Positions 1-64,000 of a DNA stretch of 64,000 nucleotides are shown here, piece after piece; positions within the stretch are counted from its first letter, which is position 1, and each line of letters opens with the position of its first letter. The notes beneath the pieces are model-generated. The model was given only the letters and a program-made list of their open reading frames with translations. It had not been told where the DNA came from and searched no databases. This DNA is from Oscillospiraceae bacterium (GTDB lineage Bacteria; Bacillota; Clostridia; Oscillospirales; CAG-272), in contig SVTS01000004.1 in the NCBI GenBank assembly GCA_015063645.1, forward strand, positions 1,155 through 65,154, given 5' to 3'. The translations under genes were made by a program, and so were the position numbers.

Positions 1-119
1 ATACCATACTTTATCCGTTTTGTATACAAAAATCACTTGCATTCTGCTATAATTATCTTGCCACAGTTGTTTTGCGAACTTGCCGCAAAATTTAATAATG
101 ATTCAAAAGGAGAGTAATC

Positions 120-1613
120 ATGAACGCAAAACGCATTCTCGCAGCACTGCTTGCATCCCTGATGCTCGTACCGGCGCTGGCTGCCTGCTCGGATGAAGGT
201 GCAGGCACCCCCGCGGACGATACCACCGCCGCAGACGTTACCACCGAACCTGCTGAAACCGAACCCCGCGAAACCGAACGCCACGAGATCAAGGACGATC
301 TGCCCAAGGATCTGAAACTGGGCGGCAAGACGATCAACTTCTTTATCGCTACCGAAGCTGTCTATGACAACTACGTCATGGGCAGTGATGAAAAAGCCGG
401 CGATGTAGTCAACGAAGCCGTTCGTCTCCGCAACAATAACGTGCAGGAGCAGTTGGGATTTGTCTTCAAGGCAAGCCGCAACTCAGAGACGCTGGAGACC
501 GTTGGCCCCGCTGTTTCTTCTCTGATTCTGGCAGGCGACTCCACCTATGATGCATTCCTCGCGCAGCAGTGCCGCATCACGGGTCTGGTTTCCCAGAAGC
601 TGTTCTACAACGGCTACGATCTGAAATACGTGAACTATGAGCAGCCGTGGTGGCTGAACAACTTCATGGATGAGCTGACTCTCGGTACGTCCTACCGTCC
701 TCTGCTGGTCAGCGACTTCAATACGGGTACCATCGAGGCGATCCGTGCCAACATCTTCAATAAGGATCTGTACCGTGATCTGTACGGCGATCCTGATGCG
801 CTGTATCAGGAGGTTCTGGACGGCAAATTCACCTTTGACCGCATGAACGAACTGGTTGCCGGTGCATACAAAGATCTGAACGGTAACGGCAAGACCGACG
901 TGGATGACCAGCTGGGTCTTCTGGCGTGGGCTCTGCAGGCATCCGTTGACCCCTTCGTTTACTCCGGTGAGATCGGCTTTACCACCCGCGATAAGGACGG
1001 TTACATCCAGCTGAACATGATTTCCGAGGAAGCGGTTGCTCTGTGCGAGAAGCTCTGCGCCTTCTTCCATCAGCCTGCTGTATCCTCTGCCGCCGGTAAG
1101 AATCCCGCGAACTTCTTCGTGTCCGGTAATATCCTCTTCATGGGCAACGGTACCTTCGGCTCCTGCTCCGCTCTGCGTGATATGGAAGACGACTACGGTA
1201 TTCTGCCCCATCCGAAGATGACGGAAACCCAGGAAACCTACTACTCTCTCGTACATGATACATCTCTGCTGACGGGTGTGTCCATCGCTTCGAAGAATCT
1301 GGATGTTGTCGGTGCGGTTCTGGAAGCGCTTGCCGCCGAATCCTACCGCCGCGTAACGCCCGCATACTATGAATCCGCACTGAAGCTGAAGTATGCCCGC
1401 GATGACGTGTCCTCTCAGATGATCGACCTGATCAAGAGCAACATGACCACCAACTTCATCTATGCATACAATACCTCTCTGAATGCCATCGGTCATATCT
1501 ACCGCACGCTAGTTACCAAGAATAACGTAGAATACGTTTCCATGGTGCAGAGCAAGCTGCCTGCCGCTGAGGCAAGCCTGGCTGAACTGGTTAAGACGTT
1601 CAAGGGTGAGTAA
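120..1613 (+). CDS. extracellular solute-binding lipoprotein, large (~500 aa) ABC sugar-SBP family, paralog group A
   Basis: 497 aa ORF; RBS AAAGGAGAG upstream; signal peptide plus lipobox LAAC; T/E/P-rich linker; close paralog of 55686..57170 and 42967..44448 (shared ETERHEIKDDLP and LPAAE..L.E.VKTFKGE ends). Confidence 0.85.
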   Translation: MNAKRILAALLASLMLVPALAACSDEGAGTPADDTTAADVTTEPAETEPRETERHEIKDDLPKDLKLGGKTINFFIATEAVYDNYVMGSDEKAGDVVNEAVRLRNNNVQEQLGFVFKASRNSETLETVGPAVSSLILAGDSTYDAFLAQQCRITGLVSQKLFYNGYDLKYVNYEQPWWLNNFMDELTLGTSYRPLLVSDFNTGTIEAIRANIFNKDLYRDLYGDPDALYQEVLDGKFTFDRMNELVAGAYKDLNGNGKTDVDDQLGLLAWALQASVDPFVYSGEIGFTTRDKDGYIQLNMISEEAVALCEKLCAFFHQPAVSSAAGKNPANFFVSGNILFMGNGTFGSCSALRDMEDDYGILPHPKMTETQETYYSLVHDTSLLTGVSIASKNLDVVGAVLEALAAESYRRVTPAYYESALKLKYARDDVSSQMIDLIKSNMTTNFIYAYNTSLNAIGHIYRTLVTKNNVEYVSMVQSKLPAAEASLAELVKTFKGE

Positions 1614-1660
1614 GAAAACAAAAAAAGCATCGGAAAACTCCAATGCTCTGGAACACAGAC

Positions 1661-1694
1661 AAAAGCCCACTTCCTTTTCGGAAGTGGGCTTTTT
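1661..1694. terminator. bidirectional rho-independent terminator between SBP gene and pgsA
   Basis: AAAA-GCCCACTTCC-ttttc-GGAAGTGGGC-TTTTT hairpin with A-run and T-run flanks. Confidence 0.8.
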
Positions 1695-1700
1695 CAACAA

Positions 1701-2282
1701 TCAGAAATCTTTCAGGTATTTTGCGTAGCCCCTGAAATAGTCGATACCGCTCCACAGAGTCATCACGATCATTGCCGCCGTGGTAATCCAGGAGAGGATA
1801 TGCCAATCGCAGAACAGAGCCAGGGGAATCAGCGGCTCAAGGAGCACGACAACAATGCACGCCACCTGCGTACAGGTCTTCACTTTCCCCAGCCAAGCTG
1901 CGGCAATCACCTCGCCGCCCTGGGATGCGGCAATCAGGCGCAGGGATGTCACCGCCATTTCGCGGGCGATGACAATCACAGCCGCCCATACGAAAATGGG
2001 GCGCAGATCCGCGCAGGGCGGATAGACCAGAATGCCCAGCATAGCGCCGAACACCATCATCTTATCCGCAAGGGGATCCATCAGCTTGCCGAAATTGGTG
2101 ATCAGATTGTATTTGCGGGCGATTTTGCCGTCCAGCATATCGGTGAAGGATGCCAGACCAAAGATCGCCGCGGCGATCAGTCGGCACGCCCACTCCGGGA
2201 TCGGCAGCGGAACGCACAGGAACACCATGAATATCGGGATCATGACGATCCGCAGCATTGTGAGTTTATTGGGAAGGTTCAT
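1701..2282 (-). CDS. pgsA: CDP-diacylglycerol--glycerol-3-phosphate 3-phosphatidyltransferase
   Basis: MNLPNKLTMLRI... and DMLDGKIARKYN..FGKLMDPLADK CDP-alcohol phosphatidyltransferase motif; start moved to internal ATG at 2282, preceded by AAAGGAGA. Confidence 0.9.
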   Translation of the reverse strand: MNLPNKLTMLRIVMIPIFMVFLCVPLPIPEWACRLIAAAIFGLASFTDMLDGKIARKYNLITNFGKLMDPLADKMMVFGAMLGILVYPPCADLRPIFVWAAVIVIAREMAVTSLRLIAASQGGEVIAAAWLGKVKTCTQVACIVVVLLEPLIPLALFCDWHILSWITTAAMIVMTLWSGIDYFRGYAKYLKDF

Positions 2283-2430
2283 GGAGGGGTCTCCTTTTTG
2301 AAGTTTTGGGGACAATGGCACTGAATCGCGCCTGAAAAACTGAATGCGGATAAAAATAACAAAAATACCGATATGCCGCATTTGTTCGATGGGGCGTCGA
2401 GGGCGCCGCCCCCTACAGTGAAAGGTAGAA

Positions 2431-3780
2431 TTACAGCTTCGTTTCGCCTACGAGGTCGTAGTCCATGGCGTCGGTGATTTTCACGTCCACGAAAGAGCCT
2501 TCGGCGAATCTTGTACCAGCGGGAGAGGTGAAGTACACCTTACCGTCGATCTCCGGCGCATCGTACTGAGTCCGTCCGTAGTGCGCTTCCGATACCACGT
2601 CAAATCCCTCGCAGAGGACATGCACCGTTTTGCCCACAAAGCGGCGCTTCGCCTTTTCGCTGATCTCCGCCTGGGCACGCATGATGATATCCGCACGGTC
2701 CTGTGCAACCTGAGGATCGATCTGATCGGGCATATCGTATGCGGGGGTTCCCTCCTCACGGGAGTAGGGGAACACGCCCAGACATTCAAACTTCTCCTCC
2801 GCGGCAAAGCGGCACAGCTCCTCGAAATCCGCCTCGGTTTCACCCGGGAATCCGGTGATCAGTGTGGTGCGGAGCGTGATACCCGGCACGCCTTCTCTCA
2901 GGCGATGGATCGCATCGCGGATGCAGGCGCTGTCGCCGTGACGGTTCATCCGCGCCAGCACTGTGTCGGACGCATGCTGCACCGGAATATCGATATATTT
3001 CACAACGCGGTCGTTGTACGCGATCTCGTCGATCAGCTCCGGCGTGATCTTATCCGGATAGCAGTAGAGCAGCCGGATCCACGGAATCTTCGTCGCCTCC
3101 GTGATGGCGCGGATCAGCTTCGGCAGTGCGTATTCGCCGTAGATATCCCGTCCGTAGGCGGAAGTATCCTGCGCCACCAGCACCACTTCGCGAATCGCCA
3201 TGTCGTCCAAGGTCTTTGCCTCGGCGACAATATCCTCAATCGTGCGGGAACGCATGTTGCCCCGGATGCCGGGGATTGCGCAGTACGCACAGCGGTTGTC
3301 GCAGCCCTCAGAGATTTTCAGATACGCATACGCGTCGGTGGTCACCACACGGTCGCCGCCTAGCGCCAGCTTCTCCTTGTCGTCAAAACGGGCGTATTTC
3401 TTCTCTGATTTCTTATCCAGAGCCGCCTCAATCGCCTCTACGATGGAGTGAATGGAGCCGACACCGATCACTGCATCCACCTCGGGCATATCGGTGAGGA
3501 TCTCCTCCCGATAGCGCTCCGGCAGACAGCCGGTCACAACCAGCGCCTTCAGATTCGCATGCTCCTTCAGCCAGGCAACGTCCAGAATATTGTCAATCGC
3601 CTCGCGCTTCGCGCTCTCAATGAACGCACAGGTGTTCACAATCACAACATCGGCTTCGCTCTCCTCCGGCGTGATCGTGTATCCTGCCTGCGCCACATGC
3701 GCCAGCATCACCTCAGTGTCCAGCTGATTCTTCGGACATCCGAGGGAGACAAATCCAACTTTGATATCGCTTTTCTTCAT
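2431..3780 (-). CDS. rimO: ribosomal protein S12 methylthiotransferase RimO (radical SAM, MTTase N-domain + TRAM)
   Basis: 449 aa; VGFVSLGCPKNQLDTE N-terminus, CDNRCAYCAIP radical-SAM cluster, C-terminal TRAM-like segment. Confidence 0.9.
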   Translation of the reverse strand: MKKSDIKVGFVSLGCPKNQLDTEVMLAHVAQAGYTITPEESEADVVIVNTCAFIESAKREAIDNILDVAWLKEHANLKALVVTGCLPERYREEILTDMPEVDAVIGVGSIHSIVEAIEAALDKKSEKKYARFDDKEKLALGGDRVVTTDAYAYLKISEGCDNRCAYCAIPGIRGNMRSRTIEDIVAEAKTLDDMAIREVVLVAQDTSAYGRDIYGEYALPKLIRAITEATKIPWIRLLYCYPDKITPELIDEIAYNDRVVKYIDIPVQHASDTVLARMNRHGDSACIRDAIHRLREGVPGITLRTTLITGFPGETEADFEELCRFAAEEKFECLGVFPYSREEGTPAYDMPDQIDPQVAQDRADIIMRAQAEISEKAKRRFVGKTVHVLCEGFDVVSEAHYGRTQYDAPEIDGKVYFTSPAGTRFAEGSFVDVKITDAMDYDLVGETKL

Positions 3781-3819
3781 AGGGTAATCCTTTCAGTCAG
3801 GGAGCTCCGCCTCCGACAC

Positions 3820-4464
3820 TCAAAACTCCGCAATAGCTTCCTTGATCTCGCTTCCCGTGTATCCCAGCCTGAGCAGAGACAGAACCATCTTCTGCATCTC
3901 CCCGGGATCCTTAGGCGGAGCACCGTATTTCTTCTCAATAATCGCGTGCAGGGCACGGCGGAAATCCTCCTCCGGAATCGCCGCGATCGCATCGCGGATC
4001 ACCTCTTCGGGATAGCCGCGGGCGGCAAGCTCCGCCGTAATGCGCCGCTTGCCCCAGTATTTGCGATGCAGATAGATCTCCGCACTGCGTTCCGCCTGCG
4101 CTTCTTCTCGGACAAATCCGTGCTCGACGGCATAATCTGCCGCCTCCTCACAGATCTCCGCATCAAATCCGTACTGCGCCAGACGCGCCGCCAGATTGTG
4201 TCGGCTCTGTCCGGAATAGGAAAGAATGCTCTTCATCCGCGCAATGGCGCGGGAGAACGCGGCGTTGTGCTCCATCTGCAGATAGTCTGCCTCGGCAAGA
4301 ATCACACCGGGCTTCATTTTACCCCAGAGCCACAGCTCCCGGGTGATCAGATACTGCGCCTCCGCGGCTTTTGCGGCGGCGGATGCACCGTCCTCCTCAA
4401 CAAGAACGGTGACCGAGATCCCCGCAGGGGATTCTGAGATTGATGTAACAGTGTAGGTATTCAC
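3820..4464 (-). CDS. recX: RecX-family regulatory protein
   Basis: C-terminal repeated three-helix RecX-like segments (..NLAARLAQYGFDAEICEEA.., ..ITAELAARGYPEEVIRDAI.., ..MVLSLLRLGYTGSEIKEAI..); GTG start at 4464 preceded by AAAGGAG; the longest ORF would start at 4530. Confidence 0.65.
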   Translation of the reverse strand: MNTYTVTSISESPAGISVTVLVEEDGASAAAKAAEAQYLITRELWLWGKMKPGVILAEADYLQMEHNAAFSRAIARMKSILSYSGQSRHNLAARLAQYGFDAEICEEAADYAVEHGFVREEAQAERSAEIYLHRKYWGKRRITAELAARGYPEEVIRDAIAAIPEEDFRRALHAIIEKKYGAPPKDPGEMQKMVLSLLRLGYTGSEIKEAIAEF

Positions 4465-4591
4465 GGGTAACTCCTTTTCGGGTGCGGATCCGTCCCGCAG
4501 GACGGCATCCGGTACAGACACCGCCGGCAAAGCACATCACCGTTTGCCCACGGCATCTGAAAATGCATTTTTGTTCTTGAATTTTTGTATA

Positions 4592-5749
4592 TTATGCGCG
4601 GCAAACCGTGCCGGCGCGGACTTCAAATACGGATACTTCGCTGAGACGGCTGAGCGCTGTATCCGGCTCGCAGGAGGTGATAATCACCTGTCTCTCCCCC
4701 AAAGCGGAGAGCAGATAATTCCGCCGTCCCGCATCCAGCTCGGAAAAGACATCGTCCAGCAGATACACCGGCTCCTCACCGCCCAGCGTGCGCGACAGTG
4801 CGCCCTCGCCCAGCTTCATCGCCAGTGCCAGCGATCTTGTCTGTCCCTGGGAGGCGTACAGTTTTGCTGCCTCGCCGTTCAGACTGATCGTGATATCGTC
4901 CCGGTGAACACCGTGAAGCGTTGTTCCCGCGGCGATCTCCCTCTGCCTCTCGCAGCACAAACCATCGTAAATCGCCTGCGCTAATGCAGGCGCGGGATGC
5001 GCGGCTCGCTCATGCACGTCCGCGTCACATGCAGGCGGGGTGCAGTACGCCGCTCCGATCCCGGTATAGGTGAGACAGGGCGTCTCCCGTCCCTCCGTCA
5101 TCTCGGCAAAACATTCCGCCACATAGCAGGACAGCCGATCCGTGTATGCCGCACGCGCCGCCGCGATAAAGGCGCCGCTGCGGGCAAGCTGTTCCGCGTA
5201 TACATCCCACTGCTGCGGGCTGACACTGCCGCCGTCGGCGGCAAAACGCAGAAGCGCGTTCCGCTCCGTCAGCGTACGGGTGTAGGCGGTCAGTGCCGAT
5301 ACGTACCGTGGAAACAGCTGCGCAATGGCGATATCCAGAAAACTCCGCCGCTCGGCGGGGGATCCGCTGACAAGCGCCAGATGCTCCGGCGAAAACAGCA
5401 CCGCACGGAACGAGCCCACCAGTTCCTTCACACCGGACAGCGGCGCGCCGCCCCGGGTGAGACGTTTTCTCCCCGTCCGGGGAATCACCGCTTTCAGCGC
5501 GGTATCGTAGGCATCGCCCTCCGCACGGCATATCAGCTCCGCTTCGGCAAAATCCTCGCCTGTGCGGATCAGCAGCTTATCCGGAACGCCCCGGAAGGAT
5601 TTTCCACGCGAAAAATAGTAGATTCCCTCCAGAATGTTGGACTTGCCCTGGGCATTCTCGCCCCAGAGCACGTTCACGCCGGGTGAAAATTCCACCTCGG
5701 CGGACGCAATATTGCGGAAATTCTCAAATGTGATTTTCTTTGCTTTCAT
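4592..5749 (-). CDS. recF: DNA replication and repair protein RecF
   Basis: 385 aa; FENFRN..., Walker A GENAQGKSNILE, signature SQGQTRSLALAMKL, Walker B YLLDDVFSELD; ATG overlaps stop of upstream gene (ATGA). Confidence 0.9.
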   Translation of the reverse strand: MKAKKITFENFRNIASAEVEFSPGVNVLWGENAQGKSNILEGIYYFSRGKSFRGVPDKLLIRTGEDFAEAELICRAEGDAYDTALKAVIPRTGRKRLTRGGAPLSGVKELVGSFRAVLFSPEHLALVSGSPAERRSFLDIAIAQLFPRYVSALTAYTRTLTERNALLRFAADGGSVSPQQWDVYAEQLARSGAFIAAARAAYTDRLSCYVAECFAEMTEGRETPCLTYTGIGAAYCTPPACDADVHERAAHPAPALAQAIYDGLCCERQREIAAGTTLHGVHRDDITISLNGEAAKLYASQGQTRSLALAMKLGEGALSRTLGGEEPVYLLDDVFSELDAGRRNYLLSALGERQVIITSCEPDTALSRLSEVSVFEVRAGTVCRA

Positions 5750-6468
5750 ATGCCCTCACGGGGGATCAGCGCACAGCCGCCGTCCATCCATTCCAGATGA
5801 CAGAACTGCGTGCCGCCGTCCTCACGGGTGATCATTGCTATCAGACCGCCGTCCGGCTCCTCATACAGTGAAGCGGATACGCCTTCGATTTCGATGGGCA
5901 GCGGAATTTCTGTCCATGCGGATACCCAGGGCGAAAACTGCGCCGCAGCAGCGGCTTTTCCCTGACGGAAATACAGCATGGCAGCTCGCTCACCCGGCGC
6001 AAGCCACAGCACGGGAGACTCCCCTCCCGGCAGAATCAGCTGCGGATCTCTGCGGCTGCCCGGCAGAATCCGGTAAATATCCCTGCCGGATACACTGCGG
6101 CGGGTGAAGAAAAGCTGATCAAAGAACAGCTTCCCGTCCGTGCAGTCCCAGTCTGGCGGCGTAAGGATTCCGCCTTCCGGGCGAAATCTGCTGATGCCCG
6201 GCATAAATTCCTGCGTGGTGAACAGCCGGATTCCGTGCCTGCCCTCCGCGGTGTCCACGGTGACGGCAAGCGTATCGCCGCTCAGATGAGGCGATGACCA
6301 GCCGGTGATCCCCTCCGCATCCGCCGCCTGTATCAGCGGACGGGGCACGGAATAATGGATAAAATCCCGCGTGACCTGCTCGTATACGCCCGATCCGTCC
6401 GCGGATATCAGATAATACTGTCCACTGTCCGGGATAACGTGCGCCGCACGGGGAATACATTCGTTCAT
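5746..6468 (-). CDS. hypothetical protein, no recognisable motif
   Basis: 240 aa ORF with RBS GGGAGGAG; translationally coupled to recF by a 4-nt ATGA overlap; high GC3 coding pattern. Confidence 0.55.
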   Translation of the reverse strand: MNECIPRAAHVIPDSGQYYLISADGSGVYEQVTRDFIHYSVPRPLIQAADAEGITGWSSPHLSGDTLAVTVDTAEGRHGIRLFTTQEFMPGISRFRPEGGILTPPDWDCTDGKLFFDQLFFTRRSVSGRDIYRILPGSRRDPQLILPGGESPVLWLAPGERAAMLYFRQGKAAAAAQFSPWVSAWTEIPLPIEIEGVSASLYEEPDGGLIAMITREDGGTQFCHLEWMDGGCALIPREGI

Positions 6469-6484
6469 GCGCTCCTCCCGTTTT

Positions 6485-7372
6485 TCAGACGAGGGACAGA
6501 ACGCCGTTCTCTTCTTTCAGATAAAACAGCCGCATCCTCTCTGCACCGCCGGGGGTGTTGGGCGTATGCAGACTCACGCGCAGATCGCCCGCAAGATCCG
6601 TGAAGATCATGCCGTGACCGCCGTCCGCCGTGTACAGAAGCGGATTCGTCTGCTTCCAGGGACCGCACAGTTTTCCCGACGGGGATACGGCAGCCGCCAG
6701 CACGTAGCGTTTCGGCTGATCGGGAGACGGTCGTCCGCCGGATGACCAGAGCATGGCAAGCGCTCCGCTCCGCATTTTGTGCAGAAACGGTCCGTCCGTG
6801 ACCAGATTGTCCTTCCGTCCGTTCCGATCGGAGGGGAACGGCGGCAGTGCCCATTCAGCTTCCGAGGCGCGGAAGAGCAGCTGCGGCTCACCCGCCGCCG
6901 CGGACAGATCCGCTTTCAGCGGCACGGCGCAGATCTCGCCGTCGCCCACCTGCAGCCATTCGTGGCAGAATACCATATAGGGTATCCCGTCCTCCTCGTA
7001 CAGCGTTCCGTCCAGCGCTTCCCAGTCACGGGGTGTGGCGGGAGCGTCGGATATGGGAACAAAGTTCATCCCCTCCTCGGGGCAGAACGTATCGGATACA
7101 AAAATCTGCGTACCACGGCAGGCACTGTCGCTCTTCAGGGAAAGGAAGAGATACCATTTTCCCCCGTACGCATGTACCTCCGGCGCCCAGTAATCCCGCG
7201 TCGCCCAGAATCCCTCCGGCGGCGTAAAAATCGGCATCGGATCGGAGAAATGAATCAGATCCTCCGACGCCCGGGCGCAGACCCCTTTACCTCTGGACGC
7301 GATCAGATAATACTTCCCGTTTGCACAGACAATAAACGGATCGCGTACATTTATATCGTTTATGTGATTCAT
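6485..7372 (-). CDS. glycoside hydrolase family 43-like protein (five-bladed beta-propeller)
   Basis: VRDPFIV..GKYYL, YWAPEVH..GKWYLF and GIPYMVFCHEW blocks typical of GH43; start uncertain (7372 MNHIND, 7414 or 7435 are possible). Confidence 0.75.
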   Translation of the reverse strand: MNHINDINVRDPFIVCANGKYYLIASRGKGVCARASEDLIHFSDPMPIFTPPEGFWATRDYWAPEVHAYGGKWYLFLSLKSDSACRGTQIFVSDTFCPEEGMNFVPISDAPATPRDWEALDGTLYEEDGIPYMVFCHEWLQVGDGEICAVPLKADLSAAAGEPQLLFRASEAEWALPPFPSDRNGRKDNLVTDGPFLHKMRSGALAMLWSSGGRPSPDQPKRYVLAAAVSPSGKLCGPWKQTNPLLYTADGGHGMIFTDLAGDLRVSLHTPNTPGGAERMRLFYLKEENGVLSLV

Positions 7373-7529
7373 ATTTTCTTTTTTACAGCACAGCTGTATT
7401 CTGTTCACCGCCATACCCCCGGAGATTGCCGGCATTCCGCCGCAGGCGGAACGCGGACTGAGTCCGCACGGCAGGCTCGCGAGAGCGGTCGCTTTCCTTA
7501 CACTTCAGGATGACTTTCCGTCACCCTGC

Positions 7530-8678
7530 TCATTCAGGATCATCCAGTCCGAGATCCTCGCCGCTATCTTCGTCCTCGTCACCCATGGACAGAAGACGGA
7601 TATCCAGCGGCTCGTCGTCGCCTTCTTCAAAATCTGCCTTGTCTTCGGCGGCTGCCTTGTCGCGAATCAGAGCCTCGATTTCATCGGACAATTCCGGATT
7701 GTCCTCCAGGAATTTGCGCGCGTTGTCCTTGCCCTGACCGATCCGCTGACCGGAGTAGGAGAACCATGCGCCGCTCTTTTCCACAACCTCCAGCTTGACT
7801 GCCATCTCCAGAATCTCCGATGCCTTAGAGATGCCCTCGCCGTAGAGAATATCGAATTCCGCCGTCTTGAACGGGGGCGCTACCTTATTCTTGACCACCT
7901 TGCAGCGGACATGGTTGCCCACCACTTCGGAGCCGTTCTTGATGCTCTCCACGCGGCGGATATCAATGCGGACGGAGGCGTAGAACTTCAGCGCCTTACC
8001 GCCGGGCGTCGTCTCGGGATTGCCGTACATCACGCCCACTTTTTCACGCATCTGGTTCAGGAAAATCACGATGCAGCGGGTCTTGGATACGGTGCCGGAC
8101 AGCTTACGCAGTGCCTGGGACATCAGTCTTGCCTGCAGACCGACGTGCGCCGCACCCATGTCGCCCTCGATCTCCTGCTGGGGCACCAGTGCCGCTACGG
8201 AGTCGATAACCACAATATCAATGGCGCCGGAGCGGACCAGCGCTTCGCAGATTTCCAGACCCTGCTCGCCGGAGTCGGGCTGAGAAACCAGCATGGAATC
8301 TATATTGACGCCCAGAGCCTTGGCGTATACCGGATCCAGCGCGTGCTCCGCGTCGATGAATGCCGCCTCGCCGCCGGCTTTCTGTACTTCCGCAATAGCA
8401 TGAAGCGCCAGCGTAGTCTTACCGGAGGATTCGGGACCGTATATCTCAATAATGCGTCCGCGGGGAAGTCCGCCGACACCCAGTGCCATATCCAGATTCA
8501 GTGAACCGGTGGATACGGAGGAAACCTCCATGCGGGGGTTCTCACCCATCTTGATGATGGAGCCTTTGCCATAGGCACGCTCGATCTGGGAAATCGCGGA
8601 GGATATCGCTTTCTGCTTCTCTTCCGGCGTAGCATCCGCCGCGAGAGCAGTGGAGGTGGGTTTCTTCGTGGATTTCAT
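7530..8678 (-). CDS. recA: recombinase RecA
   Basis: [15 protein letters not shown], Walker [24 protein letters not shown]; start at MKSTKK (8678) with RBS GAAAGGAA; long acidic C-terminal tail. Confidence 0.97.
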
Positions 8679-8765
8679 ATGTAGGGTTCCTTTCGGGGAT
8701 ATATTTTGAAATGACCGTATTCTTCTCGTATATGCAAAGTCGCGGGGCATAGAATCCCAAGTATT

Positions 8766-8794
8766 ATTATACCACAAATGCGCACCCATGTCCA
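8766..8794 (-). promoter_or_regulatory. sigma-A type promoter for recA
   Basis: On minus strand TGGACA-17 nt-TATAAT preceded by TGG (extended -10); about 80 nt leader to recA. Confidence 0.6.
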
Positions 8795-8844
8795 TGATTA
8801 TTTCAGAAAATCCGCCTGAAATTTCACCGGATAGGGGACGGCTG

Positions 8845-8872
8845 TTGACATCATCCGTTTTTTCAGTATAAT
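8845..8872 (+). promoter_or_regulatory. sigma-A type promoter for GNAT-cyclase gene
   Basis: TTGACA-16 nt-TATAAT. Confidence 0.65.
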
Positions 8873-8909
8873 TATAGATAGAAATATCATAGACAGATGA
8901 GGTTTTTCC

Positions 8910-10001
8910 ATGAAATTCCGTACAGCAAAACCGCAGGATGCCGCCGCCATCGGCGTCCTTTATGAAGAAGCAAAAGCGTCCATGCGTGCCCTCGGCATTG
9001 ATCAGTGGCAGAGAGGCATTCCCTCCGCCGACACAGCCGCCGCCGATATTGCCGCAGGAGTCAGCCGCGTTGCCGAGGCGGACGGGCAGGTCGTTCTCTC
9101 CTACACCTTCGTCCCCGGCGGCGAAGCCGATTATGAGAAAATCGAGGGCGCATGGCTCACGGACGGCGCGGATTATGCCGCCATGCACCGCGTGGTGATC
9201 GCATCCACCCTCCGGGGCACGGGCGCATCCACGCAGATGATCCGGCAGGTGATCGCCGAAGCACGCGGCAGAGGATTTTCCTCCATCCGTGTGGACACCC
9301 ATCCCGGCAATCTGCCCATGCGGCGGATGCTGGAAAAGCACGGATTTATCCACTGCGGCACAATCCACCTCATCGGCGGTCCCGATGACGGCGCGGAGCG
9401 TGTCGCCTACGAGCGGATTCTGACAAAACGTCTGTATGACATCACCCAGGAGCTGTTCTCCTCCGTGGTCTTCCCCGGTGATCCGGCACCGACGCCGGAA
9501 GCGCTTGCCGCCATAGCAGACGGTGCTGCGGTCAACGTCACCGCACTCCACATGTGCGCCCACAACGGCACCCATCTGGATGCACCGCTCCATTTCATCG
9601 ACGGTGCTAAATCCGTCACCGATTTCCCGCTGGAAACCTACATCGGCGAAGCGGATGTGGTGGAATGCACCAAGGAATTCTTCACCGCAGAGGATGCCGC
9701 GCGGCTGATTCCTACGGGATGCCGCCGGCTGCTGATCCGCGGCGGCGGAATCCCCGATGAGGGCGGTGCGCAGGCGATCGTGGATGCGGGCATTATTCTG
9801 GTAGGCGTGGAGCCGCAGAGCGTGGGCGACGCAAAACGTCCCCGTGCCGTGCATATGATCCTGCTCTCCGCCGATATAATTCCGCTGGAGGGTATCCGCC
9901 TCGGCGAAGTCCCCGTGGGACGCTACACGCTCTTTGCCGCTCCGATGAAATGCGGCGGCATTGAAGGTGCGCCTGTCCGCGCAGTTCTGGCAGAGATGTG
10001 A
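8910..10001 (+). CDS. fusion protein: N-terminal GNAT acetyltransferase + C-terminal putative cyclase / kynurenine-formamidase-like domain
   Basis: N-half has GNAT acetyl-CoA fold pattern (..[22 protein letters not shown]..); C-half carries [11 protein letters not shown] (HxGTHxDxPxH cyclase-family metal motif). Confidence 0.75.
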
Positions 10002-10064
10002 CGGGAGAAACGGTCGCTTTTTCAGGAAAAAACTCCCCAAAAAGCTCTATGCAGGAGAAACATC

Positions 10065-11015
10065 ATGTATTATCTCGGTTTTGACATAGGCGGAACAAAA
10101 TCCGCGGTCTGCCTCGGTGAGACGAATGCGGACGGCACAATCCGCATCCTCGGAAAAGAGAAATTTCCCACGACAGGCGCGCCGTACACGGTGCTGGACG
10201 GACTGATCGCCGCGGCGCGGCGGATCATGGATGCGGAAGGTATCGCTGCGGCGGATGTGCGGGCGGCAGGCATCTCCTGCGGAGGTCCCCTATCTTCGGC
10301 GCAGGGCGTAATCCTATCCCCGCCCAATCTGCCCGGCTGGGATGAGATCCACGCCGCAGAGCATATACAGGATGCGCTGGGCATCCCGGCGTATCTGGAG
10401 AATGATGCCAACGCCTGTGCCGCGGCGGAATGGCTGTTCGGCGCGGGACGCGGTACGAAAAATATGATTTTCCTCACCTTCGGCACAGGGCTTGGCGCAG
10501 GACTGATTCTGGACGGCCGCCTCTACCGGGGGACAACGGACAGCGCCGGCGAGATCGGGCATGTTCGTCTGACGGACGGCGGTCCCGTGGGATTCGGCGT
10601 GGCAGGCAGCTGTGAAGGCTGGTGCTCCGGCGGCGGCATCGCCCGCCTTGCACGCATGGAAGCGGAGCGTGATCCCGCCGCATCGGCGGCGCTTCTGCGG
10701 GAAGCCGGATCGGCGGAGAACATCAGCGCGGCGAACGTGGCAAAACTGGCAAACGCAGGCGATCCGTTCTGCCGGCGGATCTATGAGATGAGCGGAGAAA
10801 AACTGGGACAGACACTGGCAATCCTCTCCGATATTCTGGACGTGGAGAGGATCGTGATCGGAAGCGTGTTCGCCCGCTCGGAAAACCTGCTCCGCCCCGC
10901 CATGGAGCGGGTGATGCGACAGGAAGCTTTGCGCATGCCGGAGGTTGTCCCCGCCCAGCTGGGCGAATCCATCGGCGACATGGCGGCACTCGCCATCGCC
11001 GTGAACGCGCGATAA
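10065..11015 (+). CDS. ROK family sugar kinase / regulator-like protein
   Basis: YLGFDIGGTKSA N-terminal ATPase motif, ENDANACAAAEWLFGAGRG, GEIGH and Cys-containing ROK motif. Confidence 0.85.
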   Translation: MYYLGFDIGGTKSAVCLGETNADGTIRILGKEKFPTTGAPYTVLDGLIAAARRIMDAEGIAAADVRAAGISCGGPLSSAQGVILSPPNLPGWDEIHAAEHIQDALGIPAYLENDANACAAAEWLFGAGRGTKNMIFLTFGTGLGAGLILDGRLYRGTTDSAGEIGHVRLTDGGPVGFGVAGSCEGWCSGGGIARLARMEAERDPAASAALLREAGSAENISAANVAKLANAGDPFCRRIYEMSGEKLGQTLAILSDILDVERIVIGSVFARSENLLRPAMERVMRQEALRMPEVVPAQLGESIGDMAALAIAVNAR

Positions 11016-11046
11016 TCACATGAGACTGCGCAAGCCGTAGAAAATA

Positions 11047-11076
11047 CCCCAAGGGGTGTCGGGGGCGAAGCCCCTG
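11047..11076. repeat. short copy of GC-rich palindromic repeat family A
   Basis: CCCCAAGGGGTGTCGGGGGCGAAGCCCC; shares GGGGTGTCGGGGGC-N3-GCCCC with 19496, 53950 and 15079 copies. Confidence 0.6.
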
Positions 11077-11113
11077 CATAACCAAAACAATCCACTCCAT
11101 CGGAGGAACACCC

Positions 11114-11740
11114 ATGCATATCCACAATCTGATACAGCGGTATCCCGCCCTTGCAGGATGCCAATCCGATATTGCCGCCGCAGCCGGAATGCTGATCGAC
11201 TGCTTCGCCGGCGGCGGAAAACTGCTGGTCTGCGGCAACGGCGGCAGTGCCGCCGATGCGGATCACATCGTGGGGGAGCTGATGAAAGCATTCCTCCTCC
11301 CGCGCCGGCTGCCGGACGCAGAAATACAGGCACTGCAAAAGCTGGACGAGGACGGCGCCTGGCTCGCCGCCACGCTGGAACGCGGTCTGCCTGCCGTATC
11401 CCTCTGCGCCCACAGCGCGCTGATGACGGCGGTGGCAAATGACCGCACCGCGGAGACAATATTCGCCCAGCAGGTGACGGCGCTTGGCTGTCCGGGTGAC
11501 GTGCTGATGACAATCTCCACCTCGGGAAACAGCCGCAACTGCGTCCTCGCCGCAAAAATGGCAAAACTGCGCGATCTGCGGGTAATCGCCCTGACGGGCG
11601 CAAAGGAAAGCCGCCTCAGCGCGGCGGCGGATGTCTGCATCCGCGTGCCGGAGACGGAAACGTACAAGGTGCAGGAGATGCATCTCCCCGTATATCACGC
11701 CCTCTGCGCGCAGATCGAAGCGCATTTTTTCGGTGAATAA
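11114..11740 (+). CDS. gmhA: SIS-domain D-sedoheptulose-7-phosphate isomerase
   Basis: LLVCGNGGSAADADHIVGEL and ISTSGNSRN motifs characteristic of GmhA. Confidence 0.75.
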   Translation: MHIHNLIQRYPALAGCQSDIAAAAGMLIDCFAGGGKLLVCGNGGSAADADHIVGELMKAFLLPRRLPDAEIQALQKLDEDGAWLAATLERGLPAVSLCAHSALMTAVANDRTAETIFAQQVTALGCPGDVLMTISTSGNSRNCVLAAKMAKLRDLRVIALTGAKESRLSAAADVCIRVPETETYKVQEMHLPVYHALCAQIEAHFFGE

Positions 11741-11942
11741 TACCATCCGAACAAGGAGATATTCCCCTGCTTACGTTTCATCATAACATCCCCGACGGCG
11801 CGGCATTACACACTGCTAAAGGATTTATGTAAAACCGACAACCGGACAGTTTCCCCTTCTTAATAGAGTCCCAATTCAGTTTTGTGTTCCTGTCTGACGG
11901 AAAGCTGCCGTACAATTAACCTGAATTTTCGGAGGTAACAGT

Positions 11943-12251
11943 ATGTTCGTTTACTCAATTATTATGTTTTCAGCTGCAGTGATTTTTGTGGGAATGAGCA
12001 TTGCAATATACAGAGGCAAAACGGATTTGATTCACGATTACCACCAAACAAAAGTCACGGATAAATCAGCCTACGGAAAGGCCTTTGGAAAAGCAATGTT
12101 TGTTATCGCAGCAGCATTGCTCCTCAGCGGCATAATAGGTCTGTTTGATAGCTTTGCTATGATTGCTGTTGCAGTGCTTATTGCAGGATTGGCTGTTGGA
12201 ATAGGCTGCATCGTTGCGGTACAAAGAAAATACAATAAGGGCATATTCTGA
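11943..12251 (+). CDS. small membrane protein (3 predicted TM helices), unknown function
   Basis: 102 aa ORF, RBS GGAGGT; hydrophobic segments; locally AT-richer than neighbours. Confidence 0.5.
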   Translation: MFVYSIIMFSAAVIFVGMSIAIYRGKTDLIHDYHQTKVTDKSAYGKAFGKAMFVIAAALLLSGIIGLFDSFAMIAVAVLIAGLAVGIGCIVAVQRKYNKGIF

Positions 12252-12347
12252 ATTCCGACCTATCTGAACATCGGTAACACAAAAAGTAATTGGGAGTTAA
12301 TAAAACAATATCCGAAAGGAGAGCGGGGGGTCCCCGCAACAACCGAC

Positions 12348-13898
12348 ATGCTGCATCTTGCATCCACATCCCGCAGCCGCGTCTGCGGATTTCTGCGCGC
12401 CGACGGACGGCGCCTTGTGAATGAGCGCGGTGAAGAAGTTATCCTCACCGGCATGGGACTGGGCAACTGGCTTCTGTGGGAGGGCTACATGTGGCGGCTG
12501 TACGGCAAGTATGACCGTCCGCGCACCATCGAAACATTGCTCTGCGAGTTGTGCGGTGAGGAGTACACCGCCGATTTCATCCGCCGCTTCAGAGAGAATT
12601 ACATCACCCGTGAGGATGTACGCCGCATGGCGGAGGAGGGATTCAACTCCGTCCGTGTGCCCATCGGCTGGCGTACGCTCATGAAAAACGAGCCCGGCTA
12701 TCCCCTGATCGAAGAGGGATTTGCCCTGTTGGACCGCTTCATCGACTGGTGCGAGGAGGAGAAAATCTACGTGATTCTCGATCTCCACGGTGCACCCGGC
12801 GGTCAGACCGGCGCCAATATCGACGACTGCTTCGACGACCGTCCCCGTCTCTTCACTGATCCCGAATCCCGCGAGGCAGGACTGAAGCTGTGGCGCGCCA
12901 TGGCGGAGCGATATAAGGATCGCTGGATCGTGGCGGCGTACGATCTGCTCAACGAGCCGCTCCGTCCGGAAAGAGACGCCCGTTATCCCCGTATCCCCGA
13001 TTACAGAAACGATCTGGCGCAGTTCTACCGTGACTGCATCGCCGAGATCCGGAAGATTGACACCCGTCACACCGTGCAGGTGGAGGGCAGAAACTGGGCA
13101 AGCAAGGCGGATATCTTTGACGCGAAATGGGACAGCAATCTGGTGATCCATTTCCACCGCTACTGGTGCCGTCCCGACATCGCCGTTTATAAAGAATTCC
13201 TCGCCAAATCGGCGGAACTGGACGTGCCGCTCTATCTGGGCGAGACCGGCGAAAACAACAATGAATGGTATGCCGCCATGTATCCGCTGTCCCTGTCGCT
13301 GGGCATCGGCTGGAACATCTGGCCGTGGAAGAAGATGGCATGCACCAACTCCCCCTATTCCGTCCGTCCGCCAAAGGGCTGGGAAAAGATCCAGCAGTAC
13401 GGCCGCGGCGGCGAGCGTCCCTCATTCGCCGAAGCGCAGGCAATCCTGGACGGCTATCTGGAAAATATGAAGATCGAAAACTGCGACTACAATCCCGCCG
13501 TGACCGCATCCTTCTGCCGCCGTCCCGGCAGTGCGTGGAAGGCAGCCGATTTTGATGAACTGCCCGGCAGGGGCATCTCGTACTTCGGCGAAGCCGTGCT
13601 GGATCGGGGCATTTACCGGGACGGCACAGGCATGCGCCTTGTGGGCGGTAATGAATGGAATCAGCTGGATCTGCTTCTCGCCCCCGGCGAGTGGGCGGAA
13701 TATTCCATGAGCGAATCCGCCGCGGGCGGCACGCTGCACATCATCGGCGATGGTGAGATCACCGTCACCGCAGGCAATGAGACGCTTGGCACAGGCACGC
13801 TTCCGCTGGATGTAAAGATCCCCGCCGGGGACGGCGAGATCACGGTGCGGATCACCGGCAATGCCCGTGCAAAACTGCACAAACTGGAATACCGCTGA
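12348..13898 (+). CDS. glycoside hydrolase family 5 protein with C-terminal beta-sandwich extension
   Basis: FNSVRVPIGW, ILDLHGAPGGQTG and YDLLNEP (GH5 acid/base NEP) motifs; no signal peptide; start assignment tentative because the RBS is distant. Confidence 0.8.
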   Translation: MLHLASTSRSRVCGFLRADGRRLVNERGEEVILTGMGLGNWLLWEGYMWRLYGKYDRPRTIETLLCELCGEEYTADFIRRFRENYITREDVRRMAEEGFNSVRVPIGWRTLMKNEPGYPLIEEGFALLDRFIDWCEEEKIYVILDLHGAPGGQTGANIDDCFDDRPRLFTDPESREAGLKLWRAMAERYKDRWIVAAYDLLNEPLRPERDARYPRIPDYRNDLAQFYRDCIAEIRKIDTRHTVQVEGRNWASKADIFDAKWDSNLVIHFHRYWCRPDIAVYKEFLAKSAELDVPLYLGETGENNNEWYAAMYPLSLSLGIGWNIWPWKKMACTNSPYSVRPPKGWEKIQQYGRGGERPSFAEAQAILDGYLENMKIENCDYNPAVTASFCRRPGSAWKAADFDELPGRGISYFGEAVLDRGIYRDGTGMRLVGGNEWNQLDLLLAPGEWAEYSMSESAAGGTLHIIGDGEITVTAGNETLGTGTLPLDVKIPAGDGEITVRITGNARAKLHKLEYR

Positions 13899-13911
13899 GG
13901 AGGAGACACCT

Positions 13912-15075
13912 ATGTCCGTACAGAACATTCCGGATCGTGAGATCGCCGCGGCACTGGCGGAAATGGAAGCCCTGTACGATCCGCAAAAGCAGCTGGACCT
14001 GTACACCGATCTCTATGATCCCGCCACGGGCGGCATGTATTTCTCCCTTCCCGCCGTCACGCGGGAGGGATTCGGTCCCAATATCGAATCCACCGCGCAG
14101 GCGGCACTGCCCGTCGCCCTCTACTCCGACGCGGAGAAAAAGAAGCTGGGCAGCTGGATACAAAGCCTGCAGGATCCCGTCACGGGCTGGTTCATGGAGG
14201 GGGAGTTTGATATTGCCTCCGCATCCGTGGGCAAGAAACAGCGCAACCATTTCATGGGCATGGCGGTGCTCCGCGCCTGCGGCATGACGCCGCTGTATCC
14301 CACCGCCACGGAACGTGCGGTACAGACACCGCCTCCCGCCGCCGACACGCCCGATGCGGCAGATGACTCCTATCTCTCCTCGCTGGACGCCTATATGGAT
14401 TGGGTGAAAAACAGCTACGACTGGGACGGAAACGATCCGACGAAAAAGCACGTCTGGCAGGCGGGCAATGACATCGGCGATTTTTCCGCACAGCTGAAAG
14501 AGATGGGCTGGCTGGACACAGTAGCGGCGTTCATCCGCTCCAAACAGCGTCCGGACAACGGACTTTTCACCGATGAGATCAGCATTGTGGGCATCTCCGC
14601 CGTGACGAAGCTGTCGGGAATGTACACCCTCACCGGCACGCCGATGCCCTACATGGACAAAATCATCGAATCCGCGGCGTATCTGGCGGAGACCGCCCGA
14701 TTCACCGCCGGATCGGAGCCGTACAACATTACGCTGGCGATGCGGTTTATGGTAAAAAGCGCCGGCGAGACAGGCATTGATGCGGATACGCAGGCGGCGC
14801 TCCGCCGTGCCGCACCGCGCTTCGTGCGGGGCATCGCCGGGGCGATGAAGGATTTTCGCAAAGCGGACGGCGGATTCGGCTACTGCGTGGGCGGTCCCTG
14901 TACCCATTCTCAGGGCGCCTACGTGACACCGCCGGGCATCGACTGCTCCGACGTGAACGGCAATCAGTTAGCGAAAGGCGTGCGGAACGATCTGTACTGG
15001 CTGATGGGTCTGGAAACCCCGCCGCTGTTCACAGATGAAGCGTTTTATGCAAGGATCAAGGCAAAAATGCGCTGA
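13912..15075 (+). CDS. hypothetical protein (possibly alpha/alpha-toroid like)
   Basis: 387 aa from ATG at 13912 with RBS GAGGAGGAG; coding GC3 pattern; no firm family recognised. Confidence 0.6.
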   Translation: MSVQNIPDREIAAALAEMEALYDPQKQLDLYTDLYDPATGGMYFSLPAVTREGFGPNIESTAQAALPVALYSDAEKKKLGSWIQSLQDPVTGWFMEGEFDIASASVGKKQRNHFMGMAVLRACGMTPLYPTATERAVQTPPPAADTPDAADDSYLSSLDAYMDWVKNSYDWDGNDPTKKHVWQAGNDIGDFSAQLKEMGWLDTVAAFIRSKQRPDNGLFTDEISIVGISAVTKLSGMYTLTGTPMPYMDKIIESAAYLAETARFTAGSEPYNITLAMRFMVKSAGETGIDADTQAALRRAAPRFVRGIAGAMKDFRKADGGFGYCVGGPCTHSQGAYVTPPGIDCSDVNGNQLAKGVRNDLYWLMGLETPPLFTDEAFYARIKAKMR

Positions 15076-15078
15076 CAC

Positions 15079-15158
15079 CGGAGGGGGTCGGGAGCGAAGC
15101 CCCCGGAATTCTAAAATATCCAAGGGGGTCAAAGGGGGAACAGAGTTCCCCCTTGCAG
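15079..15158. repeat. 80-bp palindromic repeat element (family A), flanked by 11-bp direct repeat TGCGCTGACAC
   Basis: GGGGGTCGGGAGCGAAGCCCCCGG ... GGGGGTCAAAGGGGGAACAGAGTTCCCCCTTG; direct repeats at 15068..15078 and 15159..15169. Confidence 0.7.
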
Positions 15159-15204
15159 TGCGCTGACACATAAAGCAAGATATCAAAAAGAAAGGATCAC
15201 CACC

Positions 15205-16326
15205 ATGAACTTTACCTATCTCGACCGGTATCTGGAATCCCTGCTGGATTTCGGCTTTCCCATGTATGACTGCACCGTGTATGTCAATCATAACGAAGTC
15301 TACCGCCGCCGGGGCGGCAATATCGGCGCGCCCGGCTCCTGGTATTTTCTCTACTCCTGCTCCAAGCCCGTCACCTGCGCCGCCGCGCTGACGCTGCTTG
15401 AACAGGGCAAATACAAGCTGACCGATCCCGTTTCCGCCTATCTGCCGGAATACGCCGATGTACAGGTAGAAGAACGCCTGCCCGGCGGAGTCTCCTACCT
15501 CCGTCCGCCCAAGTCCCCGATGCAGATCCGGCATCTGTTCACCATGACCGCCGGTCTGAATTACAATATGCGCACGCCCGCGATTCTGGAAGCTATCGAG
15601 AAGACGGACGGACGCGCGCCCACCCGTGAGATTGCCCGCGCTATCGCGAAAACGCCCCTCTCCTTCGATCCCGGCGACAGATGGCAGTACAGTCTCTGCC
15701 ACGACGTGCTCGCCGCGCTGACCGAGGTGATCGCCGGGGAAAAGTTCCGCGATTACGTAAAGCGCATGATGTTCGATCCGCTGGGCATGAAGAACACCGG
15801 CTACTGCATCCCCACCGGTGCGGATCTGGATTTCGTGAACACACAGTACCGCTACAACGATGAAAAGCACATCGCCGAAGTAACGGAGAAGAAGGTCACC
15901 CACATTCTCGGTCCCGACTACGACAGCGGCGGCGCAGGCATGATCTCCTGCCCGGAGGATTACATCCTCTTCGCAGATGCCATGGCAAACGGCGGCGTCG
16001 GCAAAACCGGCGCGCAGATTCTCTCTCCCGCCACCATTGATCTGATGCGCACGAACTGCCTCACAGAGGAGCAGCGGCGCACCTTCAGCTGGGCACAGCT
16101 GGCAGGCTACGGCTACGGTCTCGGTGTCCGCACCATGATCGACCGCGCCGGCGGCGGCTCCATCGGTCCCATAGGCGAATTCGGCTGGGGCGGTGCGGCA
16201 GGCGCGCTGGTATACATCTCCCCCGAGAAGAAAACCGCGGTTTATCTGGCGCAGCACACGCTGAATCCTCACGAGGACAAGGTTCTGCCTGAGCTCAGAA
16301 ATGTAGTTTTTGCGGCGATCGGATAA
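15205..16326 (+). CDS. serine hydrolase, beta-lactamase/transpeptidase-like (class C family)
   Basis: SCSKPVT (SxxK) and YSLCHD (Yxx) motifs; no signal peptide. Confidence 0.8.
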   Translation: MNFTYLDRYLESLLDFGFPMYDCTVYVNHNEVYRRRGGNIGAPGSWYFLYSCSKPVTCAAALTLLEQGKYKLTDPVSAYLPEYADVQVEERLPGGVSYLRPPKSPMQIRHLFTMTAGLNYNMRTPAILEAIEKTDGRAPTREIARAIAKTPLSFDPGDRWQYSLCHDVLAALTEVIAGEKFRDYVKRMMFDPLGMKNTGYCIPTGADLDFVNTQYRYNDEKHIAEVTEKKVTHILGPDYDSGGAGMISCPEDYILFADAMANGGVGKTGAQILSPATIDLMRTNCLTEEQRRTFSWAQLAGYGYGLGVRTMIDRAGGGSIGPIGEFGWGGAAGALVYISPEKKTAVYLAQHTLNPHEDKVLPELRNVVFAAIG

Positions 16327-16369
16327 CAGATTTTCCTATTCTGTACACCCGGAAATATTCCCCTTCCTC

Positions 16370-16398
16370 TTGACACCCATCATAAAGTGGTATATAAT
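16370..16398 (+). promoter_or_regulatory. consensus sigma-A promoter of oxidoreductase/TIM-barrel operon
   Basis: TTGACA-17 nt-TATAAT. Confidence 0.75.
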
Positions 16399-16416
16399 TA
16401 AGCTGTGAAAAATCCG

Positions 16417-16487
16417 TCCTGCAGGGGTGCACCCGGGGACACTTTCTCACATAAAATTCATCCTGCCGGGGTGCACCCGGGGGACTT
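16417..16487 (+). promoter_or_regulatory. two direct copies of TCCTGC(A/C)GGGGTGCACCCGGGG(G)AC, each with a perfect 10-bp palindrome GGGTGCACCC, in the leader
   Basis: Copies at 16417..16444 and 16461..16487 (44 bp apart), between the -10 box and the RBS of 16506. Confidence 0.7.
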
Positions 16488-16505
16488 CAAACGGAGGAAT
16501 CATCC

Positions 16506-17546
16506 ATGAAGAAATTTGCTGCCGTGATCGGCTACGGCGGAATGGGCGGCTGGCATACCCAGCACCTGCTGAAAAGCGATGTTTTTGAACTCGCCGGAAT
16601 CTATGATATAAAGAAGGAGCGCTGCGAGCTGGCGGAGAAGAACGGTATTCACGCATACGCTTCCCGCGAAGAGCTGCTTGCCGATCCGCGCATTGAACTT
16701 GTCACCGTCGCGACTCCCAATGATGTACATGAAGAAATCGTTGTTGCCGCACTGAAGGCAGGCAAGAATGTTATCTCCGAAAAGCCCGTTACGCTGTCCC
16801 TGGATTCGCTGGAGCGTATGATCGCTGTGGCAGAATCCTGCGGCAAGCTGTTCACCGTTCACCAGAACCGCCGCTTCGACGTGGACTATCTGGCTATGAA
16901 GCAGATCCACGACTCCGGCGAGATCGGTGAGGTCATCAATCTGGAATCCCGTATCCACGGTTCCCGCGGCATCCCCTCCGACTGGAGAGGCGAAAAGGAA
17001 CACGGCGGCGGCATGCTCTATGACTGGGGCATTCATCTGATCGACCAGGCGCTTATGGTTCTGGGCTGGGATGTGGACACGGTCAACTGCCGTTTCGATC
17101 ACATCACGAACGAAGAAGTGGACGACGGCTTCCAGCTGGATATCCGGCTGAAGAGCGGCAAGCGTGCGTACATCGAAGTAGGTACATACAACTTCATCGC
17201 TATGCCCCGCTTCTACATGAGAGCGAAGAAGGGGACCGCACTGATCACCGACTGGCGTGAGGAAACCCAGGTCGTGAAGTGCAAATACTGGCATGAGAGC
17301 GACGTCATCCCGGTGGAAACCGCTGCCGGTCTGACCAAGACGATGGCTCCCCGTGATGAGGTGACCACGGACACCTATCGCGTAGCCCGTCCCGCATCCG
17401 ACGTACACGATTACTACCGCAACATGTATGCCGCCATTGACGGCAAGGCAACACAGCTTGTCACCCACGAGCAGATGCGCATCGATCTGAAGGTGATCAT
17501 GAAGGCATTTGAATCCGTTGAAAGTGGCATGACCGTAAAATTCTGA
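16506..17546 (+). CDS. Gfo/Idh/MocA family NAD(P)-dependent oxidoreductase
   Basis: N-terminal Rossmann AVIGYGGMGGWH, EKP motif (ISEKPV), C-terminal alpha/beta domain. Confidence 0.85.
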   Translation: MKKFAAVIGYGGMGGWHTQHLLKSDVFELAGIYDIKKERCELAEKNGIHAYASREELLADPRIELVTVATPNDVHEEIVVAALKAGKNVISEKPVTLSLDSLERMIAVAESCGKLFTVHQNRRFDVDYLAMKQIHDSGEIGEVINLESRIHGSRGIPSDWRGEKEHGGGMLYDWGIHLIDQALMVLGWDVDTVNCRFDHITNEEVDDGFQLDIRLKSGKRAYIEVGTYNFIAMPRFYMRAKKGTALITDWREETQVVKCKYWHESDVIPVETAAGLTKTMAPRDEVTTDTYRVARPASDVHDYYRNMYAAIDGKATQLVTHEQMRIDLKVIMKAFESVESGMTVKF

Positions 17547-17607
17547 GAAACGGAGGAGGGGATTGTATCAATCCCCTCCTGATTTTTTATAAAGGAGAGC
17601 TCACACC

Positions 17608-18489
17608 ATGCGTATTTCTACCACAACCAATTTCCTCGCCAAGCGCTTCGGCTCCATGCAGGCAGCTGTCCGCATGCTGGCTGAGGCAGGCTTTGACTGC
17701 TATGATTATTCCGTATTTGATACAAGCGAAAACAACCCGCTGTACTGCGACGGCTGGCGTGAGTATCTCGCCGAAGTAAAGGCTGCCGCCGATGCGGTCG
17801 GGATCGTCTGCAACCAGTCGCACGCTCCCTTCCCCTCCAGCATGCCCGATCTTCCGAAGAACGCAGACTACAACGCTCATATCTTTGAGCGGATCGTTCG
17901 CGCCATGGAAGGCGCCGCTCTGCTGGGCGCACAGAACATCGTTGTCCATCCGGTACAGCATCTGAATTACTGGGAAAACCAGCAGAAGCTCTTCGATATG
18001 AACATGGATTTCTACCGTTCCCTCGCGCCTTACGCGAAGAAATTCGGCATTAAAGTCTGCGTGGAAAACATGTGGCAGCGCAAGGACGGGCGGATCTGCG
18101 ACTCCACCTGCGCTCCCGCATCGGAATTCGCCGCCTATCTGGATACGCTGGCGGATGACTGCTTCACCGGCTGTCTTGATCTGGGTCACTGCGGTCTCGT
18201 CGGCCGCGACGCCGCGCAGATGATCCGCGATCTGGGCGCATCCCACATCGGTGCGCTCCACGTACATGATAACGATCACTACGGCGATCTGCACACCATC
18301 CCCTTCAACGGCAAGATGAACTGGCCGGAAATCACCGAAGCGCTGGGCAATATCGGCTACGCCGGCGATTTCACCTATGAAGCAGACAGCTATCTGAATC
18401 CCCTGCCGAACGATTTCGTGCCGAACGCTCTTGCTTATATGGAAAAAATGGCGCGCACCCTCACCGCAAGAATCGACGCCGCAAGATAA
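17608..18489 (+). CDS. sugar phosphate isomerase/epimerase (xylose isomerase-like TIM barrel), paralog 1
   Basis: 293 aa; AGFDCYDYS, IVVHP, CVENMW, CLDLGHC, LHVHDND metal-site pattern. Confidence 0.85.
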   Translation: MRISTTTNFLAKRFGSMQAAVRMLAEAGFDCYDYSVFDTSENNPLYCDGWREYLAEVKAAADAVGIVCNQSHAPFPSSMPDLPKNADYNAHIFERIVRAMEGAALLGAQNIVVHPVQHLNYWENQQKLFDMNMDFYRSLAPYAKKFGIKVCVENMWQRKDGRICDSTCAPASEFAAYLDTLADDCFTGCLDLGHCGLVGRDAAQMIRDLGASHIGALHVHDNDHYGDLHTIPFNGKMNWPEITEALGNIGYAGDFTYEADSYLNPLPNDFVPNALAYMEKMARTLTARIDAAR

Positions 18490-18491
18490 AG

Positions 18492-18600
18492 GCTCCGAGG
18501 GTGTCCTCCCGAAAAGGTGTACCCCCGCGAAAATCCATTAAAGTTTTTGGGGGCGCGGACCCTTTTTCCCAAAAGGATCCGCATCCCTCCCCAAACCCAA
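18492..18600. repeat. intergenic palindromic repeat cluster (family A head + family B-like hairpin)
   Basis: CCGAGGGTGTCC... then AAAGTTTTTGGGGGCGCGGACCCTTTTTCCCAAAAGGATCCGC; related to 48593 and 55629 copies. Confidence 0.55.
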
Positions 18601-18614
18601 AAGGAGACACACTT

Positions 18615-19490
18615 ATGAAAATCTCAACCACCACCTATCCTTACTGCAATGCCCACGGCACAGCAGAAGCCATCCGCCTGATCGCCAACGCAGGTTTTGA
18701 CTGCTACGATTATTCCGTGTTCGATATCTCCGAAAATAATCCTCTGTACTGCGACGGCTGGCGCGATTACATTGCCGATCTGCGCCGGAAGGCGGATGCG
18801 CTGGGCATCGCCTGCAATCAGGCCCACGCGCCCTTTCCCACCAGCAAACTGCCCACGCCCTCAAACGAGGCGTACAATGATACCATCACCGACAAGGTGA
18901 TCCGCTCCATGGAAGCGGCGGCAATGCTGGGCGCAAAAGCCATCGTCGTCCATCCGAAACAGCATCTGGATCACTGGGATCACATCGAGGATCATTTCCG
19001 GATCAATATGGAGTTCTACCGTTCCCTGGCTCCGTATGCAAAACAGTTCGGCATCAAGATCGCCCTGGAAAACATGTGGCGTACCCGCGACGGAAAAATT
19101 GTGGAATCCACCTGCTCCTCCGCTGAGGAATTCAACCGCTATTTTGATACCCTCGCCGATGACTGCTTCACCTGCTGTCTGGATCTGGGACACTGCGGTC
19201 TGACCGGTTTCAAAGCGGAAGACATGATCCGTGCCATGGGAAAGCGCATCGGCACGCTCCATGTCCACGACAATGACGATTTCCACGACTCCCACACCCT
19301 GCCCTTCAACGGCAAAATGAACTGGGAAGCTATCACGCAGGCGCTGGGCGAAATCGGCTACGAAGGCGATTTCACCTACGAAACGACTGCTTATCAGAAA
19401 AAGATTCCCGATTATCTGATGCCCGATGCCCTCTCCTATATGGAGAAAATGGCACGCCGCCTCTGCGAACAAATCGACGCCGCAAGATAA
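18615..19490 (+). CDS. sugar phosphate isomerase/epimerase (xylose isomerase-like TIM barrel), paralog 2
   Basis: Start at MKISTTT (RBS AAAGGAGA); by eye more than half of residues identical to paralog 1, same C-terminus ..YMEKMAR.L...IDAAR. Confidence 0.85.
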   Translation: MKISTTTYPYCNAHGTAEAIRLIANAGFDCYDYSVFDISENNPLYCDGWRDYIADLRRKADALGIACNQAHAPFPTSKLPTPSNEAYNDTITDKVIRSMEAAAMLGAKAIVVHPKQHLDHWDHIEDHFRINMEFYRSLAPYAKQFGIKIALENMWRTRDGKIVESTCSSAEEFNRYFDTLADDCFTCCLDLGHCGLTGFKAEDMIRAMGKRIGTLHVHDNDDFHDSHTLPFNGKMNWEAITQALGEIGYEGDFTYETTAYQKKIPDYLMPDALSYMEKMARRLCEQIDAAR

Positions 19491-19495
19491 AGAAT

Positions 19496-19578
19496 CCGGG
19501 GGGTGTCGGGGGCTCTGCCCCCGACCACAACTAACTTAACCGGGGGGCAAGGGGGACGGAGTCTCCCTTGACTGACGA
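19496..19578. repeat. full-length palindromic repeat element, family A
   Basis: CCGGGGGGTGTCGGGGGCTCTGCCCCCGACCACAACTAACTTAACCGGGGGGCAAGGGGGACGGAGTCTCCCTTGACTGACG. Confidence 0.7.
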
Positions 19579-19635
19579 ACGGTTATCGAACCCACCGCGG
19601 CTGTCGCCGCATAAAAAACAAAGGAGTCTCCCACC

Positions 19636-20538
19636 ATGCCTATGAAAATCTCCACCACCACCGGCCGTCTGGCAAAAGCCCACGGCGAAGCGGAAGCCAT
19701 CCGCATGATTGCAAACGCAGGTTTTGACTGCTATGATTATTCCAATTTCTCCATCGTCGGATGGGAGGAAAATCCCGTATTCGGCGCGGATTGGGAAGCC
19801 TACGCCGATTCTCTGAATGCCGCCGCGAAGGAAGCCGGCATCAGCTGCAACCAGTCCCACGCGCCTTTCCCCTCCCGTAAAATGGACGGAAAGCCCGAGG
19901 ATGAAGCCTACAACGAAATCATATTCGACAAGCTGGAGCGGTCGATCCGCTTCGCGGGCAGACTGGGGGCCAAATCCATCGTGGTACATCCCATCAAAGC
20001 GTTCCCCCATTTCGGCAAAGAAGCGTACTGGAAAGATCTGAACATGGATTTCTACCGCTCCCTTGCGCCCATTGCCAAAGAAGCCGGCATCAGAATCGCG
20101 CTGGAGAACATGTTCGTCACCGATCCGAATCGAAAGATTTACACCGAATCCACCTGCGGGGATCCGAGAGAATTCGCCGACTGGCTCGACACCCTCGCGG
20201 ATGACTGCTTCACCGGCTGTCTCGATCTGGGGCACTGCCAGCTGGGCGGTTATGACACCGCATACGCCATCCGTACGCTGGGTGCGGACCGGCTGGGTGC
20301 ACTCCATGTGCATGACAACGATTACAAGGTCGATCAGCATATGCCGCCGTTCTGCTTCAACACGGAAGCATACTGGGTCACCGTCACGGAGGCACTGGCG
20401 GAGATCGGCTACCGGGGCGATATGACGCTGGAATCCGACCGGATGCTCGTCAGGCTGCCTGTCAAGCTGTATCCCACCGGTCTGCGCTTCATGCATGACG
20501 TTGCCCGGTATCTGGCGGATCAGGCGGAGGCAAAATAA
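19636..20538 (+). CDS. sugar phosphate isomerase/epimerase (xylose isomerase-like TIM barrel), paralog 3
   Basis: 300 aa; same AGFDCYDYS, IVVHP, ALENMF, CLDLGHC, LHVHDND pattern but more diverged. Confidence 0.8.
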   Translation: MPMKISTTTGRLAKAHGEAEAIRMIANAGFDCYDYSNFSIVGWEENPVFGADWEAYADSLNAAAKEAGISCNQSHAPFPSRKMDGKPEDEAYNEIIFDKLERSIRFAGRLGAKSIVVHPIKAFPHFGKEAYWKDLNMDFYRSLAPIAKEAGIRIALENMFVTDPNRKIYTESTCGDPREFADWLDTLADDCFTGCLDLGHCQLGGYDTAYAIRTLGADRLGALHVHDNDYKVDQHMPPFCFNTEAYWVTVTEALAEIGYRGDMTLESDRMLVRLPVKLYPTGLRFMHDVARYLADQAEAK

Positions 20539-22007
20539 TGGCGGATTTTGTTACATACCGCGCATTCGGCGCGAAAGGCGACGGCAAAACCGACGATTTC
20601 GCGGCGATCTGCGCCGCCCATGACTATGCAAACGAGCATCATCTGCCCGTAAAAGCGGATGCAGGTGACACTTACTACATCGCCGCCCACGCGGCAAGTG
20701 CCAGAATCAGAACCGACACCGACTGGACTGGCGCAAAGTTCATCATCGACGATTCCAGGCGCTCCGTGGAAGACCGTACCCATCAGGTTTTCATCGTCGC
20801 ACGGGACACGGAAAAATCCGTCGATCTGATTGCCATGGGACTGACATCCCTGAAAGCGGGGCAGAAAAAACTGCCCGTCGCTCCGGGGCAGGATCTGTGG
20901 GTGAGCGTTACGGACAATCACACCGCCAACTTCATCCGCGAAGGGCTGAATCAGAACAACGGAACGGCGCAGAATGACTGCTTTCTGCTCCACGCCGACG
21001 GCACGGTGGATCCTGCATCGCCCATCATCTGGGATTTTGCCGAAATCACGGAGTGCAGTGCATTTCCCGTTGAGCAAACACCGCTGACTATCCGCGGCGG
21101 CACCTTCACCACCATCGCCAATCAGGCACCGTCCCGCTACACCTATTACACCACGGGCATCATGATCAACCGCTCGGGTGTGACCGTGGACGGTCTGACC
21201 CACTATGTGGAAGGAGAATTGGATCACGGCGCGCCCTATGACGGCATCATTCAGGTATACTGGTGTGCCAATGTAACGGTGAAAAACTGCCTGTTCACCG
21301 CCCATTATATCTACAAAACCATCGGAGCGGCAAACAAGCCGGTGTCCATGGGTACCTACGATATCCGCTGCCGCAGTGCCGTCAACGTGCGCTTTGAAAA
21401 CTGCGATCAGACCACGGACATCATGGATCGGCGGTACTGGGGGCTCTTCGTCTCCGATTTCTGCAAGAATCTGACCCTCTCCCACTGCCGTTTCTCCCGC
21501 TTTGATGCCCATATGGGCGTGACCAATGCCACCATCCGCCACTGCACCCTTGGCTGGCAGTGTCTGAACGCCATCGGTCACGGCACACTCACGGTAGAGG
21601 ATACCACCGCCTACGGCAGCAGCTTCGTAAACCTCCGCTCGGATTACGGCTCCACCTGGAACGGCGATATGATCATCCGCCGCTGCAGATGGCTACCTGC
21701 ACCGCGAGACAGCGGCAATGCCCTCATCGGCGGCTCCTACCACGGCGGACATAATTTCGGCTTCATCTGCCATATGCCCCGTACCGTCACCGTGGAAGAT
21801 CTGTATGTAGAAGACGAAAACTGTACTTCCATCGCCATCCTCGGCAATATCACCCCCGCCAACACAAGCGACAGCTTCCGCTATACATACCCCTACCATA
21901 TCACAGAAAAAGTCACCGTCAAAAATCTCCGTACCGCCAGCGGACGGGAATGGACACTGTCGCAGAACCCATATATGTACAGAAACACCATCCAGGAACG
22001 TAAATAA
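20538..22007 (+). CDS. right-handed beta-helix protein (pectate-lyase superfamily / GH28-related N-terminus)
   Basis: N-terminus YRAFGAKGDGKTDDFAAI typical of pectate_lyase_3-type beta-helix proteins; start overlaps previous stop (TAATG); no signal peptide. Confidence 0.7.
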   Translation: MADFVTYRAFGAKGDGKTDDFAAICAAHDYANEHHLPVKADAGDTYYIAAHAASARIRTDTDWTGAKFIIDDSRRSVEDRTHQVFIVARDTEKSVDLIAMGLTSLKAGQKKLPVAPGQDLWVSVTDNHTANFIREGLNQNNGTAQNDCFLLHADGTVDPASPIIWDFAEITECSAFPVEQTPLTIRGGTFTTIANQAPSRYTYYTTGIMINRSGVTVDGLTHYVEGELDHGAPYDGIIQVYWCANVTVKNCLFTAHYIYKTIGAANKPVSMGTYDIRCRSAVNVRFENCDQTTDIMDRRYWGLFVSDFCKNLTLSHCRFSRFDAHMGVTNATIRHCTLGWQCLNAIGHGTLTVEDTTAYGSSFVNLRSDYGSTWNGDMIIRRCRWLPAPRDSGNALIGGSYHGGHNFGFICHMPRTVTVEDLYVEDENCTSIAILGNITPANTSDSFRYTYPYHITEKVTVKNLRTASGREWTLSQNPYMYRNTIQERK

Positions 22008-22061
22008 CCATATTCTTCCCTCTGCCCCTCTCATCACATAACCCTCAGAAAGGCACTTCTC

Positions 22062-22568
22062 ATGAAAATCTTTATCGCATCCGATATCCACGGCTCCGCA
22101 TACTGGTGCGGAAAAATGCTGGAAGCGTTCGCCGCCTCCGGCGCTGACCGGCTGGTCCTGCTGGGCGATATCCTCTATCACGGTCCCCGGAATGACCTGC
22201 CTGACGGCTACGCTCCGAAAACCGTCATCGAACAACTCTCTCCTCTGAAAGAGAAAATCATCGCCGTCCGCGGCAACTGCGAAGCGGATGTGGATCAGAT
22301 GGTTCTCCCTTTCCCCGTGCTGGCGGAATACGCCGTCATCTTCCTCGGAGGGCAGACTGTCTATATCACCCACGGTCATAAGGATCCGCCGCCGCTGCAA
22401 AACGGCGATATCCTCCTCTGCGGTCATACCCATATCCCCGCGGACGAAATGCGGGGCGGATACCGCTATCTGAATCCCGGCTCCGTTTCCATCCCGAAAA
22501 ACAGCAGCGGACATTCGTACATGATCATGGACGATGCAGGCAGAATAGAGTGGAAGGAGCTTCGCTGA
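22062..22568 (+). CDS. YfcE/MJ0936-family metallophosphoesterase
   Basis: SDIHGS, GDILYHGPRN, RGNCE, HGH, GHTH motifs. Confidence 0.85.
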   Translation: MKIFIASDIHGSAYWCGKMLEAFAASGADRLVLLGDILYHGPRNDLPDGYAPKTVIEQLSPLKEKIIAVRGNCEADVDQMVLPFPVLAEYAVIFLGGQTVYITHGHKDPPPLQNGDILLCGHTHIPADEMRGGYRYLNPGSVSIPKNSSGHSYMIMDDAGRIEWKELR

Positions 22569-22574
22569 TCCGCC

Positions 22575-23951
22575 ATGACTAATCCTGTGTCCCTGCCCCG
22601 CACGTACACCGTTACTCCTGCGGACAAACGGCAGTTCTGGTATATCATGCTTCCCGCATTTATTGAAGGCATCATCATGCAGCTATTCGGCATGATTGAT
22701 ACCCTGATGCTGGGCAACACCGCCGATTCCGCCGTCAATATCGCATCCGTCTCCCTCGCCAACACGCCGCACATGTTCATGAGCGGCATTCTTTCCGCAT
22801 TCTCCATCGGCGCCACAACCGCCATCGCATTCTATACCGGTCAGGGCAGACAGGATAAAATCGCCGCCACGACCCGGCAGACCATACTGACGGTGCTTCT
22901 GGTGAGCCTGCTTATTGCAGTCCCCGCATTTATCTTCGCGCCGCAGATCGTGGCATTCGCCGGTGCGGAGGGAGAGCTGCAGCCGGGCGCGACGCTGTAT
23001 TTCCGTATCATCATCGCCGCCTATCCCATTGAAATACTCACTGTTGCCGCCACCGCATGCATGCGCGGCATCGGCGTTACAAAAATCGCCATGATATACA
23101 ACATCACTGCAGGCGCGTTCAACGTGCTGGGCAATTATGTACTGATCTACGGCAAATTCGGCTTCCCGGAGATGGGCGTCGCCGGTGCGGCGCTCTCCAC
23201 ATCCCTCTCCAAATGCATCTCTTTCGCCATCGCCGCCTGGTACATGCTGACGCAGGACAGCCCGGTGCGCATCCGTCTCACGGAAAGCTTCCGCTTTACC
23301 CGGGACGGAATCGGACGGGTGGCAAATGTGGGCATCACCACGGCACTGGAACAGGTGCTGCTGCAGGGCGGCAACGTGATCGCCTGCAAGATCGTGGCGG
23401 TCATGGACACCGCATCCATCGCGGCATTCAACATCTGCTCCTCCATCAACGGACTTTCATGGCGTCCGGGCAGTGCGTGTCAGGTGGCATCCACCACCTT
23501 CACGGGGGTCGATCTGGGCGAGGGACGTCCCGAAAAGGCGCGGGCGCGTTCCCTGATGGTCTTCCGCTACGGCATGATCTTCTGTGCGGTTCTGTCCGTA
23601 TTCCTGCTTCTGTTCCGTTATCCGGTGGCGGGACTCTTCACCCCCGAAGAAGAAATCCGCCGCCTGGCGGGACATGCGCTGTTCTTTGATGCTGTCAGCA
23701 TTGCCGGCATCACGGCGCACGTCATATTCTCCGGCTCGCTGAGAGCATCCGGCGATCAGAAATACTCCCTGATCGCGTCCATGATCAGCATCTGGACGGC
23801 GCGGGTCGTTATTGCAGGAATTCTTGCGATGACGGGGATGCTTACAGTGGATACCGCACGGCTGTGCGTCGCCATTGATCAGACGATCCGCGGCAGCATT
23901 ATGAGTGCGCGTTTCTTCAAAAGCGACAGGCTGAAAGCACGCTCAGAATAA
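22575..23951 (+). CDS. MATE family efflux transporter
   Basis: 458 aa, about 12 TM segments, N-terminal ..MLPAFIEGIIMQLFGMIDTLMLG.. MatE pattern. Confidence 0.85.
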   Translation: MTNPVSLPRTYTVTPADKRQFWYIMLPAFIEGIIMQLFGMIDTLMLGNTADSAVNIASVSLANTPHMFMSGILSAFSIGATTAIAFYTGQGRQDKIAATTRQTILTVLLVSLLIAVPAFIFAPQIVAFAGAEGELQPGATLYFRIIIAAYPIEILTVAATACMRGIGVTKIAMIYNITAGAFNVLGNYVLIYGKFGFPEMGVAGAALSTSLSKCISFAIAAWYMLTQDSPVRIRLTESFRFTRDGIGRVANVGITTALEQVLLQGGNVIACKIVAVMDTASIAAFNICSSINGLSWRPGSACQVASTTFTGVDLGEGRPEKARARSLMVFRYGMIFCAVLSVFLLLFRYPVAGLFTPEEEIRRLAGHALFFDAVSIAGITAHVIFSGSLRASGDQKYSLIASMISIWTARVVIAGILAMTGMLTVDTARLCVAIDQTIRGSIMSARFFKSDRLKARSE

Positions 23952-24006
23952 AATCCCCTCCGCCCGACCCCGGGCGGAATTTCTCATACGGTCACGGAGG
24001 AAAAAC

Positions 24007-25044
24007 ATGTCTGAAATTTTTCTTGCGATGAGCGGCGGCGTAGACAGCAGCACGGCGGCTCATCTTCTGCAGCAGGCGGGATACGCAGTCCGCGGCGTTA
24101 CAATGCAGATGTTTCCCGGCGGGGATGCCCCTGTCCGCGGCGCGGCGGAAGTCTGCCGCGTTCTCGGCATTCCCCATACGGCGATAGACGTATCCGACGC
24201 ATTCGCTGCGGCGGTGATGGAAGATTTCCGCCGGGAATACGCCGCCGGGCGGACGCCGAATCCCTGCGTGGTCTGCAACAGAGAGATCAAATTCCCCCTG
24301 CTTCTCCGCTGTGCGGATGAAATTGCTCCGGGAGCACGGATCGCCACCGGACACTACGCCCGGATCGTGCGCTGCGGCGACCGGCTGGCAATCGCCAAAG
24401 CGGCTGATCCGGCGAAGGATCAGAGCTACATGCTCTGGCAATTGTCCCAGCAGACGCTTGCACGGTTGGTTTTCCCGCTGGGCGATTACCGCAAGGAAGA
24501 GATCCGCGCCATCGCGGCGCAGGCGGGACTGCCCGGCGCCTCCGCCGGGGATTCCCAGGACATCTGCTTTATTCCGGACGGAGATTACACGGCATTTCTT
24601 GTGCGCTGCGGCGTACCGCTTCCCGCCGGGGAATTCACGGATGAAAGCGGAAAGATTCTGGGACAGGCGAAAAATCAGGCATGCTACACCGTCGGGCAGA
24701 AGCGCGGGCTGGGCATTGCGCTGGGACGACCCATGTATGTGAAATCCCGGGATGCGGCGGCGAATCGGGTTGTGATCACACCTGACGATCCCCACGGCAG
24801 AGTGGTGACGGCGGACAATGTCCGCTACATGGCGGCGGCACCGGGGGAATTGGATACGCCCCGGCGGCTGTCGGTGAAATTCCGCTATGCACGAAATGAG
24901 TATCCCTGCACGGTCCGTGCGGAGGGAGATCAGCTGCTGATTGAGCCGGACGAACCGGTACGCGCACCGGCGCCGGGACAGTCCGCGGTGCTGTACGACG
25001 GGGATATGATTGTCGCCGGCGGGCTGATTGCGGAATGGGAATGA
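24007..25044 (+). CDS. mnmA: tRNA 2-thiouridine(34) synthase MnmA
   Basis: PP-loop AMSGGVDSS, NPCVVCN, SQQTLA motifs; RBS GGAGGAA. Confidence 0.92.
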   Translation: MSEIFLAMSGGVDSSTAAHLLQQAGYAVRGVTMQMFPGGDAPVRGAAEVCRVLGIPHTAIDVSDAFAAAVMEDFRREYAAGRTPNPCVVCNREIKFPLLLRCADEIAPGARIATGHYARIVRCGDRLAIAKAADPAKDQSYMLWQLSQQTLARLVFPLGDYRKEEIRAIAAQAGLPGASAGDSQDICFIPDGDYTAFLVRCGVPLPAGEFTDESGKILGQAKNQACYTVGQKRGLGIALGRPMYVKSRDAAANRVVITPDDPHGRVVTADNVRYMAAAPGELDTPRRLSVKFRYARNEYPCTVRAEGDQLLIEPDEPVRAPAPGQSAVLYDGDMIVAGGLIAEWE

Positions 25045-25051
25045 GAGAGAC

Positions 25052-25104
25052 GCGGGGGAAACTTTTTTGAAAAAATTTTCCCCGGACCCCTTTCAAAAAA
25101 CTTT
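25052..25104. repeat. palindromic repeat family B (inverted orientation)
   Basis: CGGGGGAAACTTTTTTGAAAAAATTTTCCCCGGACCCCTTTCAAAAAACTTT is approximately the reverse complement of 48593..48647. Confidence 0.7.
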
Positions 25105-25110
25105 ATACAT

Positions 25111-25147
25111 AAAAAACGGGAAGATTCCGAATGGAATCTTCCCGTTT
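25111..25147. terminator. bidirectional terminator between mnmA and SBP gene
   Basis: AAAAAACGGGAAGATTCC-gaat-GGAATCTTCCCGTTT. Confidence 0.8.
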
Positions 25148-25156
25148 ATGTTTGGA

Positions 25157-26650
25157 TTACTTTTTGCCGAAGCCTTCGTTGAGGGTATCCATCTTCTGAT
25201 TTACCTTGGGTGCGATGGAGGCGAGTGCGGAGGTCAGGTCATAGTTCTTCTCCACGAGCATGAAGCGGAGCTTACCGTCGCGGATCTCGGAGCAGAAAAT
25301 CGTGTCGCCGAAGTCAAATACGCGGTTGTTATAGATAATATCCAGCATGTCGGCGGATTCGCTGTCGCGGGTATCGCGTCCCTCCAGGGACAGATCAAAA
25401 TACACGGGACGGACGGAACGGTAATACTCAGAGGAAAGTGCTTCCAGTACTGCGCCGGTCATCGCCTGACGGTTGTTCACCTGAGGAATCACAAACAACT
25501 CAGGATACTCACTGCGCGCACGGTAGTTTTCCTGATCCTCATTCAGCTTAGGATAGGGCAGGATGCCGAAGTCAACTTCCATCTCACGGTAGCTGCTTAC
25601 ATTGCCGCCGGTGGAGTCACAATACATACCCAGTCCTGTTTTGAACATATCATACTCTGCCTGCTCCTGCGCATCGGTGGTAGATGCAACGGTAGGATGC
25701 CAGTTGTTGTTGTCCCACATCATATCCATGATGGCGGTAAACATGTTGTAGAAGTTCTCATTTCCTTCCATATTATTGTACAGGAAGTTATTTTCATCCT
25801 TCTTCAGCATATACTGATCCATACCGAGCAGGAAAGAGGGCATAATCTGCTTGGAAGGTGTAACATATGCATAACGGTCAACTTCCGTCATCTTGGAGTC
25901 GCCGTTCAGATCTGCGCTGACGTCCGTGATCGTGGATTTGAACAGATCCAGCGTCCATTTTCCATCCCGGACCACTTCGTAAACGGATTTACCGCCCAAA
26001 CGCTTCTCCTCAACACCCAGATCATCATACAGCTTCTTATTGAAGAGGAGCATATGGATGGAATCGTATGTAGTCAGGTTATAGGCGCCGAGGGCAAAAT
26101 ATTTTTCCTTGCCCAGGGTAACTTCGTTTGAGAATTCCTCATCCCACCAGAGTGCGCTCAGATCCACGTTGGGAATATCGGTAAGCTTCTGTGCCAGACC
26201 TTCGGCAGCGTAGTTGAACATATTCACGTGACGTCCGTTGAAAATATCGTAGGTAGCGTCGCCGCTGAGAAGCAGATTCCGGGGCGCATCGTTATCGGTA
26301 TAGTCCACCAGACCGTAATAATCCTCTTTGAAGGATACTTTCAGTCGTTCCTCTACTTTGATTTTCGCGTCAAAGCGGGCATCGTTCAGCGTCTCGCCGT
26401 TGGCTTCCGCGATGAACATCTCGCCGTGATAAAAATATTTCAGTCGGGTATATGCACGGAAGGTCGCGCCCTTGTAGTCCAGATCGGCGGGAAGTTTATC
26501 ATTCGGGATTGCCGGCTCGGTGGTTTCGGTGACAACGGCAGTGGTATCTGCCGCAGCTGTTGTATCCTCTGCAGGAGGAGTCGGATCGGATGCGCAGGCG
26601 GGCAGCGCCAGCATCAGCAGCGCAAGAAGCAGGGATAATGTCTTCTTCAT
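25157..26650 (-). CDS. extracellular solute-binding lipoprotein, large SBP family (divergent paralog)
   Basis: Start at MKKTLSLLLALLMLALPACASD (lipobox LPAC), RBS AGGAAAGGAA; overall SBP architecture as for the other six. Confidence 0.85.
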   Translation of the reverse strand: MKKTLSLLLALLMLALPACASDPTPPAEDTTAAADTTAVVTETTEPAIPNDKLPADLDYKGATFRAYTRLKYFYHGEMFIAEANGETLNDARFDAKIKVEERLKVSFKEDYYGLVDYTDNDAPRNLLLSGDATYDIFNGRHVNMFNYAAEGLAQKLTDIPNVDLSALWWDEEFSNEVTLGKEKYFALGAYNLTTYDSIHMLLFNKKLYDDLGVEEKRLGGKSVYEVVRDGKWTLDLFKSTITDVSADLNGDSKMTEVDRYAYVTPSKQIMPSFLLGMDQYMLKKDENNFLYNNMEGNENFYNMFTAIMDMMWDNNNWHPTVASTTDAQEQAEYDMFKTGLGMYCDSTGGNVSSYREMEVDFGILPYPKLNEDQENYRARSEYPELFVIPQVNNRQAMTGAVLEALSSEYYRSVRPVYFDLSLEGRDTRDSESADMLDIIYNNRVFDFGDTIFCSEIRDGKLRFMLVEKNYDLTSALASIAPKVNQKMDTLNEGFGKK

Positions 26651-26782
26651 AATCGTGTTCCTTTCCTGATACAAAGATTTAAGTATCCGAGGATATTATA
26701 ACAGAAAAGGCAAGAAAACAGTGTACATTCTGTCTGAAATATGATATAATAAATATAGAAACTGTATAATCCGGAGGATAAA

Positions 26783-27637
26783 ATGACAGGTATTCCTTTT
26801 TGGGACATTGAGGTAAATGAGTATACGGCAGGCTATACGGTCTCCGAGGGCTTCTCCATGGACGGAGAGCACGCTCATCATCATATGGAGTTTCTTTTCA
26901 ACTTCTCTCCGATCCCTACCCGGTACACGCTCAACGGAAACATATACGAAGTGGATACGCCGAGCATTTCCTACCGTGCGCCGTATATTCTGCATTCCGG
27001 CTCCACCGTGCACGCCTGTAATCCGGGCGGCTACCGACGGTTTGCCCTGAACGTCCATCCCTGCATTCTGGCGGAATACGGCGGCATCTGCGATATGGGA
27101 CGTCTTCGTGACCGGACCGAATGCCTGCTCCCTCTGCGTGTGGAGCAGATACAGAAATTCGAGCCGATTCTGGATCGGCTGCAGACAAAGGGAGTAAAAC
27201 CGCTTCCCCGGCATGCGTGGATCGGACTGTTTTCCGCCCTGCTGACGGAAATCGACCGACTCATCCCGGAGGAGGAGAGCACCGGCAAACACGGTCAGGA
27301 GATTCACCCCTACATTCAGGAGCTCCTGCGCTTTGTCGTGGACAATCCCGGAGAAAATCTGAGCACGCAGGCGCTGGCGGAAAAATTCTTCGTCAGCCGT
27401 GCCAAGCTATGCGCGGACTTCCGCGCCGCCACGCGGATTTCTCTGCACGAATATGTCACCGCCATCCGCATCGCCCATGCCAAGCTGTGGCTTGCAGAGG
27501 ACATGCCGCTGTCGCTGATTGCGGAGAGATGCGGATTCTCACAGGAATCCTCGTTCATCTACATGTTCCGCCGCCGCACCGGCATGACGCCGGGTGAATG
27601 GCGGGAGAGGAAAAAAATACCGGAAACTTCAGACTGA
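26783..27637 (+). CDS. AraC family transcriptional regulator
   Basis: C-terminal double HTH (..IAERCGFSQESSFIYMFRRRTGMTPGEWR); N-terminal IPFW..EV sensor domain paralogous to 44615..45457; divergent from SBP gene. Confidence 0.85.
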   Translation: MTGIPFWDIEVNEYTAGYTVSEGFSMDGEHAHHHMEFLFNFSPIPTRYTLNGNIYEVDTPSISYRAPYILHSGSTVHACNPGGYRRFALNVHPCILAEYGGICDMGRLRDRTECLLPLRVEQIQKFEPILDRLQTKGVKPLPRHAWIGLFSALLTEIDRLIPEEESTGKHGQEIHPYIQELLRFVVDNPGENLSTQALAEKFFVSRAKLCADFRAATRISLHEYVTAIRIAHAKLWLAEDMPLSLIAERCGFSQESSFIYMFRRRTGMTPGEWRERKKIPETSD

Positions 27638-27652
27638 AGTTTCCGGTATTTT
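27611..27652. terminator. bidirectional terminator overlapping the AraC stop codon
   Basis: ATACCGGAAACTTCAG-a-CTGAAGTTTCCGGTAT with A-run and T-run flanks. Confidence 0.8.
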
Positions 27653-27664
27653 GCTTTATAGGCT

Positions 27665-29446
27665 TTATTCAAAATCAAAGGACATGATATGCACGTCATC
27701 CGCGCCCCAGGTTTCCATAACGGCGAGGCGAATGCCGGTAACCTTGCGGCACACGGGAGCGGTAACCAGACGGCGGAGATTTTCCGTCTCAAAGAGTACG
27801 CCTTCCCAGCCGTTTTCGGTTTCGATCTCCAGCGAGTACACTTTCGCCAGCGTTTTCGGCATACACATCACAGGAGACTCCGGTGTCAGGCTGGCACCGC
27901 GCATAGAGTGGGTACGCTCACACTTATCGCCCGGCAGGGTGATGCGATCCAGATCGGAGTCAAAAATCACGCGGACGCGGGAAACTTCCGTGGGCTCATC
28001 CATATGATACTCCACGGAGGCGCCGATACCCATGGTGAAGCCCTGTTCACCCTCGCCGTAGATGGCGTTATTGCGGTCGATGCCGCTGCGCAGGTTCAGG
28101 ATATCGCCGGAAACGGCGTCGTCACAGCTCAGTTCGGCTGCCAGAGCCGCTTCACTGACAGTACGGCGGCACCAGGGCAGGAAGCAGTCGTCGTACATCA
28201 GCGTCTGCTGCAGCTCATCCAGATGGGATTCATACACACCGCGGGGGGAGGTTTCGTACTTCCGCGCGATTGCCGCGGCGGTACCCACCGCCTGACCGAT
28301 GACGGAACAGGTCGCCATAACACGGCTGGAGCTCATTGCCACATGCGTCATGCTGATATTCCGACCGGCGAAGAACAGATTCTCCATGTTGCGGGAATAC
28401 ATGGTACGGTAGGGGATACCGTAAGGAGAGCCGGGCTGCACGGAGCGGTTTGCCTTACCCGGATTATTGAATCCGCGGGGATCGTGATCGTCCAGAGGCC
28501 AGCCGCCGAAGGCAACCGTATCCTCAAATTTGCCGCCTGCCATGATATCATTCTGCGTCATGAGAACGTCACCCAGCATACGGCGGGATTCTCTCTTACC
28601 CGGCAGGAAGCCGAGGAAATCCAGCTGCCAGTTTGCCGCATCGGGAAATTCGCCGCTGTTCTTGAACGCATCCCACATGCCGTAGGCAAGCGCCACAAGC
28701 TCGTCGCGCACAACTTCCGAATCACCGATGGAATCCCGGTCACCACCCAATTCCAGATACCAGAAATTCTCCGAAGAGCGTTCCAGATGGGGACGGCGGC
28801 GTTTCAGATCCTCCGCCGTCAGTTTCTTTGCCCATGCGGGCGCGATAAACTCCACGGGATGATCCAGCTTACGTCCCTGAAGCAGGCAGGACATGCCCAT
28901 CGTCTTGCTGTCCGCTTCCTCCACGGCAAGCTCCTCACCGAATTCCGCCACGGCTTCGCGGCCGATGCGGAAATCCGCGCCGGTCAGGGGCGCGAGGATG
29001 GAATCTCCGGAGCAGTCGGCGAAGAGATCCGCCTCCACGCAGATAAAGCGCTGGGTGGTCATCTGCCAGCCGGTGACGGAGACGATGCGGTTTCCGTCCG
29101 TCTCCGCGTCCATACAGGAGGTATTGAGCAGAAGCGTCAGATGGGGCTCCGCCTTGGCGAGAGCATACATCTGCGCATCCCACAGGGAGTAGATTTTATA
29201 GGGATTGTAGTGCAGATTGGAGAGCTGCAGCTCCTCAATCAAACCGGTCTCGCGGTTTCCCTCGCCCTGCGCTCCGCAAACCCACATGCGGATTTCGGAG
29301 GAGGCGTTTCCGCCGAGCATGGGACGTTCATGCATCAGAACCGTATCGATACCGTGCCGTGCGGCGGCAACGGCGGCGCAGAGTCCGGAAAGACCGCCGC
29401 CGACCACGCAGAAATCCGCACGGATTTTCTGTGTCGTAAGTGCCAT
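27665..29446 (-). CDS. FAD-dependent oxidoreductase (PUL-associated FAD_oxidored type)
   Basis: N-terminal dinucleotide fold DFCVVGGGLSGLCAAVAAARHG..ERPMLGGNASSE; 593 aa. Confidence 0.8.
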   Translation of the reverse strand: MALTTQKIRADFCVVGGGLSGLCAAVAAARHGIDTVLMHERPMLGGNASSEIRMWVCGAQGEGNRETGLIEELQLSNLHYNPYKIYSLWDAQMYALAKAEPHLTLLLNTSCMDAETDGNRIVSVTGWQMTTQRFICVEADLFADCSGDSILAPLTGADFRIGREAVAEFGEELAVEEADSKTMGMSCLLQGRKLDHPVEFIAPAWAKKLTAEDLKRRRPHLERSSENFWYLELGGDRDSIGDSEVVRDELVALAYGMWDAFKNSGEFPDAANWQLDFLGFLPGKRESRRMLGDVLMTQNDIMAGGKFEDTVAFGGWPLDDHDPRGFNNPGKANRSVQPGSPYGIPYRTMYSRNMENLFFAGRNISMTHVAMSSSRVMATCSVIGQAVGTAAAIARKYETSPRGVYESHLDELQQTLMYDDCFLPWCRRTVSEAALAAELSCDDAVSGDILNLRSGIDRNNAIYGEGEQGFTMGIGASVEYHMDEPTEVSRVRVIFDSDLDRITLPGDKCERTHSMRGASLTPESPVMCMPKTLAKVYSLEIETENGWEGVLFETENLRRLVTAPVCRKVTGIRLAVMETWGADDVHIMSFDFE

Positions 29447-29474
29447 ATCGTTACCTCAGTTATAACTGGAATTA

Positions 29475-31139
29475 TTACAGAGCAGCGGCGATCATGCCAT
29501 TGATCTTCTCGCGGAGAGAAAGGAGATAGTTCGCGTTCTTGGGATAGCAGGAGAAGGTCAGCTTATCGCTGAGTCCCTCGTCAATTGCGGCGAGAACGGC
29601 ATCCTTGCCGCACAGGGAAGCCGCCAGCTCAAAGGCACGGATATCCTGCATTGCCTGTGCAACGTGCATGAAGTGGAGCGTCTCATATGCCGTTCCGTCG
29701 GGAGCGGGATATACGGCAAAGCCGTCGCCTGCGGGGAAGAAGTATTCACCGTCGTTGCAGTGATAGGGATCGATATTGCTGATGGAATACTGGCTGTTGT
29801 AGAAGTTGTAGCCCCACTGCAGGAAGCCCACGATATCGTGCTTGAACATCTGCGCGCCGAGAACGCGGGTACGGTAGCCGGGCATTGCGATAAAGCGGTT
29901 GGATACGCCAACGCCCTGAGAGCAGCAGTAATAGGTCCACAGACCCGGGATCTTTGCCTCCAGGAAGGGTTCGATGTGGTTGTTGGAGGGAATCGGATGG
30001 GACAGAGCGCCCGTCTGATAGAAATCAAACTTGGACAGCGCGTCCATGATGTAGTAATCTGCCAGATGCTTATCCAGAACGGCACGAACCTTCTTGTACT
30101 GTTCCAGATGATCCAGACCGGGCTCGTCGGAGACGTGGAATACACATCTCTGATCCGCGCCGATGGCCTTCAGGTAGCGGAGAAGTGCGGGCAGGAATGC
30201 ATCCAGGAAGGATGTATATTCTTCGCCCAGAGAATCGGTCTCCCAGCCGAATACTTTCTTGTATTCGCCGTCCACGGTCGCCATGATCTTGGGAGCATGA
30301 CCCGCGCCCCACTGGGTGAAGAGATGGCTGATCTCGATATACTCAACGCCGCAGCGGTTGAGGATGTCGATCCATCTGCCCAGCTTATCAAATCCGAAGA
30401 ACCATCTGCCCTCGGTGCGGACAACGTCCACCAGCTGTACGGTGGTACGCTCTCCGCCCACAGCGGTATCCAGCGGAGGCGTGAATACGGGGGTCAGGAT
30501 CATATTGATGGAGTTCTTCGCAGCGGTGCGGATAAAGTTCTCCACGATGCGCCAGTGTTCCTCGCTCCATACGGGAACGTGATAGTAATCAGCCAGGCAG
30601 TCCGCATGGAACCACTCGGTGTGGCGGGTCGTCTGTGCGGGAATCTGCGCGCCGACAACAGTCAGGGTGAAGGTCTCGGAGAGCACTTCCTCGCCGTTGG
30701 CGTTGACCAGATAAATGCGGATAGGATACTCGCCTGCGGGCTGATTCTTCGGTACGTTCACGTCGATCCACAGAGAACGGGTGTCAGCGTAAACGATATA
30801 CAGCTGCTTGGTGGCAGGAGCAGGGATCATCAGATCGGGATAGAGATCGGGGGTACGGCGCAGATAGTCATCGTCGTAGCGGGTCTTGTATGCGGGGAAG
30901 CGTACGGGAACGCTCTCCACAACCTGAGCGCTGACAGCATCGGCGATGGGGGATTCCACGCGCCAGAACACGACCTGCTTGTGATCCAGACGTTCATTAT
31001 TACTGCGCCAGATCAGCTGGAAAGAATAGCGCTCACCCTGCAGGGCAGAGGCCGATTTCAGCTCGGGGAAGGATTCCACTTCCTGATCCCAGAAGCATTT
31101 CTCAAGGGATGAAACCAAACGATAAGAAATAACAGACAT
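29475..31139 (-). CDS. DUF4091-like glycoside-hydrolase-related protein
   Basis: N-terminus ..LVSSLEKCFWDQ.. and overall length resemble DUF4091-containing proteins; family call made from memory. Confidence 0.6.
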   Translation of the reverse strand: MSVISYRLVSSLEKCFWDQEVESFPELKSASALQGERYSFQLIWRSNNERLDHKQVVFWRVESPIADAVSAQVVESVPVRFPAYKTRYDDDYLRRTPDLYPDLMIPAPATKQLYIVYADTRSLWIDVNVPKNQPAGEYPIRIYLVNANGEEVLSETFTLTVVGAQIPAQTTRHTEWFHADCLADYYHVPVWSEEHWRIVENFIRTAAKNSINMILTPVFTPPLDTAVGGERTTVQLVDVVRTEGRWFFGFDKLGRWIDILNRCGVEYIEISHLFTQWGAGHAPKIMATVDGEYKKVFGWETDSLGEEYTSFLDAFLPALLRYLKAIGADQRCVFHVSDEPGLDHLEQYKKVRAVLDKHLADYYIMDALSKFDFYQTGALSHPIPSNNHIEPFLEAKIPGLWTYYCCSQGVGVSNRFIAMPGYRTRVLGAQMFKHDIVGFLQWGYNFYNSQYSISNIDPYHCNDGEYFFPAGDGFAVYPAPDGTAYETLHFMHVAQAMQDIRAFELAASLCGKDAVLAAIDEGLSDKLTFSCYPKNANYLLSLREKINGMIAAAL

Positions 31140-31201
31140 GGGTATATATCTCCTGTTTAATAAATTTTCCTGTTGGATAATCCGGGGGTATCAATTCCGC
31201 T

Positions 31202-33148
31202 TTATTCTTCGATTTCCTTAACGCTTCCGTCGGAAAGCGTCAGTCTGATCGATGTCGACGCCACATCCGTGCATGCTTCCACTGCAGTGATCCGCGGTGC
31301 GTTGCCGTCAAACGGGCACAGCACCGTCACAAGACGGATGCTTCCCTGGAATACGCCGCGGTTCTGCACGGTCGGGATCGGCTTGTGATCCGGATCCTTT
31401 ACACCGTAGTGTCTCGGCAGCCAGCCCTGATACTCAGGCGTCAGCTCGCCCCGCAAAATCCGCATGCTGCCGGCGGACATCACTGCCGTGATGCCTACGC
31501 CGTCCTCACAGACGTTGTTCACACTGCGTCCGGACAGCGTTGTCGGATTGTCGTGCATATGCCACAGGGATTCGTAGGTGTGCGTCTCTTCATCCGCCGC
31601 GGCGAGCCGATCCACCGCGATGAACATCGGCGGCAGCCCCGCTTCGTTTTTCAGGAAGATGAAGCGGCGGGTGTGAGTCACGGGAATGTGATTCGCCCCG
31701 TAGCCCTCGGTGTAACTTGCCTCGGCGGTATCGCGGGTCTCGCCCGGGATGAATTTCGTGTCGGATTTCAGGGAGATCATCTCCGGCTCCCACGCCACAA
31801 AGCCGCGGCGCGCCTGATCCTTTCCGTCCACGCGGATTGTGTTGTGACCGCGGGTGGAAAGCACGTATTTACGCATTTCGGAGGAGTCATACGCGAACTG
31901 TCCCGCCTCTGTGATCAATTCGTGCCCTAGGGCAAAAATCTGTACGTTCAGTTTATCCTCGTGCTGATGCGCGGTACCGAAGGGGGATCCGTCCATGTAC
32001 GCCCAGTATCCCATCGGATCCCAGCCGTCACGCATGATCACGGCTCCGCCGTATTCCATCAGCAGGGAGCTGCATGCAGGCGGACATCCCTCCGCACGCT
32101 CCGTGGCGAACCAGCGGTAATCTTCGCGGTCGGGATACAGCGCCCATGCTTTCTTCAGCGCGCTCATGGCGTTCAGATGTCCGCCGTCATTCATCGTGGG
32201 GCAGAACAGATCAGGACGTGCCGTTTTGGGATAGCAGTCATACATCTTGCACAGACCCTCTTCCAGATAGGAAGGCGGCGTCTTATCCGCACGGCGGTAC
32301 ATCTCCAGCGTTCCCTCATAGTTGGAAACCACCACATGGTGATAGCCCATGGACAGCTCGTTCTGCATGCCGTCGGGATAGACCTGTACGTCCAGCTCCT
32401 CTTTCAGACGCATATGGGCGTATTCCAGCCACTCCGCGCTGTCTTTGAAGAAAGTACAGAACAGACCGATACGGGAGAGACCGTGCATCTCCATGATCAG
32501 CCAGTTGCGGGCAGTGTTGAATCCCCTCAGCCGCCAGCCGTGCTCCCAGAGGGATTTGCAGTAGACGGTCAGCGCCTCATCGGAGAAAGAGGGGGAATGC
32601 AGGAACGCATGGAGCGCGAAGATCCAGCAGCTCATGCGGATGCCCGCTTCGATGGTGCGCCAGCAAACGGTGGAATACCCGCTGGCGTTCTCCGGCACCT
32701 GAGCCTGAATCGCCCAGGAGATCATCTGCGCCGACCATTCGGCGGCGTATCTCTCATCGCCTGTGGCGATGTATGCCTGCGCCAGTGTGCGCCATTCGGG
32801 ATGGCGGTTCAGCTGCCAGGGCCATTCTTTATAGGCGTTGTAAGTAGGATTGAGCTCCCAGTCGATCTTCCCGTCAAAGGTGTGGGCAACGCCGCAGGAT
32901 ACAAACGTGTGTCCCATGACTTTCTCCGCCGACTCCATCAGCGAATCCCGCCGGGCAAGGATGCTCTCCTTCTCCGGTGCAATGTATCTCGCAGGATTCA
33001 GTACACCGCGGACATAATCGGCAAAGATCTTCTGCGCAGCGGCGAAATCGCCTGCCTCCGCCAGAGCCGGCAGAGATGCCAGCGCCGGGATGGAAGTATC
33101 CACACATTCGGTGAAGAACTGACTGTCACTCAGCCTTGTTGTAATCAT
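31202..33148 (-). CDS. heparinase II/III family protein (alginate-lyase-like N-domain + heparinase II/III C-domain)
   Basis: Start at MITTRLS (RBS AAAGGAGA); WPWQLNRH, ..GTAHQHEDKLNVQIF.. blocks typical of the family. Confidence 0.75.
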   Translation of the reverse strand: MITTRLSDSQFFTECVDTSIPALASLPALAEAGDFAAAQKIFADYVRGVLNPARYIAPEKESILARRDSLMESAEKVMGHTFVSCGVAHTFDGKIDWELNPTYNAYKEWPWQLNRHPEWRTLAQAYIATGDERYAAEWSAQMISWAIQAQVPENASGYSTVCWRTIEAGIRMSCWIFALHAFLHSPSFSDEALTVYCKSLWEHGWRLRGFNTARNWLIMEMHGLSRIGLFCTFFKDSAEWLEYAHMRLKEELDVQVYPDGMQNELSMGYHHVVVSNYEGTLEMYRRADKTPPSYLEEGLCKMYDCYPKTARPDLFCPTMNDGGHLNAMSALKKAWALYPDREDYRWFATERAEGCPPACSSLLMEYGGAVIMRDGWDPMGYWAYMDGSPFGTAHQHEDKLNVQIFALGHELITEAGQFAYDSSEMRKYVLSTRGHNTIRVDGKDQARRGFVAWEPEMISLKSDTKFIPGETRDTAEASYTEGYGANHIPVTHTRRFIFLKNEAGLPPMFIAVDRLAAADEETHTYESLWHMHDNPTTLSGRSVNNVCEDGVGITAVMSAGSMRILRGELTPEYQGWLPRHYGVKDPDHKPIPTVQNRGVFQGSIRLVTVLCPFDGNAPRITAVEACTDVASTSIRLTLSDGSVKEIEE

Positions 33149-33200
33149 ATCAGAATCTCCTTTTGTATGTAAGGATATTATGCGGTAATCATACATGGTC

Positions 33201-33229
33201 ATTGTAGCAGAAATGGGACGTATTTGCAA
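33201..33229 (-). promoter_or_regulatory. sigma-A promoter of heparinase/DUF4091/FAD-oxidoreductase operon
   Basis: Minus strand TTGCAA-17 nt-TACAAT. Confidence 0.6.
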
Positions 33230-33329
33230 TAGGGCAGCGGAAAATTCAGCAAAAAAATCCGCTCCGCGCACATAAATCCCGCCATACTGCACAAACTACC
33301 CACGAATCAATCAGAAAGGAATTACAATC

Positions 33330-33764
33330 ATGATCGAACAGGATACCGTCCGCCTGCTGCGCGAATGCGACGCTGGCGTCAAAATGGGCACAGCCTCCAT
33401 CGATGACGTGCTGGATTTCGTCCGCTCCGAGGAAATGCGCGCCCATCTCGTTCACTCCAAAGAGGAACACAATTCCCTGGAGGGAGAAATCGAAGCTGCA
33501 CTCCACCGCTTCCACGACGAGGGGAAAGAACCGAATCCCATCGCCAAGAGCATGTCGTGGATGAAGACCAACGTCATGCTGAAAATGCACGAATCCGACA
33601 ACACCATCGCGGATCTGATGACAGACGGCTGTGATATGGGTGTCAAATCCCTCAGCCGCTATCTCAATGAGTACAAAGCCGCCGATGAGAGTGCCAAGGA
33701 CATCGCGAAAAAGCTGATTCACATGGAGGAAACACTGGGACAGCAGATGCGCGCCTATCTGTGA
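33330..33764 (+). CDS. hypothetical helical protein
   Basis: 144 aa ORF, RBS GAAAGGAA; helix-rich composition; no family recognised with confidence. Confidence 0.6.
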   Translation: MIEQDTVRLLRECDAGVKMGTASIDDVLDFVRSEEMRAHLVHSKEEHNSLEGEIEAALHRFHDEGKEPNPIAKSMSWMKTNVMLKMHESDNTIADLMTDGCDMGVKSLSRYLNEYKAADESAKDIAKKLIHMEETLGQQMRAYL

Positions 33765-33867
33765 GCAGGAATTGTCAGCTTCCGCTGAGCCAGGGAAATG
33801 AGGAGAGGGTGAATTGCCCTCCGCGCGGTGTCAGCCGCGCAAAAAGCTGCACAGCAAAAGATATCTG

Positions 33868-33896
33868 TTGACACTGTGGACAATCTGTGCTATAAT
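33868..33896 (+). promoter_or_regulatory. consensus sigma-A promoter
   Basis: TTGACA-17 nt-(TGc)TATAAT. Confidence 0.75.
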
Positions 33897-33939
33897 AACC
33901 CCATCACCACCCCCGCTCAGCGGAAAAGGAGGGCGTCCC

Positions 33940-34806
33940 ATGAAAATCATCCCTGTCTGCGAAATGGATATGCACGCGCAGGACGGCGCGATTTACGGCG
34001 ATTATCTCTTCCGTTTCAACGGAAAAGGGCTCTGCCGCGTTTTTGATGCCCGCGGTCTTACGGCAGGCGTGCAGTCTCTCGCACGCATTGCGGAATTCCG
34101 TATCTCCGGCGAGGATCCGCTGGTTCCTCATTTCAATGCAGTCTGCTTCGGCTCGGAATTCTATGCCAGGGGAGACGAATTCCCGCTGATGTACGCCAAT
34201 CTCTATAACAATTACGCCAAAGAGGAAAACCGCCGGGAGGGCGTCTGCTGCGTCTACCGCATGCAGCGATCCGGCACGGATTTCTCCATGACCCTGGTGC
34301 AGATCATCCGCATCGGCTTCACCGATGACCGCATCCTCTGGCGTTCCGCCGAGGGGACGAACGACGTTCGCCCCTACGGCAATTTCGTGGTGGATACGGA
34401 AAAGAATCTGCTGCACGTTTTCACCATGCGCGACGCGGATCACACCGCCCGGTATTTCACCTTCAAACTGCCCCGTCTGGCAGATTCCGTCCCGGATCCG
34501 GAATTCGGCATCCCCTCCGTAACGCTGGGGCGGGAAGATATCCTCAGCTTCTTCGATACGGAGTATCACCTGTATATCCAGGGTGCCTGCTGCCACGGCG
34601 GTCTGATCTACTCCTCCGAGGGATTCAACGAGAAGATCCCGCCGGCACTGCGCGTGATCGATCCCGCAGAGAAGAAACAGATCCGCCATATGCACCTGCC
34701 GGATTACGGCTATACCGTAGAAGCGGAGTGGATTGAGTTTTACGGCGGAAAGTGCTATTACAGCGATGCCCACGGGCAGACCTTCCTTGTGGATTTTGAT
34801 CTTTGA
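33940..34806 (+). CDS. hypothetical protein
   Basis: 288 aa from MKIIPVC with RBS AAAAGGAGGG; the longer ORF start at 33814 lies over the promoter. Confidence 0.6.
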   Translation: MKIIPVCEMDMHAQDGAIYGDYLFRFNGKGLCRVFDARGLTAGVQSLARIAEFRISGEDPLVPHFNAVCFGSEFYARGDEFPLMYANLYNNYAKEENRREGVCCVYRMQRSGTDFSMTLVQIIRIGFTDDRILWRSAEGTNDVRPYGNFVVDTEKNLLHVFTMRDADHTARYFTFKLPRLADSVPDPEFGIPSVTLGREDILSFFDTEYHLYIQGACCHGGLIYSSEGFNEKIPPALRVIDPAEKKQIRHMHLPDYGYTVEAEWIEFYGGKCYYSDAHGQTFLVDFDL

Positions 34807-34877
34807 TGCCATACCCCGGCGGAATCAACCCGTTTCCGCCGGGGTAAAATTTTTTTGAACTTTTTTTGCAAAACCCC

Positions 34878-34906
34878 TTGCTTTTTTTTCGGAAGCGTGA
34901 TATAAT
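34878..34906 (+). promoter_or_regulatory. sigma-A promoter of tRNA-Ser
   Basis: TTGCTT-17 nt-(TGa)TATAAT, about 50 nt upstream of the tRNA. Confidence 0.65.
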
Positions 34907-34955
34907 ATTGAAGCTGTCAAGTGAATAGTAAATGTTCCATAGACGCGGCACACAT

Positions 34956-35048
34956 GCAAAGGTGGCTGAGCTGGTCTAAGGCGCACGACTGGAAATCGTG
35001 TGTTCGGCTAATAACCGACCGAGGGTTCGAATCCCTCCCTTTGCGCCA
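34956..35048 (+). tRNA. tRNA-Ser (anticodon GGA), CCA encoded
   Basis: Acceptor GCAAAGG/CCTTTGC, anticodon arm CACGA-cuGGAaa-TCGTG, long variable arm, T-arm GAGGG-TTCGAAT-CCCTC, G discriminator + CCA. Confidence 0.9.
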
Positions 35049-35088
35049 AAACAAAAAATCTCGTCTTCGACGAGATTTTTTGTTTTGG
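35047..35088 (+). terminator. rho-independent terminator after tRNA-Ser
   Basis: CAAAACAAAAAATCTCGTC-ttc-GACGAGATTTTTTGTTTTG perfect long hairpin. Confidence 0.8.
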
Positions 35089-35092
35089 CGCA

Positions 35093-35245
35093 GTGATGTG
35101 TTCCGCTGCGCGGAACGTGAAGCGTGCTCTGCACGTGAAGTGTGCCCTGCGGGCACGTGATGGCGCTTCGCACTGATGCGGAACACATCTCTTCACGTTG
35201 CGCCGCAGGCGCAATTCTTCACTTGCCCGCAAGGGCATACTTCAC
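35093..35245 (+). repeat. array of six mini-hairpins punctuated by GTGA(A/T)G (left half) and CTTCAC (right half)
   Basis: GTTCCGC-tgc-GCGGAAC, CGTGC-tct-GCACG, GTGCCC-tgc-GGGCAC, GCG-ctt-CGC, TGCGCC-gca-GGCGCA, TGCCC-gcaa-GGGCA; 12-nt long-range pairing 35095..35106 / 35178..35189. Confidence 0.7.
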
Positions 35246-35301
35246 TTTGCGATATGACAGCATCTGCTCTCACATATATTTACTATCAAAGGAGGCCGCT
35301 C

Positions 35302-35796
35302 ATGTCCCCATCCATCCGCCCCATGACATCCGTCTATCTGATCCGTGACGAATCCTTTCTTCTGCTCTACCGGCAGGGCGGCAGGGTCGTCAGCGATGTC
35401 TGGACCGGCGCCGCCGGCGGGCATTTCGAAGAGGGGGAGATGCGGGATCCCCGGGCCTGTCTGCTCAGGGAGATGCGGGAGGAAATCGGTCTGACAGAGG
35501 CGGACATCGAAGACCTCGCCCTCCGCTACATCACCCTGCGGTATGTGAATGGCGAGATCCGCCAGAATTACTATTTCTTTGCCCGTCTGAAAGACGGCGT
35601 CAGCGGTGATCTCCATTCCACGGAGGGGACGCTCCGCTGGATTCCTTTCACGGACGCGCTCCCGCTTGCAATGCCCGTCAGCGCAAAATATGTCGTGGAA
35701 CATTATCTGAACACAGGACGGTTTGACAACTGCCTCCGGGGAGGTATTTCCGCGCCGGACGGAACGCAGTTCGTATGCATGGACGACACCGTCTGA
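35302..35796 (+). CDS. NUDIX hydrolase
   Basis: Start MSPSIRP with RBS AAAGGAGG; Nudix box GGHFEEGE..x..REMREEIGL. Confidence 0.8.
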   Translation: MSPSIRPMTSVYLIRDESFLLLYRQGGRVVSDVWTGAAGGHFEEGEMRDPRACLLREMREEIGLTEADIEDLALRYITLRYVNGEIRQNYYFFARLKDGVSGDLHSTEGTLRWIPFTDALPLAMPVSAKYVVEHYLNTGRFDNCLRGGISAPDGTQFVCMDDTV

Positions 35797-35813
35797 ATAC
35801 AGGAGGACACATC

Positions 35814-36713
35814 ATGAAACTCGCGACCACAACAGGCGATTTCTTTTCCTATACCCATTCCCAGACTGAATCCCTGCGCCATATCCGTGCCGCCGGATTC
35901 CATTTCGCGGATTACAGCTTCGGCAGTGATTACCGGAATCGAACCGGCGTGTACAGCGAGAATTACCTCGCCTATTTCGATGAAATCTCCCGTGCCGCAC
36001 AGGATATCGGCATCACCCTGATTCAGGCGCACGCGCCCATGGGCAAGCCGCTGGTGGATCCCGACGGCGCACTTCTTGCGGATACGATCCGCTGCGTGGA
36101 CGCCTGCGGCGCGTGGGGCATCCCCAATCTGGTGGTACATTCCGGCTACCGCCCCGGCATTTCCCCGGAGGAAACGTTCGCCGAAAACAGAGAATTTTTC
36201 CTGCCGATCCTGCAGCGTGCCGAAAAATACGGCGTAAACATCCTCGTGGAAAATTTCAACAAAATGCACGTGGACGGCATGTACTGGATCGACAACGCTC
36301 CCGATCTGCTGGCGCAGATCGAATGCGTGAATCATCCCCTCTTCCACGCGGTCTGGGACGTGGGACACGCCAACATGCAGGATATGCCCCAGGATGAGGC
36401 TCTGCGCCTGCTGGGCAGCCACATCCGCGCCCTCCATATTCAGGATAACATGGGCAATGCGGATTCCCACCTGCTGCCGTTCCTCGGTACTTTGAATCTG
36501 GATTCCGTGATGAACGGGCTGTCGGACATCGGCTACACGGGATATTTCACCTTTGAGGTAGGCGGCATTTTCACCCCTGCGGCAAAGCGCCGCGTATGCG
36601 AGCGGGATTCCCGCCTGGCATCGGCACCGCTGGCACTGCGCGATGCCGCCGAGCGGTATCTGTACGATCTTGGCAGAGTTGTGCTGGAAGCGTACGGATG
36701 CTTTGAAGAATAA
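35814..36713 (+). CDS. sugar phosphate isomerase/epimerase (xylose isomerase-like TIM barrel), distant paralog 4
   Basis: Start MKLATTTG (RBS CAGGAGGA); LVVHSG, LVENF, WDVGHAN, LHIQDN metal-site pattern. Confidence 0.8.
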   Translation: MKLATTTGDFFSYTHSQTESLRHIRAAGFHFADYSFGSDYRNRTGVYSENYLAYFDEISRAAQDIGITLIQAHAPMGKPLVDPDGALLADTIRCVDACGAWGIPNLVVHSGYRPGISPEETFAENREFFLPILQRAEKYGVNILVENFNKMHVDGMYWIDNAPDLLAQIECVNHPLFHAVWDVGHANMQDMPQDEALRLLGSHIRALHIQDNMGNADSHLLPFLGTLNLDSVMNGLSDIGYTGYFTFEVGGIFTPAAKRRVCERDSRLASAPLALRDAAERYLYDLGRVVLEAYGCFEE

Positions 36714-36737
36714 GGAGATAAATCGCTTCTTCTTCCC

Positions 36738-36766
36738 TTGACATCTCTCTTTTCATCCTGTATAAT
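36738..36766 (+). promoter_or_regulatory. consensus sigma-A promoter
   Basis: TTGACA-17 nt-TATAAT. Confidence 0.75.
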
Positions 36767-36828
36767 AGCCCTGTAAGGCGGTGCGGAGCATCTCCGCGCC
36801 GCCATCTTATTTTCCGGAGGATTTCACC

Positions 36829-38967
36829 ATGTCCGATTTCATCCGCATTGAAAACGAACAATTCTGTCTTACCGTCGGCAGTGATGCCGTTGTCCGCTCC
36901 CTCATCTGCCATGCCACAGGCGAGGAATGTGTGGACGCATCCCAGATGCTGCCGCTGTGCTCCGTCACGCAGCACCGTCCCTTCAACAACGAAATCAAGC
37001 TGGCGCATCCCAACAAGCGCATGACCTTTGCCGCCAACCGCATCCGCCGGGAAGGCGATTCTCTGATCGTCGGTTTTGAGCTGATCGGCTACGAGGCGGT
37101 GATTACTCTTAACGTAAAGCCTCAGTACATCGGCTTCAAACTCGCCGATTTTATTGTTCCCGAGGGGGCGTTCGGCGGTCTGTGCATGACCCCGCCGCCT
37201 GTGGCGGAGTTCCGCATTCTCCAGCTGCCCGTAAAGAACCGCGAAAAATTCGGCGAATGGCTGAATGTGGCGTGGGATAATAAAACTGCCGTAAACGTAC
37301 TGGCAACCTCGCCCTATGCCCGCATCGATGCCGAAAAACGCCTCGGCTTCCGCATCATGAGCGCGGATGCCGTACAGGGTGTGAAGATCCGCGGCACGGA
37401 AGCCGCGCTGATCGCCTGCGCATCCGACAAACTGATGGATAACATCGATGCACTGGAGGAGGATTACGGTCTGCCCCACGGCGTGAAGAACCGCCGCAAT
37501 TCCCCGCTGAATGCATCCATGTACTGGGTACACGATATGGGGCCCCACAACGTGGATGAGCACATCGCCCGCGCAAAGCAGGGCGGTTTCCGCATGATGC
37601 TGATCTATTACACCTGCCTCTATACCGGCAGCGGATACTCCCGTCTGGGCGACTACGATTACAAAGACTGCTATCCGAACGGTGCCGCTGATGTCAAAAA
37701 GATGCTGGACAAAATCAAAGCGGCGGGCATCACGCCCGGATTCCACATTCTCCACACCCATATCGGTCTGCAGAGCCGTCTCGTCACGCCGGTGGCGGAT
37801 CACCGCCTACATCTGACCCGGCATTTTACCCTCGCCCGTCCGCTGAGTGAGGAGGACACCACCGTATATGTGCAGGAGAATCCCGAGGACAGCGTTATGC
37901 ATGAGAAAGTACGCGTGCTCCGATTCGGCGGCGAGCTGATCTTCTATGATGGATACTCCACGGAATATCCCTACTGCTTCACCGGATGCAAACGCGGTCA
38001 TCTGAAGACAAATGTGGTCGCTCATCCGCTGGGCGAGATCGGCGGCATTCTGGACATCAGCGAATTCGGCGCTACCAGTCTGTATCTGGATCAGAACACC
38101 GATCTGCAGGACGAGATCGCGGACAAAATTGCCGAGGCGTACGACGCGGGCTTTGCGTTCATCTACTATGACGGCTCGGAGGGCACGAACGCTCCTTTCG
38201 ATTTCCACGTTCCCAACGCCCAGTACCGCATCTACAAAAAGCTGGGGAAAGAGCCGCTGTTCTGCGAAGGCGCGGCAAAATCCCATTTCAGCTGGCACAT
38301 GCTCAGCGGCGGCAACGCCTTTGACCAGTTCCGCATGAATATTTTCAAAGAGAAGATCATCGAATTCCCCTTCGAGGAAGCGCCCCGCATGGCGCAGGAT
38401 TTCACCCGTCTGAACTTCGGCTGGTGGGCGTTCTTCGATGACACCCAGCCCGATCACTACGAATTCGGCACCAGCCGTGCGGCGGCATGGAACTGCCCCG
38501 TCACCATGAAGGGCTATCTGGACAGAATGGCGAAGCACCCCCGCGTGGGCGATATTCTGGAAGTCATGCGCCGCTGGGAAGATGTCCGCGCCCGGAATCT
38601 GCTGACGGACGCCGACAAAGAAATGCTGAAGGATCCCGCCCAGGAGCACACCCTGCTGCTTGACGGCAAGGGCGGCTACACGCTTGTGCCGTACAACGTA
38701 ATCGACGGCGCGGCACAGGGCAATGAGGCTGCGGCGGCATTCTCCTTTACGCTGGACGGACGCGGATACGCGGTGCTCTGGCACAAAACCGGCGAGGGTA
38801 CACTGACCCTGCCGACTCTGCCGGATCTGAGAATCGAAAAAGAGCCGGGCGGCGAAATAATGGAAGCCGCTGACGGCACAATCACACTGGCAGGCAAGGT
38901 ATACATTTCCACCGCTGTAAGCGAAGCGGAAATGGCGGAGGCAGTACGTACAATCACGCTGGCATAA
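36829..38967 (+). CDS. large uncharacterised protein (712 aa), possibly glycoside-hydrolase-like
   Basis: Start MSDFIRIEN with RBS GGAGGA; strong coding pattern; no signal peptide; no family recognised. Confidence 0.7.
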   Translation: MSDFIRIENEQFCLTVGSDAVVRSLICHATGEECVDASQMLPLCSVTQHRPFNNEIKLAHPNKRMTFAANRIRREGDSLIVGFELIGYEAVITLNVKPQYIGFKLADFIVPEGAFGGLCMTPPPVAEFRILQLPVKNREKFGEWLNVAWDNKTAVNVLATSPYARIDAEKRLGFRIMSADAVQGVKIRGTEAALIACASDKLMDNIDALEEDYGLPHGVKNRRNSPLNASMYWVHDMGPHNVDEHIARAKQGGFRMMLIYYTCLYTGSGYSRLGDYDYKDCYPNGAADVKKMLDKIKAAGITPGFHILHTHIGLQSRLVTPVADHRLHLTRHFTLARPLSEEDTTVYVQENPEDSVMHEKVRVLRFGGELIFYDGYSTEYPYCFTGCKRGHLKTNVVAHPLGEIGGILDISEFGATSLYLDQNTDLQDEIADKIAEAYDAGFAFIYYDGSEGTNAPFDFHVPNAQYRIYKKLGKEPLFCEGAAKSHFSWHMLSGGNAFDQFRMNIFKEKIIEFPFEEAPRMAQDFTRLNFGWWAFFDDTQPDHYEFGTSRAAAWNCPVTMKGYLDRMAKHPRVGDILEVMRRWEDVRARNLLTDADKEMLKDPAQEHTLLLDGKGGYTLVPYNVIDGAAQGNEAAAAFSFTLDGRGYAVLWHKTGEGTLTLPTLPDLRIEKEPGGEIMEAADGTITLAGKVYISTAVSEAEMAEAVRTITLA

Positions 38968-39003
38968 AAGGGAAAACCGATTCTCAATCTGTCCATAGCC
39001 AAC

Positions 39004-40742
39004 ATGAACCCGGCATACATAGAGGAAATCTGCGCGGATCTGCTCGATCAGCAGAAGCGGGGCATCGCGGACTGCGCCATGATGATGATGCAGTTTGCCC
39101 CGGAAGGCACACCTCCCGAACCGAAAGCAGAGCAGCAGTGCCGCACCTATGATCTCTTCAGAGAGCGTCTGGATAAAATGGGAGTAAAGCACGGTGTGCT
39201 GGTTCAGTCCACGCTGGGGCACGTCTTTCCCCCTCCCGTCCCCATCCGTTCCAGAAGGTAATCGGGCTTGTTACGGGAACACAGTATGACGTATACAAGC
39301 CCTACGATAAAACGCAGATGGACGGCATCGTCTTCCAGTGCCAGTGCTGTCCCTATGACAAAAACCTGCAGGCGTATCTGCGGGAACAGATGTGCACTCT
39401 TGCCTCACGCCATCCCTCTGTGATCATGATCGACGACGATATGGGACTTCTGTACCGCGTCGGCATCAAGGGATGCAGCTGCCCGCTCCATATGGCGGAG
39501 GCGTTCGCCGGACGGGGCAATCCCACGGCGGCGCGCTTCAACAACGGCTGTTTCGGCTCGGAGACCTCCCGCTACTTCAGCGGATATATGCTCCGTGCCG
39601 CCGTACAGCGGGAGCATCTGCGCGGAAAAATCGATTTGTTTCTCACGGAAGGGGACACCTGTCCCCACAATCGTTACGCGGTGAGTGCCGCCCGTCTGCA
39701 CGCGCACATGACCGGCACAATCCTTGAGGGAGCAAAAGGAGTCAAGGGGTGGATCACATCTCTTGACTCTTCCGGCTTTGATCTCTCCGCGGGACGCGCT
39801 TACCGGAATATTCTGGCGAAACACCGGGGATTTTATGAAAAACTGGCACAGCTGTATGACGGCTGCCGCTTCACCGGATGCCGTATTCCCGTGCCTCAAA
39901 CGCGGGATTTCTCCATCCGCACGGCGAACATCTTCCAGACGCCGCTCAGCTGCTGGGCAACAAAGGTGCTGGAACGCTACGGCGTGCCGATGTATGCATC
40001 CAAGGAGGCAGGCGGTGCCGTTTTCCTTGACGAAGCCGCCGTACCGGGTTTTACAGACGAGGAGATATGCACACTCCTCGGCGGTACGCTCTTTCTCTCT
40101 GCCAGTGCGGCGCAGATGCTCATCTCCCGGGGATTCGGAAATGACATCGGCACCGATGTCAGAGAGTGGACAGGCGGACTGATCACCGCCGAGCACATCC
40201 GTGTCACAGGCACCGATATCCGCCGGCAATTCGGCGGGATGGAGCTTGTTCCTCTCTCCACGGAGACAGAGACTCTTTCCGACGCGCTGTATCAGCCGGG
40301 TGACGGCACAAAACAGGCGATGTATCCGGCAGTCACCTCGTACCGCAACGTCCGGGGCGGCACGGTCATCGTATTCTCAGGCACGCCGGATGTGGCGTTC
40401 CACTACGATCGGAGCGTATCTTTTTTGAACAGCGCACGAAAAAAGCAAATCTGTTCTGTGCTCGCCCGCACGGGAAATCTTCCGGTGTACTATCCGGAAG
40501 ATCTGGAAATTTACATGAAAGCGGGATTTCTGCCTGACGGAACGCTGCTCTGCGCGCTGTTCAATCTCTCCCTGGATCCGCTGGAAGATATCCCTCTGAT
40601 CTGTGCAGATCCGGTAAGGGAGAGCGGCATACTGACGCCGGAGGGAGACGTGCGTCCCTGCACTTTTTTGCGGGAAGACGGCATGATCCGCATCTCCGAG
40701 CCGCTGTATCCGATGCATCCCGTGATTCTTCTTCTCCGCTGA
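39004..40742 (+). pseudogene. uncharacterised ~580 aa protein gene interrupted by a -1 frame change in a C-rich tract (ORFs 39004..39261 and 39177/39318..40742)
   Basis: Frame 1 ORF ends at 39259..39261; frame 3 is open from 39177 and reads ..HPFQKVIGLVTGTQYDVYKPYDKTQMDG..; the two frames overlap around TTTCCCCCTCCCGTCCCC (39226..39243). Confidence 0.6.
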
Positions 40743-40792
40743 AACCGGACTGTACATCAGGCTTGTTTCCGTCCAATAATCCACCCATAAAA

Positions 40793-40833
40793 GCACCGCA
40801 GACTCCCGTTAAACAGGAGCCTGCGGTATTTTT
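40793..40833. terminator. bidirectional terminator between convergent genes
   Basis: CACCGCAGACTCC-cgttaaaca-GGAGCCTGCGGT followed by ATTTTTG. Confidence 0.7.
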
Positions 40834-40837
40834 GTAT

Positions 40838-41848
40838 TTATCTCCGCCTGCCGCGGAGAACAATATGGGCATTGTGATAAAAATCCGTGTGTTCCGCACA
40901 GCGCAGTGCCGCGGCAATTCCGTCAGCAAACGCAATCTCCGGATTCTCTCCGGTACACGCCGCGTGAACGGCGACAGCATGCAGAAGCGCGTACACGCCG
41001 TACAGACCGTCCCACGCCTCCGTCGGCGGGATTCCGTCCCCCGCATAGGGAAACTGGACGAAGTACATGTGGTTCGCCAGAATATTTTCCAGATACCGCT
41101 CCATTCCGGGCAGCCGCTCCTTCGCGCGGCTCTCCGCATCCGCGGGTGCCTCCCATGCCGTGATCCTCTCCGCAAGTGCATGCAGGCTGCCGCTGTGCAG
41201 TCCCAACTCCCTGAGCAGCAAAAGACCGTGTGCGTACAGTTCTGCCGCATCCGCCCGGTACGGCTCGCCGATACAGGCACCGATCCGGCTGAGGCGCTCT
41301 GTATGCGGCACGCCGGCTTCCTGCCAGATCTCCATACAGCGGCGGCGGCGGGATCGCTGTTCCTCGTCCATCCCTGCATCAGGCGGCGCTGCGGATACTT
41401 CCAGCGTCTCCGTGACAAAGCGGAGCGGCCCGTCCGTCTCCATGAGCATCTCAATCACCCGCTCGCAGGCACCGGAGCACACCGCTTCGGTGACATCCCC
41501 CGGTTTAACGGATCGGGGGAAAAGGCGGCACACCGCCGGCTGCACCGATTCGCCGCATTCTTTATGCAGGCGGCACCAGCCTTCGCTGTCCATAACCCGG
41601 CACTTTCCGCCCTCCGTGGCGGTGATAAAAGCGTACCGCGCCTCCGTGGGCGTATCAAAAACGGTAAACGATTCATTCAGTATTCCGCGCAGTTCTCCGC
41701 TGCACTGCAGCTGCATCAGGCGGGTGTATTCGCCCTCGCTGAGTGTGATCCGCCAGCCCTGACAGCAGACGGTACGGCAGTCGCCGCATTTGCAGCGGAA
41801 TTTCCGGAAATATTCCGGGGCTTCCACATTGACTTTTTCCGTAACCAT
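40838..41848 (-). CDS. FliB/YkgJ-type cysteine-cluster protein (flagellin lysine-N-methylase family-like)
   Basis: N-terminal FRCKCGDCRTVCCQGW CxxCxxCC-type cluster, second Cys block GWCRLHKECGE..CRLFPR; 336 aa. Confidence 0.7.
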   Translation of the reverse strand: MVTEKVNVEAPEYFRKFRCKCGDCRTVCCQGWRITLSEGEYTRLMQLQCSGELRGILNESFTVFDTPTEARYAFITATEGGKCRVMDSEGWCRLHKECGESVQPAVCRLFPRSVKPGDVTEAVCSGACERVIEMLMETDGPLRFVTETLEVSAAPPDAGMDEEQRSRRRRCMEIWQEAGVPHTERLSRIGACIGEPYRADAAELYAHGLLLLRELGLHSGSLHALAERITAWEAPADAESRAKERLPGMERYLENILANHMYFVQFPYAGDGIPPTEAWDGLYGVYALLHAVAVHAACTGENPEIAFADGIAAALRCAEHTDFYHNAHIVLRGRRR

Positions 41849-41949
41849 TACCCCTTACTTGCAGTACTTGTAAAAAATGACAAGGGAAATTATAGCACAA
41901 AACCCCAGAAAATGCAAGGGTTTTTCAGGAAATTTCTGAGATTAAATGG

Positions 41950-41986
41950 AAAAACTGCCGCACAATACTGTACGGCAGTTTTTTCT
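41950..41986 (-). terminator. terminator of the 42024..42860 gene
   Basis: AAAACTGCCG-12 nt loop-CGGCAGTTTT with U-run on the minus strand. Confidence 0.7.
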
Positions 41987-42023
41987 GCGGGAAAGTTATG
42001 CGGACTCGGGACAGAGCAGCCGA

Positions 42024-42860
42024 TTATTTACGCTTCTTGGAAACCACAACGCCGCCGAGGGATGCTGCTGCAACAACAGCGATGACAGCGAATGCATCAA
42101 AGGTTGCGGGAGCGGTGGTGGAAGAAGCGGGCTTCTGGGTCTGTGCCGCGGGCTTGGTAGTCTCTGCAGGCTTGGTAGCAGCTGCTTCAACCTTTACTTC
42201 CTTATCGGAAAGGGTAACATAGTCATACTTCTTTGTCTCATTTGTGCCGGGGTTGTTCTTGTGAACGGGACCAACGGAGTTGCGGGTACCCCCACCGGTG
42301 ATATCATCAATAACGATATTGATACCGAGGTTAACGCCGGCCTTGGGTGCGACAAGAGCAGCCTCTGCGAGGTCGTATACAACTTCAACAATGTAACCGG
42401 TCTTTGTCATAGTGCAGGCTGACTGTGCGTTTTTCGCGCTTGCCGCATAACGGAAATCCAGACGGTTATCCTGTGCACTGACCATGACCTTGTAGGCGTT
42501 CTTGGTGCTGCCGTTGTTCAGAAGGTCAACGATGTATTCGATGGCTTCGTTCTCATAGATGTTCTTGGCTGTGTCTACGGGAACGATCTCGGGGTCGGTT
42601 ACTTCAGCTGCCATGTAGAGCTTGTTGTTGCCCCAGAGAAGGTAAGCAACACCGGAAGCTTTGGGCGTGCCGGAGGTGGTCTTATTAAGTTTTACAGCCA
42701 GACCCTGAGAGTAGATCTCGTCGATTTTGCCGTCGAGCTTGATCTCGCCCTTATAAAGCGGGATATCGCCCCATTTGTTGCCGTCTGCGTTTGCGAATAC
42801 CGTTACTGCAAGAGATGCGATCATAAGCAGTACGAGTACCAGAGAGGTGAGCTTTTTCAT
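42024..42860 (-). CDS. secreted CBM9/DOMON-like carbohydrate-binding protein with C-terminal PATFDA-TM-KKRK anchor
   Basis: Signal peptide MKKLTSLVLVLLMIASLAVTVFA; IKLDGKIDEIY.. and LLWGNNKLYMAAEVTD blocks typical of CBM9-like domains; T/P/A/K linker, APATFDA, 17-aa hydrophobic helix, SKKRK end. Confidence 0.7.
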   Translation of the reverse strand: MKKLTSLVLVLLMIASLAVTVFANADGNKWGDIPLYKGEIKLDGKIDEIYSQGLAVKLNKTTSGTPKASGVAYLLWGNNKLYMAAEVTDPEIVPVDTAKNIYENEAIEYIVDLLNNGSTKNAYKVMVSAQDNRLDFRYAASAKNAQSACTMTKTGYIVEVVYDLAEAALVAPKAGVNLGINIVIDDITGGGTRNSVGPVHKNNPGTNETKKYDYVTLSDKEVKVEAAATKPAETTKPAAQTQKPASSTTAPATFDAFAVIAVVAAASLGGVVVSKKRK

Positions 42861-42966
42861 GTTTTTCTCCTTTTATGTTTTTTTTATTTTCCACCGCGTG
42901 GCTGCATCTATAAAAGAGTTAAATCACTCACCCGGGAAGGAACATTTTTGAAAACTGTGCCTTGTC

Positions 42967-44448
42967 TTACTGACCCTTGAACGCCTTGACAAACTCTTCC
43001 AGCAGATTCTGTGCAGCGGGAAGTGTGGAAGCGATTTTGGACATGTAACTGTCATCGTTGTTGACGATCAGCTTGCGGTGAACATGACCGATACGGTTCA
43101 GCGCGTAGTTGTACGCATAGATGAAGTCAGAGGTCATCGTTTCGCGGATCAGGTCGATCATCTGCGTGGAAAGGCTGTCGCGGGCATACTTCAGCATCAA
43201 CTCGGATTCATAGTATGCGGGAGTAACGTAGTAGTAGGACTGTGCGGAAAGTGCTTCCAGAACCGCGCCGGTCATCTCGATATTATCGGAGGAAACGGGA
43301 ACGCAGCTCAGCTGTGCGGTTGCGGCAACCTGGGTCTTGTAGTTCTCCTGCGTATCGGAGGTCTTGGGGAAGGGCAGGAAGCCAAAGTCGTCTTCCATAT
43401 CGCGCAGACCTGCGGCGGTGGACAGCATACCGGTCACAAAGAGGGCGTTGCCCGCCTTGAAGACGTCGGTTCTCGAATGCTCAGCATCGACATGGGAGCC
43501 GGGACCGTGGAAGATCGCGTTCAGACGGTTGATGATTTCGTAGGAATCCTCGCTTCCGACGGTCAGCTCAACGAAGCCGTCATCGGTACGCTTGGTATGG
43601 GAAACGTGACCGCCGTAAACCCACGGATCGGAGGTGGAGTTGAGGGAGGAGGCATAGTAGCCCAGCTGGTCGGTATAATCCACAGCACCGTTACCGTTCA
43701 GATCCTTATAGGAGCCCTGTACCAGCTGCTTGAAGTAATCCAGCGTCCAGTTTCCGTCCAGAACCTTCTGATACAGATCATCGGGATTGCCATAGAGATC
43801 CTGATAAAGATTCTTATTGAAGAAATTGGAGTGGGTATACGCAAATACATGGGTATTATAGTCGCTGACCAGCAGGAAGCGGTGCGTCTTGCCCAGTGCC
43901 ATGTCATCCATGTACTTGTTGAACCACCACGGCTTGTCGAAGTTGACGTACTTCAGATCATAGCCGTTGACGAATACCTTCTGGGGAACCAGATACGGCA
44001 CTGAAACGTCCATGCCGAGGAACAGATCGTAGGTGTTGTCATCCGCCATGATCAGAGCGGAAATCTTCAGGTGGTTGTCACTGTAGGAATCGTCGAAGCC
44101 GTTGCATTCAATCTTGATCTTCAGACGCTCTTCCACAGCGAGGTTGCGTGCCCATACGGTTTCGTTGAGAAGGTCACCCTTCAGCTCCTCGGAGCCCATA
44201 ACGAACTTGGTACCGTTGGATTTTGTGGAAGCATACACGCGCCAGGTCTTGTTCTTGTAGTTCAGATCGGCGGGCAGATCGTCCTTGACTTTCAGACGCT
44301 CGTTTTCCTCTTCCGTTTCGGCTGCCGTGGTAGTCTCTCCCGAAACAGCGGTGGTATCCGCAGAAGGAGTACCGGAATCGTCCGAACAGGCGGCCATTGC
44401 AGGCACAAGCATCAGAAGCGCGAGCAGTACAGATATGATTTTCTTCAT
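42967..44448 (-). CDS. extracellular solute-binding lipoprotein, large SBP family, paralog group A
   Basis: Start MKKIISVLLALLMLVPAMAACSDD (lipobox MAAC); C-terminus ..LPAAQNLLEEFVKAFKGQ as in 120..1613. Confidence 0.85.
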   Translation of the reverse strand: MKKIISVLLALLMLVPAMAACSDDSGTPSADTTAVSGETTTAAETEEENERLKVKDDLPADLNYKNKTWRVYASTKSNGTKFVMGSEELKGDLLNETVWARNLAVEERLKIKIECNGFDDSYSDNHLKISALIMADDNTYDLFLGMDVSVPYLVPQKVFVNGYDLKYVNFDKPWWFNKYMDDMALGKTHRFLLVSDYNTHVFAYTHSNFFNKNLYQDLYGNPDDLYQKVLDGNWTLDYFKQLVQGSYKDLNGNGAVDYTDQLGYYASSLNSTSDPWVYGGHVSHTKRTDDGFVELTVGSEDSYEIINRLNAIFHGPGSHVDAEHSRTDVFKAGNALFVTGMLSTAAGLRDMEDDFGFLPFPKTSDTQENYKTQVAATAQLSCVPVSSDNIEMTGAVLEALSAQSYYYVTPAYYESELMLKYARDSLSTQMIDLIRETMTSDFIYAYNYALNRIGHVHRKLIVNNDDSYMSKIASTLPAAQNLLEEFVKAFKGQ

Positions 44449-44549
44449 AGCGTAATCCTTTCCATTCGTTCCCATAGAATATTTTTCTGGATAATCCGGA
44501 ATTCTGTACTCCGGGTAAAAAAATTATAGCATAAATTCCGCCCGCATAG

Positions 44550-44578
44550 TTTACAAATCGCGCAAATTATGCTACAAT
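44550..44578 (+). promoter_or_regulatory. sigma-A promoter of AraC regulator
   Basis: TTTACA-17 nt-TACAAT. Confidence 0.6.
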
Positions 44579-44614
44579 CTATACATAAATCTATTAAAAA
44601 ACAGGAAAAACAAT

Positions 44615-45457
44615 GTGAAGAAAAATAATCCGATCAAATCCCATATCCCGTTCTGGTCGATGGAAGTTCCAACCGTCTGTTTTACACCGGCGCACACGGA
44701 CACAGGCTATGCGATCAGCACAGAGCACGCGCACCAGCACTATGAGATGAACTTCTGCTACTCACATGCATCTATCCGCCACACCGTGAGCGGCAAGATT
44801 ATCGACACGACCACGCCGTTTTTCTCCTTCCGCGCACCGCTGGTACTCCACTCCGTACGGACGCTGGATGACAGACCGTACACACGTTCCAACGTATACT
44901 TTCATCCGGGAATGCTGAAGAAATACGAAAACATCTGCTCCCTCGGCAAGCTGAGCAACGTGCGCGCATGCACCATTCCCACTGATGAGAAGCAGATGGA
45001 ATATCTGGATAAGCTGATCGGGCATATGGGACGCCTGTGGGAAGAAGATGCTCCGGAGAATGTCTGTGTAAGCCTGCTGGCTGCTCTTCTGTATGAAGTC
45101 AATGCCCTTGTCCCGGAGGATCTGCCTCCGCAGACGGAGACACCGCCGTACATACAGGAGGTCATGCTGTACATCGTGGGACATATCGAGGATAATCTGA
45201 CGCTGGACAGTCTGTCGAGGCAGTTTTTCATCAGCAAAAGCAAGCTGGCACAGGATTTCCACTCCGTGACGGGACAGAGTGTGCACGATTACACCACCGC
45301 AATCCGCATGTGGCGTGCAAAAAGCATGCTCACGGAGGGCATGCCGCTGTCCATCATCGCCGACGCCTGCGGATTCTCCCGGGATTCCGCGCTGATCACC
45401 ATGTTCCGCCGCGAGTCGGGCATGACGCCCACCGAGTGGCTGAAATCCGTGCAGTAA
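44615..45457 (+). CDS. AraC family transcriptional regulator (paralog of 26783..27637)
   Basis: GTG start; IPFWSMEV.. sensor domain, C-terminal ..IADACGFSRDSALITMFRRESGMTPTEW HTH; divergent from SBP gene. Confidence 0.85.
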   Translation: MKKNNPIKSHIPFWSMEVPTVCFTPAHTDTGYAISTEHAHQHYEMNFCYSHASIRHTVSGKIIDTTTPFFSFRAPLVLHSVRTLDDRPYTRSNVYFHPGMLKKYENICSLGKLSNVRACTIPTDEKQMEYLDKLIGHMGRLWEEDAPENVCVSLLAALLYEVNALVPEDLPPQTETPPYIQEVMLYIVGHIEDNLTLDSLSRQFFISKSKLAQDFHSVTGQSVHDYTTAIRMWRAKSMLTEGMPLSIIADACGFSRDSALITMFRRESGMTPTEWLKSVQ

Positions 45458-45517
45458 AATATGGATACGTCACCCAAAAACAGCTGCACCGAACGCAGAA
45501 AAATTCCCCCATCCCCC

Positions 45518-45546
45518 TTGCGCAAAAGCGCACTTTATGATACAAT
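45518..45546 (+). promoter_or_regulatory. sigma-A promoter of large GH-like gene
   Basis: TTGCGC-17 nt-(TGa)TACAAT. Confidence 0.55.
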
Positions 45547-45578
45547 GATGATACATCAATCTGCAAGGAGATTTTACC

Positions 45579-48503
45579 ATGAACGATAAGACTCTTTCCG
45601 CGATTCAGCAAACCGCGAAATCCTACGGCTCCGTGCCTTTCTGGAGCTGGAACGATGATCTGGAGCCGGAGGAACTCCGTCGGCAGATCCGCGCCATGGA
45701 CAAAATCGGCATGAACGGCTTCTTCATGCATGCCCGCGGCGGTCTGGAGACCGAATATCTCTCCGACAGATGGTTCGAATGCATCAATGCCTGCGTGGAC
45801 GAAGCAAAGAAGCTGGGCATGGATGCCTGGAGCTATGACGAAAACGGCTGGCCCTCCGGATTCGCCGGCGGTCTGCTTCTGAAGGACGAGGACAATTTTG
45901 CCCGCTATCTGACCCACGCCGAAGAGGATACCTATCCCACCGACAGCGCGGTTCTGGGCGTATATAAAATCGAGGACGGCAAGTGCCGCAAGGCGACTGC
46001 CGCCGACAGCGCACCGTTCTGCGTTGTCCGCGAGGGTGCGGATTCCTCCTATGTGGACGTACTCCGTCAGGATGTCATCGCCAAATTTATCGAAGTTACC
46101 CACGAGGAATACAAGCGCCGTGTCGGCGAGGATTTCGGCGGCGTGATGCCCGGATTCTTCACCGATGAACCCCAGTATTACCGTTACGCCTCCCCGTGGT
46201 CGAAAAAGCTGCCCGAGGAATTCATGGCTCGCTTCGGCTACTCCATCGAAGAGATCTATCCCGCCGTGTTCTGGGATTTCGAGGGATGCGAAGCGTATCG
46301 CTACGATTATTATCTGCTGCTGCATGAATTGTTCATGAAGAATTTCGCCAAGCAGATCTACGACTGGTGTGAGGAAAACGGCTGCCAGCAGACCGGTCAC
46401 GCCATCGACGAGGGTTCCCTTGGCGGACAGGTCATGTGCTGCGGCGGCGTTATGCCTTTCTATCAGTACGAGCACGTTCCGGGCGTAGACTATCTGGGAC
46501 GCGATATCCAGACGGATCTGCTGGGCAAGCAGCTTGGTTCCGCCTGCGCACAGCTTGGACGCAAAAAGGCACTTTCTGAAACCTTTGCCTGCGCCGGCTG
46601 GGATGTCAGCCCCCGTGAACTCAAGCGCATCGCCGAGATGCAGTACGCCGGCGGCGTCAATCTGATGTGCCAGCATCTGTATCCGTACTCCGAGCGCGGT
46701 CAGCGCAAGCGCGATTATCCCCTGCACTACTCCGAGCACAGCCCGTGGTATGACAAGATGGTGGATTTCGACCGTCACTTCACCAATCTGGGTGCACTGC
46801 TCGGTGCCGGCGAGGAATATTCCACCACGCTGGTGATCCATCCTGTCCGTGCGGCATACCGCGTATACAAGCGCCACCTGGGTCACGGCTCCTGCGGTCA
46901 GCTGGATGCGGATCTCCGGGTACTGATGAAACAGCTGGGCGACGCACAGGTTCCCTATCACTTTGGTGACGAGGGCATGATGGAGACGATGGCATCCGTG
47001 GAGGGTGCAAAGATCCGCGTGGGTCTGTGTTCCTATGACTACATCATCGTTCCCAAAATGGAGACGCTGACGGCGAACACCGTAAAGCTTCTGCGTGAAT
47101 TCGCCGCAAATGGCGGCAAGATCTGGTTCGCGGGCGATGTTCCCGGCGAGATCGACGCAAGAGCTGCCGATCTGTCCGATCTGTCCTCTACCACCTCCTT
47201 TGAGGAGATCGCCGCCGCTTCCGATGTGATCACCACGCTTGACGGCGGGATCGTGCCCGCACTCCGTCAGCGCATCCGCGTAATGGACGGACGGAAGATC
47301 ATCTTCACTGCCAACATTACCGCTGCTGATCACTACGGCGTGCGCATGAACATCAAAAACTGCGCCGGCGCGGCAGGCGTCTCCACCGATACACTGGAAA
47401 AATTCCCGCTGATGGGCGAGAAGAATGCCGACGACTCCCTCACCGTAGCACTGGACTTCCCCGCCTCCCATTCCATCGTGATCATCGAGGACGCGGACGC
47501 GCAGATGCTGCCGATTCCCGCATCCTTCGGCGCAAAGCCCGCCATGGCTCTGCCGGAGATCTGGAAGCTGTCCGCTCCGCTGACCAATGCTCTGACCATT
47601 GACTACGCAGCCATCTCGAAGGACGGCGGCGCAAGCTGGACGGAAGACCGTCCCATCGAGCGGGTGCGCGATGAGCTGCTCCGCGAGCAGTACGAAGGCA
47701 ATCTGCTCCTCCGCTATCCCTTCACGGTAGACGTAATTCCCGCATCCGCGGAGATCGTCTGGGAGAATCCCGGCGTGAAGAGCGTCCGGGTCAACGGTGT
47801 CGAGGTACAGGCGAACGGTTATCTCCATCCCGACAAGGCGTTCAGCCGTGCGGATGTGGCATCCCTCCTGCAGGTTGGCGTGAACGGCATCGTCCTGGAA
47901 TACGACTATTATCAGAAGCCGCTGGTCTATGACGTACTCTTCGGCGACGTTATGGAATCCCTGCGCAACTGTCTGAATTTCGATACGGAGATTGAATGCG
48001 TCTACGTCCGCGGTGATTTCCGCATCGGCATGGATCTAAGCAAGTGCACCGACACCGTCAAATCCGCCATCGAATACACCGGCACATTCCCGATCATCGC
48101 ACCCCGGTGTGAGATCGCCGTGCGGGACATGGTCCGCGACGGACTGCCCTTCTACGGCGGTGCCGTGGAAGCGGAATGCACCGTCGGCTGGAAGCCGGGT
48201 GACGCAACCGTCTTCCGTCCGGATGGCAGATTTGCCGCTGTGGACGTATGGGTGAACGAAGCGTATGCCGGCATGGTCTTCTTCAACAACGAGCTGGATC
48301 TGGCAAAATATCTGCGTGAAGGCGACAACACGCTCCGCATCCGCATCGTCAATGCGCTCCGCAACACCGCCGGCCCGCATCACCGCGCCGACGTGGAGCC
48401 CTTCAGCGTAGGTCCGGTCACGTTCTCCTTTGAGAAGCAGTGGAAAGACGGTCAGTGCGCCGCTTATCTCACCCGTTATGCATTTGTGAAATACGGAATT
48501 TAA
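45579..48503 (+). CDS. large intracellular glycoside-hydrolase-like protein (N-terminus resembles the PFWSWND.. GH106/GH2-like family)
   Basis: 974 aa; SVPFWSWNDDLEPEELRRQIRAMDKIGMNGFFMHARGGLETEYLS..YDENGWPSGFAGG; RBS AAGGAGA; family call tentative. Confidence 0.7.
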   Translation: MNDKTLSAIQQTAKSYGSVPFWSWNDDLEPEELRRQIRAMDKIGMNGFFMHARGGLETEYLSDRWFECINACVDEAKKLGMDAWSYDENGWPSGFAGGLLLKDEDNFARYLTHAEEDTYPTDSAVLGVYKIEDGKCRKATAADSAPFCVVREGADSSYVDVLRQDVIAKFIEVTHEEYKRRVGEDFGGVMPGFFTDEPQYYRYASPWSKKLPEEFMARFGYSIEEIYPAVFWDFEGCEAYRYDYYLLLHELFMKNFAKQIYDWCEENGCQQTGHAIDEGSLGGQVMCCGGVMPFYQYEHVPGVDYLGRDIQTDLLGKQLGSACAQLGRKKALSETFACAGWDVSPRELKRIAEMQYAGGVNLMCQHLYPYSERGQRKRDYPLHYSEHSPWYDKMVDFDRHFTNLGALLGAGEEYSTTLVIHPVRAAYRVYKRHLGHGSCGQLDADLRVLMKQLGDAQVPYHFGDEGMMETMASVEGAKIRVGLCSYDYIIVPKMETLTANTVKLLREFAANGGKIWFAGDVPGEIDARAADLSDLSSTTSFEEIAAASDVITTLDGGIVPALRQRIRVMDGRKIIFTANITAADHYGVRMNIKNCAGAAGVSTDTLEKFPLMGEKNADDSLTVALDFPASHSIVIIEDADAQMLPIPASFGAKPAMALPEIWKLSAPLTNALTIDYAAISKDGGASWTEDRPIERVRDELLREQYEGNLLLRYPFTVDVIPASAEIVWENPGVKSVRVNGVEVQANGYLHPDKAFSRADVASLLQVGVNGIVLEYDYYQKPLVYDVLFGDVMESLRNCLNFDTEIECVYVRGDFRIGMDLSKCTDTVKSAIEYTGTFPIIAPRCEIAVRDMVRDGLPFYGGAVEAECTVGWKPGDATVFRPDGRFAAVDVWVNEAYAGMVFFNNELDLAKYLREGDNTLRIRIVNALRNTAGPHHRADVEPFSVGPVTFSFEKQWKDGQCAAYLTRYAFVKYGI

Positions 48504-48516
48504 GGCAGGGGGATGC

Positions 48517-48647
48517 GCCGGGGGATTTTTGAAAGAGGCGCAGCCTCACAATCCCCCGGCCTCCCTTTAACTTTTATTGGTAAAATTTTATTAAAGTTTT
48601 TTGGAAAGGGTCCGGGGAAACCTTTTTTTCAAAAAAGGTTTCCCCGG
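48517..48647. repeat. two palindromic repeat units (family B)
   Basis: GCCGGGGGAT...ATCCCCCGGC hairpin, then AAAGTTTTTTGGAAAGGGTCCGGGGAAACCTTTTTTTCAAAAAAGGTTTCCCCGG. Confidence 0.7.
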
Positions 48648-48661
48648 TTTATATATCACTC

Positions 48662-50056
48662 ATGTTCCATACCGTAGCCGCCGTATCCACCCCTCCGGGG
48701 AAGGGCGGCGTCGCCCTGATCCGCATCTCCGGCGAGGAAGCCGCGGCAGTTGCGGATCGGATGTTTATCCCCCTGCAGGGCGGAAAACTGTCGGATCAGC
48801 CGCCGCGGCGCGCCGTATTCGGCTCCATCATCTCTCCCGACACAGGGGAAATTCTGGACACCGGTGTGGCGGTGATTTTCCGCGCGCCCGCGTCCTACAC
48901 CGGTGAGGATACCGCTGAGATCAGCTGTCACGGCGGCGTTGCTGTGACCCGTGCGACTCTTGCCGCGGCTTTTGCCGCAGGAGCGGAGCCTGCCGGTCCG
49001 GGCGATTTCACCCGCCGGGCATTTGTGAACGGCAAGCTTACGCTGACGGAAGCGGAAGCGGTAGGGCTTCTGATCGATGCCGATACCGAAAGCCGCCGTG
49101 CGCTGGCATCCGGTGCCGTGCGGGGCAATCTGACCCGTGCGCTGGATCCCATCGGCGATGCACTGAGCCGTGTTCTCTCCGCGATCTACGCCGCCATTGA
49201 TTATCCCGACGAGGATATCGGCGATGAAGGCGAGCGGGAGATCGCCGGGGTGATCCGCGCCTCCATGGCGGATATTGACCGGCTTGCCGCCACCTATAAG
49301 ACGGGCAGTGCCATCGCCCAGGGAATCCCCACCGCCATTGCGGGACTGCCGAACAGCGGCAAGAGTTCGCTGTACAATGCCCTGCTGGGCAGTGACGACG
49401 CCATCGTCACCGATATTCCCGGCACCACCCGGGACGTGCTGTCCGCGCAGGCAGATGTGGGCGGCGTTACGCTCTGTCTGGCAGACACCGCCGGCATCCG
49501 TGACGGCACGGATACGGTGGAAATGATCGGTGTGGAGCGGGCACGGCAGAAGATTGCACAGGCCGCGCTGGTGCTTCTGGTATGCGACGCATCTCAACCG
49601 CTGCATGAAGATTTCTGTACGCTGGCACGGGACGTGCGCGAAAGCGCGCCTGCCGCGCACATTATTGCCGTGATGAACAAGAGCGATCTGCCTGCCGCCG
49701 GCGACGGTGAGACGGAGAAATTTCTCGGCGGCGTTGCCGACGACGTCATCCGCATCTCCGCGAAGCGGGGAGACGGGATGGACGCGCTGCGCGCCGCTGT
49801 TGCCCGTGCCGCCGGCACGGACATGCTGGACGTATCCAGCGATGCCGTGATCTGGGATGCCCGCCAGCAGGCGGCGCTCCACCGGGCATACACATCGCTG
49901 TCGGAAGCGGAAACTGCGCTGTGTGCAGGCGAGCCGCTGGATGCGGTCTGCATGCTGTGCGAGAATGCGCTCAGCGAGATCCGGGGCGTAGACGGCAGAG
50001 CAGTGGATGAGGAGATTGTTGCGGGAATTTTTGCACGGTTCTGTGTAGGAAAATGA
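48662..50056 (+). CDS. mnmE: tRNA modification GTPase MnmE
   Basis: TVAAVSTPPGKGGVALIRISG N-domain, G-domain GLPNSGKSSLYN / DTAGIR / NKSD, C-terminal FCVGK. Confidence 0.92.
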   Translation: MFHTVAAVSTPPGKGGVALIRISGEEAAAVADRMFIPLQGGKLSDQPPRRAVFGSIISPDTGEILDTGVAVIFRAPASYTGEDTAEISCHGGVAVTRATLAAAFAAGAEPAGPGDFTRRAFVNGKLTLTEAEAVGLLIDADTESRRALASGAVRGNLTRALDPIGDALSRVLSAIYAAIDYPDEDIGDEGEREIAGVIRASMADIDRLAATYKTGSAIAQGIPTAIAGLPNSGKSSLYNALLGSDDAIVTDIPGTTRDVLSAQADVGGVTLCLADTAGIRDGTDTVEMIGVERARQKIAQAALVLLVCDASQPLHEDFCTLARDVRESAPAAHIIAVMNKSDLPAAGDGETEKFLGGVADDVIRISAKRGDGMDALRAAVARAAGTDMLDVSSDAVIWDARQQAALHRAYTSLSEAETALCAGEPLDAVCMLCENALSEIRGVDGRAVDEEIVAGIFARFCVGK

Positions 50057-50079
50057 GAATGGATGTCGCCTGCAAAAGT

Positions 50080-50170
50080 GGGCGAGGGGGATTTCGCCGC
50101 CTGCGGGCGGCGAGTCGGGGCTCTGCCCCAACACCCTGCCGCCTTTTGAAAAAGGCGGGCGAAAATTTTT
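50080..50170. repeat. cluster of GC-rich hairpins (CGCCGC..GCGGCG, GGGGCTCTGCCCC, CCGCC-TTTTGAAAAA-GGCGG)
   Basis: Shares the GGGGCTCTGCCCC core with family A and the TTTTGAAAAA core with family B. Confidence 0.6.
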
Positions 50171-50183
50171 ATAGGTGACAGTT

Positions 50184-51365
50184 ATGATGGATTTTGATGT
50201 AATGCCGCCGCGTCAGGGGACGCGGTGTGAAAAATGGGACGGCATGTCCCGCACGTTCGGCGAAGCCGCTGTGGGCGATGTGATTCCGCTCTGGGTAGCG
50301 GACATGGATTTTTCCTGTGCACCGGAGATTCTTGCGGCAGTCCGCCGTGCGTATGACTGCGGCGCTCTGGGATATCGCTATCTGGGCGACGGATTTTATG
50401 CCGCTATTGCGGGATGGATGAAGAAGCGGCACAATCTGGACGTGCCCACGGAGTGGATTCTGCCGCTGCCCGGCGTTGTCGCCGGCATTTCCGCCGCTGT
50501 TGCCGCATTCACGGATGTGGGAGACGGCGTGATCATTCAGACGCCGGTGTACACGCCTTTCCACGATGTTCCCCGGAACATGGGGCGGAAGCTGATCGAG
50601 AATCCGCTGATTGAGACAGAAGAAAACGGCATCCTCCGCTACGAGATCGATTTTGATCATCTCGCTGCGGTCTGCGCGGATAAATCCGCGAAAGTGCTTG
50701 TACTTTGCAGTCCGCACAATCCGGTAGGACGTCTGTATACGCCCGATGAGCTTGCACGGATCGCGCGGGTCTGCGCAGAGAACGATGTATTTCTGATCAG
50801 CGATGAGATTCATTCGGACATTGTACTGGACGGACGGAAGTTCACGCCGATCCTCTCCGCCGCGCCTCAAAGGAGCCGCATCTGCCAGCTGGGATCCCCC
50901 TCCAAGAGCTTCAACACCGCCGGCACGCACTCAGCGTATATGATTATTCCCGACGCGGACGAGCGGGCGAAGGTGCAGGCATTCTGGCACGCGCTGCACA
51001 TTCCCACGGAATCCTTCATCTCCGCCGAGGTGATCACCGCCGCGTACAACGAGGCGGAATATTATGTGGATGAGCTGTGTCCGTATGTAACGGAAAACAT
51101 GCATTTTCTGTGCAGCTACCTCCGTGAGCATCTGCCGAAGGTACGGCTGGCGCAGACCGAAGCGACGTATTTGCTCTGGGCGGATTTTTCCGCGTACAGC
51201 ACAGGCAAGGAGCTGATGGACACGCTGGTACGCGAGGCAAGAGTTGCCCCCGATCCGGGCAACTGGTTCGGCAGTACGTACGGGGGCTATCTCCGCATCA
51301 ACGTCGCCGCTCCGCGCAGCATCATCGAGGAAGCCGCCAGGCGGATCGTGCAGTGCTTCGGATAA
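50184..51365 (+). CDS. MalY/PatB-type PLP-dependent C-S lyase (aminotransferase class I/II)
   Basis: RQGTRCEKWD.., ..LWVADMDF.., SPHNPVGR, LGSPSKSFN (PLP lysine) motifs; ATG at 50184 after AGGTGA (GTG at 50175 is also possible). Confidence 0.85.
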   Translation: MMDFDVMPPRQGTRCEKWDGMSRTFGEAAVGDVIPLWVADMDFSCAPEILAAVRRAYDCGALGYRYLGDGFYAAIAGWMKKRHNLDVPTEWILPLPGVVAGISAAVAAFTDVGDGVIIQTPVYTPFHDVPRNMGRKLIENPLIETEENGILRYEIDFDHLAAVCADKSAKVLVLCSPHNPVGRLYTPDELARIARVCAENDVFLISDEIHSDIVLDGRKFTPILSAAPQRSRICQLGSPSKSFNTAGTHSAYMIIPDADERAKVQAFWHALHIPTESFISAEVITAAYNEAEYYVDELCPYVTENMHFLCSYLREHLPKVRLAQTEATYLLWADFSAYSTGKELMDTLVREARVAPDPGNWFGSTYGGYLRINVAAPRSIIEEAARRIVQCFG

Positions 51366-51440
51366 GCAAACAAACGCACTCCGGGGAGAGACGGGGCGCT
51401 GCCCCACAGGAACTTTCATTAAAAATTTACACTTCCGTTA

Positions 51441-51469
51441 TTTACAAATGCCTGCCTGTATAGTATAAT
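51441..51469 (+). promoter_or_regulatory. sigma-A promoter of cysE operon
   Basis: TTTACA-17 nt-TATAAT; the -10 box is the loop of a perfect 9-bp inverted repeat CCTGTATAG/CTATACAGG (51455..51480). Confidence 0.7.
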
Positions 51470-51475
51470 ATCTAT

Positions 51476-51686
51476 ACAGGCATTGATCGGTGAGAATCCG
51501 GCATCCGCTCCCCCAGAGAGCCGCTGTCATGGGCTGCAAGCAGCGGTGGAGTCAGCCGGGCTGTGCCTCCGTGAGCCTGCCGTGCGATACTGTAGCGCGG
51601 CACGTTTCCCGCGTTAAGGGACAGAGTACAAACGAGAGTGGAACCGCGATCCGTCGCCTCTTGGGACGGTTCGCGGTCTTTTTTAT
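51476..51686 (+). promoter_or_regulatory. T-box riboswitch leader (candidate Cys specifier UGC) with terminator
   Basis: AGAGA box, candidate specifier GGGC-UGC-A, T-box sequence GAGAGUGGAACCGCG, terminator GAACCGCGATCCGTC...GACGGTTCGCGGTC + TTTTTT directly upstream of cysE. Confidence 0.75.
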
Positions 51687-51705
51687 TGAATTGAGGTACA
51701 AAAGT

Positions 51706-52671
51706 ATGAAGCATTACCGCATTCATGTGGAATTCCGCATGCCCGGTCTGCGTCGCCTCGGAGAGGACACCATCGGCACGGTTGTGCAGGCAGTGGACGC
51801 ATTCCGCGGCATCAAGCACATCGGCGACGGGGTGAAGCTCCACACCCGGGTTATGAAGCCCGATCCGGAGCCGGAAGAAGAGGAAAACGTCCTCAGGGAC
51901 GAGCCTCTGAGCGAGGATGCCTTTGAGGAAACGGGCGAATACTCCTCTCCGGCGGACGCATTTTTCAGCGAAGCTGAGGAGAAAGCCAAGCGGCTGTGGG
52001 ATTCCGTTCTCCGTACTGCCGAGGAGATCAAAGAGGACATCGACATCATCTGCGAGCGTGACCCTGCCGCCCGTTCCCGGGCAGAGGTACTGATGCTGTA
52101 CTCCGGTCTGCACGCTCTGCTGATCTACCGTGCGGCGCACGCGCTGCATGAAAAAGGATTCTGCTTCACCGCCCGTGCGATGAGCCAGATCGGACGGCTG
52201 CTGACGGGCATTGAGATCCATCCCGGCGCGCAGATCGGCCGCGGATTATTCATCGACCACGGAAGCGGCGTTGTCATCGGCGAAACCGCCATCATCGGCG
52301 ACTACTGCACGCTGTATCAGGGTGTGACCCTGGGCGGCACGGGCAAGGACACCGGCAAGCGTCACCCCACGCTGGGTGATCATGTGATGGTCGGTGCCGG
52401 CGCGAAGCTGCTGGGCAATTTCACCGTGGGATCCGGCTCCAAGATCGCCGCAGGCGCGGTGGTACTGGGTGAAGTACCGGAGAACAGCACGGCAGTGGGC
52501 ATTCCCGCGAGAGTGGTACGCCGTGCCGGTCAGAAGGTGGATGATCTGGACCAGACCCACATTCCCGACCCGGTATCCCAGGCACTGTGCCGGATCGGCG
52601 TACGGCTTGAGGAGATGCAGGCAAAGATTGACGCTCTGGAAAAAGCGGGCACGGAGGCGGATGCACAATGA
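51706..52671 (+). CDS. cysE: serine O-acetyltransferase with ~100 aa N-terminal extension
   Basis: Core IKEDIDIICERDPAARS..GIEIHPGAQIGRGLFIDHGSGVVIGETA..GKRHPTLGD hexapeptide repeats; RBS GAGGT 8 nt before ATG 51706, just after the T-box terminator. Confidence 0.85.
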   Translation: MKHYRIHVEFRMPGLRRLGEDTIGTVVQAVDAFRGIKHIGDGVKLHTRVMKPDPEPEEEENVLRDEPLSEDAFEETGEYSSPADAFFSEAEEKAKRLWDSVLRTAEEIKEDIDIICERDPAARSRAEVLMLYSGLHALLIYRAAHALHEKGFCFTARAMSQIGRLLTGIEIHPGAQIGRGLFIDHGSGVVIGETAIIGDYCTLYQGVTLGGTGKDTGKRHPTLGDHVMVGAGAKLLGNFTVGSGSKIAAGAVVLGEVPENSTAVGIPARVVRRAGQKVDDLDQTHIPDPVSQALCRIGVRLEEMQAKIDALEKAGTEADAQ

Positions 52672-53615
52672 AATGTCCCAACTGTCAAAGAGATAATTAC
52701 CCGGGCGCGAAATTCTGTCTCGGATGCGGCACTCCCCTGCCCCAGCCGCCGTCCCGCGGCAAGCTGGCGCTGATCGCGCTGCTGAAAGCAGCGGCGTATT
52801 ATGGTTTATTTTTCGTTGTCCAGACGTCGGTGATGTTCATTTATGAGATTGCGCTTCTGATGCCGGAGGCATTCCGTCTCGGACTGAGCGGCGGTGCGAT
52901 AGACGGTGATCTGATGGAGCGGCTGACAGAGACGCTGATGGATGCGCTCTCCAAGAACATCCACATTCTGCTGATTCTCAGCGGAGCGCTGACGCTGCTT
53001 ATTCTGTTTTTCTTCTATCATCTGCGCCGGAAAAATCCTCTGGACGAGATGCATCTCACGGGGACTTCGCTGCCGCCGCTGGCGATGGCGCTTATTCTGG
53101 GCATTGCGGCGCAGTTCTTTGTGAGCATCACGCTGACATTTCTGCCGATCCCGGAATCGATGATTGAGAGTTTCAACGAAAACCGGAGCACGGAGCTGAT
53201 TTACGGCGGCGGTCCTTTATGGCTGGAGCTGATCAGCATTGCGGTGGTTACGCCGATTCTGGAAGAAGTGATTTTCCGCGGGCTGATTTTCACGCGGCTT
53301 CGCCGTGCGATGTCCGTCTCTCTTGCGGTAGGCATATGCGCCGTGATTTTCGGTGCGGTACACGGGCACATCATTGCGTTTATTTACGCAGGGCTTCTGG
53401 GCATTCTGCTCTGTCTGCTGATGCTCCGTGTGAACGATTCGGTTCTCGCGCCGATCTTCTGTCACATGGGCTTTAACTTCGGCTCATATCTGGTCAACTG
53501 GACCTTCGGCGACACCCTCAACATGCCGCTGATGCTGGCGTTCTACTTCGTTTCCATCGCCCTCTGTCTGATCTGCGGATATCTGATTTTCCGGCGGACG
53601 GCTGAGGAGGAGTGA
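52668..53615 (+). CDS. zinc-ribbon + CPBP (CAAX/Abi) family intramembrane metalloprotease
   Basis: N-terminal CPNC..x..CLGCG zinc ribbon; multiple TM helices; LEEVIFRG and FGAVH CPBP motifs; ATGA overlap with cysE stop. Confidence 0.8.
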   Translation: MKCPNCQRDNYPGAKFCLGCGTPLPQPPSRGKLALIALLKAAAYYGLFFVVQTSVMFIYEIALLMPEAFRLGLSGGAIDGDLMERLTETLMDALSKNIHILLILSGALTLLILFFFYHLRRKNPLDEMHLTGTSLPPLAMALILGIAAQFFVSITLTFLPIPESMIESFNENRSTELIYGGGPLWLELISIAVVTPILEEVIFRGLIFTRLRRAMSVSLAVGICAVIFGAVHGHIIAFIYAGLLGILLCLLMLRVNDSVLAPIFCHMGFNFGSYLVNWTFGDTLNMPLMLAFYFVSIALCLICGYLIFRRTAEEE

Positions 53616-53735
53616 CGGGGGAGGGAACGGCGGGGCGCTGCCCCGGACCCCGGCAGGACTCTGTCCTGCACCTGGCAGGGGACGAGTCCCCTGCACCCCG
53701 CAGCTGGTGAAGCCGTGGAGATTGTGCGGGTTTGG

Positions 53736-53797
53736 GTGCCGCAAATACTTGCGGCACGGATTTGGCTTGCCATACTTGCGGCGCAAATACTTGCGCC
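53736..53797. repeat. three tandem mini-hairpin units GC(C)GCAAATACTTGCG(G)C
   Basis: GTGCCGCAA-atac-TTGCGGCAC, partial GCCATACTTGCGGC, GGCGCAA-atac-TTGCGCC. Confidence 0.6.
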
Positions 53798-53866
53798 GGA
53801 AGCGCAGTCCGAACACCGCTGAAGCGGTAATTACCGCTAATCTTTATTGGATTCACCGAAGGATAT

Positions 53867-54037
53867 CGGGAGCTGTACCCCCAAACCAACTCCATTTGAT
53901 CCGCGGGCGGCAGCACCGGCTGTCCCCCCGACCAACTTCACTTGATTCGCCGGGGGTGTCGGGGGCTGTGCCCCCGACCGCAACCTGACTTCTCGGGGGG
54001 TCAAGGGGGGCAGAGCCCCCCTTGCCATGCGCTGCAC
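53867..54037. repeat. family A palindromic repeat: two degenerate half-units plus one full unit in tandem
   Basis: Three ~45-nt units sharing GCTGTNCCCCC(G)ACCNAAC..ACTT..CG, the last continuing into GGGGGGTCAAGGGGGGCAGAGCCCCCCTTGCCATGCGCTGCAC. Confidence 0.7.
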
Positions 54038-54089
54038 AAAAATTACAGCTATCAAAAATAAAACAATAATACAAAGGAACAACGACACT

Positions 54090-55520
54090 ATGAAACTCTA
54101 CAATTCTCTCTCCCACGAAAAAGAGGAATTCATTCCCCACGAGCCGGGCAAGGTGAGCATGTACACCTGCGGTCCGACCGTGTATCATTTCGCGCACATC
54201 GGCAATCTGCGTTCCTATATCATGGAGGATGCGCTGGAGAAATATCTCCGCTACGACGGTTACGACGTAAAGCGCGTTATGAACATCACCGACGTAGGTC
54301 ATCTGACCAGCGACGCGGACACCGGCGAGGACAAGATGCTCAAGGGTGCGAAGCGCGAGAAGAAAACCGTCATGGAGATCGCGAAATTCTACACCGACGC
54401 GTTCTTCGCTGACTGTGAAAAGCTGAACATCAAGAAGCCCGACGTGATTGAGCCGGCAACCGGCTGCATTCCGGAGTTCATTCAGATGGTACAGGGACTG
54501 CTGGAAAAGGGCTACGCCTACATTTCCGGCGGCAACGTGTATTTTGACACCTCCAAGCTGGAAAAGTATTACGTCTTCAACAATTTTGAGGCGGAAGATC
54601 TGGAAGTCGGCGTCCGTGAGGGCGTTGAGGAGGACACCAGCAAGAAGAACAAGGCGGACTTTGTTCTGTGGTTCACCAAGTCCAAGTTTGAGGATCAGGA
54701 ACTGAAGTGGGACAGCCCCTGGGGCATCGGTTATCCCGGCTGGCATATTGAGTGCTCCGCCATCAGCCTGAAGCACAACGGCGAGTATCTGGATCTGCAC
54801 TGCGGCGGCATCGACAATGCGTTCCCGCATCACACGAACGAAATTGCTCAGTCCGAGGCGTATCTGGGACATCCGTGGTGCAAATACTGGTTCCACATTC
54901 TGCATCTGAACACAAACAGCGGCAAGATGAGCAAATCCAAGGGCGAATTCCTGACGGTTTCCCTGCTGGAGGAGAAGGGCTACGATCCGATCGTATACCG
55001 TTTCTTCTGTCTGCAGTCCCATTACCGCCGCTCGCTGGTCTTCTCCTGGGAGGGGCTGGACAATGCCGCAACGGCGTATGACAAGCTGATCGCGAAGATC
55101 GCCGCGCTGGATCCGGCGAAGAAGGAGCCGGCAAACGCGGATGCGGAAGCCGCTGTACGCGCATCCTTCAAGGAAGCGCTGGACAACGATCTGAACACAT
55201 CTCTGGCGGTAACGGCGGTATACGATGTGCTGAAGGCACCGATCTCCGACGCGGCAAAGAGACAGATTCTGGGTGAGTTCGACGCGGTGCTGTCGCTGAA
55301 TCTGCTGAAGGCGGCAGACGCGAAGCGCGCGGAGGCAGAGACGGATGCGCCTGCCGGCGACAGCGAGCTGATCGCGAAGATCGAGGCGATGATCGCCGAG
55401 CGTGCGGCTGCGAAGAAGGCGAAGAATTACGCCCGTGCGGACGAGATCCGCGCTGAGCTGAGCGCGATGGGCGTGACGCTGAAGGACACGCCGAACGGCA
55501 CGGAGTTTACGATTGCGTAA
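54090..55520 (+). CDS. cysS: cysteine--tRNA ligase
   Basis: MYTCGPTVYHFAHIGNLR (HIGH), KMSKSKG (KMSKS); start at MKLYNSL 54090. Confidence 0.95.
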   Translation: MKLYNSLSHEKEEFIPHEPGKVSMYTCGPTVYHFAHIGNLRSYIMEDALEKYLRYDGYDVKRVMNITDVGHLTSDADTGEDKMLKGAKREKKTVMEIAKFYTDAFFADCEKLNIKKPDVIEPATGCIPEFIQMVQGLLEKGYAYISGGNVYFDTSKLEKYYVFNNFEAEDLEVGVREGVEEDTSKKNKADFVLWFTKSKFEDQELKWDSPWGIGYPGWHIECSAISLKHNGEYLDLHCGGIDNAFPHHTNEIAQSEAYLGHPWCKYWFHILHLNTNSGKMSKSKGEFLTVSLLEEKGYDPIVYRFFCLQSHYRRSLVFSWEGLDNAATAYDKLIAKIAALDPAKKEPANADAEAAVRASFKEALDNDLNTSLAVTAVYDVLKAPISDAAKRQILGEFDAVLSLNLLKAADAKRAEAETDAPAGDSELIAKIEAMIAERAAAKKAKNYARADEIRAELSAMGVTLKDTPNGTEFTIA

Positions 55521-55575
55521 AGGGGAAACGCTGGGGGATTTTTGAAAAAATCCCCCAGCCCCCAAAAACTTTTAT
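55521..55575. repeat. family B palindromic repeat
   Basis: GCTGGGGGATTTTTGAAAAAATCCCCCAGC followed by CCCCAAAAACTTTTAT (compare 25084..25106). Confidence 0.65.
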
Positions 55576-55577
55576 AT

Positions 55578-55626
55578 AAAAAAGTACAGCTGAACGTGTA
55601 CGAAAAAGTTCAGCTGTACTTTTTTA
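55578..55626. terminator. bidirectional terminator between cysS and SBP gene
   Basis: AAAAAGTACAGCTGAAC-12 nt-GTTCAGCTGTACTTTTTT. Confidence 0.8.
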
Positions 55627-55628
55627 TT

Positions 55629-55677
55629 AAGTTTGGGAAAGGGGTCTGGGGGAACCCTTTTCAAAGGGTTCCCCCAG
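55629..55677. repeat. family B palindromic repeat
   Basis: AAGTTTGGGAAAGGGGTCTGGGGGAACCCTTTTCAAAGGGTTCCCCCAG (compare 48593..48647). Confidence 0.65.
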
Positions 55678-55685
55678 CGTATCTC

Positions 55686-57170
55686 TTATTCGCCCTTGAA
55701 GGTCTTGATCAGTTCAGCCAGTTTCTGCTCAGCGGCAGGCAGCTTGGACTGTACGGTGGAAACGTAGTCAGAGGAGTTATTGGTGATCAGGGTACGGAAC
55801 ACGTGAGCGATGCTGTTGAGAGAGGAGTTATAAGCAAAGATGAAGTTGGTGGACATGGAATCCTTGATCATATCGATCATCTGGGAAGAAATGTCGTCAC
55901 GGGCATACTTCAGCTTCAGTGCGGATTCATACCATGCGGGAGTTACGCGGCGGTAGGATTCAGCGGCGAGAGCTTCCAGCATTGCGCCGGTAAATGCCAG
56001 ATCCTTGGAGGTGATGGAAACACCGGTCAGATGGTTGGTGTCATGTACAACGGAGTGGTATGCTGTCTGCTCGTCATAGATCTTCGGGTTGGGCAGATAA
56101 CCGTAGTCATCCTCCATGTCACGCATACCGGTAGCGTTATTCAGGAGACCGTTGCCCATGAACAGGGATCTTCCCTCGGTGAAAATCTGAACTTCCTTAC
56201 CGCCGGACTTGGTATTGACTGCCTGCTGGTGGAAGAATACGTTCAGCTTATCCAGCAGCTTGATGGCTTCGTCGTTGATCATGTTCAACTGAATAAAGCC
56301 GTCCTTATCACGGGTAGTGAGCGGAACCTCGGAACCGTAAACAAAGCCGTCGGTAGTAGAGAGAAGCTGATTAGTGATGAAGCCAAGCTGGTCAGTGGTA
56401 TCCACCACGCCGTTGCCGTCCAGATCGGAGTACGCGCCGGAAACGAGGGTGTTCAGCTTATCCAGCGTCCACTTGCCGTCCAGAGCGTCCTTGTACAGTT
56501 CGTTGGGATCGCCGTAGAGCTTTTCATAGAGAACCTTATTGAAGAAAAGTGCACGGATATATGCGATGGTCTGGGTATTATAATCGCTGGCGAGCAGGAA
56601 ACGGTAGTCCTTGCCGAGGGAGATCTCATCCATGAAGTTGTTCATCCACCACGGCTGATCGAAATTCACGTGGGGAAGTTCAAAGCCGTTGACGAACATC
56701 TTCTGGGAAACGAGGGAGGTCATACCGTACTGAGAGCCGACGTAGATATCATATGTTGCATCTCCTGCCAGAATCAGCGTGGAAACTGCGGCGGGGATTT
56801 CCTTATAGTTCTTATTTTCGGTAACCATATTCAGCTTGACGCCAAAACGGTCCTCAACATTTGCATTTCTTTCCCAAACAGCTTCGACAACAACGTCACC
56901 GGCTTTTTCTTCCTTACCGGCATAAAAGTCATCAAAAACAGCCTGGGTACCGATATAGATGCCGAAAGTCTTGCCGTCGAATTTCAGATCGGCAGGGAGA
57001 TCGTCCTTGATCTCATGGCGCTCGGTCTCCGGGGGTTCGGTTTCAACGGGAGCGGTGGATTCTGTGGAAGCGGTGGTATCGGCAGGCTTGCCGGAATCGG
57101 AGCAGGCTGCCATTGCGGGAATCAGCATCAGGGATGCCAGAATCGCTGCAAGAATACGCTTGGTTGCCAT
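55686..57170 (-). CDS. extracellular solute-binding lipoprotein, large SBP family, paralog group A
   Basis: Start MATKRILAAILASLMLIPAMAACSDSG (RBS AAGGAGAG); near-identical architecture and C-terminus to 120..1613. Confidence 0.85.
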   Translation of the reverse strand: MATKRILAAILASLMLIPAMAACSDSGKPADTTASTESTAPVETEPPETERHEIKDDLPADLKFDGKTFGIYIGTQAVFDDFYAGKEEKAGDVVVEAVWERNANVEDRFGVKLNMVTENKNYKEIPAAVSTLILAGDATYDIYVGSQYGMTSLVSQKMFVNGFELPHVNFDQPWWMNNFMDEISLGKDYRFLLASDYNTQTIAYIRALFFNKVLYEKLYGDPNELYKDALDGKWTLDKLNTLVSGAYSDLDGNGVVDTTDQLGFITNQLLSTTDGFVYGSEVPLTTRDKDGFIQLNMINDEAIKLLDKLNVFFHQQAVNTKSGGKEVQIFTEGRSLFMGNGLLNNATGMRDMEDDYGYLPNPKIYDEQTAYHSVVHDTNHLTGVSITSKDLAFTGAMLEALAAESYRRVTPAWYESALKLKYARDDISSQMIDMIKDSMSTNFIFAYNSSLNSIAHVFRTLITNNSSDYVSTVQSKLPAAEQKLAELIKTFKGE

Positions 57171-57269
57171 GGTATTACTCTCCTTAATTATAATATTTGA
57201 TGTCAATATTAATAATACCACACATCGGCAGATTTGTCAAGCCCAATTGGTTTTTTGGATGGCATAAAG

Positions 57270-57298
57270 AAAACAGCACCGGAAACCGGTGCTGTTTT
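57270..57298 (-). terminator. terminator of 57316..57978
   Basis: AAAACAGCACCGG-aaa-CCGGTGCTGTTTT. Confidence 0.8.
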
Positions 57299-57315
57299 GA
57301 TATGTAAGAACTGAA

Positions 57316-57978
57316 TTATCTCTTCTTCTTCAGAACAACGGTACCTGCGAGAGATACAGCTGCGACGGCGGCAACGATGATGCCTGCGTCAAAGGTAGCG
57401 GGAGCCGCAGGAGTTGCAGCGGGCTTGGTGGTTGCAGCGGGAGCCTTGGTGGTCTCCTCAGCCGGCTTAGGTACGTAGATGCGGAGAGCAGCCTTATCGC
57501 CTTCCGTTACGGCACGGGTAGGAGTAACAGACAGGTTGAAAGCGCGAACTGCGAAAGTACCCCACCATTCCTTGGTAACTTCAACAACATTGGTGTTTAC
57601 GTTGCCGGGACGGGCGACGTCATCCTTGGAGAGATCGGCATTAACCCATCCCTCGGGACGGTACTGATAGCCTGCGTCAACGATGATGATGGAGCCAACG
57701 GGCAGTTCCTTCTGGGTGAAGGTCTTGGATGCGATGTAGTTGGGCAGATTGGAAGCGTCGCTGTTTGCCTTGCTGATTACAACATTGCCATATGTGGTAT
57801 CGCTGGAGTTGTAATAAGCGTTCATCTCGCCGAACCAATCGAGAGCAACATAGTCGGAAGACTTCTTGCCGAGGGACTCGATGAGTTTGGCATCGGCGGA
57901 CGGAACAGCAGCGATAGAGGGAGCCATCATGGCAACTACCATGAGAGCGCAGAGGAGAAATGCAGCGAACTTTTTCAT
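57316..57978 (-). CDS. secreted protein of unknown function with C-terminal PATFDA-TM-KKKR anchor
   Basis: Signal peptide MKKFAAFLLCALMVVAMMAPSIAA; T/P/A/K linker, APATFDA, hydrophobic helix GIIVAAVAAVSLAGTVV, LKKKR end. Confidence 0.7.
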   Translation of the reverse strand: MKKFAAFLLCALMVVAMMAPSIAAVPSADAKLIESLGKKSSDYVALDWFGEMNAYYNSSDTTYGNVVISKANSDASNLPNYIASKTFTQKELPVGSIIIVDAGYQYRPEGWVNADLSKDDVARPGNVNTNVVEVTKEWWGTFAVRAFNLSVTPTRAVTEGDKAALRIYVPKPAEETTKAPAATTKPAATPAAPATFDAGIIVAAVAAVSLAGTVVLKKKR

Positions 57979-58084
57979 GATATAACCCTTTCTGGTGGAA
58001 AAATTGTAATATAATATTACTGGTTATAGTATAGCATCGATATGTGTGAATTACAATACAAAAAATCAACAAAGAAAGAACCAA

Positions 58085-58115
58085 AAACAAACAAAGCATC
58101 GGAAAAACCGATGCT
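58085..58115 (-). terminator. terminator of 58126..59613
   Basis: AGCATCGG-aaaaa-CCGATGCT with U-rich tract on the minus strand. Confidence 0.7.
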
Positions 58116-58125
58116 CTGCTTGTTA

Positions 58126-59613
58126 TCAGCCTTGGTTTCCGGCCTGGATCGTCGCGATCAGATCGGCGATTGCATTTGCGGCGACTGTCCGCTTGGATGC
58201 ATCGTGGGTCACAAGGGTGTTCTTTCCCTGATTAACCACTTTGTAGATCTGCGTCAGATAGCTGCCCCAGTTGTACACGGAGCCGATATCCATCACCAGC
58301 GTATTGTGGATAATTTCCAGCATATCCACGGATTGCACATCGCGCGCGAGCTTGGATTCCAGATACGCCTCGTAGAATACGGGCAAGACGTTATAGTAGG
58401 ATTCGTATGCCATTGCCTCCAGCACAAAAGAGACATCATCGACATTCTTTACGCTGATCGGCACGGCGAACATGGGAACATTAAAACAGGAAGCGGTATG
58501 GATATAGTTCTCCTGCTCGGCATTCGCCTTCGGTATGGGCAGAATACCGTAGTTGATCTCATACTCGCGGCAACCGTCCTCCAGCATGGAAATCTGCACC
58601 AGGAGCTGATCGTTCTGCATCATGCGGTTGGATTCCGTCCAGATGTGATCCACGTTCTTGATGTTGCGGATACAGAGGTAATTGGTGGTGTCGGCAAAGA
58701 TGTTGTTCACCAGCTTATCCCAGAGGTTAATGGCCTCCTCGGTAGCGGCGGTAATGTAGGGAATATCGTTTTCATCCTTGTCAGCGATCAGGTAGCCCGC
58801 CCCTACGGCCAGACAGTAGCCGGAGTAGTCATCGGCGCTGTGACCCCAGCGGTCGTTGTTGTCGCGGACGCCGTCACCGTTCAGATCGGCGGCACCGACC
58901 CTAATCAGCTTGATGAACTCGTCCAGCGTCCAGGTGCCGTCATACGCCATCTGATAGTAATTGTTGATATCCAGACCGTTGTCCTTCATCAAATCAATAT
59001 TGACGATCGGATGATAAAGCCACTGCCGGGAGGTGAGGCTGAATGCATTGGCGGACATGAACAGCTTGTTCATCAGTGTAAGAGAGTCGTTCAGCTGATG
59101 AAACCACCACGGCTGATCAAAATCCTGATACTTCAGGGTATTCATATCGTAAAGCAGATTGCCTGAAACGTAATAAATCAGGCTGTTGCGTGGGCCGTCG
59201 ATCAGCACCTGATAGGAGTCGTCACCCGCCTGCACGTTCTGCAGGATATCCTTGGTGGGCGTGGCCTGGTTGGTGGGAGAGATCTGAAGTATTTCAAAAT
59301 TATACTTCTCGTTCAGCGCCAGATTACGCGCATAGACCGCATCGTTGACGCTTTCGCCGTTCTCCTCCTCAGCATATACACCCTTTTCGGTCTTGCCGTA
59401 GAAGGTGAACACCTGCCCCTCCAGATCCATCGCCTTGGGCAGACCGGAGGGAATTTTGGTCTCCTCCGGCTCGGTGACTGCGGGAGCGGTGGATTCCGTA
59501 CTTTTGTCGGAGGTTTCCGGCGTATCGTCCGCATCCGGCGCCGAGCATGCGGTCAGTGCGGAGCCAAGCATCACGGATACCAGAAGCACTGCGGTAATTT
59601 TTCTGATATTCAT
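58126..59613 (-). CDS. extracellular solute-binding lipoprotein, large SBP family, paralog group B
   Basis: MNIRKITAVLLVSVMLGSALTACSAPD lipobox; shares ..PEETKIPSGLPKAMDLEGQ.. and C-terminal ..Q(A/K)GN(Q/E)G with the next two genes. Confidence 0.85.
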   Translation of the reverse strand: MNIRKITAVLLVSVMLGSALTACSAPDADDTPETSDKSTESTAPAVTEPEETKIPSGLPKAMDLEGQVFTFYGKTEKGVYAEEENGESVNDAVYARNLALNEKYNFEILQISPTNQATPTKDILQNVQAGDDSYQVLIDGPRNSLIYYVSGNLLYDMNTLKYQDFDQPWWFHQLNDSLTLMNKLFMSANAFSLTSRQWLYHPIVNIDLMKDNGLDINNYYQMAYDGTWTLDEFIKLIRVGAADLNGDGVRDNNDRWGHSADDYSGYCLAVGAGYLIADKDENDIPYITAATEEAINLWDKLVNNIFADTTNYLCIRNIKNVDHIWTESNRMMQNDQLLVQISMLEDGCREYEINYGILPIPKANAEQENYIHTASCFNVPMFAVPISVKNVDDVSFVLEAMAYESYYNVLPVFYEAYLESKLARDVQSVDMLEIIHNTLVMDIGSVYNWGSYLTQIYKVVNQGKNTLVTHDASKRTVAANAIADLIATIQAGNQG

Positions 59614-59784
59614 GGAAATTCTCCTTTATATATGTATATCTGCATATATATTATAGCACAGTCATTGCCGCAAAAGTGTTTATTTTATTTCAAATACTGC
59701 AGCGGAAATACATATTCTGTCTCACATCTGTCCGCTTCCCAGCCGATAATTGCTCCATCCTCTCACACCACCGGGGTGCTTCAA

Positions 59785-59816
59785 AAAAGAGCACCGGATT
59801 ATTCCGATGCTCTTTT
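59785..59816 (-). terminator. terminator of 59827..61302
   Basis: AAAAGAGCACCGG-attatt-CCGATGCTCTTTT (one mismatch). Confidence 0.7.
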
Positions 59817-59826
59817 GTGTCATTTA

Positions 59827-61302
59827 TCAGCCTTCGTTGCCCTTCTTGACCTTTTCGATCAGATCGTCGATGGTCTTCTGAGCAGCTTCTTTCTTGGAAG
59901 CGTCGAAAGTAACGAGAGTGTTCTTACCCTGGTTAACGACCTTATAAATCTCGTTCAGATAGCCGCCCCAGCCGTAGCATGCGCCTGCATCCAGAACGAT
60001 GGTATCGTGAACGATACGGAGCATGTCAACGGATTCCTTATCGCGTACCAGCTTGGTCTCGAGATAGTTCTCATAGAAATCAGGTAGTACTTCGTAGTAA
60101 GAATCGTATGCCATTGCTTCCAGAACGAAGGAGATATCGTCCAGATTCTTTGCGGTGATCGGCACACCCATCATCGGCACGTTATAACCGGAGGAGGTGT
60201 GGTAGTAGCTCTCCTGATCCGCAGTAGCCTTCGGAATCGGCAGGATACCGTAATCAACTTCAAATTCACGGTGAGTGTTGCTCAAAGTAGCGATGTAGGT
60301 CAGAATCTGATTGTTGCGGAACATACGGGTCTGCTCAGACCAGATGGAGGATACGTTCTTGATATTGCGGATGCAGAGGTAGTTGTTCGCGTCAGCGAAG
60401 ATGTTGTTAACCAGCTTGTCCCAGAGAGTGATACCCTCTTCGGTAGCGGCAGAGATAACGGGTTTGTCATTCTCGTCCTTCTGGGTGATCATGTAACCGC
60501 CGCCAACTGCCAGAACGTAGCCTGCGTAGTCCTCGCCGGTGTGACCCCAACGGTCATTGTTGTCGCGGACACCGTCACCGTTCAGATCAACGGCACCGTT
60601 CTTGATCAGCTTGATGAACTCGTCCTGTGTCCACTTATTGTCATACACCATCTGGTAGTAGGTGTTCATGTCCAGATTGTTCGCCTTCATCAGATCCTTG
60701 TTGACAAAGATCAGATACAGGAATTCACGGGTCTTGAAAGAGAAGGAACCTGCGGTCATGTACAGCTTGTTTGCCAGAGATACGGACTTGTTCAGTTCCT
60801 GGAACCACCAGGGCTGATCAAAGTCCTGATACTTCATGGTGGTCATGTCCACCAGAAGCATGTTGGTTACATAGTTCTTCAGCGAGTTGCCGGGACCGTC
60901 GATGAGAACCTGGTAAGCGTCATCGCCAGCCTGTACGGAAGCCATGATATCCTTGGTGGGGTTGGTCTGGTTCTTCAGAATTTCCTGATAAACCGTGAAA
61001 TTGTACTGCTCCTGCAGACGGCGGTTGCGGTCGAAAACGAGGTCATTGATCGTTTCGCCCGTCTCTTCCTCAGCATAGACACCGGTCTCGGTCTTGCCGT
61101 AGAAGATGAACTTCTGACCCTTCAGATCCATCTTTTCAGGCAGACCGGAGGGGATTCTGGTTTCCTCGGGTTCAGTGGTCACTTCGGGGGTAGTTTCTGC
61201 GGGTGCGGTGGTATCGGTGCTTTCGGCGGGAGCCTCGGAGCACGCGGCAAGAGTACTTCCCAGCATCAGAGCGGCGAGAAGCAGTGCCATAATCTTCTTC
61301 AT
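59827..61302 (-). CDS. extracellular solute-binding lipoprotein, large SBP family, paralog group B
   Basis: MKKIMALLLAALMLGSTLAACSEAP lipobox; very similar to 61461..62948 along the full length, at protein and DNA level. Confidence 0.85.
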   Translation of the reverse strand: MKKIMALLLAALMLGSTLAACSEAPAESTDTTAPAETTPEVTTEPEETRIPSGLPEKMDLKGQKFIFYGKTETGVYAEEETGETINDLVFDRNRRLQEQYNFTVYQEILKNQTNPTKDIMASVQAGDDAYQVLIDGPGNSLKNYVTNMLLVDMTTMKYQDFDQPWWFQELNKSVSLANKLYMTAGSFSFKTREFLYLIFVNKDLMKANNLDMNTYYQMVYDNKWTQDEFIKLIKNGAVDLNGDGVRDNNDRWGHTGEDYAGYVLAVGGGYMITQKDENDKPVISAATEEGITLWDKLVNNIFADANNYLCIRNIKNVSSIWSEQTRMFRNNQILTYIATLSNTHREFEVDYGILPIPKATADQESYYHTSSGYNVPMMGVPITAKNLDDISFVLEAMAYDSYYEVLPDFYENYLETKLVRDKESVDMLRIVHDTIVLDAGACYGWGGYLNEIYKVVNQGKNTLVTFDASKKEAAQKTIDDLIEKVKKGNEG

Positions 61303-61350
61303 GATGAATTCCTCCTATGATACAATAAATAGTACAGATTATGCATTTTT

Positions 61351-61379
61351 AGTTTATCACTTTCCGAACAGTTTGTCAA
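61351..61379 (-). promoter_or_regulatory. sigma-A promoter of 59827..61302
   Basis: Minus strand TTGACA-17 nt-(TGa)TAAACT. Confidence 0.55.
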
Positions 61380-61400
61380 CAGAAATTCGCATTTTACCAT

Positions 61401-61443
61401 AAAAAACCGTGCACCGCAGAGACCTGCGGTGCACGGCAAAAAA
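61401..61443 (-). terminator. terminator of 61461..62948
   Basis: CCGTGCACCGCAG-agac-CTGCGGTGCACGG with A-run and T-run flanks. Confidence 0.8.
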
Positions 61444-61460
61444 CGGGAATATTCTTTTTA

Positions 61461-62948
61461 TCAGCCTTCGTTGCCGGCCTTGACTCTTTCGATCACAGTA
61501 TCGATGGTCTTCTGAGTGGATGCCTTCTTGGATGCATCAAAGGTAACGAGAGTATTGGTACCGGTATTGACTACCTTGTAGATCTCGTTCAGGTAGTAGC
61601 CCCAACCGTATACGGCACCGGCGTCCAGAACGATGGTGTCATGGACGATACGGAGCATATCCACGGACTCGCGGTCACGAACCAGCTTGGTCTCGAGGTA
61701 ATCCTCATAGAAGGTAGGCAGTACATCGTAGTAAGAGGTGTATGCCATGGCTTCCAGAACGAAGGAGATCTCGTCCAGGTTCTTGGCCGTGATCGGCACG
61801 CCCATCAGAGGTACGTTGTAGCTGGATGCGGTGTGGTAGTAGGATTCCTGATCCAGAGATCCCTTCGGGATCGGCAGGATGCCGTAGTCGATCTCATATT
61901 CGCGATATGCGTTGCCCAGCGTGGTGATCCAGGTCATGGCCTGATCGTTCTGGATCATACGGGTCATCTCGGACCAGATAGAAGATACGTTCTTGATATT
62001 GCGGATGCAGAGGTAGTTATTCGCGTTGGCGAAGATGTTATTAACCAGTTTATCCCACAGAATGACACCCTCTTCGGTAGCGGCGGAAACAATGGGCCTG
62101 TCATTCTCGTCCTTCTGGGTAATCATGTAGCCGGCACCGACTGCGAGGCAGTAGCCTGCGTAGTCCTCACCGAGGTGACCCCAGCGGTCATTGTGGTCGC
62201 GGACGCCGTCACCGTTCAGATCGGCTGCGCCGACCTTGATCATCTTGATGAACTCATCGTTGGTCCAGGTGCCGTCATACGCCATCTGGTAATAGTCGGC
62301 GATATTCAGACCGTTGGCCTTCATCAGCTCGGTATTGCAGATAACCATGTACAGCCAGCTGCGGGCAGAGAGAGAGAAGGCACCGGCGGTCATGTACAGC
62401 TTGTTGGCCAGGGATACGGAGTCGTTCAGCTCCTGGAACCACCAGGGCTGCTCAAAGTCCTGATACTTCATGGTGGTCATATCCACCAGCAGCATATTGG
62501 TTACGAAATTGCGCAGGGAGTTGCCGGGTCCGTCGATAAGGACCTGATAGGTATCATCGCCTGCCTGAATAGAAGCCTGGATATCCTTGGTGGGGTTGGT
62601 CTGGTTTTTGAGCTTCTCCTGGAAGATCTTGAAGTTGTACTGTTCCTGAAGAGCCAGATTGCGGGCGAAAACAACGTCATTGACCTTGTCGCCGGTCTCT
62701 TCTTCCGCGTACACACCGGTCTCAGTCTTGCCGTAGAAGGTGAACGTCTGCCCCTTCAGATCCATTTTTTCGGGCAGACCGGAGGGGATCTTGGTCTCCT
62801 CAGGCTCTGTGGTCACTTCGGGAGTGGTTTCCACAACAGCGGTGGTACCGGTATCGGTGGTCTCCGCCGGTGTGTCAGAGCACGCGGCGAGAGTGCTTCC
62901 CAGCATCAGCGCGGCGAGAAGCATCGCGATCATACGCTTAGCGTTCAT
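61461..62948 (-). CDS. extracellular solute-binding lipoprotein, large SBP family, paralog group B
   Basis: MNAKRMIAMLLAALMLGSTLAACSDTP lipobox; tandem duplicate of 59827..61302. Confidence 0.85.
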   Translation of the reverse strand: MNAKRMIAMLLAALMLGSTLAACSDTPAETTDTGTTAVVETTPEVTTEPEETKIPSGLPEKMDLKGQTFTFYGKTETGVYAEEETGDKVNDVVFARNLALQEQYNFKIFQEKLKNQTNPTKDIQASIQAGDDTYQVLIDGPGNSLRNFVTNMLLVDMTTMKYQDFEQPWWFQELNDSVSLANKLYMTAGAFSLSARSWLYMVICNTELMKANGLNIADYYQMAYDGTWTNDEFIKMIKVGAADLNGDGVRDHNDRWGHLGEDYAGYCLAVGAGYMITQKDENDRPIVSAATEEGVILWDKLVNNIFANANNYLCIRNIKNVSSIWSEMTRMIQNDQAMTWITTLGNAYREYEIDYGILPIPKGSLDQESYYHTASSYNVPLMGVPITAKNLDEISFVLEAMAYTSYYDVLPTFYEDYLETKLVRDRESVDMLRIVHDTIVLDAGAVYGWGYYLNEIYKVVNTGTNTLVTFDASKKASTQKTIDTVIERVKAGNEG

Positions 62949-62988
62949 GATAATTCTCCTTTTACTAATATTTTATAAGGATATTATA

Positions 62989-63018
62989 ATTATAGCACTT
63001 TTTTGTACGGTATTGCAA
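62989..63018 (-). promoter_or_regulatory. sigma-A promoter of 61461..62948
   Basis: Minus strand TTGCAA-18 nt-(TGc)TATAAT. Confidence 0.6.
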
Positions 63019-63070
63019 TAGCAAAACACAAAAAATCACACTTGTTTTTAATAATACTCATTATCCTTTG

Positions 63071-63110
63071 AAAAAAACTTAAAACCTCCGTCACGGGCGG
63101 AGGTTTTAAG
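63071..63110 (-). terminator. terminator of 63117.. gene
   Basis: CTTAAAACCTCCG-7 nt-CGGAGGTTTTAAG with U-run on the minus strand. Confidence 0.75.
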
Positions 63111-63116
63111 TGTCCC

Positions 63117-64000
63117 TTACTCTGTCAGAGGCAGACCCAAATCCCGGAGCAGACGCGTCAGCACATACTTGTCCCGGATATCCGCGCCGCAGCGGAAGAG
63201 GATCTGCCGCTCCTCCTCACCGACGCCGATCTCCGCAAGTCCTGCGGGGAAACCGATCTTCTTCATAAACGCGCAAAGCTCCCCGGAATCGGGCAGCGTA
63301 TTCATCTCGGCGCACAGCTCGTCCCATTTTCCGATAATCCGCTCCAGCCGCAGGGCATGGGCGGATTTGTCATATTTATGCTCCACCGCTTCCAGCGCGA
63401 TCATGGCTTCCGCGCCGGGACCCACGTTTTCGCGCAGATAGGCGGCATGGGCATCCCAGTCGAAGGCTTCTGCGGCGGCAAGCGCCTTTGTCCGGTCGGG
63501 TCTGGTCGTTTTCAGATGTTCATAAGCGCGGATTACATCCAGCGCCGCCGCACCGCACTGGATGCCGTGCAGCTCCGCCGGAGTACCGAAAGCCAGAGAA
63601 CGCATATCCCGGATATGGGAGAGATAATGCTCCATGCCCGATGCGGGACGGGAAACGCCTGCACACCGCATGGCAAGTCCCGCCATAATCAGTCCCTTCG
63701 CCAGCACGCCTGCCGCATCGGGATCGCCAGCCAGAACCGCTTCGATATTCTCCGATGCCGCGTCCAGCGCGCTCCGCATCATATCCGCCACGGCAGGACA
63801 GTAGAACTCATCCAGAATAATCTTCGCCAGCCGCCATTCAACGAGGCTGACGTATTTCGCCGCCATATCGCCGTAGCCGGAGAGGATCATCCACCGGGGC
63901 GCCGCTGTCAGCACATCCGTATCCAAAAGGATCGTTTCGGGGGAGACGGTATTCAGGGAGACTTTCAGTCCGTCCATCTCCATAGCGGAAGTGGGCGATG
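63117..64000 (-). CDS. iron-containing alcohol dehydrogenase family, sn-glycerol-1-phosphate dehydrogenase (AraM/EgsA)-like; 5' end outside window
   Basis: C-terminal part only; ..PASGMEHYLSH.. and ..GIQCG.. metal/substrate motifs of the G1PDH/AraM group; reading frame continues past 64000. Confidence 0.7.
   Translation of the reverse strand, partial: SPTSAMEMDGLKVSLNTVSPETILLDTDVLTAAPRWMILSGYGDMAAKYVSLVEWRLAKIILDEFYCPAVADMMRSALDAASENIEAVLAGDPDAAGVLAKGLIMAGLAMRCAGVSRPASGMEHYLSHIRDMRSLAFGTPAELHGIQCGAAALDVIRAYEHLKTTRPDRTKALAAAEAFDWDAHAAYLRENVGPGAEAMIALEAVEHKYDKSAHALRLERIIGKWDELCAEMNTLPDSGELCAFMKKIGFPAGLAEIGVGEEERQILFRCGADIRDKYVLTRLLRDLGLPLTE

Follow-up and report, generated by a model that had tools for sequence, protein, structure and literature searches.

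Annotation pipelines, and the operational definition of the Gram-positive polysaccharide-utilisation locus, presume that a CUT1 binding protein is encoded beside its permeases. The lipoprotein family described here consistently breaks this rule. Seven of its members lie in the window, the 64 kb stretch of DNA that was analysed as a whole, and the question is what such binding proteins serve when no permease or ATPase is encoded with them.

Seven lipoproteins with an MBP-like fold

The window encodes seven paralogous lipoproteins of about 495 aa each, three in group A, three in group B and one divergent member. All were found where a first-pass annotation of this DNA had placed them:

120..1613, + strand: SBP1, group A, stand-alone MBP-fold lipoprotein of 497 aa (NCBI E7662_00985)
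25157..26650, - strand: SBP2, divergent member, 497 aa counted from the ATG at 26650
42967..44448, - strand: SBP3, group A
55686..57170, - strand: SBP4, group A
58126..59613, - strand: SBP5, group B
59827..61302, - strand: SBP6, group B
61461..62948, - strand: SBP7, group B, 79% identical to SBP6

Pairwise identities are 48-61% within group A, 64-79% within group B and 27-31% between SBP2 and the other six, in agreement with the two subfamilies and one divergent protein proposed before. The mechanical open reading frames of SBP2, SBP3 and SBP4 extend slightly further upstream than the ATG starts chosen in that annotation; these starts, at 26650, 44448 and 57170 respectively, yield a normal signal peptide. 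A signal peptide, a lipobox cysteine (LAAC, LTAC or LPAC) and, as already described, a T/E/P-rich linker following it were seen in all seven copies, and the lipobox cysteine is invariant across 60 homologues. By these sequence features SBP1 to SBP7 are predicted to be membrane-anchored lipoproteins. Family genes lie dispersed between housekeeping genes (uvrB/gyrB, pgsA, cysS).

The AF2 model of SBP1 (pLDDT 89.6, pTM 0.85) gave GacH, MalE and Tlet_1705 as top Foldseek matches (E about 1e-13, probability 1.0, TM 0.45-0.64), and a family profile run against PDB sequences matched AbnE at E 1.5e-5 and also MalE. The AbnE sequence also aligns with the family at two motifs, DLNGDGxxDxxD and DYGILPxPK, which are typical of family-1 binding proteins generally. 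About 35 positions, which include aromatic and charged residues and the family-1 motifs, are near-invariant across members only 28% identical. The sole Pfam match of the lipoproteins was SBP_bac_1, reached marginally by SBP2 (29.6 bits) and SBP6 (29.4 bits) against a cut-off of 26; the other five had no Pfam match. Neither DUF3502 nor TctC (PF03401) was matched in this search, and an NCBIfam search of the lipoproteins gave no match. By HMM, which the first-pass annotation had named as able to refute the binding-protein fold, two copies thus lie just above threshold and five have no match; the structural model together with the profile matches to AbnE and MalE backs the assignment. SBP1 to SBP7 are accordingly modelled as two-lobe, MBP-like proteins with the CUT1-type solute-binding-protein fold. 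With the CUT1/family-1 proteins MalE, GacH, AbnE and Tlet_1705 the family has this fold in common, with weak but specific sequence and profile similarity, and its lipid anchor is as in Gram-positive binding proteins; its members are about 100 aa longer than MalE.

No permease or ATPase is linked to the family

In Pfam scans of about 50 open reading frames of the window, the only membrane proteins were pgsA, a DUF3784 protein, a MATE pump and a CPBP protease, and both PF00528 and ABC_tran were absent. Six-frame motif scans of the window revealed neither a CUT1 EAA motif nor a real gene combining Walker A with LSGGQ. The two approaches agree with the initial observation that these 64 kb hold neither a binding-protein-dependent permease nor an ABC ATPase. 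In about 132 kb from the source population there are 17 family copies, seven in the window and ten on other contigs, a number that is a lower bound (at least 17 in the organism); those other contigs likewise contain no PF00528 and no ABC_tran gene.

The family was followed through 89 loci which, with the window, make up 1.38 Mb from about 50 uncultured Clostridia genomes, a sample that is biased in that the loci are centred on family genes. Of the 173 family genes that it holds, half stand in tandem arrays. None of the 173 is linked to a MalF/MalG-type (BPD_transp_1) permease pair, which sets the family apart from CUT1/family-1 binding proteins. Just one CUT1 permease (EAA-motif) pair was found in the 1.38 Mb, at locus L015, 3.8 kb from a family gene, and its operon, ATPase-permease-permease-SBP_bac_8, includes a canonical binding protein of its own. 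In 80 metagenome loci centred on permeases, no family gene was present within 10 kb. The first-pass annotation had pointed to permeases just outside the window as an observation that would count against it. Past the window its contig continues for only about 1.7 kb; the five internal copies have at least 10 kb of permease-free sequence to either side, and many GTDB loci are permease-free even though their contigs measure 50-540 kb and leave the 10-kb flanks complete. The stand-alone layout is thus family-wide and not a window-edge effect. Clustered at 50% identity, the family has about 7,000 representatives. It is restricted to uncultured Clostridia of the rumen and gut, and its members mostly fall under Pfam and NCBIfam thresholds.

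Transcription units

Each gene had been described as monocistronic with a hairpin terminator. A terminator hairpin was located just 3' of the stop codon in six of the seven, and promoter-like sites were found upstream of several genes:

1661-1693: bidirectional hairpin of SBP1
25147-25114: terminator of SBP2
55646-55677: bidirectional hairpin of SBP4
58124-58086: terminator of SBP5
~59816-59783: 14-bp hairpin and U-run of SBP6 (z-score -4.0)
61437-61406: terminator of SBP7
57240-57212: strong promoter-like site of SBP4 (11/12 matches), upstream of the 57170 start
61379-61351: promoter-like site of SBP6
63018-62989: promoter-like site of SBP7
44550-44578: promoter-like site of the AraC gene 44615..45457

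The monocistronic description thus holds for these six and not for SBP3. No terminator was found in the 110-nt gap between SBP3 and the downstream CBM9-like gene (42024..42860), and the two are therefore probably co-transcribed.

Regulators, catabolic enzymes and surface proteins beside the lipoprotein genes

The neighbours of the lipoprotein genes are as follows:

26783..27637, + strand: AraC-family regulator divergent from SBP2; HTH_18/HTH_AraC, cupin-like N-terminal domain, no TM segment
27665..33292, - strand: FAD_oxidored (PF12831), GH123 and heparinase II/III-like genes (Pfam), adjoining the SBP2/AraC module; no signal peptides
42024..42860, - strand: CBM9-like secreted protein (CBM9_1) with signal peptide and C-terminal AP[AQ]TFDAG-TM-KK[RK] anchor
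44615..45457, + strand: AraC-family regulator divergent from SBP3
45579..48503, + strand: GH106-like (alpha-L-rhamnosidase-like) protein, no signal peptide, downstream of the AraC gene 44615..45457
57316..57978, - strand: 220-aa secreted protein sharing the C-terminal TFDAG-TM-KKKR anchor with the CBM9-like protein

The contig reaches 1.15 kb beyond the start of the window, and an AraC gene divergent from SBP1 lies there. The divergent pairing with AraC genes noted earlier is correct, and with this gene the number of pairs rises from two to three (SBP1, SBP2, SBP3). The AraC partners form a subfamily of seven copies, 37-48% identical, with a cupin-like N-terminal region carrying a cupin-like His motif, and HTH_18. 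Neither a REC domain nor a TM segment was found in them, and they are predicted to be cytoplasmic.

No signal peptide was present in the glycoside hydrolases of the window (GH43, GH5, GH123, heparinase II/III-like and GH106-like), which implies that oligosaccharides must be imported. In the source organism the modules consist of an AraC regulator and one or two binding proteins, often with a glycoside hydrolase. GH123 and FAD_oxidored occur again beside family genes in other genomes, and further modules of family genes read AraC<->SBP->GH127, GH36-like->SBP->AraC, Esterase-BNR_4-GFO-GFO-SBP (42-bp gap) and amidohydrolase->SBP (21-bp gap). In such catabolic operons the binding-protein gene holds the place normally taken by a whole transporter.

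The location of binding-protein genes beside surface-anchored proteins was confirmed for both the CBM9-like and the 220-aa protein. Four of the five TFDAG-tail surface proteins found, from three different genomes, sit at most about 250 bp from a family gene.

Proposed receptors for a shared translocator

The first-pass annotation had offered two readings, in which either many receptors feed a few distant permeases or the proteins have a role other than transport. The intracellular glycoside hydrolases, the cytoplasmic AraC regulators and the embedding of family genes in catabolic operons lean towards the former. On balance we favour the explanation that the family consists of separately regulated, interchangeable substrate receptors whose docking partners are one or a few ABC translocators with genes at other sites. 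SBP1 to SBP7 would then be membrane-anchored, MBP/CUT1-type oligosaccharide-binding lipoproteins, and the translocator a permease pair with an MsmX-like ATPase, located elsewhere in the genome. Each receptor gene would be transcribed separately, from a promoter of its own to a terminator of its own, and in the source organism would usually be controlled by its own cytoplasmic AraC-type regulator. We infer that the imported sugar, or a product of its breakdown, is sensed by this regulator, which then switches on the matching receptor together with the intracellular glycoside hydrolase encoded nearby. New specificities would arise by tandem duplication of a receptor or of an AraC-receptor module, with no duplication of the membrane machinery. 

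A CUT1 translocator is present in at least one family-bearing genome, SIG615 (L172, alongside family loci L016, L019 and L076). The sharing of translocators has to be set against the absence of an adjacent permease from all 173 family genes. As a rule, the Bug/TTT and Opp/Ali precedents have kept one or more paralogues beside the membrane components, whereas none of the 173 is found there. Moreover, the sole translocator that might serve as a hub comes with a canonical binding protein of its own, and family genes are not enriched around it; its two sightings near them (L015, L171) are about what chance would give.

Alternative explanations

The absence of permeases would also be expected if the lipoproteins capture or retain glycans at the cell surface together with the CBM9-like TFDAG-tail proteins, in the functional manner of SusD/SGBP proteins of Bacteroidota, or act as signalling co-receptors, with no ABC docking. 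The closeness of four of the five TFDAG-tail proteins to family genes, the apparent co-transcription of SBP3 with the CBM9-like gene and the dispersal of family genes amid housekeeping genes are in keeping with this. However, sensor kinases, MCPs and membrane-bound regulators are not enriched near family genes, the AraC partners appear cytoplasmic, the window has no extracellular glycoside hydrolases to profit from surface capture, and the full two-lobe MBP architecture and family-1 motifs have been kept. We consider this explanation unlikely, and slightly more so its specific form, in which the lipoproteins and the AP[AQ]TFDAG-TM-KK[RK]-tail CBM9-like proteins make up a Gram-positive surface glycan-capture or sensing apparatus that never docks an ABC translocator. 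Such an apparatus would use the MBP fold to do what Sus-like surface glycan-binding proteins do, and the family would then be a large branch of the solute-binding-protein superfamily, so far undescribed, that takes no part in transport. Less radical, though also new, would be a variant in which dozens of receptors all plug into a single, highly conserved DUF4838-Band_7-ATPase-MalF-MalG-SBP core operon. A three-component sensor (binding protein, histidine kinase and AraC-type response regulator) was rejected, as the AraC partners have neither REC nor TM segments and histidine kinases are not enriched among 139 neighbours of family genes. SusD-like or SGBP proteins were also rejected: the fold is MBP and not the TPR-rich SusD fold, the Clostridia host is monoderm and there is no SusC-like gene for a TonB-dependent transporter partner. 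Any resemblance would be functional only.

It is rather improbable that the membrane partner of the receptors, again encoded elsewhere, is of an unrecognised or non-ABC kind, for instance a secondary transporter or a member of a novel permease family. The rarity of CUT1 permeases (the single pair in 1.38 Mb) and the sporadic MFS, EamA and MATE genes near family genes would suit it. Against it, the 84 TM-rich ORFs in the flanks show no enrichment of any membrane-protein family, with ordinary ABC exporters, MATE, MBOAT and MFS proteins ranking highest, and no MBP-type binding protein is known to serve an MFS or DMT carrier.

Tandem arrays of diverged paralogues with their own promoters, in a very large family, might be taken for surface-coat lipoproteins that vary as antigens or phage receptors and merely reuse the binding-protein fold. 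This is very improbable given the near-invariant positions and the association with AraC regulators and sugar-catabolic genes, and a non-systematic look noticed no invertible-promoter or recombination signatures. Finally, although all data come from metagenome contigs and MAGs and the window contig ends close to the window, the possibility that these are ordinary CUT1 systems with dedicated permeases past contig ends or lost to MAG fragmentation or misassembly is effectively refuted by the permease-free flanks of the internal copies, the long GTDB contigs and the terminators of six of the seven copies.

If the translocator is shared, glycan specificity has been diversified by duplicating the receptor gene or the AraC-receptor-GH module alone, an economical design undescribed for sugar ABC importers at such a scale, and the substrate range of these abundant gut taxa is far wider than transporter counts suggest. 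If no transport is involved, the receptors make up a new system for binding glycans at the cell surface. In both cases the family provides numerous candidate oligosaccharide-binding proteins, and the adjacent GH123, GH127, GH43, GH106-like and heparinase-like genes give hints of their likely substrates.

Comparison with known systems

Several receptors use one translocator, and some are encoded apart from it, in the cases of HisJ/ArgT with HisQMP, AmiA/AliA/AliB with AmiCDEF and the multiple OppA paralogues. These amino-acid and peptide families have two to five receptors, one of which usually still lies in the transporter operon. The arrangement proposed here likewise has several receptors of differing specificity for one translocator, but with at least 17 receptors per genome, none of them linked, and of CUT1 type. 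LplA-type proteins of Bacillus and Paenibacillus (DUF3502) are lipoproteins of about 500 aa in a glycan-utilisation context, co-operonic with the LplB/LplC permeases. The family is similar in size, lipoprotein nature and glycan context, but has no DUF3502 match and no lplBC-type permease neighbours.

Bug proteins of Bordetella and Cupriavidus are the TctC-type receptors of tripartite tricarboxylate transporters; dozens are stand-alone and far outnumber the membrane components. In the family, too, receptor genes are unlinked to membrane components and greatly outnumber them (173 against one CUT1 pair in the family-centred 1.38 Mb). Bug receptors are periplasmic, with the TctC/PF03401 fold and a secondary TctAB carrier as partner, whereas the family consists of Gram-positive lipoproteins of an unrelated, MBP-like fold, for which an ABC translocator is proposed. 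The resemblance to Bug/TTT receptors (for background see PMC11452294) that the first-pass annotation had drawn thus holds for the layout and not for the type of protein. Firmicutes CUT1 importers are known to share a component encoded elsewhere, the MsmX/MsmK 'multitask' ATPases (PMC7658222, PMC5730181). In those systems the ATPase is common and a permease pair is kept for each binding protein, whereas in this family the permeases would be the common part.

Seven stand-alone binding-protein genes

The window makes up 64 kb of the 65,744-bp metagenome contig Ga0318466_10010277 (JGI 3300031555) and has a GC content of approximately 57%. NCBI has an identical sequence under the locus-tag prefix E7662. 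The seven paralogous lipoprotein genes reported in the first-pass annotation were all found as open reading frames, and their products (SBP1 to SBP7, approximately 495 aa) could be aligned from end to end (alignment A1).

120..1613, SBP1, group A, identical to NCBI locus E7662_00985
25157..26650, SBP2, divergent member
42967..44448, SBP3, group A
55686..57170, SBP4, group A
58126..59613, SBP5, group B
59827..61302, SBP6, group B
61461..62948, SBP7, group B

All seven proteins carry a signal peptide, the lipobox cysteine and a T/E/P-rich linker, which is about 30 residues long. Pairwise identities resolved the two subfamilies and one divergent member proposed earlier, with values of 48–61% within group A, 64–79% within group B (79% between SBP6 and SBP7) and 27–31% between SBP2 and the remaining six.

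The earlier view that each gene has its own promoter and terminator stood in part. Most copies are bordered by promoter-like sites and intrinsic-terminator hairpins, including SBP6, whose terminator escaped the pattern scan and consists of a 14-bp stem followed by U6 (folding z-score −4.0). SBP3 lacks a terminator ahead of a CBM9-like gene 107 bp downstream, and these two genes therefore probably form one operon. Secreted proteins with C-terminal anchors were present beside SBP3 and beside SBP4/SBP5, as had been described. The number of binding-protein genes divergent from an AraC gene had to be corrected from two to three; the third AraC gene is divergent from SBP1 and lies in the extra 1.15 kb of contig upstream of the window.

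No permease or ABC ATPase gene had been seen in the 64 kb, and a Pfam scan of approximately 50 ORFs, comprising all long non-overlapping ORFs together with alternative frames, likewise contained neither the permease domain BPD_transp_1 (PF00528) nor the ATPase domain ABC_tran. Six-frame motif scans of the window found no CUT1 EAA motif, and no Walker A and LSGGQ motifs within one real gene. The scarcity of membrane proteins was borne out by a hydropathy scan, in which the only polytopic products were pgsA, a DUF3784 protein, a MATE pump and a CPBP protease. The single Rfam/ARAGORN match over the 64 kb was a tRNA-Ser (GGA) at 34956-35048 (+), with no riboswitch or T-box, including upstream of cysS; riboswitch control is therefore not evident.

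The proteins resemble CUT1-type receptors

Sequence libraries hardly register these proteins: the Pfam model SBP_bac_1 was reached by two of the seven, at 29 bits (cut-off 26), and NCBIfam models gave only spurious matches to the signal peptides. An AlphaFold model built from a 60-sequence alignment (A2) had a pLDDT of 89.6 and a pTM of 0.85, with disorder confined to the signal peptide and linker. When this model was compared with the PDB using Foldseek, the matches were GacH, a Thermotoga binding protein and hundreds of MalE entries (E ~1e-13, probability 1.0). A profile of the family matched AbnE (E 1.5e-5) and several MalE among PDB sequences. The AbnE sequence also aligns with the family at two motifs characteristic of family-1 binding proteins, DLNGDGxxDxxD and DYGILPxPK. 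On the basis of the structural, profile and motif results, SBP1–SBP7 are predicted to be divergent CUT1-type binding proteins with an MBP fold, and the solute-binding fold assigned in the first-pass annotation is upheld.

Fold and, weakly, sequence place the proteins in the CUT1/family-1 binding-protein superfamily; the operon arrangement usual for that superfamily is not shared. Curated models for LplA/DUF3502-type proteins do not take in the family. The resemblance to Bug/TTT receptors suggested earlier holds for gene layout and extends no further. The family is large: at E ≤ 1e-30 a search of a 1.84-billion-protein representative library returned 6,956 representatives, and at E ≤ 1e-3 the number rose to 15,611. 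Only some matches have a name given by their source; among those listed, the names were 'hypothetical protein' or 'extracellular solute-binding protein', in every case from uncultured bacteria. Neither this family nor a comparable large-scale uncoupling or orphaning of CUT1 receptors was found described in the literature searched, and a 2026 review on glycoside transporters makes no reference to binding proteins that are orphaned or shared.

The stand-alone state extends across the family

Five further loci from the source population were compared with the window.

L003 (11.5 kb), six paralogues with three AraC genes interleaved
L004, one paralogue and three AraC genes
L006, a single paralogue flanked by uvrB and gyrB
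L170, binding-protein gene between a GH36-like gene and an AraC gene
L177, AraC gene, divergent binding-protein gene, then GH127

Proteins with the E7662 locus-tag prefix are encoded at L003, L004, L006 and L177, and L170 is tied to these by sample only. Together with the window they comprise approximately 132 kb and 17 family genes, and neither PF00528 nor ABC_tran occurs in their precomputed Pfam annotation. When GTDB species representatives were scanned with the seven window paralogues, 346 relatives emerged, of which the best 80 loci, from about 50 genomes, were analysed. All 80 were from uncultured Clostridia/Oscillospiraceae genomes of rumen or gut origin (ruminants, deer, chickens and humans).

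In total, 89 loci and the window (1.38 Mb) contained 173 family genes with HMM scores above 100, approximately half of them with a second member within 1 kb. A motif scan of this sequence, which found both positive controls, detected the CUT1-type EAA motif at just one locus, L015. There, at a distance of 3.8 kb from the family gene, an operon of the form ATPase-permease-permease-SBP_bac_8 encodes the two permeases together with a canonical binding protein of their own. The resulting figure of 173:1 is not a genome-wide ratio, because the loci were chosen around family genes. Among 84 TM-rich flanking ORFs, a Pfam census identified five BPD_transp_1 proteins and no enrichment of any membrane-protein family. 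Two of the five are the L015 pair and one, in L009, is of the polar amino-acid type, with an SBP_bac_3 gene and an ATPase gene next to it. L059 and L077 probably supply the remaining two, judged solely by weak phmmer similarity to the L009 protein. The precomputed annotation of L008 and L009, which represent two further lineages, showed no permease around the family gene.

The 139 immediate neighbours of family genes fell into 155 different families, led by AraC (9) and GFO/IDH/MocA oxidoreductases (6), with HAD hydrolases, GDPD, GDSL, xylose-isomerase-like TIM barrels, GH123, PF12831 and GH43 also prominent and housekeeping genes likewise present. The data are metagenome contigs throughout, and gene calls in the flanks are heuristic: longest-ORF maps were unreliable in high-GC loci, and genes were chosen by GC3, a procedure validated on the window and weaker for the few low-GC loci. 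The stand-alone state belongs to the family as a whole.

A conserved CUT1 operon

The operon in L015 is remarkably well conserved, with the gene order DUF4838, DUF2200, Band_7, MsmX-like ATPase, MalF-like permease, MalG-like permease and a 537-aa binding protein.

L015 868-7603, conserved operon
L173 892-8869, conserved operon
L172, conserved operon
L171 20763-21551, ATPase of the operon, 74% identical to that of L015 and 9 kb from a family gene

In at least 592 metagenome stretches its MalG-like permease retains 72–90% identity, and the operon is the only CUT1 translocator detected in the 1.38 Mb of family-centred sequence. At least one genome with family genes, SIG615 (GCA_015065385.1), also encodes a CUT1 translocator: the operon is at L172, and the family genes are at L016, L019 and L076. 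The two sightings near approximately 92 family loci (L015 and L171) are about the number expected by chance. No family gene was found in 80 permease-centred metagenome loci (0.84 Mb) retrieved with the L015 MalG-like permease, and no E7662-tagged orthologue of this permease was among the best 120 protein-search matches. For these two reasons, a role for the operon as a hub serving the family receptors is speculation.

AraC partners, catabolic genes and anchored proteins

The AraC proteins paired with binding proteins form a subfamily of their own (seven copies, 37–48% identity). They share the N-terminal pattern IPFW...EHAHxxYE...RAPYxLHS, and this region looks cupin-like. No TM segment or receiver domain was found in the paired proteins, no histidine kinase was enriched among the 139 neighbours of family genes, and a three-component sensor was rejected on these grounds. 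In the source population, half of the family genes (9 of 18) have an AraC gene within 600 bp; elsewhere only 8 of 155 do, and the pairing is thus a lineage-specific elaboration.

None of the glycoside hydrolases in the window (GH43, GH5, GH123, heparinase II/III-like and GH106-like) has a signal peptide; apart from the binding proteins, two small anchored proteins are the only products of these loci that are exported. At several loci the binding-protein gene lies inside or abuts an intracellular catabolic operon, where it occupies the slot normally held by a complete ABC importer. The neighbouring hydrolase genes point to candidate ligands: GalNAc-containing glycans (GH123), beta-L-arabinofuranosides (GH127), oligosaccharides of arabinan or xylan (GH43) and rhamnogalacturonan or rhamnosides (GH106-like).

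The two anchored proteins and three other small secreted proteins have a C-terminal tail in common, in which AP[AQ]TFDAG precedes a hydrophobic stretch of about 20 residues and then KK[RK].

Window 42024-42860 (−), CBM9-like protein beside SBP3
Window 57316-57978 (−), protein (220 aa) beside SBP4/SBP5
L030 12652-13539 (−) and 13800-14714 (−), two proteins with the same tail
L032 247-1113 (+), protein with the same tail

Four of the five are encoded within approximately 250 bp of a family gene, one has the CBM9-like domain, and none was found in the permease-centred loci. No Pfam or NCBIfam model matches the tail, which may thus represent a previously undescribed signal for sorting or anchoring. 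The CPBP (Rce1-like) intramembrane protease at 52668-53615 (+), which has an N-terminal zinc ribbon, shows weak, sub-threshold similarity to the C-terminal sorting proteases MrtJ/MrtS; because of this similarity, processing of the tailed proteins by this protease is conceivable.

A proposed model with shared translocators

The simplest model that fits, and one that we hold with moderate confidence, is that the family members act as substrate receptors and that the importers they serve are encoded elsewhere. Oligosaccharides would be captured outside the cell by the binding lipoproteins and passed to shared CUT1 translocators, of which there would be one or a few. Once inside, the sugar or its product would activate the cognate cytoplasmic AraC protein, which would induce the matching receptor and glycoside hydrolase. 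Specificity would widen by duplication of the receptor gene or of the whole AraC-receptor-hydrolase module, consistent with the arrangement of family genes in tandem arrays and with the 79% identity between SBP6 and SBP7. The use of several receptors by one translocator is classical for HisJ/ArgT and Ami/Ali. Sharing of an ATPase (MsmX/MsmK) is already normal among Firmicutes importers (PMC7658222, PMC5730181).

Surface glycan capture or sensing without transport appears unlikely; in its favour are the complete lack of permease-linked family members and the tailed proteins, with their closeness to family genes, their absence from permease-centred loci and the CBM9-like domain in one of them. 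Dependence on an unknown non-ABC partner is improbable, as no neighbour is enriched. A surface-variation family is harder still to reconcile with the approximately 35 near-invariant positions (among them R104, D140, W177, W178, N214, Y229, W237, R353, K366, Q371, Y374, E402, Y409, R427 and D428) and the linkage of family genes to sugar genes. Dedicated permeases just outside the window or off the contig, and an assembly artefact, have a very low probability and were rejected on the evidence of the internal copies in the window and of loci lying inside contigs of 50–540 kb.

Other features of the window

A GFO/IDH/MocA oxidoreductase gene is followed by genes for three paralogous xylose-isomerase-like TIM barrels and a beta-helix protein at 16506-20538 (+), with a fourth TIM-barrel paralogue at 35775-36713 (+). 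Similarity of the oxidoreductase to BT_2159-type disaccharide 3-dehydrogenases is weak (75 bits, far under the cut-off), and the cluster resembles those for oxidative cleavage of 3-keto-glycosides or C-glycosides. GFO/IDH/MocA proteins are also the second commonest neighbours of family genes in other genomes. Beside the CBM9/SBP3 unit, three large ORFs (728, 474 and 440 aa; 36781-42085 (+)) lack signal peptides and Pfam or NCBIfam matches, and may encode novel catabolic enzymes of that locus.

RecA proper is encoded at 7530-8678 (−) and has 382 aa. The 836-aa 'recA' ORF at 7530-10040 (−) was rejected as a high-GC artefact; in the JGI calls for locus L001, its upstream part overlaps a gene for an acetyltransferase/cyclase on the plus strand (8910-10001). 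The recA-recX interval, 3820-7435 (−), contains GH43, an unannotated 240-aa protein and a RecF-like SMC_N/AAA_15 ATPase. The last two genes overlap by 4 bp. The interval is an unusual position for a recF-like gene, and a defence-system ATPase pair is conceivable. At the end of the window, upstream of the group B array, a 5′-truncated ORF (63117-63983 (−)) resembles NAD(P)-dependent glycerol-1-phosphate/glycerol dehydrogenases of the AraM/EgsA-like type, at 90 bits, below the cut-off.

Follow-up and report, generated by a model that had tools for sequence, protein, structure and literature searches.

Is a perfect 11-bp direct repeat that brackets a short hairpin unit at the end of a gene the duplicated target of an insertion, or do both copies belong to the element itself? 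This question is posed by a locus in a 64,000-nt stretch of DNA from an Oscillospiraceae bacterium (GCA_015063645.1, SVTS01000004.1:1155-65154; hereafter called the window). An earlier note on the window had described an 11-bp motif at 15068..15078 and 15159..15169 around exactly 80 bp, with the TGA stop of the coding sequence 13912..15075 inside the first copy, and had seen the same motif at the end of another copy of the element at 53950..54037. All of this is confirmed: both coordinates are exact, the gene ends in ATG CGC TGA at 15067-15075, and the distant copy ends in CATGCGCTGCAC. The features of the locus are as follows.

13912..15075, + strand: 387-aa ORF without a Pfam family, its stop codon lying within the 5' repeat copy
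15068..15078, + strand: 5' copy of the 11-mer TGCGCTGACAC, in which lie the final Arg codon of the 387-aa ORF and its TGA stop (15073-15075)
15079..15158, + strand: two-hairpin cassette of 80 bp, composed of a G-run with hairpin H1, an A/T-rich spacer, and a G-run with hairpin H2
15159..15169, + strand: 3' copy of the 11-mer TGCGCTGACAC, followed by ATAAAGCAAGATATCAAAAAGAAAGGA..., which aligns with the spacer sequence ATAAAACAAGCGATCCAAAAGAAAGGA of strain L196
15205..16326, + strand: gene with a serine-hydrolase/beta-lactamase fold (PF00144, E 7e-46; also synteny)

Both hairpins of the 80-bp unit are of the same G5/C5 type, each with a G-run before it. H1 reads CGGGAGC-GAA-GCCCCCG (15089-15105) with one stem pair that is broken in the window strain and intact in other strains, and H2 reads AAGGGGGAAC-AGA-GUUCCCCCUU (15132-15154) and forms a firm 10-bp stem in RNA folding. 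The unit starts with CCGGAGGGGG and ends with CCCCCTTGCAG, has neither CAATG.. ends nor terminal inverted repeats, and holds no ORF.

Only two exact copies of TGCGCTGACAC are present in the window and six in the 3.03-Mb draft genome (53% GC). Short-range direct repeats as such are common in this genome, since exact repeats of at least 11 nt with a spacing of 40-200 nt account for 683 events compared with ca. 260 raw coincidences in order-3 Markov simulations, and the pair could on these grounds be regarded as a coincidence or an assembly artefact without mechanistic meaning. Against such a view, repeats of at least 11 nt bracket 2 of the 67 hits of the repeat family described below but just 8 of 5,000 random placements (0.16%), and no comparable flanking repeat was found at any other short family copy. 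These statistics would not be sufficient to carry the finding alone; that the pair is biologically meaningful is shown, as far as assembled sequences can tell, by an empty site in the related strain L196.

The alleles of this site were compared among strains, of which L196-L199 came from the 90% cluster of the 387-aa protein. Besides the window, L036-L040, L046, and L197-L199 carry the insert (about ten contigs). The earlier note had proposed to look for orthologous empty sites in related strains, and L196 (NCBI GCA_045586085.1, metagenome-assembled contig JAZMZO010000188.1 of a MAG, ca. 1% diverged) provides one, with one copy of the motif. Its gene order begins with a GH5 gene (516 aa) that is followed by the same 13-nt junction as in the window (CGCTGA/GGAGGAGACACCT/ATG), the 387-aa ORF ending in KMR*, a spacer, and the hydrolase gene. 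This spacer (TGA/CAAATAAAACAAGCGATCCAAAAGAAAGGAACCACC/ATG) measures 36 nt versus 129 nt (15076-15204) in the window and contains a single motif copy (TGCGCTGACAA; TGCGCTGACA(A)) and no hairpins, so that in the site, which reads ...GGCAAAAATGCGCTGACAAATAAAACAAG..., the left flank runs through one motif copy into the right flank. Apart from a further 2-nt indel close to the ribosome-binding site, L196 is shorter than the window by 91 bp.

On the evidence of these alleles, the unit together with one 11-mer is thus a 91-bp insertion/deletion polymorphism within one species that is bounded by the repeat, and the 11-mer pre-existed once, formed by the end of the 387-aa ORF and the first leader bases of the next gene. 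The stop codon and the motif are therefore chromosomal target rather than element DNA, and the sequence after the 3' copy is the native leader of the hydrolase gene, whose positions 15170-15204 form the right flank of the insertion. Aligned with the empty allele, the filled site accordingly has the footprint left by an insertion with duplication of the target. This bears out the target-site duplication by insertion at a gene end that the earlier note had proposed, with a native 11-mer as the duplicated sequence. Drift to TACGCTGACAC is seen at the 5' copy of L197-L199, whose 3' copy is still TGCGCTGACAC, and the two motif copies therefore evolve independently. The empty allele lacks exactly one repeat and the intervening 80 bp, and separate assemblies of different samples gave the filled allele in 10 contigs. 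This independence, together with a difference of exactly 91 bp, effectively refutes a coincidence or artefact, to which we attach next to no probability.

In the window, a GH5 cellulase gene, the 387-aa ORF, and the serine hydrolase gene follow each other in the same direction. A syntenic relative (L181/L182), found via homologues of the hydrolase (88% identity), has the GH5 gene followed after 24 nt by the hydrolase gene without the 387-aa gene and without hairpins, and its GH5 terminus ...TAC CGC TGA C.. lies directly 5' of the same hydrolase leader. What is missing from L181/L182 corresponds to window positions 13893-15075, that is, the entire 387-aa gene and its ribosome-binding site. The sequence CGCTGA, which is the last codon and stop of GH5, recurs at the terminus of the 387-aa ORF.

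The 387-aa protein of the window ends in ..AKMR*, compared with a longer ..AKPPITGTLI* in homologues of 73-81% identity, and the DNA homology to these ends at the start of the 11-mer. They are non-syntenic and yielded no empty site, and no orthologue of the gene came up when the 13 other species of the genus were searched at the DNA and protein levels. Taken together, these observations suggest that the 387-aa gene is itself an insertion of gene size, with 6 nt duplicated at its junctions, and that this event may have removed the native 6-8 C-terminal residues. The C-terminus ..AKMR* is identical in filled and empty strains and, because the empty strain L196 ends in the same way, this odd terminus would be older than the cassette and stem from the insertion of the 387-aa gene after the GH5 stop.

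The origin of the unit itself was approached with an nhmmer family model built from full-length copies, alongside pattern scans of the genome. The model has 67 hits in the genome, ca. 16 of them of full length, and recognizes the window unit with an E-value of 9e-6 across model positions 43-119, which cover only the H1-spacer-H2 core. The best identity of the unit to other genomic copies is 72-77%, and by this measure it is a divergent representative of an interspersed repeat family specific to the species, further copies of which lie elsewhere in the window:

11049..11087, + strand: partial family copy with H1 only (nhmmer E 3e-4, model positions 47-87)
19494..19585, + strand: short family copy with H1 and H2 (nhmmer E 2e-13, model positions 45-135)
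53950..54037 (family match to 54023), + strand: sibling copy e2 with H1 and H2, then TGCGCTGCAC once, in a 474-nt spacer upstream of cysS

The same core is found inside longer elements, namely a ca. 190-nt "type 1" form and a sharply bounded 206-nt "type 2" form with the ends CAATGTCATTAACTTAAG.../...CTTAAGTTAATGACATTG. Copies of type 2 are flanked by 10-bp duplications that differ from locus to locus (CTTTGGCGAA, GGGACAATCC, GGCAACGCAT, and ATGC(C/A)GTATG), and some have inserted inside terminator-like hairpins. Ends of the form CAATGTCATTAACTTAAG, of which the genome contains ca. 60 occurrences that often adjoin contig ends, also bound a 375-bp foldback form with 10-11-bp duplications such as ATTATGATAAT. 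These ends match the signature published for the IS4 subgroup, "-AATR--------WTW", whose direct repeats measure 10-13 bp (PMC2266710, Table 1). Judged by their termini and flanks, the complete family members are MITEs, being non-coding, ending in terminal inverted repeats of the IS4 subgroup, and lying between target duplications of 10-11 bp that vary from copy to copy, and aligning copy ends in search of variable flanking duplications, as the earlier note had suggested, thus gave a positive answer for the full-length members. The note had also called the window unit a small non-autonomous element; this holds insofar as the family includes bona fide MITEs, but the unit itself is a MITE interior without terminal inverted repeats.

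A gene for an IS4-type transposase (PF01609, DDE_Tnp_1) was not found in the 83%-complete assembly, whose contigs are broken by repeats, and BLAST searches of 12-13 other species of the genus found no full-length element apart from H1-only matches. Examples of the MITE superfamily are located at C111:73938-74312, C24:2960-3165, and C90:10714-10920, and its interiors come in at least three variants of 375 bp, of 206 bp with the H1/H2 core, and of ca. 190 bp with decayed tips. Many copies are situated 100-300 nt from contig ends, and these MITEs therefore seem to break the assembly.

Given this family, one might suppose that a complete IS4-type MITE entered TGCGCTGACAC with an 11-bp duplication and that both of its arms were later deleted by recombination between box and target. 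The resident MITEs do make 10-11-bp duplications, the length seen here (PMC2266710), the ca. 60 terminal-repeat hits point to a very active system, and the deletion end points would match microhomology between box and target. The scenario nonetheless demands three events, for which there are no intermediates among 11 contigs, and a target that resembles both boxes by chance. The MITEs moreover have a third hairpin (CCGCGGCGGTAGCCGCGG) between H2 and their 3' box, which should have remained but is absent here, and there is no trace of terminal repeats. We therefore regard such a trimmed MITE as highly improbable.

The boxes in question are a property of the full-length elements, in which the hairpin core lies between two similar GCTG boxes that read ..AAGCTGTCC or ..GAAAGCTGTCC before H1 and ..GCTGCAC, TGCGCTGCAC, or ..AAAAGCTGCAC after the hairpins. 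The 5' 11-mer of the window aligns with the family 5' box (A/G)GCTGTCC, and the likeness of the target TGCGCTGACAC to both core-flanking boxes suggests a homology-guided insertion or a site preference. The earlier note had cautioned that the motif might be the 3' terminus of the element or its preferred target: the likeness of target and box is real, but the motif is native in L196. It had likewise named copies that contain the motif once and lack duplicated flanks as speaking against a duplication. Three sibling loci (e2, C29:26017, and C29:1415) are of just this kind, with TGCGCTGCAC once, directly after the hairpin, and no 5' duplicate; the motif pair in the window and the empty site in L196 are not.

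Three related ideas about the flanks were considered and abandoned. That both 11-mers are element boxes that replaced the end of the gene was dropped once L196 had revealed the empty site. The sequence beyond the 3' copy was considered as an element "tail" common to e2, C29:26017, and C29:1415, but it is native leader according to L196, and the post-box similarity among these loci and the window reaches a p of only ca. 0.004-0.015. A homology of this tail to the right arm of the MITEs found no support, since an HMM of 29 such arms gave no match to the flank after the 3' copy.

A different scenario would have both 11-mers as the element's own boxes, with gene, box, H1, H2, and box arriving as one block and L196 losing the unit by slipped-strand deletion that left a solo box; no chromosomal sequence would then have been duplicated. 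It can draw on the conserved GCTG boxes at both sides of the core, on the siblings that carry TGCGCTGCAC right after H2, and on the fact that the 3' 11-mer is the right end of a 1.27-kb gene-plus-cassette insertion relative to L181. However, the string shared between the two boxes is 3-8 nt and never 11 nt long in the 19 other two-box copies, so that the perfect 11/11 match calls for a duplication instead of the inheritance of two element boxes. The sequence CGCTGAC is, in addition, native, being the region of the GH5 stop in L181, and the scenario would merely push the source of the perfect repeat back to a donor that is unseen.

Strain distances, too, speak for a loss in L196. The flanking genes diverge by ca. 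1% among the window, L196, L197/198, and L199 and by ca. 4.5% in L046, which is filled. A simple gain is awkward in this phylogeny because the most divergent, outgroup-like strain L046 is filled and L196 sits among filled strains at ca. 1% distance, and simple parsimony on the flanking genes would favour a precise loss in L196. Under a gain, either such a precise loss or an allele exchange by recombination must be invoked for this strain. For polarity from outgroup synteny, P0012 and P0010 were found in other contexts, and two pattern scans of metagenomes, for the joined empty site and for the start of the hydrolase gene, gave no match, not even to the known filled contigs.

The spacers themselves point in the other direction. 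Compared with the filled flank, the 36-nt spacer of L196 (L196:3665-3700) contains 5 substitutions in addition to the 2-nt indel, which a fresh deletion would not leave and which thus argue against one. The nearest other changes private to L196 are 396 nt upstream and 174 nt downstream, with the flanks in between identical to those of the filled strains, and this concentration may represent a short recombination patch or a repair scar. The filled spacers of L046 and L197 are unusually uniform, with 2 differences in 129 nt. Such patterns suggest that spacer alleles have moved between lineages by recombination, and the tree of the flanking genes therefore need not equal that of the spacer. Finally, L181 (no gene), L196 (gene), and the window (gene and cassette) can be arranged as a simple series of two successive insertions, which would favour gain over loss. 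On balance, we consider it unlikely that the 11-mers are the element's own boxes and that L196 lost the unit; under either polarity, the unit is a discrete one whose junctions are marked by the repeat.

The reading that we regard as probable is that a unit from the interior of the family inserted at a native 11-mer and duplicated it, by templated insertion and with an effect, if any, as a stem-loop. Plain cut-and-paste transposition of the 80-bp unit in the manner of IS4 is probably not the explanation because the unit lacks ends to which a transposase could bind. We infer that a templated, microhomology-guided insertion would be the most economical mechanism. The nascent strand would switch from the recipient 11-mer to the 5' box of a donor copy, copy the H1-H2 core of this donor and, at the donor's 3' box, switch back to the same recipient 11-mer, so that the 11-mer would come to lie on both sides. 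Correction of mismatches in the nascent strand towards the template could then make the two 11-mer copies identical. A near-identical donor was not found in the 83%-complete assembly, in which the best match reaches 77%, and neither was a donor with both boxes in the required form (GCGCTGTCC-H1-H2-TTGCxx-TGCGCTGCAC). A more far-reaching proposal, which we hold only tentatively and think less likely than not to be right, is that the G5/C5 core is mobile in its own right, without terminal repeats or a transposase of its own, by copy-choice insertion at box-like TGCGCTG(A)CAC sequences, and that it also travels as cargo of MITEs.

As to function, the unit places a stable stem-loop pair 4 nt after the stop codon, which could protect the 3' end of the mRNA or cause partial termination; we base this on what is known of REP sequences. 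No site resembling an intrinsic terminator was detected on the + strand between 14800 and 15400, where H2 is followed by UGCAGUGCGC and not by a U-tract, and no sigma-70-type promoter consensus was found at the unit.

Hairpins of this kind recur at other loci. The 474-nt hairpin-filled spacer before cysS (window 53616-54089) is specific to this lineage: all 10 relatives from the genus with cysS have only 20-35 nt between a CPBP-type gene and cysS. At C29:24808-26250 (L200), an alr-like gene starts with MKLYKTWAEI compared with M-N-G/P-Y-G-K-YKTWAEI in 11 relatives of the genus, and its upstream ca. 250 nt contain a hairpin array, H1, H2, a TGCGCTGCAC tail, and ATGAAACTCTACAA, paralogous to the cysS leader (window 53850-54103). 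A copy of the cysS leader and of the first four cysS codons seems to have been placed ahead of alr. Within MITEs such as the 375-bp form, and also in fragmentary state, a hairpin with the conserved loop ACTTCGGCG(A/T)TTGAGATGG recurs; it is present at C132:~900-990 and C29:~1400-1440 and, in the genus relative G001 (L002), ahead of the hydrolase gene. An ordinary cobalamin riboswitch (RF00174, 68.5 bits; L054:37-226, C94:~18956-19145) adjoins one of the full-length repeat copies.

Outside this group of genomes, "Clostridiales bacterium SIG372" (SVHA01..., L100-L165) harbors long intergenic tandem arrays of ca. 25-nt units that consist of a G-run and a short GC hairpin, and one of these units corresponds exactly to the H1 module GGGGGTGTCGGGGGCNNNGCCCCCGAC, which therefore seems much more widespread than the full element. 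A scan of the genome collection with the H1 pattern retrieved mostly unrelated GC-rich hairpins, together with hairpin arrays in other Clostridia MAGs, and not the window element.

The site thus documents filled and empty alleles within one species, in which a tiny hairpin repeat landed on a stop codon and left the protein unchanged. It exemplifies how hairpin-filled spacers build up in uncultured rumen Clostridia and connects hairpin units that stand alone with the interior of an IS4-type MITE family that is abundant but unannotated. For annotation, the 129-nt spacer should be taken as repeat DNA and not as a regulatory leader, and the odd C-terminus of the 387-aa protein as older than the cassette.

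Among known systems, the closest are the IS4-subgroup MITEs (De Palmenaer, Siguier, and Mahillon 2008, PMC2266710), whose end signature and 10-11-bp duplications are shared by the parent family of our unit, which is likewise non-coding and present in many copies, with several insertions inside terminator-like hairpins. The window copy shares the duplication length (11 bp, or 10 bp should the match of the last base be due to chance) and has a known empty site, but it differs in consisting of only ca. 80 bp of interior without terminal inverted repeats. IS4-type transposition also needs no likeness of the target to boxes inside the element, whereas the target in the window shows such likeness. 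The MIC231/IS231-type cassettes of the Bacillus cereus group serve as a comparison system for IS4-derived MITEs.

From Rfam, where no family reaches threshold for the element, the nearest entry is Clostridiales-2 (RF02937). Its first hairpin and G-run (GGGGGUGCAGGGGG..CCCCCUGCC) are nearly the same as the H1 module, but the second half of the model is unmatched by family copies. Weak hits to the model recur in five of these copies, in the correct orientation (19.8-25.5 bits versus a gathering score of 58.6), and the window between 14900 and 15400 has no hit even at E up to 10.

Correia elements (CREE/nemis) of Neisseria and the RUP and BOX elements of streptococci are similar in being small non-coding repeats at gene ends that can alter gene termini or transcript ends, and the modular build of BOX elements resembles that of the window family. 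Correia elements differ by 26-bp terminal repeats and a TA duplication, and Correia, RUP, and BOX elements share no sequence with the family and have no 10-11-bp duplication.

The REP, BIME, and REPIN sequences of proteobacteria with their RAYT proteins are alike in being short GC-rich intergenic hairpins just 3' of genes that form clusters and mosaics, and in a possible role as stabilisers of mRNA 3' ends. The window hairpins differ in that they are direct instead of inverted pairs and lack a GTAG-type 5' tetranucleotide, and REPs are not known for making 11-bp duplications. An association of the REP/RAYT kind was ruled out within the genome itself, since the hairpins flanking its three Y1 transposase genes (IS200-like, PF01797), CCACCCGCTAAGCGGGTGG and others, are unrelated to H1 and H2; TnpB was not found in the genome. 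Seen beside these systems, the element is one of the MITE-related intergenic hairpin repeats, a known kind of which it is an unannotated example, and its site is a fairly ordinary footprint of mobile DNA; the unusual point is the insertion of a core without terminal repeats. If the insertion truly happened in this way, it would be relevant to the long-standing problem of REP-like hairpin dispersal, and if the core is mobile by itself, it would represent a transposase-independent route for REP-like hairpins to the ends of genes in gut Clostridia.

What the first reader, a model, noticed from the sequence alone, without database searches (positions are those of the whole stretch)
35089..35275. 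Structured ~150 nt array of six mini-hairpins punctuated by GTGAAG (x4, left) and CTTCAC (x3, right) downstream of tRNA-Ser
After the tRNA-Ser terminator, the sequence is a chain of 3-7 bp stems with 3-4 nt loops. The left half is separated by GTGATG/GTGAAG/GTGAAG/GTGATG. The right half is separated by the reverse complement, (T)CTTCAC, three times. The punctuation motifs could therefore pair with each other and fold the region into a multi-branched structure. In addition, GATGTGTTCCGC (35095..35106) is the exact reverse complement of GCGGAACACATC (35178..35189). GCGGAAC also occurs at 35110..35116, which gives mutually exclusive pairings like an attenuator or switch. Four overlapping ORFs are called here on both strands, and all look spurious. 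The hairpin loops (TGC/TCT/GCA) resemble those of the family A repeats. Candidate roles are a novel structured ncRNA or leader of the NUDIX/TIM-barrel genes, a protein-binding array, or a decayed cluster of REP units.
Basis: seen in the sequence. Interest (0 to 1): 0.62.

Follow-up and report, generated by a model that had tools for sequence, protein, structure and literature searches.

The report
Orphan Gut-1-type word-and-hairpin array
The block after tRNA-Ser is a real, gene-less copy of a repeat common in gut Clostridia: a short fixed word alternating with tiny hairpins, first forwards, then inverted. This repeat is a relative of the unexplained "Gut-1 RNA" motif and normally sits just upstream of a small four-helix-bundle gene (PF05635), so it is probably that protein's DNA binding site.

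Summary
Seven GTGAWG/CWTCAC words lie in 153 nt (shuffles give at most 4). Every spacer holds a perfect hairpin, and there is a 12-nt exact inverted repeat between the array's start and its centre.

The array is not a new class. It is a sub-threshold relative of Rfam Gut-1 (RF01706: 34.9 bits against a cut-off of 50, with a weaker hit on the opposite strand for the right arm).

Its closest relative is the array in L435/L436 (76% over 155 nt, E 1.4e-19). That array sits between a terminator and the promoter of a PF05635 "four helix bundle" gene. In the window, homology stops after the third CTTCAC. The last unit, the promoter and the PF05635 gene are missing, so this copy is an orphan.

- **Link to PF05635:** 12 of 13 PF05635 loci examined carry repeated short words upstream, in direct and inverted orientation.
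- **Word tracks protein clade:** GTGAAAT, GTGAAG, ATGATAT and ACAATTG each go with a different clade.
- **Position:** the arrays usually follow a tRNA or tmRNA gene plus a terminator.
- **Stems:** 380 of 383 stem pairs are Watson-Crick, and most spacers are exactly one hairpin.

My best reading is a DNA-level binding array for PF05635 proteins (mechanism about 0.45). A role as RNA is not excluded.

The parts
34956..35048 (+). tRNA-Ser(GGA) gene. Arrays of this family typically lie directly behind a tRNA or tmRNA gene.
   Evidence: ARAGORN. Rfam tRNA 56.8 bits. The same arrangement is seen in L387, L396, L403, L415, L416 and L423.
35042..35092 (+). Terminator-type hairpin with perfect 24-nt arms and a 3-nt loop, an A-tract before it and a T-tract after it. 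It overlaps the last 7 nt of the tRNA and ends 0 nt before the first word.
   Evidence: Inverted repeat I1, 100% complementary. Relatives show the junction 'T-run + CA + first word'.
35093..35162 (+). Forward arm. Words: GTGATG 35093, GTGAAG 35117, GTGAAG 35135, GTGATG 35157. Hairpins: F1 35100-35116 (GTTCCGC-TGC-GCGGAAC), F2 35123-35135 (CGTGC-TCT-GCACG), F3 35142-35156 (GTGCCC-TGC-GGGCAC).
   Evidence: Rfam Gut-1 34.9 bits over 35091-35168, full model length. Aligns unit for unit with L436.
35163..35190 (+). Centre. It holds a weak hairpin (GCG-CTT-CGC or CGCA-CTGA-TGCG). It also holds the mirror copy GCGGAACACATC (35178-35189) of the array's start (35095-35106).
   Evidence: The 12-mer GATGCGGAACAC is identical in L435/L436. 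Start-to-centre mirrors with other sequences occur in L011, L416, L423, L436 and three Weinberg contigs.
35191..35245 (-). Reverse arm, which is the same unit read on the minus strand. Words: CTTCAC 35191, 35217, 35240. Hairpins: R1 35198-35214 (TTGCGCC-GCA-GGCGCAA), R2 35224-35237 (TGCCC-GCAA-GGGCA).
   Evidence: Rfam Gut-1 on the minus strand, 23.7 bits, 35193-35247. The R1 stem is identical in L436.
35246..35301 (+). Break of homology. In L435/L436 a fourth reverse unit, a TATAAT promoter and the PF05635 gene follow. Here there is only unrelated sequence, with no convincing promoter, and then the ribosome-binding site of the NUDIX gene.
   Evidence: Alignment with L436. The blastn match ends at query position 162, which is window 35246. 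The promoter scan found none. tblastn with PF05635 proteins finds nothing in the window.
35302..35796 (+). NUDIX hydrolase gene. It is the downstream neighbour and not part of the repeat.
   Evidence: Pfam PF00293, E 2.3e-13.

Best explanation
**What it is (shown, about 0.9).** The block is one copy of a widespread repeat of gut Clostridia that includes the Rfam 'Gut-1 RNA' motif. The repeat has five parts in order:

1. a terminator-type hairpin;
2. a forward arm in which a fixed 6-7-nt word alternates with small perfect hairpins of varying sequence;
3. a centre that mirrors the first word plus the first half of hairpin 1;
4. a reverse arm made of the same units on the other strand;
5. in complete copies, a sigma-70-type promoter and a gene for a small PF05635 four-helix-bundle protein (Avd-like, 'S23p').

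The window's copy belongs to the GTGAAG/CTTCAC class. It has lost its last unit, its promoter and its PF05635 gene, so it is an orphan.

**How it works (inferred, about 0.45).** The array is the DNA binding site of the PF05635 protein, which forms oligomers.

- The repeated word is what the protein reads. Each protein clade has its own word.
- The two opposed arms give a symmetric, operator-like platform just upstream of the promoter.
- The palindromic spacers must be able to fold out as hairpins on both strands. When they do, the words lie exactly side by side, as they do in sister clades whose arrays are plain contiguous heptads.

At this locus the orphan array either still recruits a PF05635 protein encoded elsewhere in the genome, or is a decaying relic. 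I could not test which.
For: **Family membership**
- Full-length sub-threshold Gut-1 hits on both arms.
- This is the only such hit in the window (E 0.0045).
- Bona fide Gut-1 members have the same two-armed layout: L011 at 63 bits and L183 at 58.2 bits. So do Weinberg's own alignment rows with their flanks.

**Homology to a gene-linked array**
- Window versus L435/L436: 76% over 155 nt, E 1.4e-19 in 3.08 Mb.
- The units are in the same order, with identical U1, centre and R1 stems. U3 is replaced by a different perfect hairpin.
- L435/L436 continue with a promoter, then PF05635, then NUDIX.

**Link to PF05635**
- L387 encodes a PF05635 protein (88 bits) that starts about 25 nt after the array.
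- P0093, P0044, P0335, P0320 and P0388 and nine diverse viral-contig loci were examined. 12 of 13 distinct loci show repeated words upstream (L415 weakly). L432 retains only remnants.
- The top 7-mer count is 5 or more in 8 of 13 loci, against 0 of 76 control upstream regions.

**Word versus protein clade**
- Clade A (74-87% identical): GTGAAAT.
- Clade B (77-90% identical): GTGAAG.
- L419: ATGATAT.
- L421/L422: ACAATTG.
- Identity between clades is 40-60%.

**DNA rather than RNA**
- Arrays lie between an intrinsic terminator and the -35 box of the promoter.
- 380 of 383 stem pairs in 72 hairpins are Watson-Crick, with only 2 G.T pairs. The same finder gives 12% non-Watson-Crick pairs on shuffled spacers.
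- 53 of 86 same-arm spacers are exactly one hairpin with no unpaired base.
- Sister clades have contiguous heptads without hairpins. In L421 these overlap the promoter.
- Loop bias (TTC, TGC) flips with the arm.
Against: - No binding experiment exists for any member. PF05635 proteins are known only as DGR accessory proteins (Avd) and as uncharacterised proteins (PDB 2RLD).
- Weinberg et al. rated Gut-1 'certainly RNA' from covariation. Covariation cannot tell RNA from folded DNA, but their rating stands.
- Forward-only arrays lie inside a phage head-gene cluster, in the sense orientation, where they must be transcribed (L183).
- Two metatranscriptome contigs cover parts of the window's array at depth 2-5, while the NUDIX gene shows none.
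- Stems of 4-7 bp are short for spontaneous cruciform extrusion.
- Most copies I met through DNA searches are orphans. Only 1 of 8 distinct loci has the gene. The array may therefore have a life of its own.
Confidence: 0.5

Rival explanations
1. The element works as a structured RNA, the classical Gut-1 reading. The array is transcribed by read-through from the tRNA, or from the other strand. The hairpins hold the GUGAAG words single-stranded for an RNA-binding protein, possibly the same PF05635 protein. Alternatively the two arms pair into a long branched duplex that is cut by RNase III, as the intervening sequences of 23S rRNA that carry PF05635 genes are.
For: - Weinberg et al. rated Gut-1 as RNA.
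- The region folds far better than shuffles do, z -4.7 and -5.0. The arms can pair into a structure of -81 kcal/mol.
- The start-to-centre helix covaries across arrays, with one T.G pair in L011 that is a wobble only on the + strand.
- Arrays in phage L183 lie within an operon in the sense orientation.
- Metatranscriptome contigs cover 34994-35135 and 35180-35257.
Against: - A strong intrinsic terminator lies 0-4 nt before the first word in nearly all chromosomal copies, and the promoter comes after the array. No promoter fits in between.
- G.U pairs are virtually absent, 2 of 383.
- Sister clades have plain heptads with no structure at all.
- The RNA coverage is depth 2-5 in metatranscriptome assemblies, which can hold DNA.
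- A natural strain lacks hairpin F1 and with it the start-to-centre helix.
Confidence: 0.2
2. The array is the cis-acting end or recombination site of a small mobile cassette (terminator + array + promoter + PF05635 gene). The cassette homes to the 3' flank of stable-RNA genes (tRNA, tmRNA and, in other bacteria, 23S rRNA). The hairpins are recognised as folded single-stranded DNA. Gene-less copies such as the window's would be the equivalent of MITEs.
For: - 8 of about 12 independent PF05635 loci, plus the window, L379 and two Weinberg contigs, lie directly behind a tRNA or tmRNA gene.
- The same module stands behind a 15-nt tmRNA fragment in a different context (L407).
- The family is multi-copy in the metagenomes that hold the window.
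- Near-identical proteins occur on very many contigs.
- Tandem copies exist (L414, BAAZ01000130).
- Units come and go between strains (X5, L417, L429 versus L432).
- Perfect palindromes suit folded DNA.
Against: - I found no transposase, HUH or recombinase gene linked to the arrays. The integrase in L382 belongs to a prophage that uses the same tRNA.
- I found no target-site duplication and no empty site for the window's locus.
- tRNA fragments next to arrays are explained by prophages integrating into the same tRNA (L384, L382).
- Mobility does not explain why the word tracks the protein clade, unless the protein itself is the recombination factor.
Confidence: 0.15
3. At this particular locus the array does nothing. 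It is a decaying relic left when a deletion removed the last unit, the promoter and the PF05635 gene.
For: - Homology to L436 stops abruptly at about 35246.
- Words are degenerate (GTGATG twice), and spacers leave 1-3 unpaired bases. Gene-linked heptamer arrays leave none.
- A strain variant has lost hairpin F1.
- PF05635 genes themselves decay. There is an internal deletion in L386/L388/L390 compared with the intact gene in L387.
Against: - All six hairpins are still perfect, and the 12-nt start-to-centre mirror is exact.
- The array is identical in several independent metagenomes (X1, X6, X27).
- Orphan arrays are very common, which suggests they are kept.
Confidence: 0.3
4. It is an attenuator-like switch or leader that controls the NUDIX/TIM-barrel genes through the competing pairings of GCGGAAC.
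For: Mutually exclusive pairings exist (35100-35116 versus 35095-35106 with 35178-35189) and are conserved in the family.
Against: - No terminator or anti-terminator follows the array.
- Homologous arrays precede quite different genes and lie upstream of promoters.
- The array is not syntenic with the TIM-barrel gene in 22 relatives.
Confidence: 0.04

Closest known systems
Gut-1 RNA motif (Rfam RF01706; Weinberg et al. 2010, Genome Biol 11:R31, PMC2864571)
   Same: - Small hairpins of varying sequence are joined by a fixed word (GUGAAAU in the model, GTGAAG/GTGATG here).
- The start is the same, 'CA(A/G)TGA' directly after a T-run.
- The habitat is gut Clostridia.
- The original alignment rows, read with their flanks, also show the inverted second arm, the start-to-centre mirror and tRNA + terminator upstream.
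   Different: - The score is below Rfam's cut-off (34.9 against 50 bits).
- The word is a different hexamer.
- Rfam models only three forward hairpins and calls it an sRNA gene.
- The second arm, the terminator, the promoter, the PF05635 partner and the lack of G.U pairs are not part of the published description.
PF05635 / TIGR02436 'four helix bundle protein' (23S rRNA intervening-sequence protein S23p; Avd of diversity-generating retroelements; PDB 2RLD, 4DWL)
   Same: Complete copies of the array stand directly upstream of a gene of this family. Family members are known to sit in or beside stable-RNA genes, flanked by inverted repeats, as in the 23S rRNA intervening sequences (PMC4990558).
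   Different: - The window has no such gene.
- No reverse transcriptase or template/variable repeats lie nearby, so this is not a DGR.
- No sequence-specific nucleic-acid binding has been reported for the family. This rests on my own knowledge and on the absence of hits.
Heptad operator arrays of the omega repressor of plasmid pSM19035 (7-bp WATCACW units in direct and inverted orientation upstream of promoters). From my own knowledge, not tested.
   Same: Several copies of a 7-bp word stand in direct and inverted orientation next to a promoter. The words contain the same TCAC/GTGA core. The hairpin-less PF05635 arrays (L418, L421, L422) look very much like this.
   Different: Omega is a ribbon-helix-helix protein, not a four-helix bundle. 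Its heptads are always contiguous. Here most classes put a palindrome between the words.
REP/BIME elements of Gram-negative bacteria and their RAYT transposases
   Same: Both are dispersed intergenic mosaics of small palindromes in both orientations, often just after terminators.
   Different: REP palindromes have a conserved sequence within a genome, and a RAYT gene is present. Here the palindromes differ from unit to unit, only the linker is fixed, and no RAYT was seen.

Membership tests
Rfam Gut-1 (RF01706) | Covariance-model score at or above the curated gathering score (50 bits) | tested here: not met
   34.9 bits on + (35091-35168) and 23.7 bits on - (35193-35247), both spanning model positions 1-77. 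E 1.5e-5 on the 211-nt stretch and 0.0045 on the whole window.
Rfam Gut-1 (RF01706) | Three or more consecutive hairpins of variable sequence joined by a constant GUGAAAU-like word, starting with CA(A/G)UGA | tested here: met
   CAGTGATG-hairpin-GTGAAG-hairpin-GTGAAG-hairpin-GTGATG. The word differs: GTGAAG or GTGATG instead of GTGAAAT.
Rfam Gut-1 (RF01706) | Homology to members that pass the threshold | tested here: inconclusive
   L011 (63 bits) and L183 (58.2 bits) share the architecture but not the sequence. Direct sequence homology was shown only to other GTGAAG/GTGATG-class arrays (L435/L436, L379).
Rfam Gut-1 (RF01706) | Acts as an RNA (sRNA gene) | tested here: inconclusive
   Only depth 2-5 metatranscriptome contigs cover it. 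A terminator lies directly upstream. 2 G.T pairs in 383 stem pairs.
PF05635-linked word-and-hairpin array (unpublished class; defined) | One word repeated three times or more forwards, then three times or more inverted, with hairpin spacers | tested here: met
   4 forward and 3 reverse words, 6 hairpins.
PF05635-linked word-and-hairpin array (unpublished class; defined) | Centre mirrors the first word plus the 5' arm of hairpin 1 | tested here: met
   35095-35106 against 35178-35189, 12 of 12. The same feature, with other sequences, is in L011, L416, L423, L436, BAAZ01000095, BAAZ01000130 and BAAV01002358.
PF05635-linked word-and-hairpin array (unpublished class; defined) | Lies directly behind a terminator, commonly that of a tRNA or tmRNA gene | tested here: met
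   tRNA-Ser(GGA) and a hairpin with 24-nt arms end at 35092. The first word starts at 35093.
PF05635-linked word-and-hairpin array (unpublished class; defined) | Followed by a promoter and a PF05635 gene | tested here: not met
   There is no PF05635 homologue in the window (tblastn) and no promoter match. Homology to L436 ends at about 35246. The copy is therefore an orphan.
PF05635-linked word-and-hairpin array (unpublished class; defined) | A cognate PF05635 protein of the matching clade is encoded in the same genome | not testable with these tools
REP/BIME | Palindromic unit of conserved sequence repeated through the genome | tested here: not met
   The six stems all differ. There is no second copy in the 64 kb.
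Transcription attenuator or riboswitch leader | Terminator or sequestering helix downstream of the competing helices and upstream of the regulated gene | tested here: not met
   No terminator-like site lies between 35093 and 35302. No Rfam cis-regulatory family matches.

The most novel reading that the evidence does not exclude
Gut-1 may not be an RNA gene at all. It would be the operator of a large, uncharacterised branch of PF05635 (Avd-like) proteins. These ring-forming four-helix-bundle proteins would read a clade-specific 7-nt word on DNA. The palindromic spacers would fold out as small cruciforms, so that the words become contiguous only when the DNA is negatively supercoiled or when the protein holds it. 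That would make the array a supercoiling-gated, self-insulated (terminator-capped) regulatory cassette that travels with stable-RNA genes. Orphan copies such as this one would put neighbouring genes (here NUDIX/TIM-barrel) under the same protein's control.
Probability: 0.25. Interest if true: 0.8.

Novelty: new variant of a known kind. Interest (0 to 1): 0.5.

Why it matters
Two long-standing orphans would explain each other. The Gut-1 motif has been catalogued since 2010 with no function. The non-retroelement PF05635 'four helix bundle' proteins number in the thousands of clusters in gut metagenomes and have solved but unexplained structures.

The word-to-clade pairing gives a directly testable recognition code. 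The fold-out spacer idea gives a simple test of whether short cruciforms are used in bacterial gene control.

For annotation, it shows two things. Rfam's model covers only part of one word class of a larger element. And such blocks behind tRNA genes should not be called sRNA genes without transcript evidence.

For this window alone the finding is modest. It is one orphan copy with no demonstrated effect on its neighbours.

Tried and rejected
**Searches that failed or gave nothing**
I could make no genome-wide copy count and no search for a PF05635 gene in the window's own genome.
- Metagenome scan with CGTGAAG x3: all 120 rows were chance matches or coding repeats.
- Viral scans with GTGAAG x3 and GTGATAT x3: more than 95% noise. 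Only L023, L150 and L183 were real.
- Relatives of the L183 portal protein: none but itself. blastn of the L183 region against cultured phages: no match.
- Literature: no paper links PF05635 or TIGR02436 to repeat arrays, and Gut-1 appears only in Weinberg 2010 and one benchmarking paper.

**Comparisons that were not informative**
- Orthologous-locus comparison through the TIM-barrel gene: 22 relatives, but none keeps the tRNA, NUDIX or flanking genes. No syntenic covariation test was possible. Only L011 had an array, at a non-orthologous place.
- Empty-site search in 12 metagenome runs: no array-less allele, only a 19-nt loss of hairpin F1 in X5.
- Search for a second copy of the tRNA 3' end in the window, to define an island: none.

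**Ideas rejected**
- Peptide-coding repeat: word spacings of 24, 18 and 22 nt are not all multiples of 3.
- CRISPR-like array: the units are far too short.
- Integrase arm-type sites: arrays also occur away from att sites and inside phage operons.
- RNase Y processing sites: this does not explain clade-specific words.
- 'Ladder' of four-way junctions as the stable RNA fold: it is no better than separate hairpins (-43.7 against -42.8 kcal/mol) and far worse than arm-to-arm pairing (-81 kcal/mol).
Full report
**1. The observation**

- tRNA-Ser(GGA) lies at 34956-35048.
- A hairpin with perfect 24-nt arms follows at 35042-35092. It has an A-tract before it and a T-tract after it.
- From 35093 the order is GTGATG, hairpin, GTGAAG, hairpin, GTGAAG, hairpin, GTGATG, a 28-nt centre, CTTCAC, hairpin, CTTCAC, hairpin, CTTCAC.

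The statistics support the observation.
- Seven words fall within 160 nt. The largest cluster in 300 shuffles was 4.
- All six spacers hold a perfect hairpin of 4-7 bp. None of 5000 random draws from the window matched this.
- The 12-nt start-to-centre inverted repeat is exact.
- Nothing else like it lies in the 64 kb.

**2. It is a relative of a described motif**

An E-value scan of Rfam gave a full-length match to Gut-1 (RF01706).
- On the + strand the match is at 35091-35168: 34.9 bits against a cut-off of 50, E 1.5e-5.
- A second match lies on the minus strand over the right arm, at 23.7 bits.
- In a scan of the whole window it remains the only such hit (E 0.0045).

The Gut-1 consensus is three hairpins joined by GUGAAAU. 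Weinberg et al. (2010, PMC2864571) found it only in human-gut metagenomes, called it an RNA, and gave it no function.

I read their Stockholm file with its flanks. Their own sequences also show these features:
- a second, inverted arm (AUAUCAC or AUUUCAC, three or four times);
- a centre that mirrors the start of the array;
- a terminator whose U-run abuts 'CA + first word';
- in at least two rows, a tRNA 3' end before that terminator;
- in BAAZ01000130, tandem 240-nt units, each made of terminator + two arms.

Rfam therefore models only part of a larger element.

**3. Relatives collected here**
- L011, a ruminant Clostridia MAG, has a bona fide Gut-1 (63 bits) with four or five ATGATAT forwards and four ATATCAT reversed. 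It lies between a terminator and a TTGACC-17-TATAAT promoter.
- Phage contigs hold arrays. L023 has GTGAAG x4, a centre, then CTTCAC x4, between the terminase and portal genes. L183 has two forward-only arrays flanking a Prp gene (58.2 and 44.5 bits). L150 has an array after a head-tail connector gene.
- A human faecal phage scaffold (L379) has a tRNA-like 3' end, a terminator and a forward array. Its first hairpin is the window's F1 with one compensatory C:G to T:A change.
- A scan for the conserved junction (TTTTTCARYGAAAT...GTGAAAT) gave 13 real two-armed arrays in 15 hits. Most stand directly behind a tRNA 3' end or a tRNA fragment next to prophage ends.

**4. The partner gene**

Earlier notes of this scan claimed a link to small Avd-like genes. 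I treated that as a lead and tested it.

First instance:
- In L387 an ORF starts about 25 nt after the reverse arm. It is a PF05635 protein (88 bits, E 6e-25).
- In three sister strains the same gene carries an internal deletion.

Close homologues:
- They number in the thousands of clusters.
- Contexts for two of them show tRNA-Ser or smpB-tmRNA, then a terminator, a two-armed GTGAAAT array, a promoter and the PF05635 gene.

Diverse homologues:
- A profile of diverse PF05635 proteins retrieved nine further loci from viral contigs.
- All nine have repeated short words upstream, in direct and inverted orientation.
- Some have hairpin spacers: L414 with GTGAAAT, L416/L417 with GTGAAG/CCTTCAC, L419 with ATGATAT.
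- Some are plain contiguous heptads: L418, L421, L422 and, weakly, L415. In L421 the heptads overlap the promoter.

Clade-B relatives:
- The L416 protein has 7,998 relatives with E at or below 1e-10. Three of them, 77-83% identical to it, come from further independent places.
- Two of those places have GTGAAG/CTTCAC arrays. The third, L429-L434, keeps only partly deleted remains.

Quantitative check:
- Protein identity falls into blocks that match the word. Clade A is 74-87% identical and uses GTGAAAT. Clade B is 77-90% identical and uses GTGAAG. L421/L422 are 69% identical and use ACAATTG. Identity between blocks is 40-60%.
- The commonest 7-mer in the 330 nt upstream occurs 5 times or more in 8 of 13 PF05635 loci. 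It does so in 0 of 76 control upstream regions.

**5. Where the window's copy belongs**
- Among 3.08 Mb of loci held, its best match is the array of L435/L436: 76% over 155 nt, E 1.4e-19.
- The alignment is unit for unit. It has the same first hairpin stem (GTTCCGC), the same centre (GATGCGGAACAC) and the same first reverse hairpin (TTGCGCC/GGCGCAA).
- The third hairpin is replaced by another perfect one.
- L435/L436 continue with a fourth reverse unit, a TATAAT promoter, a clade-B PF05635 gene and a NUDIX gene.
- In the window, homology ends after the third CTTCAC (about 35246). There is no PF05635 homologue and no promoter match. An unrelated NUDIX gene starts 56 nt later.

The copy is therefore an orphan, most simply explained by a deletion. 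Synteny with the neighbouring TIM-barrel gene is not kept in 22 relatives.

**6. RNA or DNA**

For DNA:
- (a) In every chromosomal copy examined, an intrinsic terminator lies 0-4 nt before the first word, and the promoter follows the last word. The array therefore sits in a gap that is not meant to be transcribed.
- (b) In 72 hairpins from 16 arrays, 380 of 383 stem pairs are Watson-Crick, with 2 G.T and 1 A.C. The same finder reports 12% non-Watson-Crick pairs in shuffled spacers. At a modest 5% G.U rate the chance of seeing 2 or fewer is below 1e-6.
- (c) 53 of 86 same-arm spacers are exactly one hairpin with no base left over. Folding them out would bring the words into contact. That is the arrangement found without any hairpins in the sister clades.
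- (d) The loops are T/C-rich (TTC, TGC) on the word-sense strand and complementary in the other arm. Each unit therefore has a polarity that flips, as expected for two opposed sets of oriented sites.

For RNA:
- Weinberg's rating.
- The strong predicted folds.
- The sense-oriented arrays inside a phage operon (L183).
- Low-depth metatranscriptome contigs over parts of the array.

I rate the DNA-site reading at about 0.45 and the RNA reading at about 0.2. A mobile-cassette reading gets about 0.15 and partly overlaps both.

**7. Strain variation**
- One metagenome (X5) carries an allele that lacks 19 nt, exactly hairpin F1.
- Other contigs in the same samples match 35175-35225 at about 86% and run on into other CTTCAC or GTGAAG units. 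The class is therefore multi-copy in these communities.
- I found no array-less allele.

**8. Verdict**

'Novel ncRNA or leader' and 'REP cluster' do not.
- The element is a new word-class variant of a known, unexplained motif.
- The link to PF05635 genes and the DNA-level reading go beyond the published description. Earlier agents of this scan have seen the link repeatedly, and I re-derived it here from independent loci.
- For this window the element is an orphan of uncertain present function.

**Limits**
- There is no experiment.
- The window's genome could not be searched.
- The census of PF05635 loci is small (13 distinct loci) and comes from gut and virome assemblies.

Noticed in passing
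window 51474-51664 (+): Sub-threshold T-box leader match (RF00230, 63.4 bits against a cut-off of 93, E 2e-11, full model length). It is probably a real but divergent T-box.
   Followed up: no
window 35042-35092: The tRNA-Ser terminator is a perfect hairpin with 24-nt arms. Its 5' arm includes the last 7 nt of the tRNA (TGCGCCA). Pairing of the 3' arm (GGCGCA) with the tRNA's acceptor end goes beyond an ordinary A-tract/T-tract terminator.
   Followed up: partly
L435:236-1002 and L436:264-1030: The closest relative of the window's array is followed by PF05635 and then an overlapping NUDIX gene (138 aa). The window's array is followed directly by a NUDIX gene (164 aa). The two NUDIX proteins are not orthologous (39% over 33 aa, E 0.003). 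This may be coincidence or a functional link.
   Followed up: partly
L386:13283-13435, L388:905-1057, L390:13674-13826 versus L387:1-390: The PF05635 gene behind the tRNA-Ser(GCT) array is intact in L387 (129 aa). In three sister strains it carries the same internal deletion of about 79 codons, which leaves a 50-aa ORF.
   Followed up: partly
L384, minus strand, about 260 nt upstream of the array: A complete tRNA-Leu(GAG) with its own terminator is followed about 130 nt later by a 21-nt direct repeat of its 3' end (CAAGTCTCCTCTCTCGCACCA), then a second terminator and the array. This looks like the scar of a very small or mostly deleted integrated element.
   Followed up: no
L414:450-900: Two complete two-armed GTGAAAT arrays stand in tandem upstream of one PF05635 gene. 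Weinberg's contig BAAZ01000130 has at least four tandem 240-nt copies, each with its own terminator.
   Followed up: no
L417 versus L416; L429 versus L432: Sister strains differ by clean losses of several array units. In L417 the terminator stem is fused to a hairpin of the array. Arrays shrink by unit-level deletions.
   Followed up: no
L422, upstream and downstream of the PF05635 gene: In this hairpin-less class the heptads (AATTGAC/ACAATGG) stand upstream of the gene, and their complement (CATTGTC, five times) stands downstream. The two arms therefore bracket the gene.
   Followed up: no
window 53736-53797: There are three tandem mini-hairpins, (G)CAAATACTTGCG(G)C, in the 474-nt spacer before cysS. 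They have no GTGAAG-type word and give no Gut-1 hit, so they appear to be a different repeat.
   Followed up: partly
L403, L411 (smpB - ssrA - array - PF05635); L379; L419: Several arrays follow the tmRNA gene rather than a tRNA. PF05635 genes thus lie next to tRNA, tmRNA and, from the literature, inside 23S rRNA. This is a striking preference for stable-RNA loci.
   Followed up: partly
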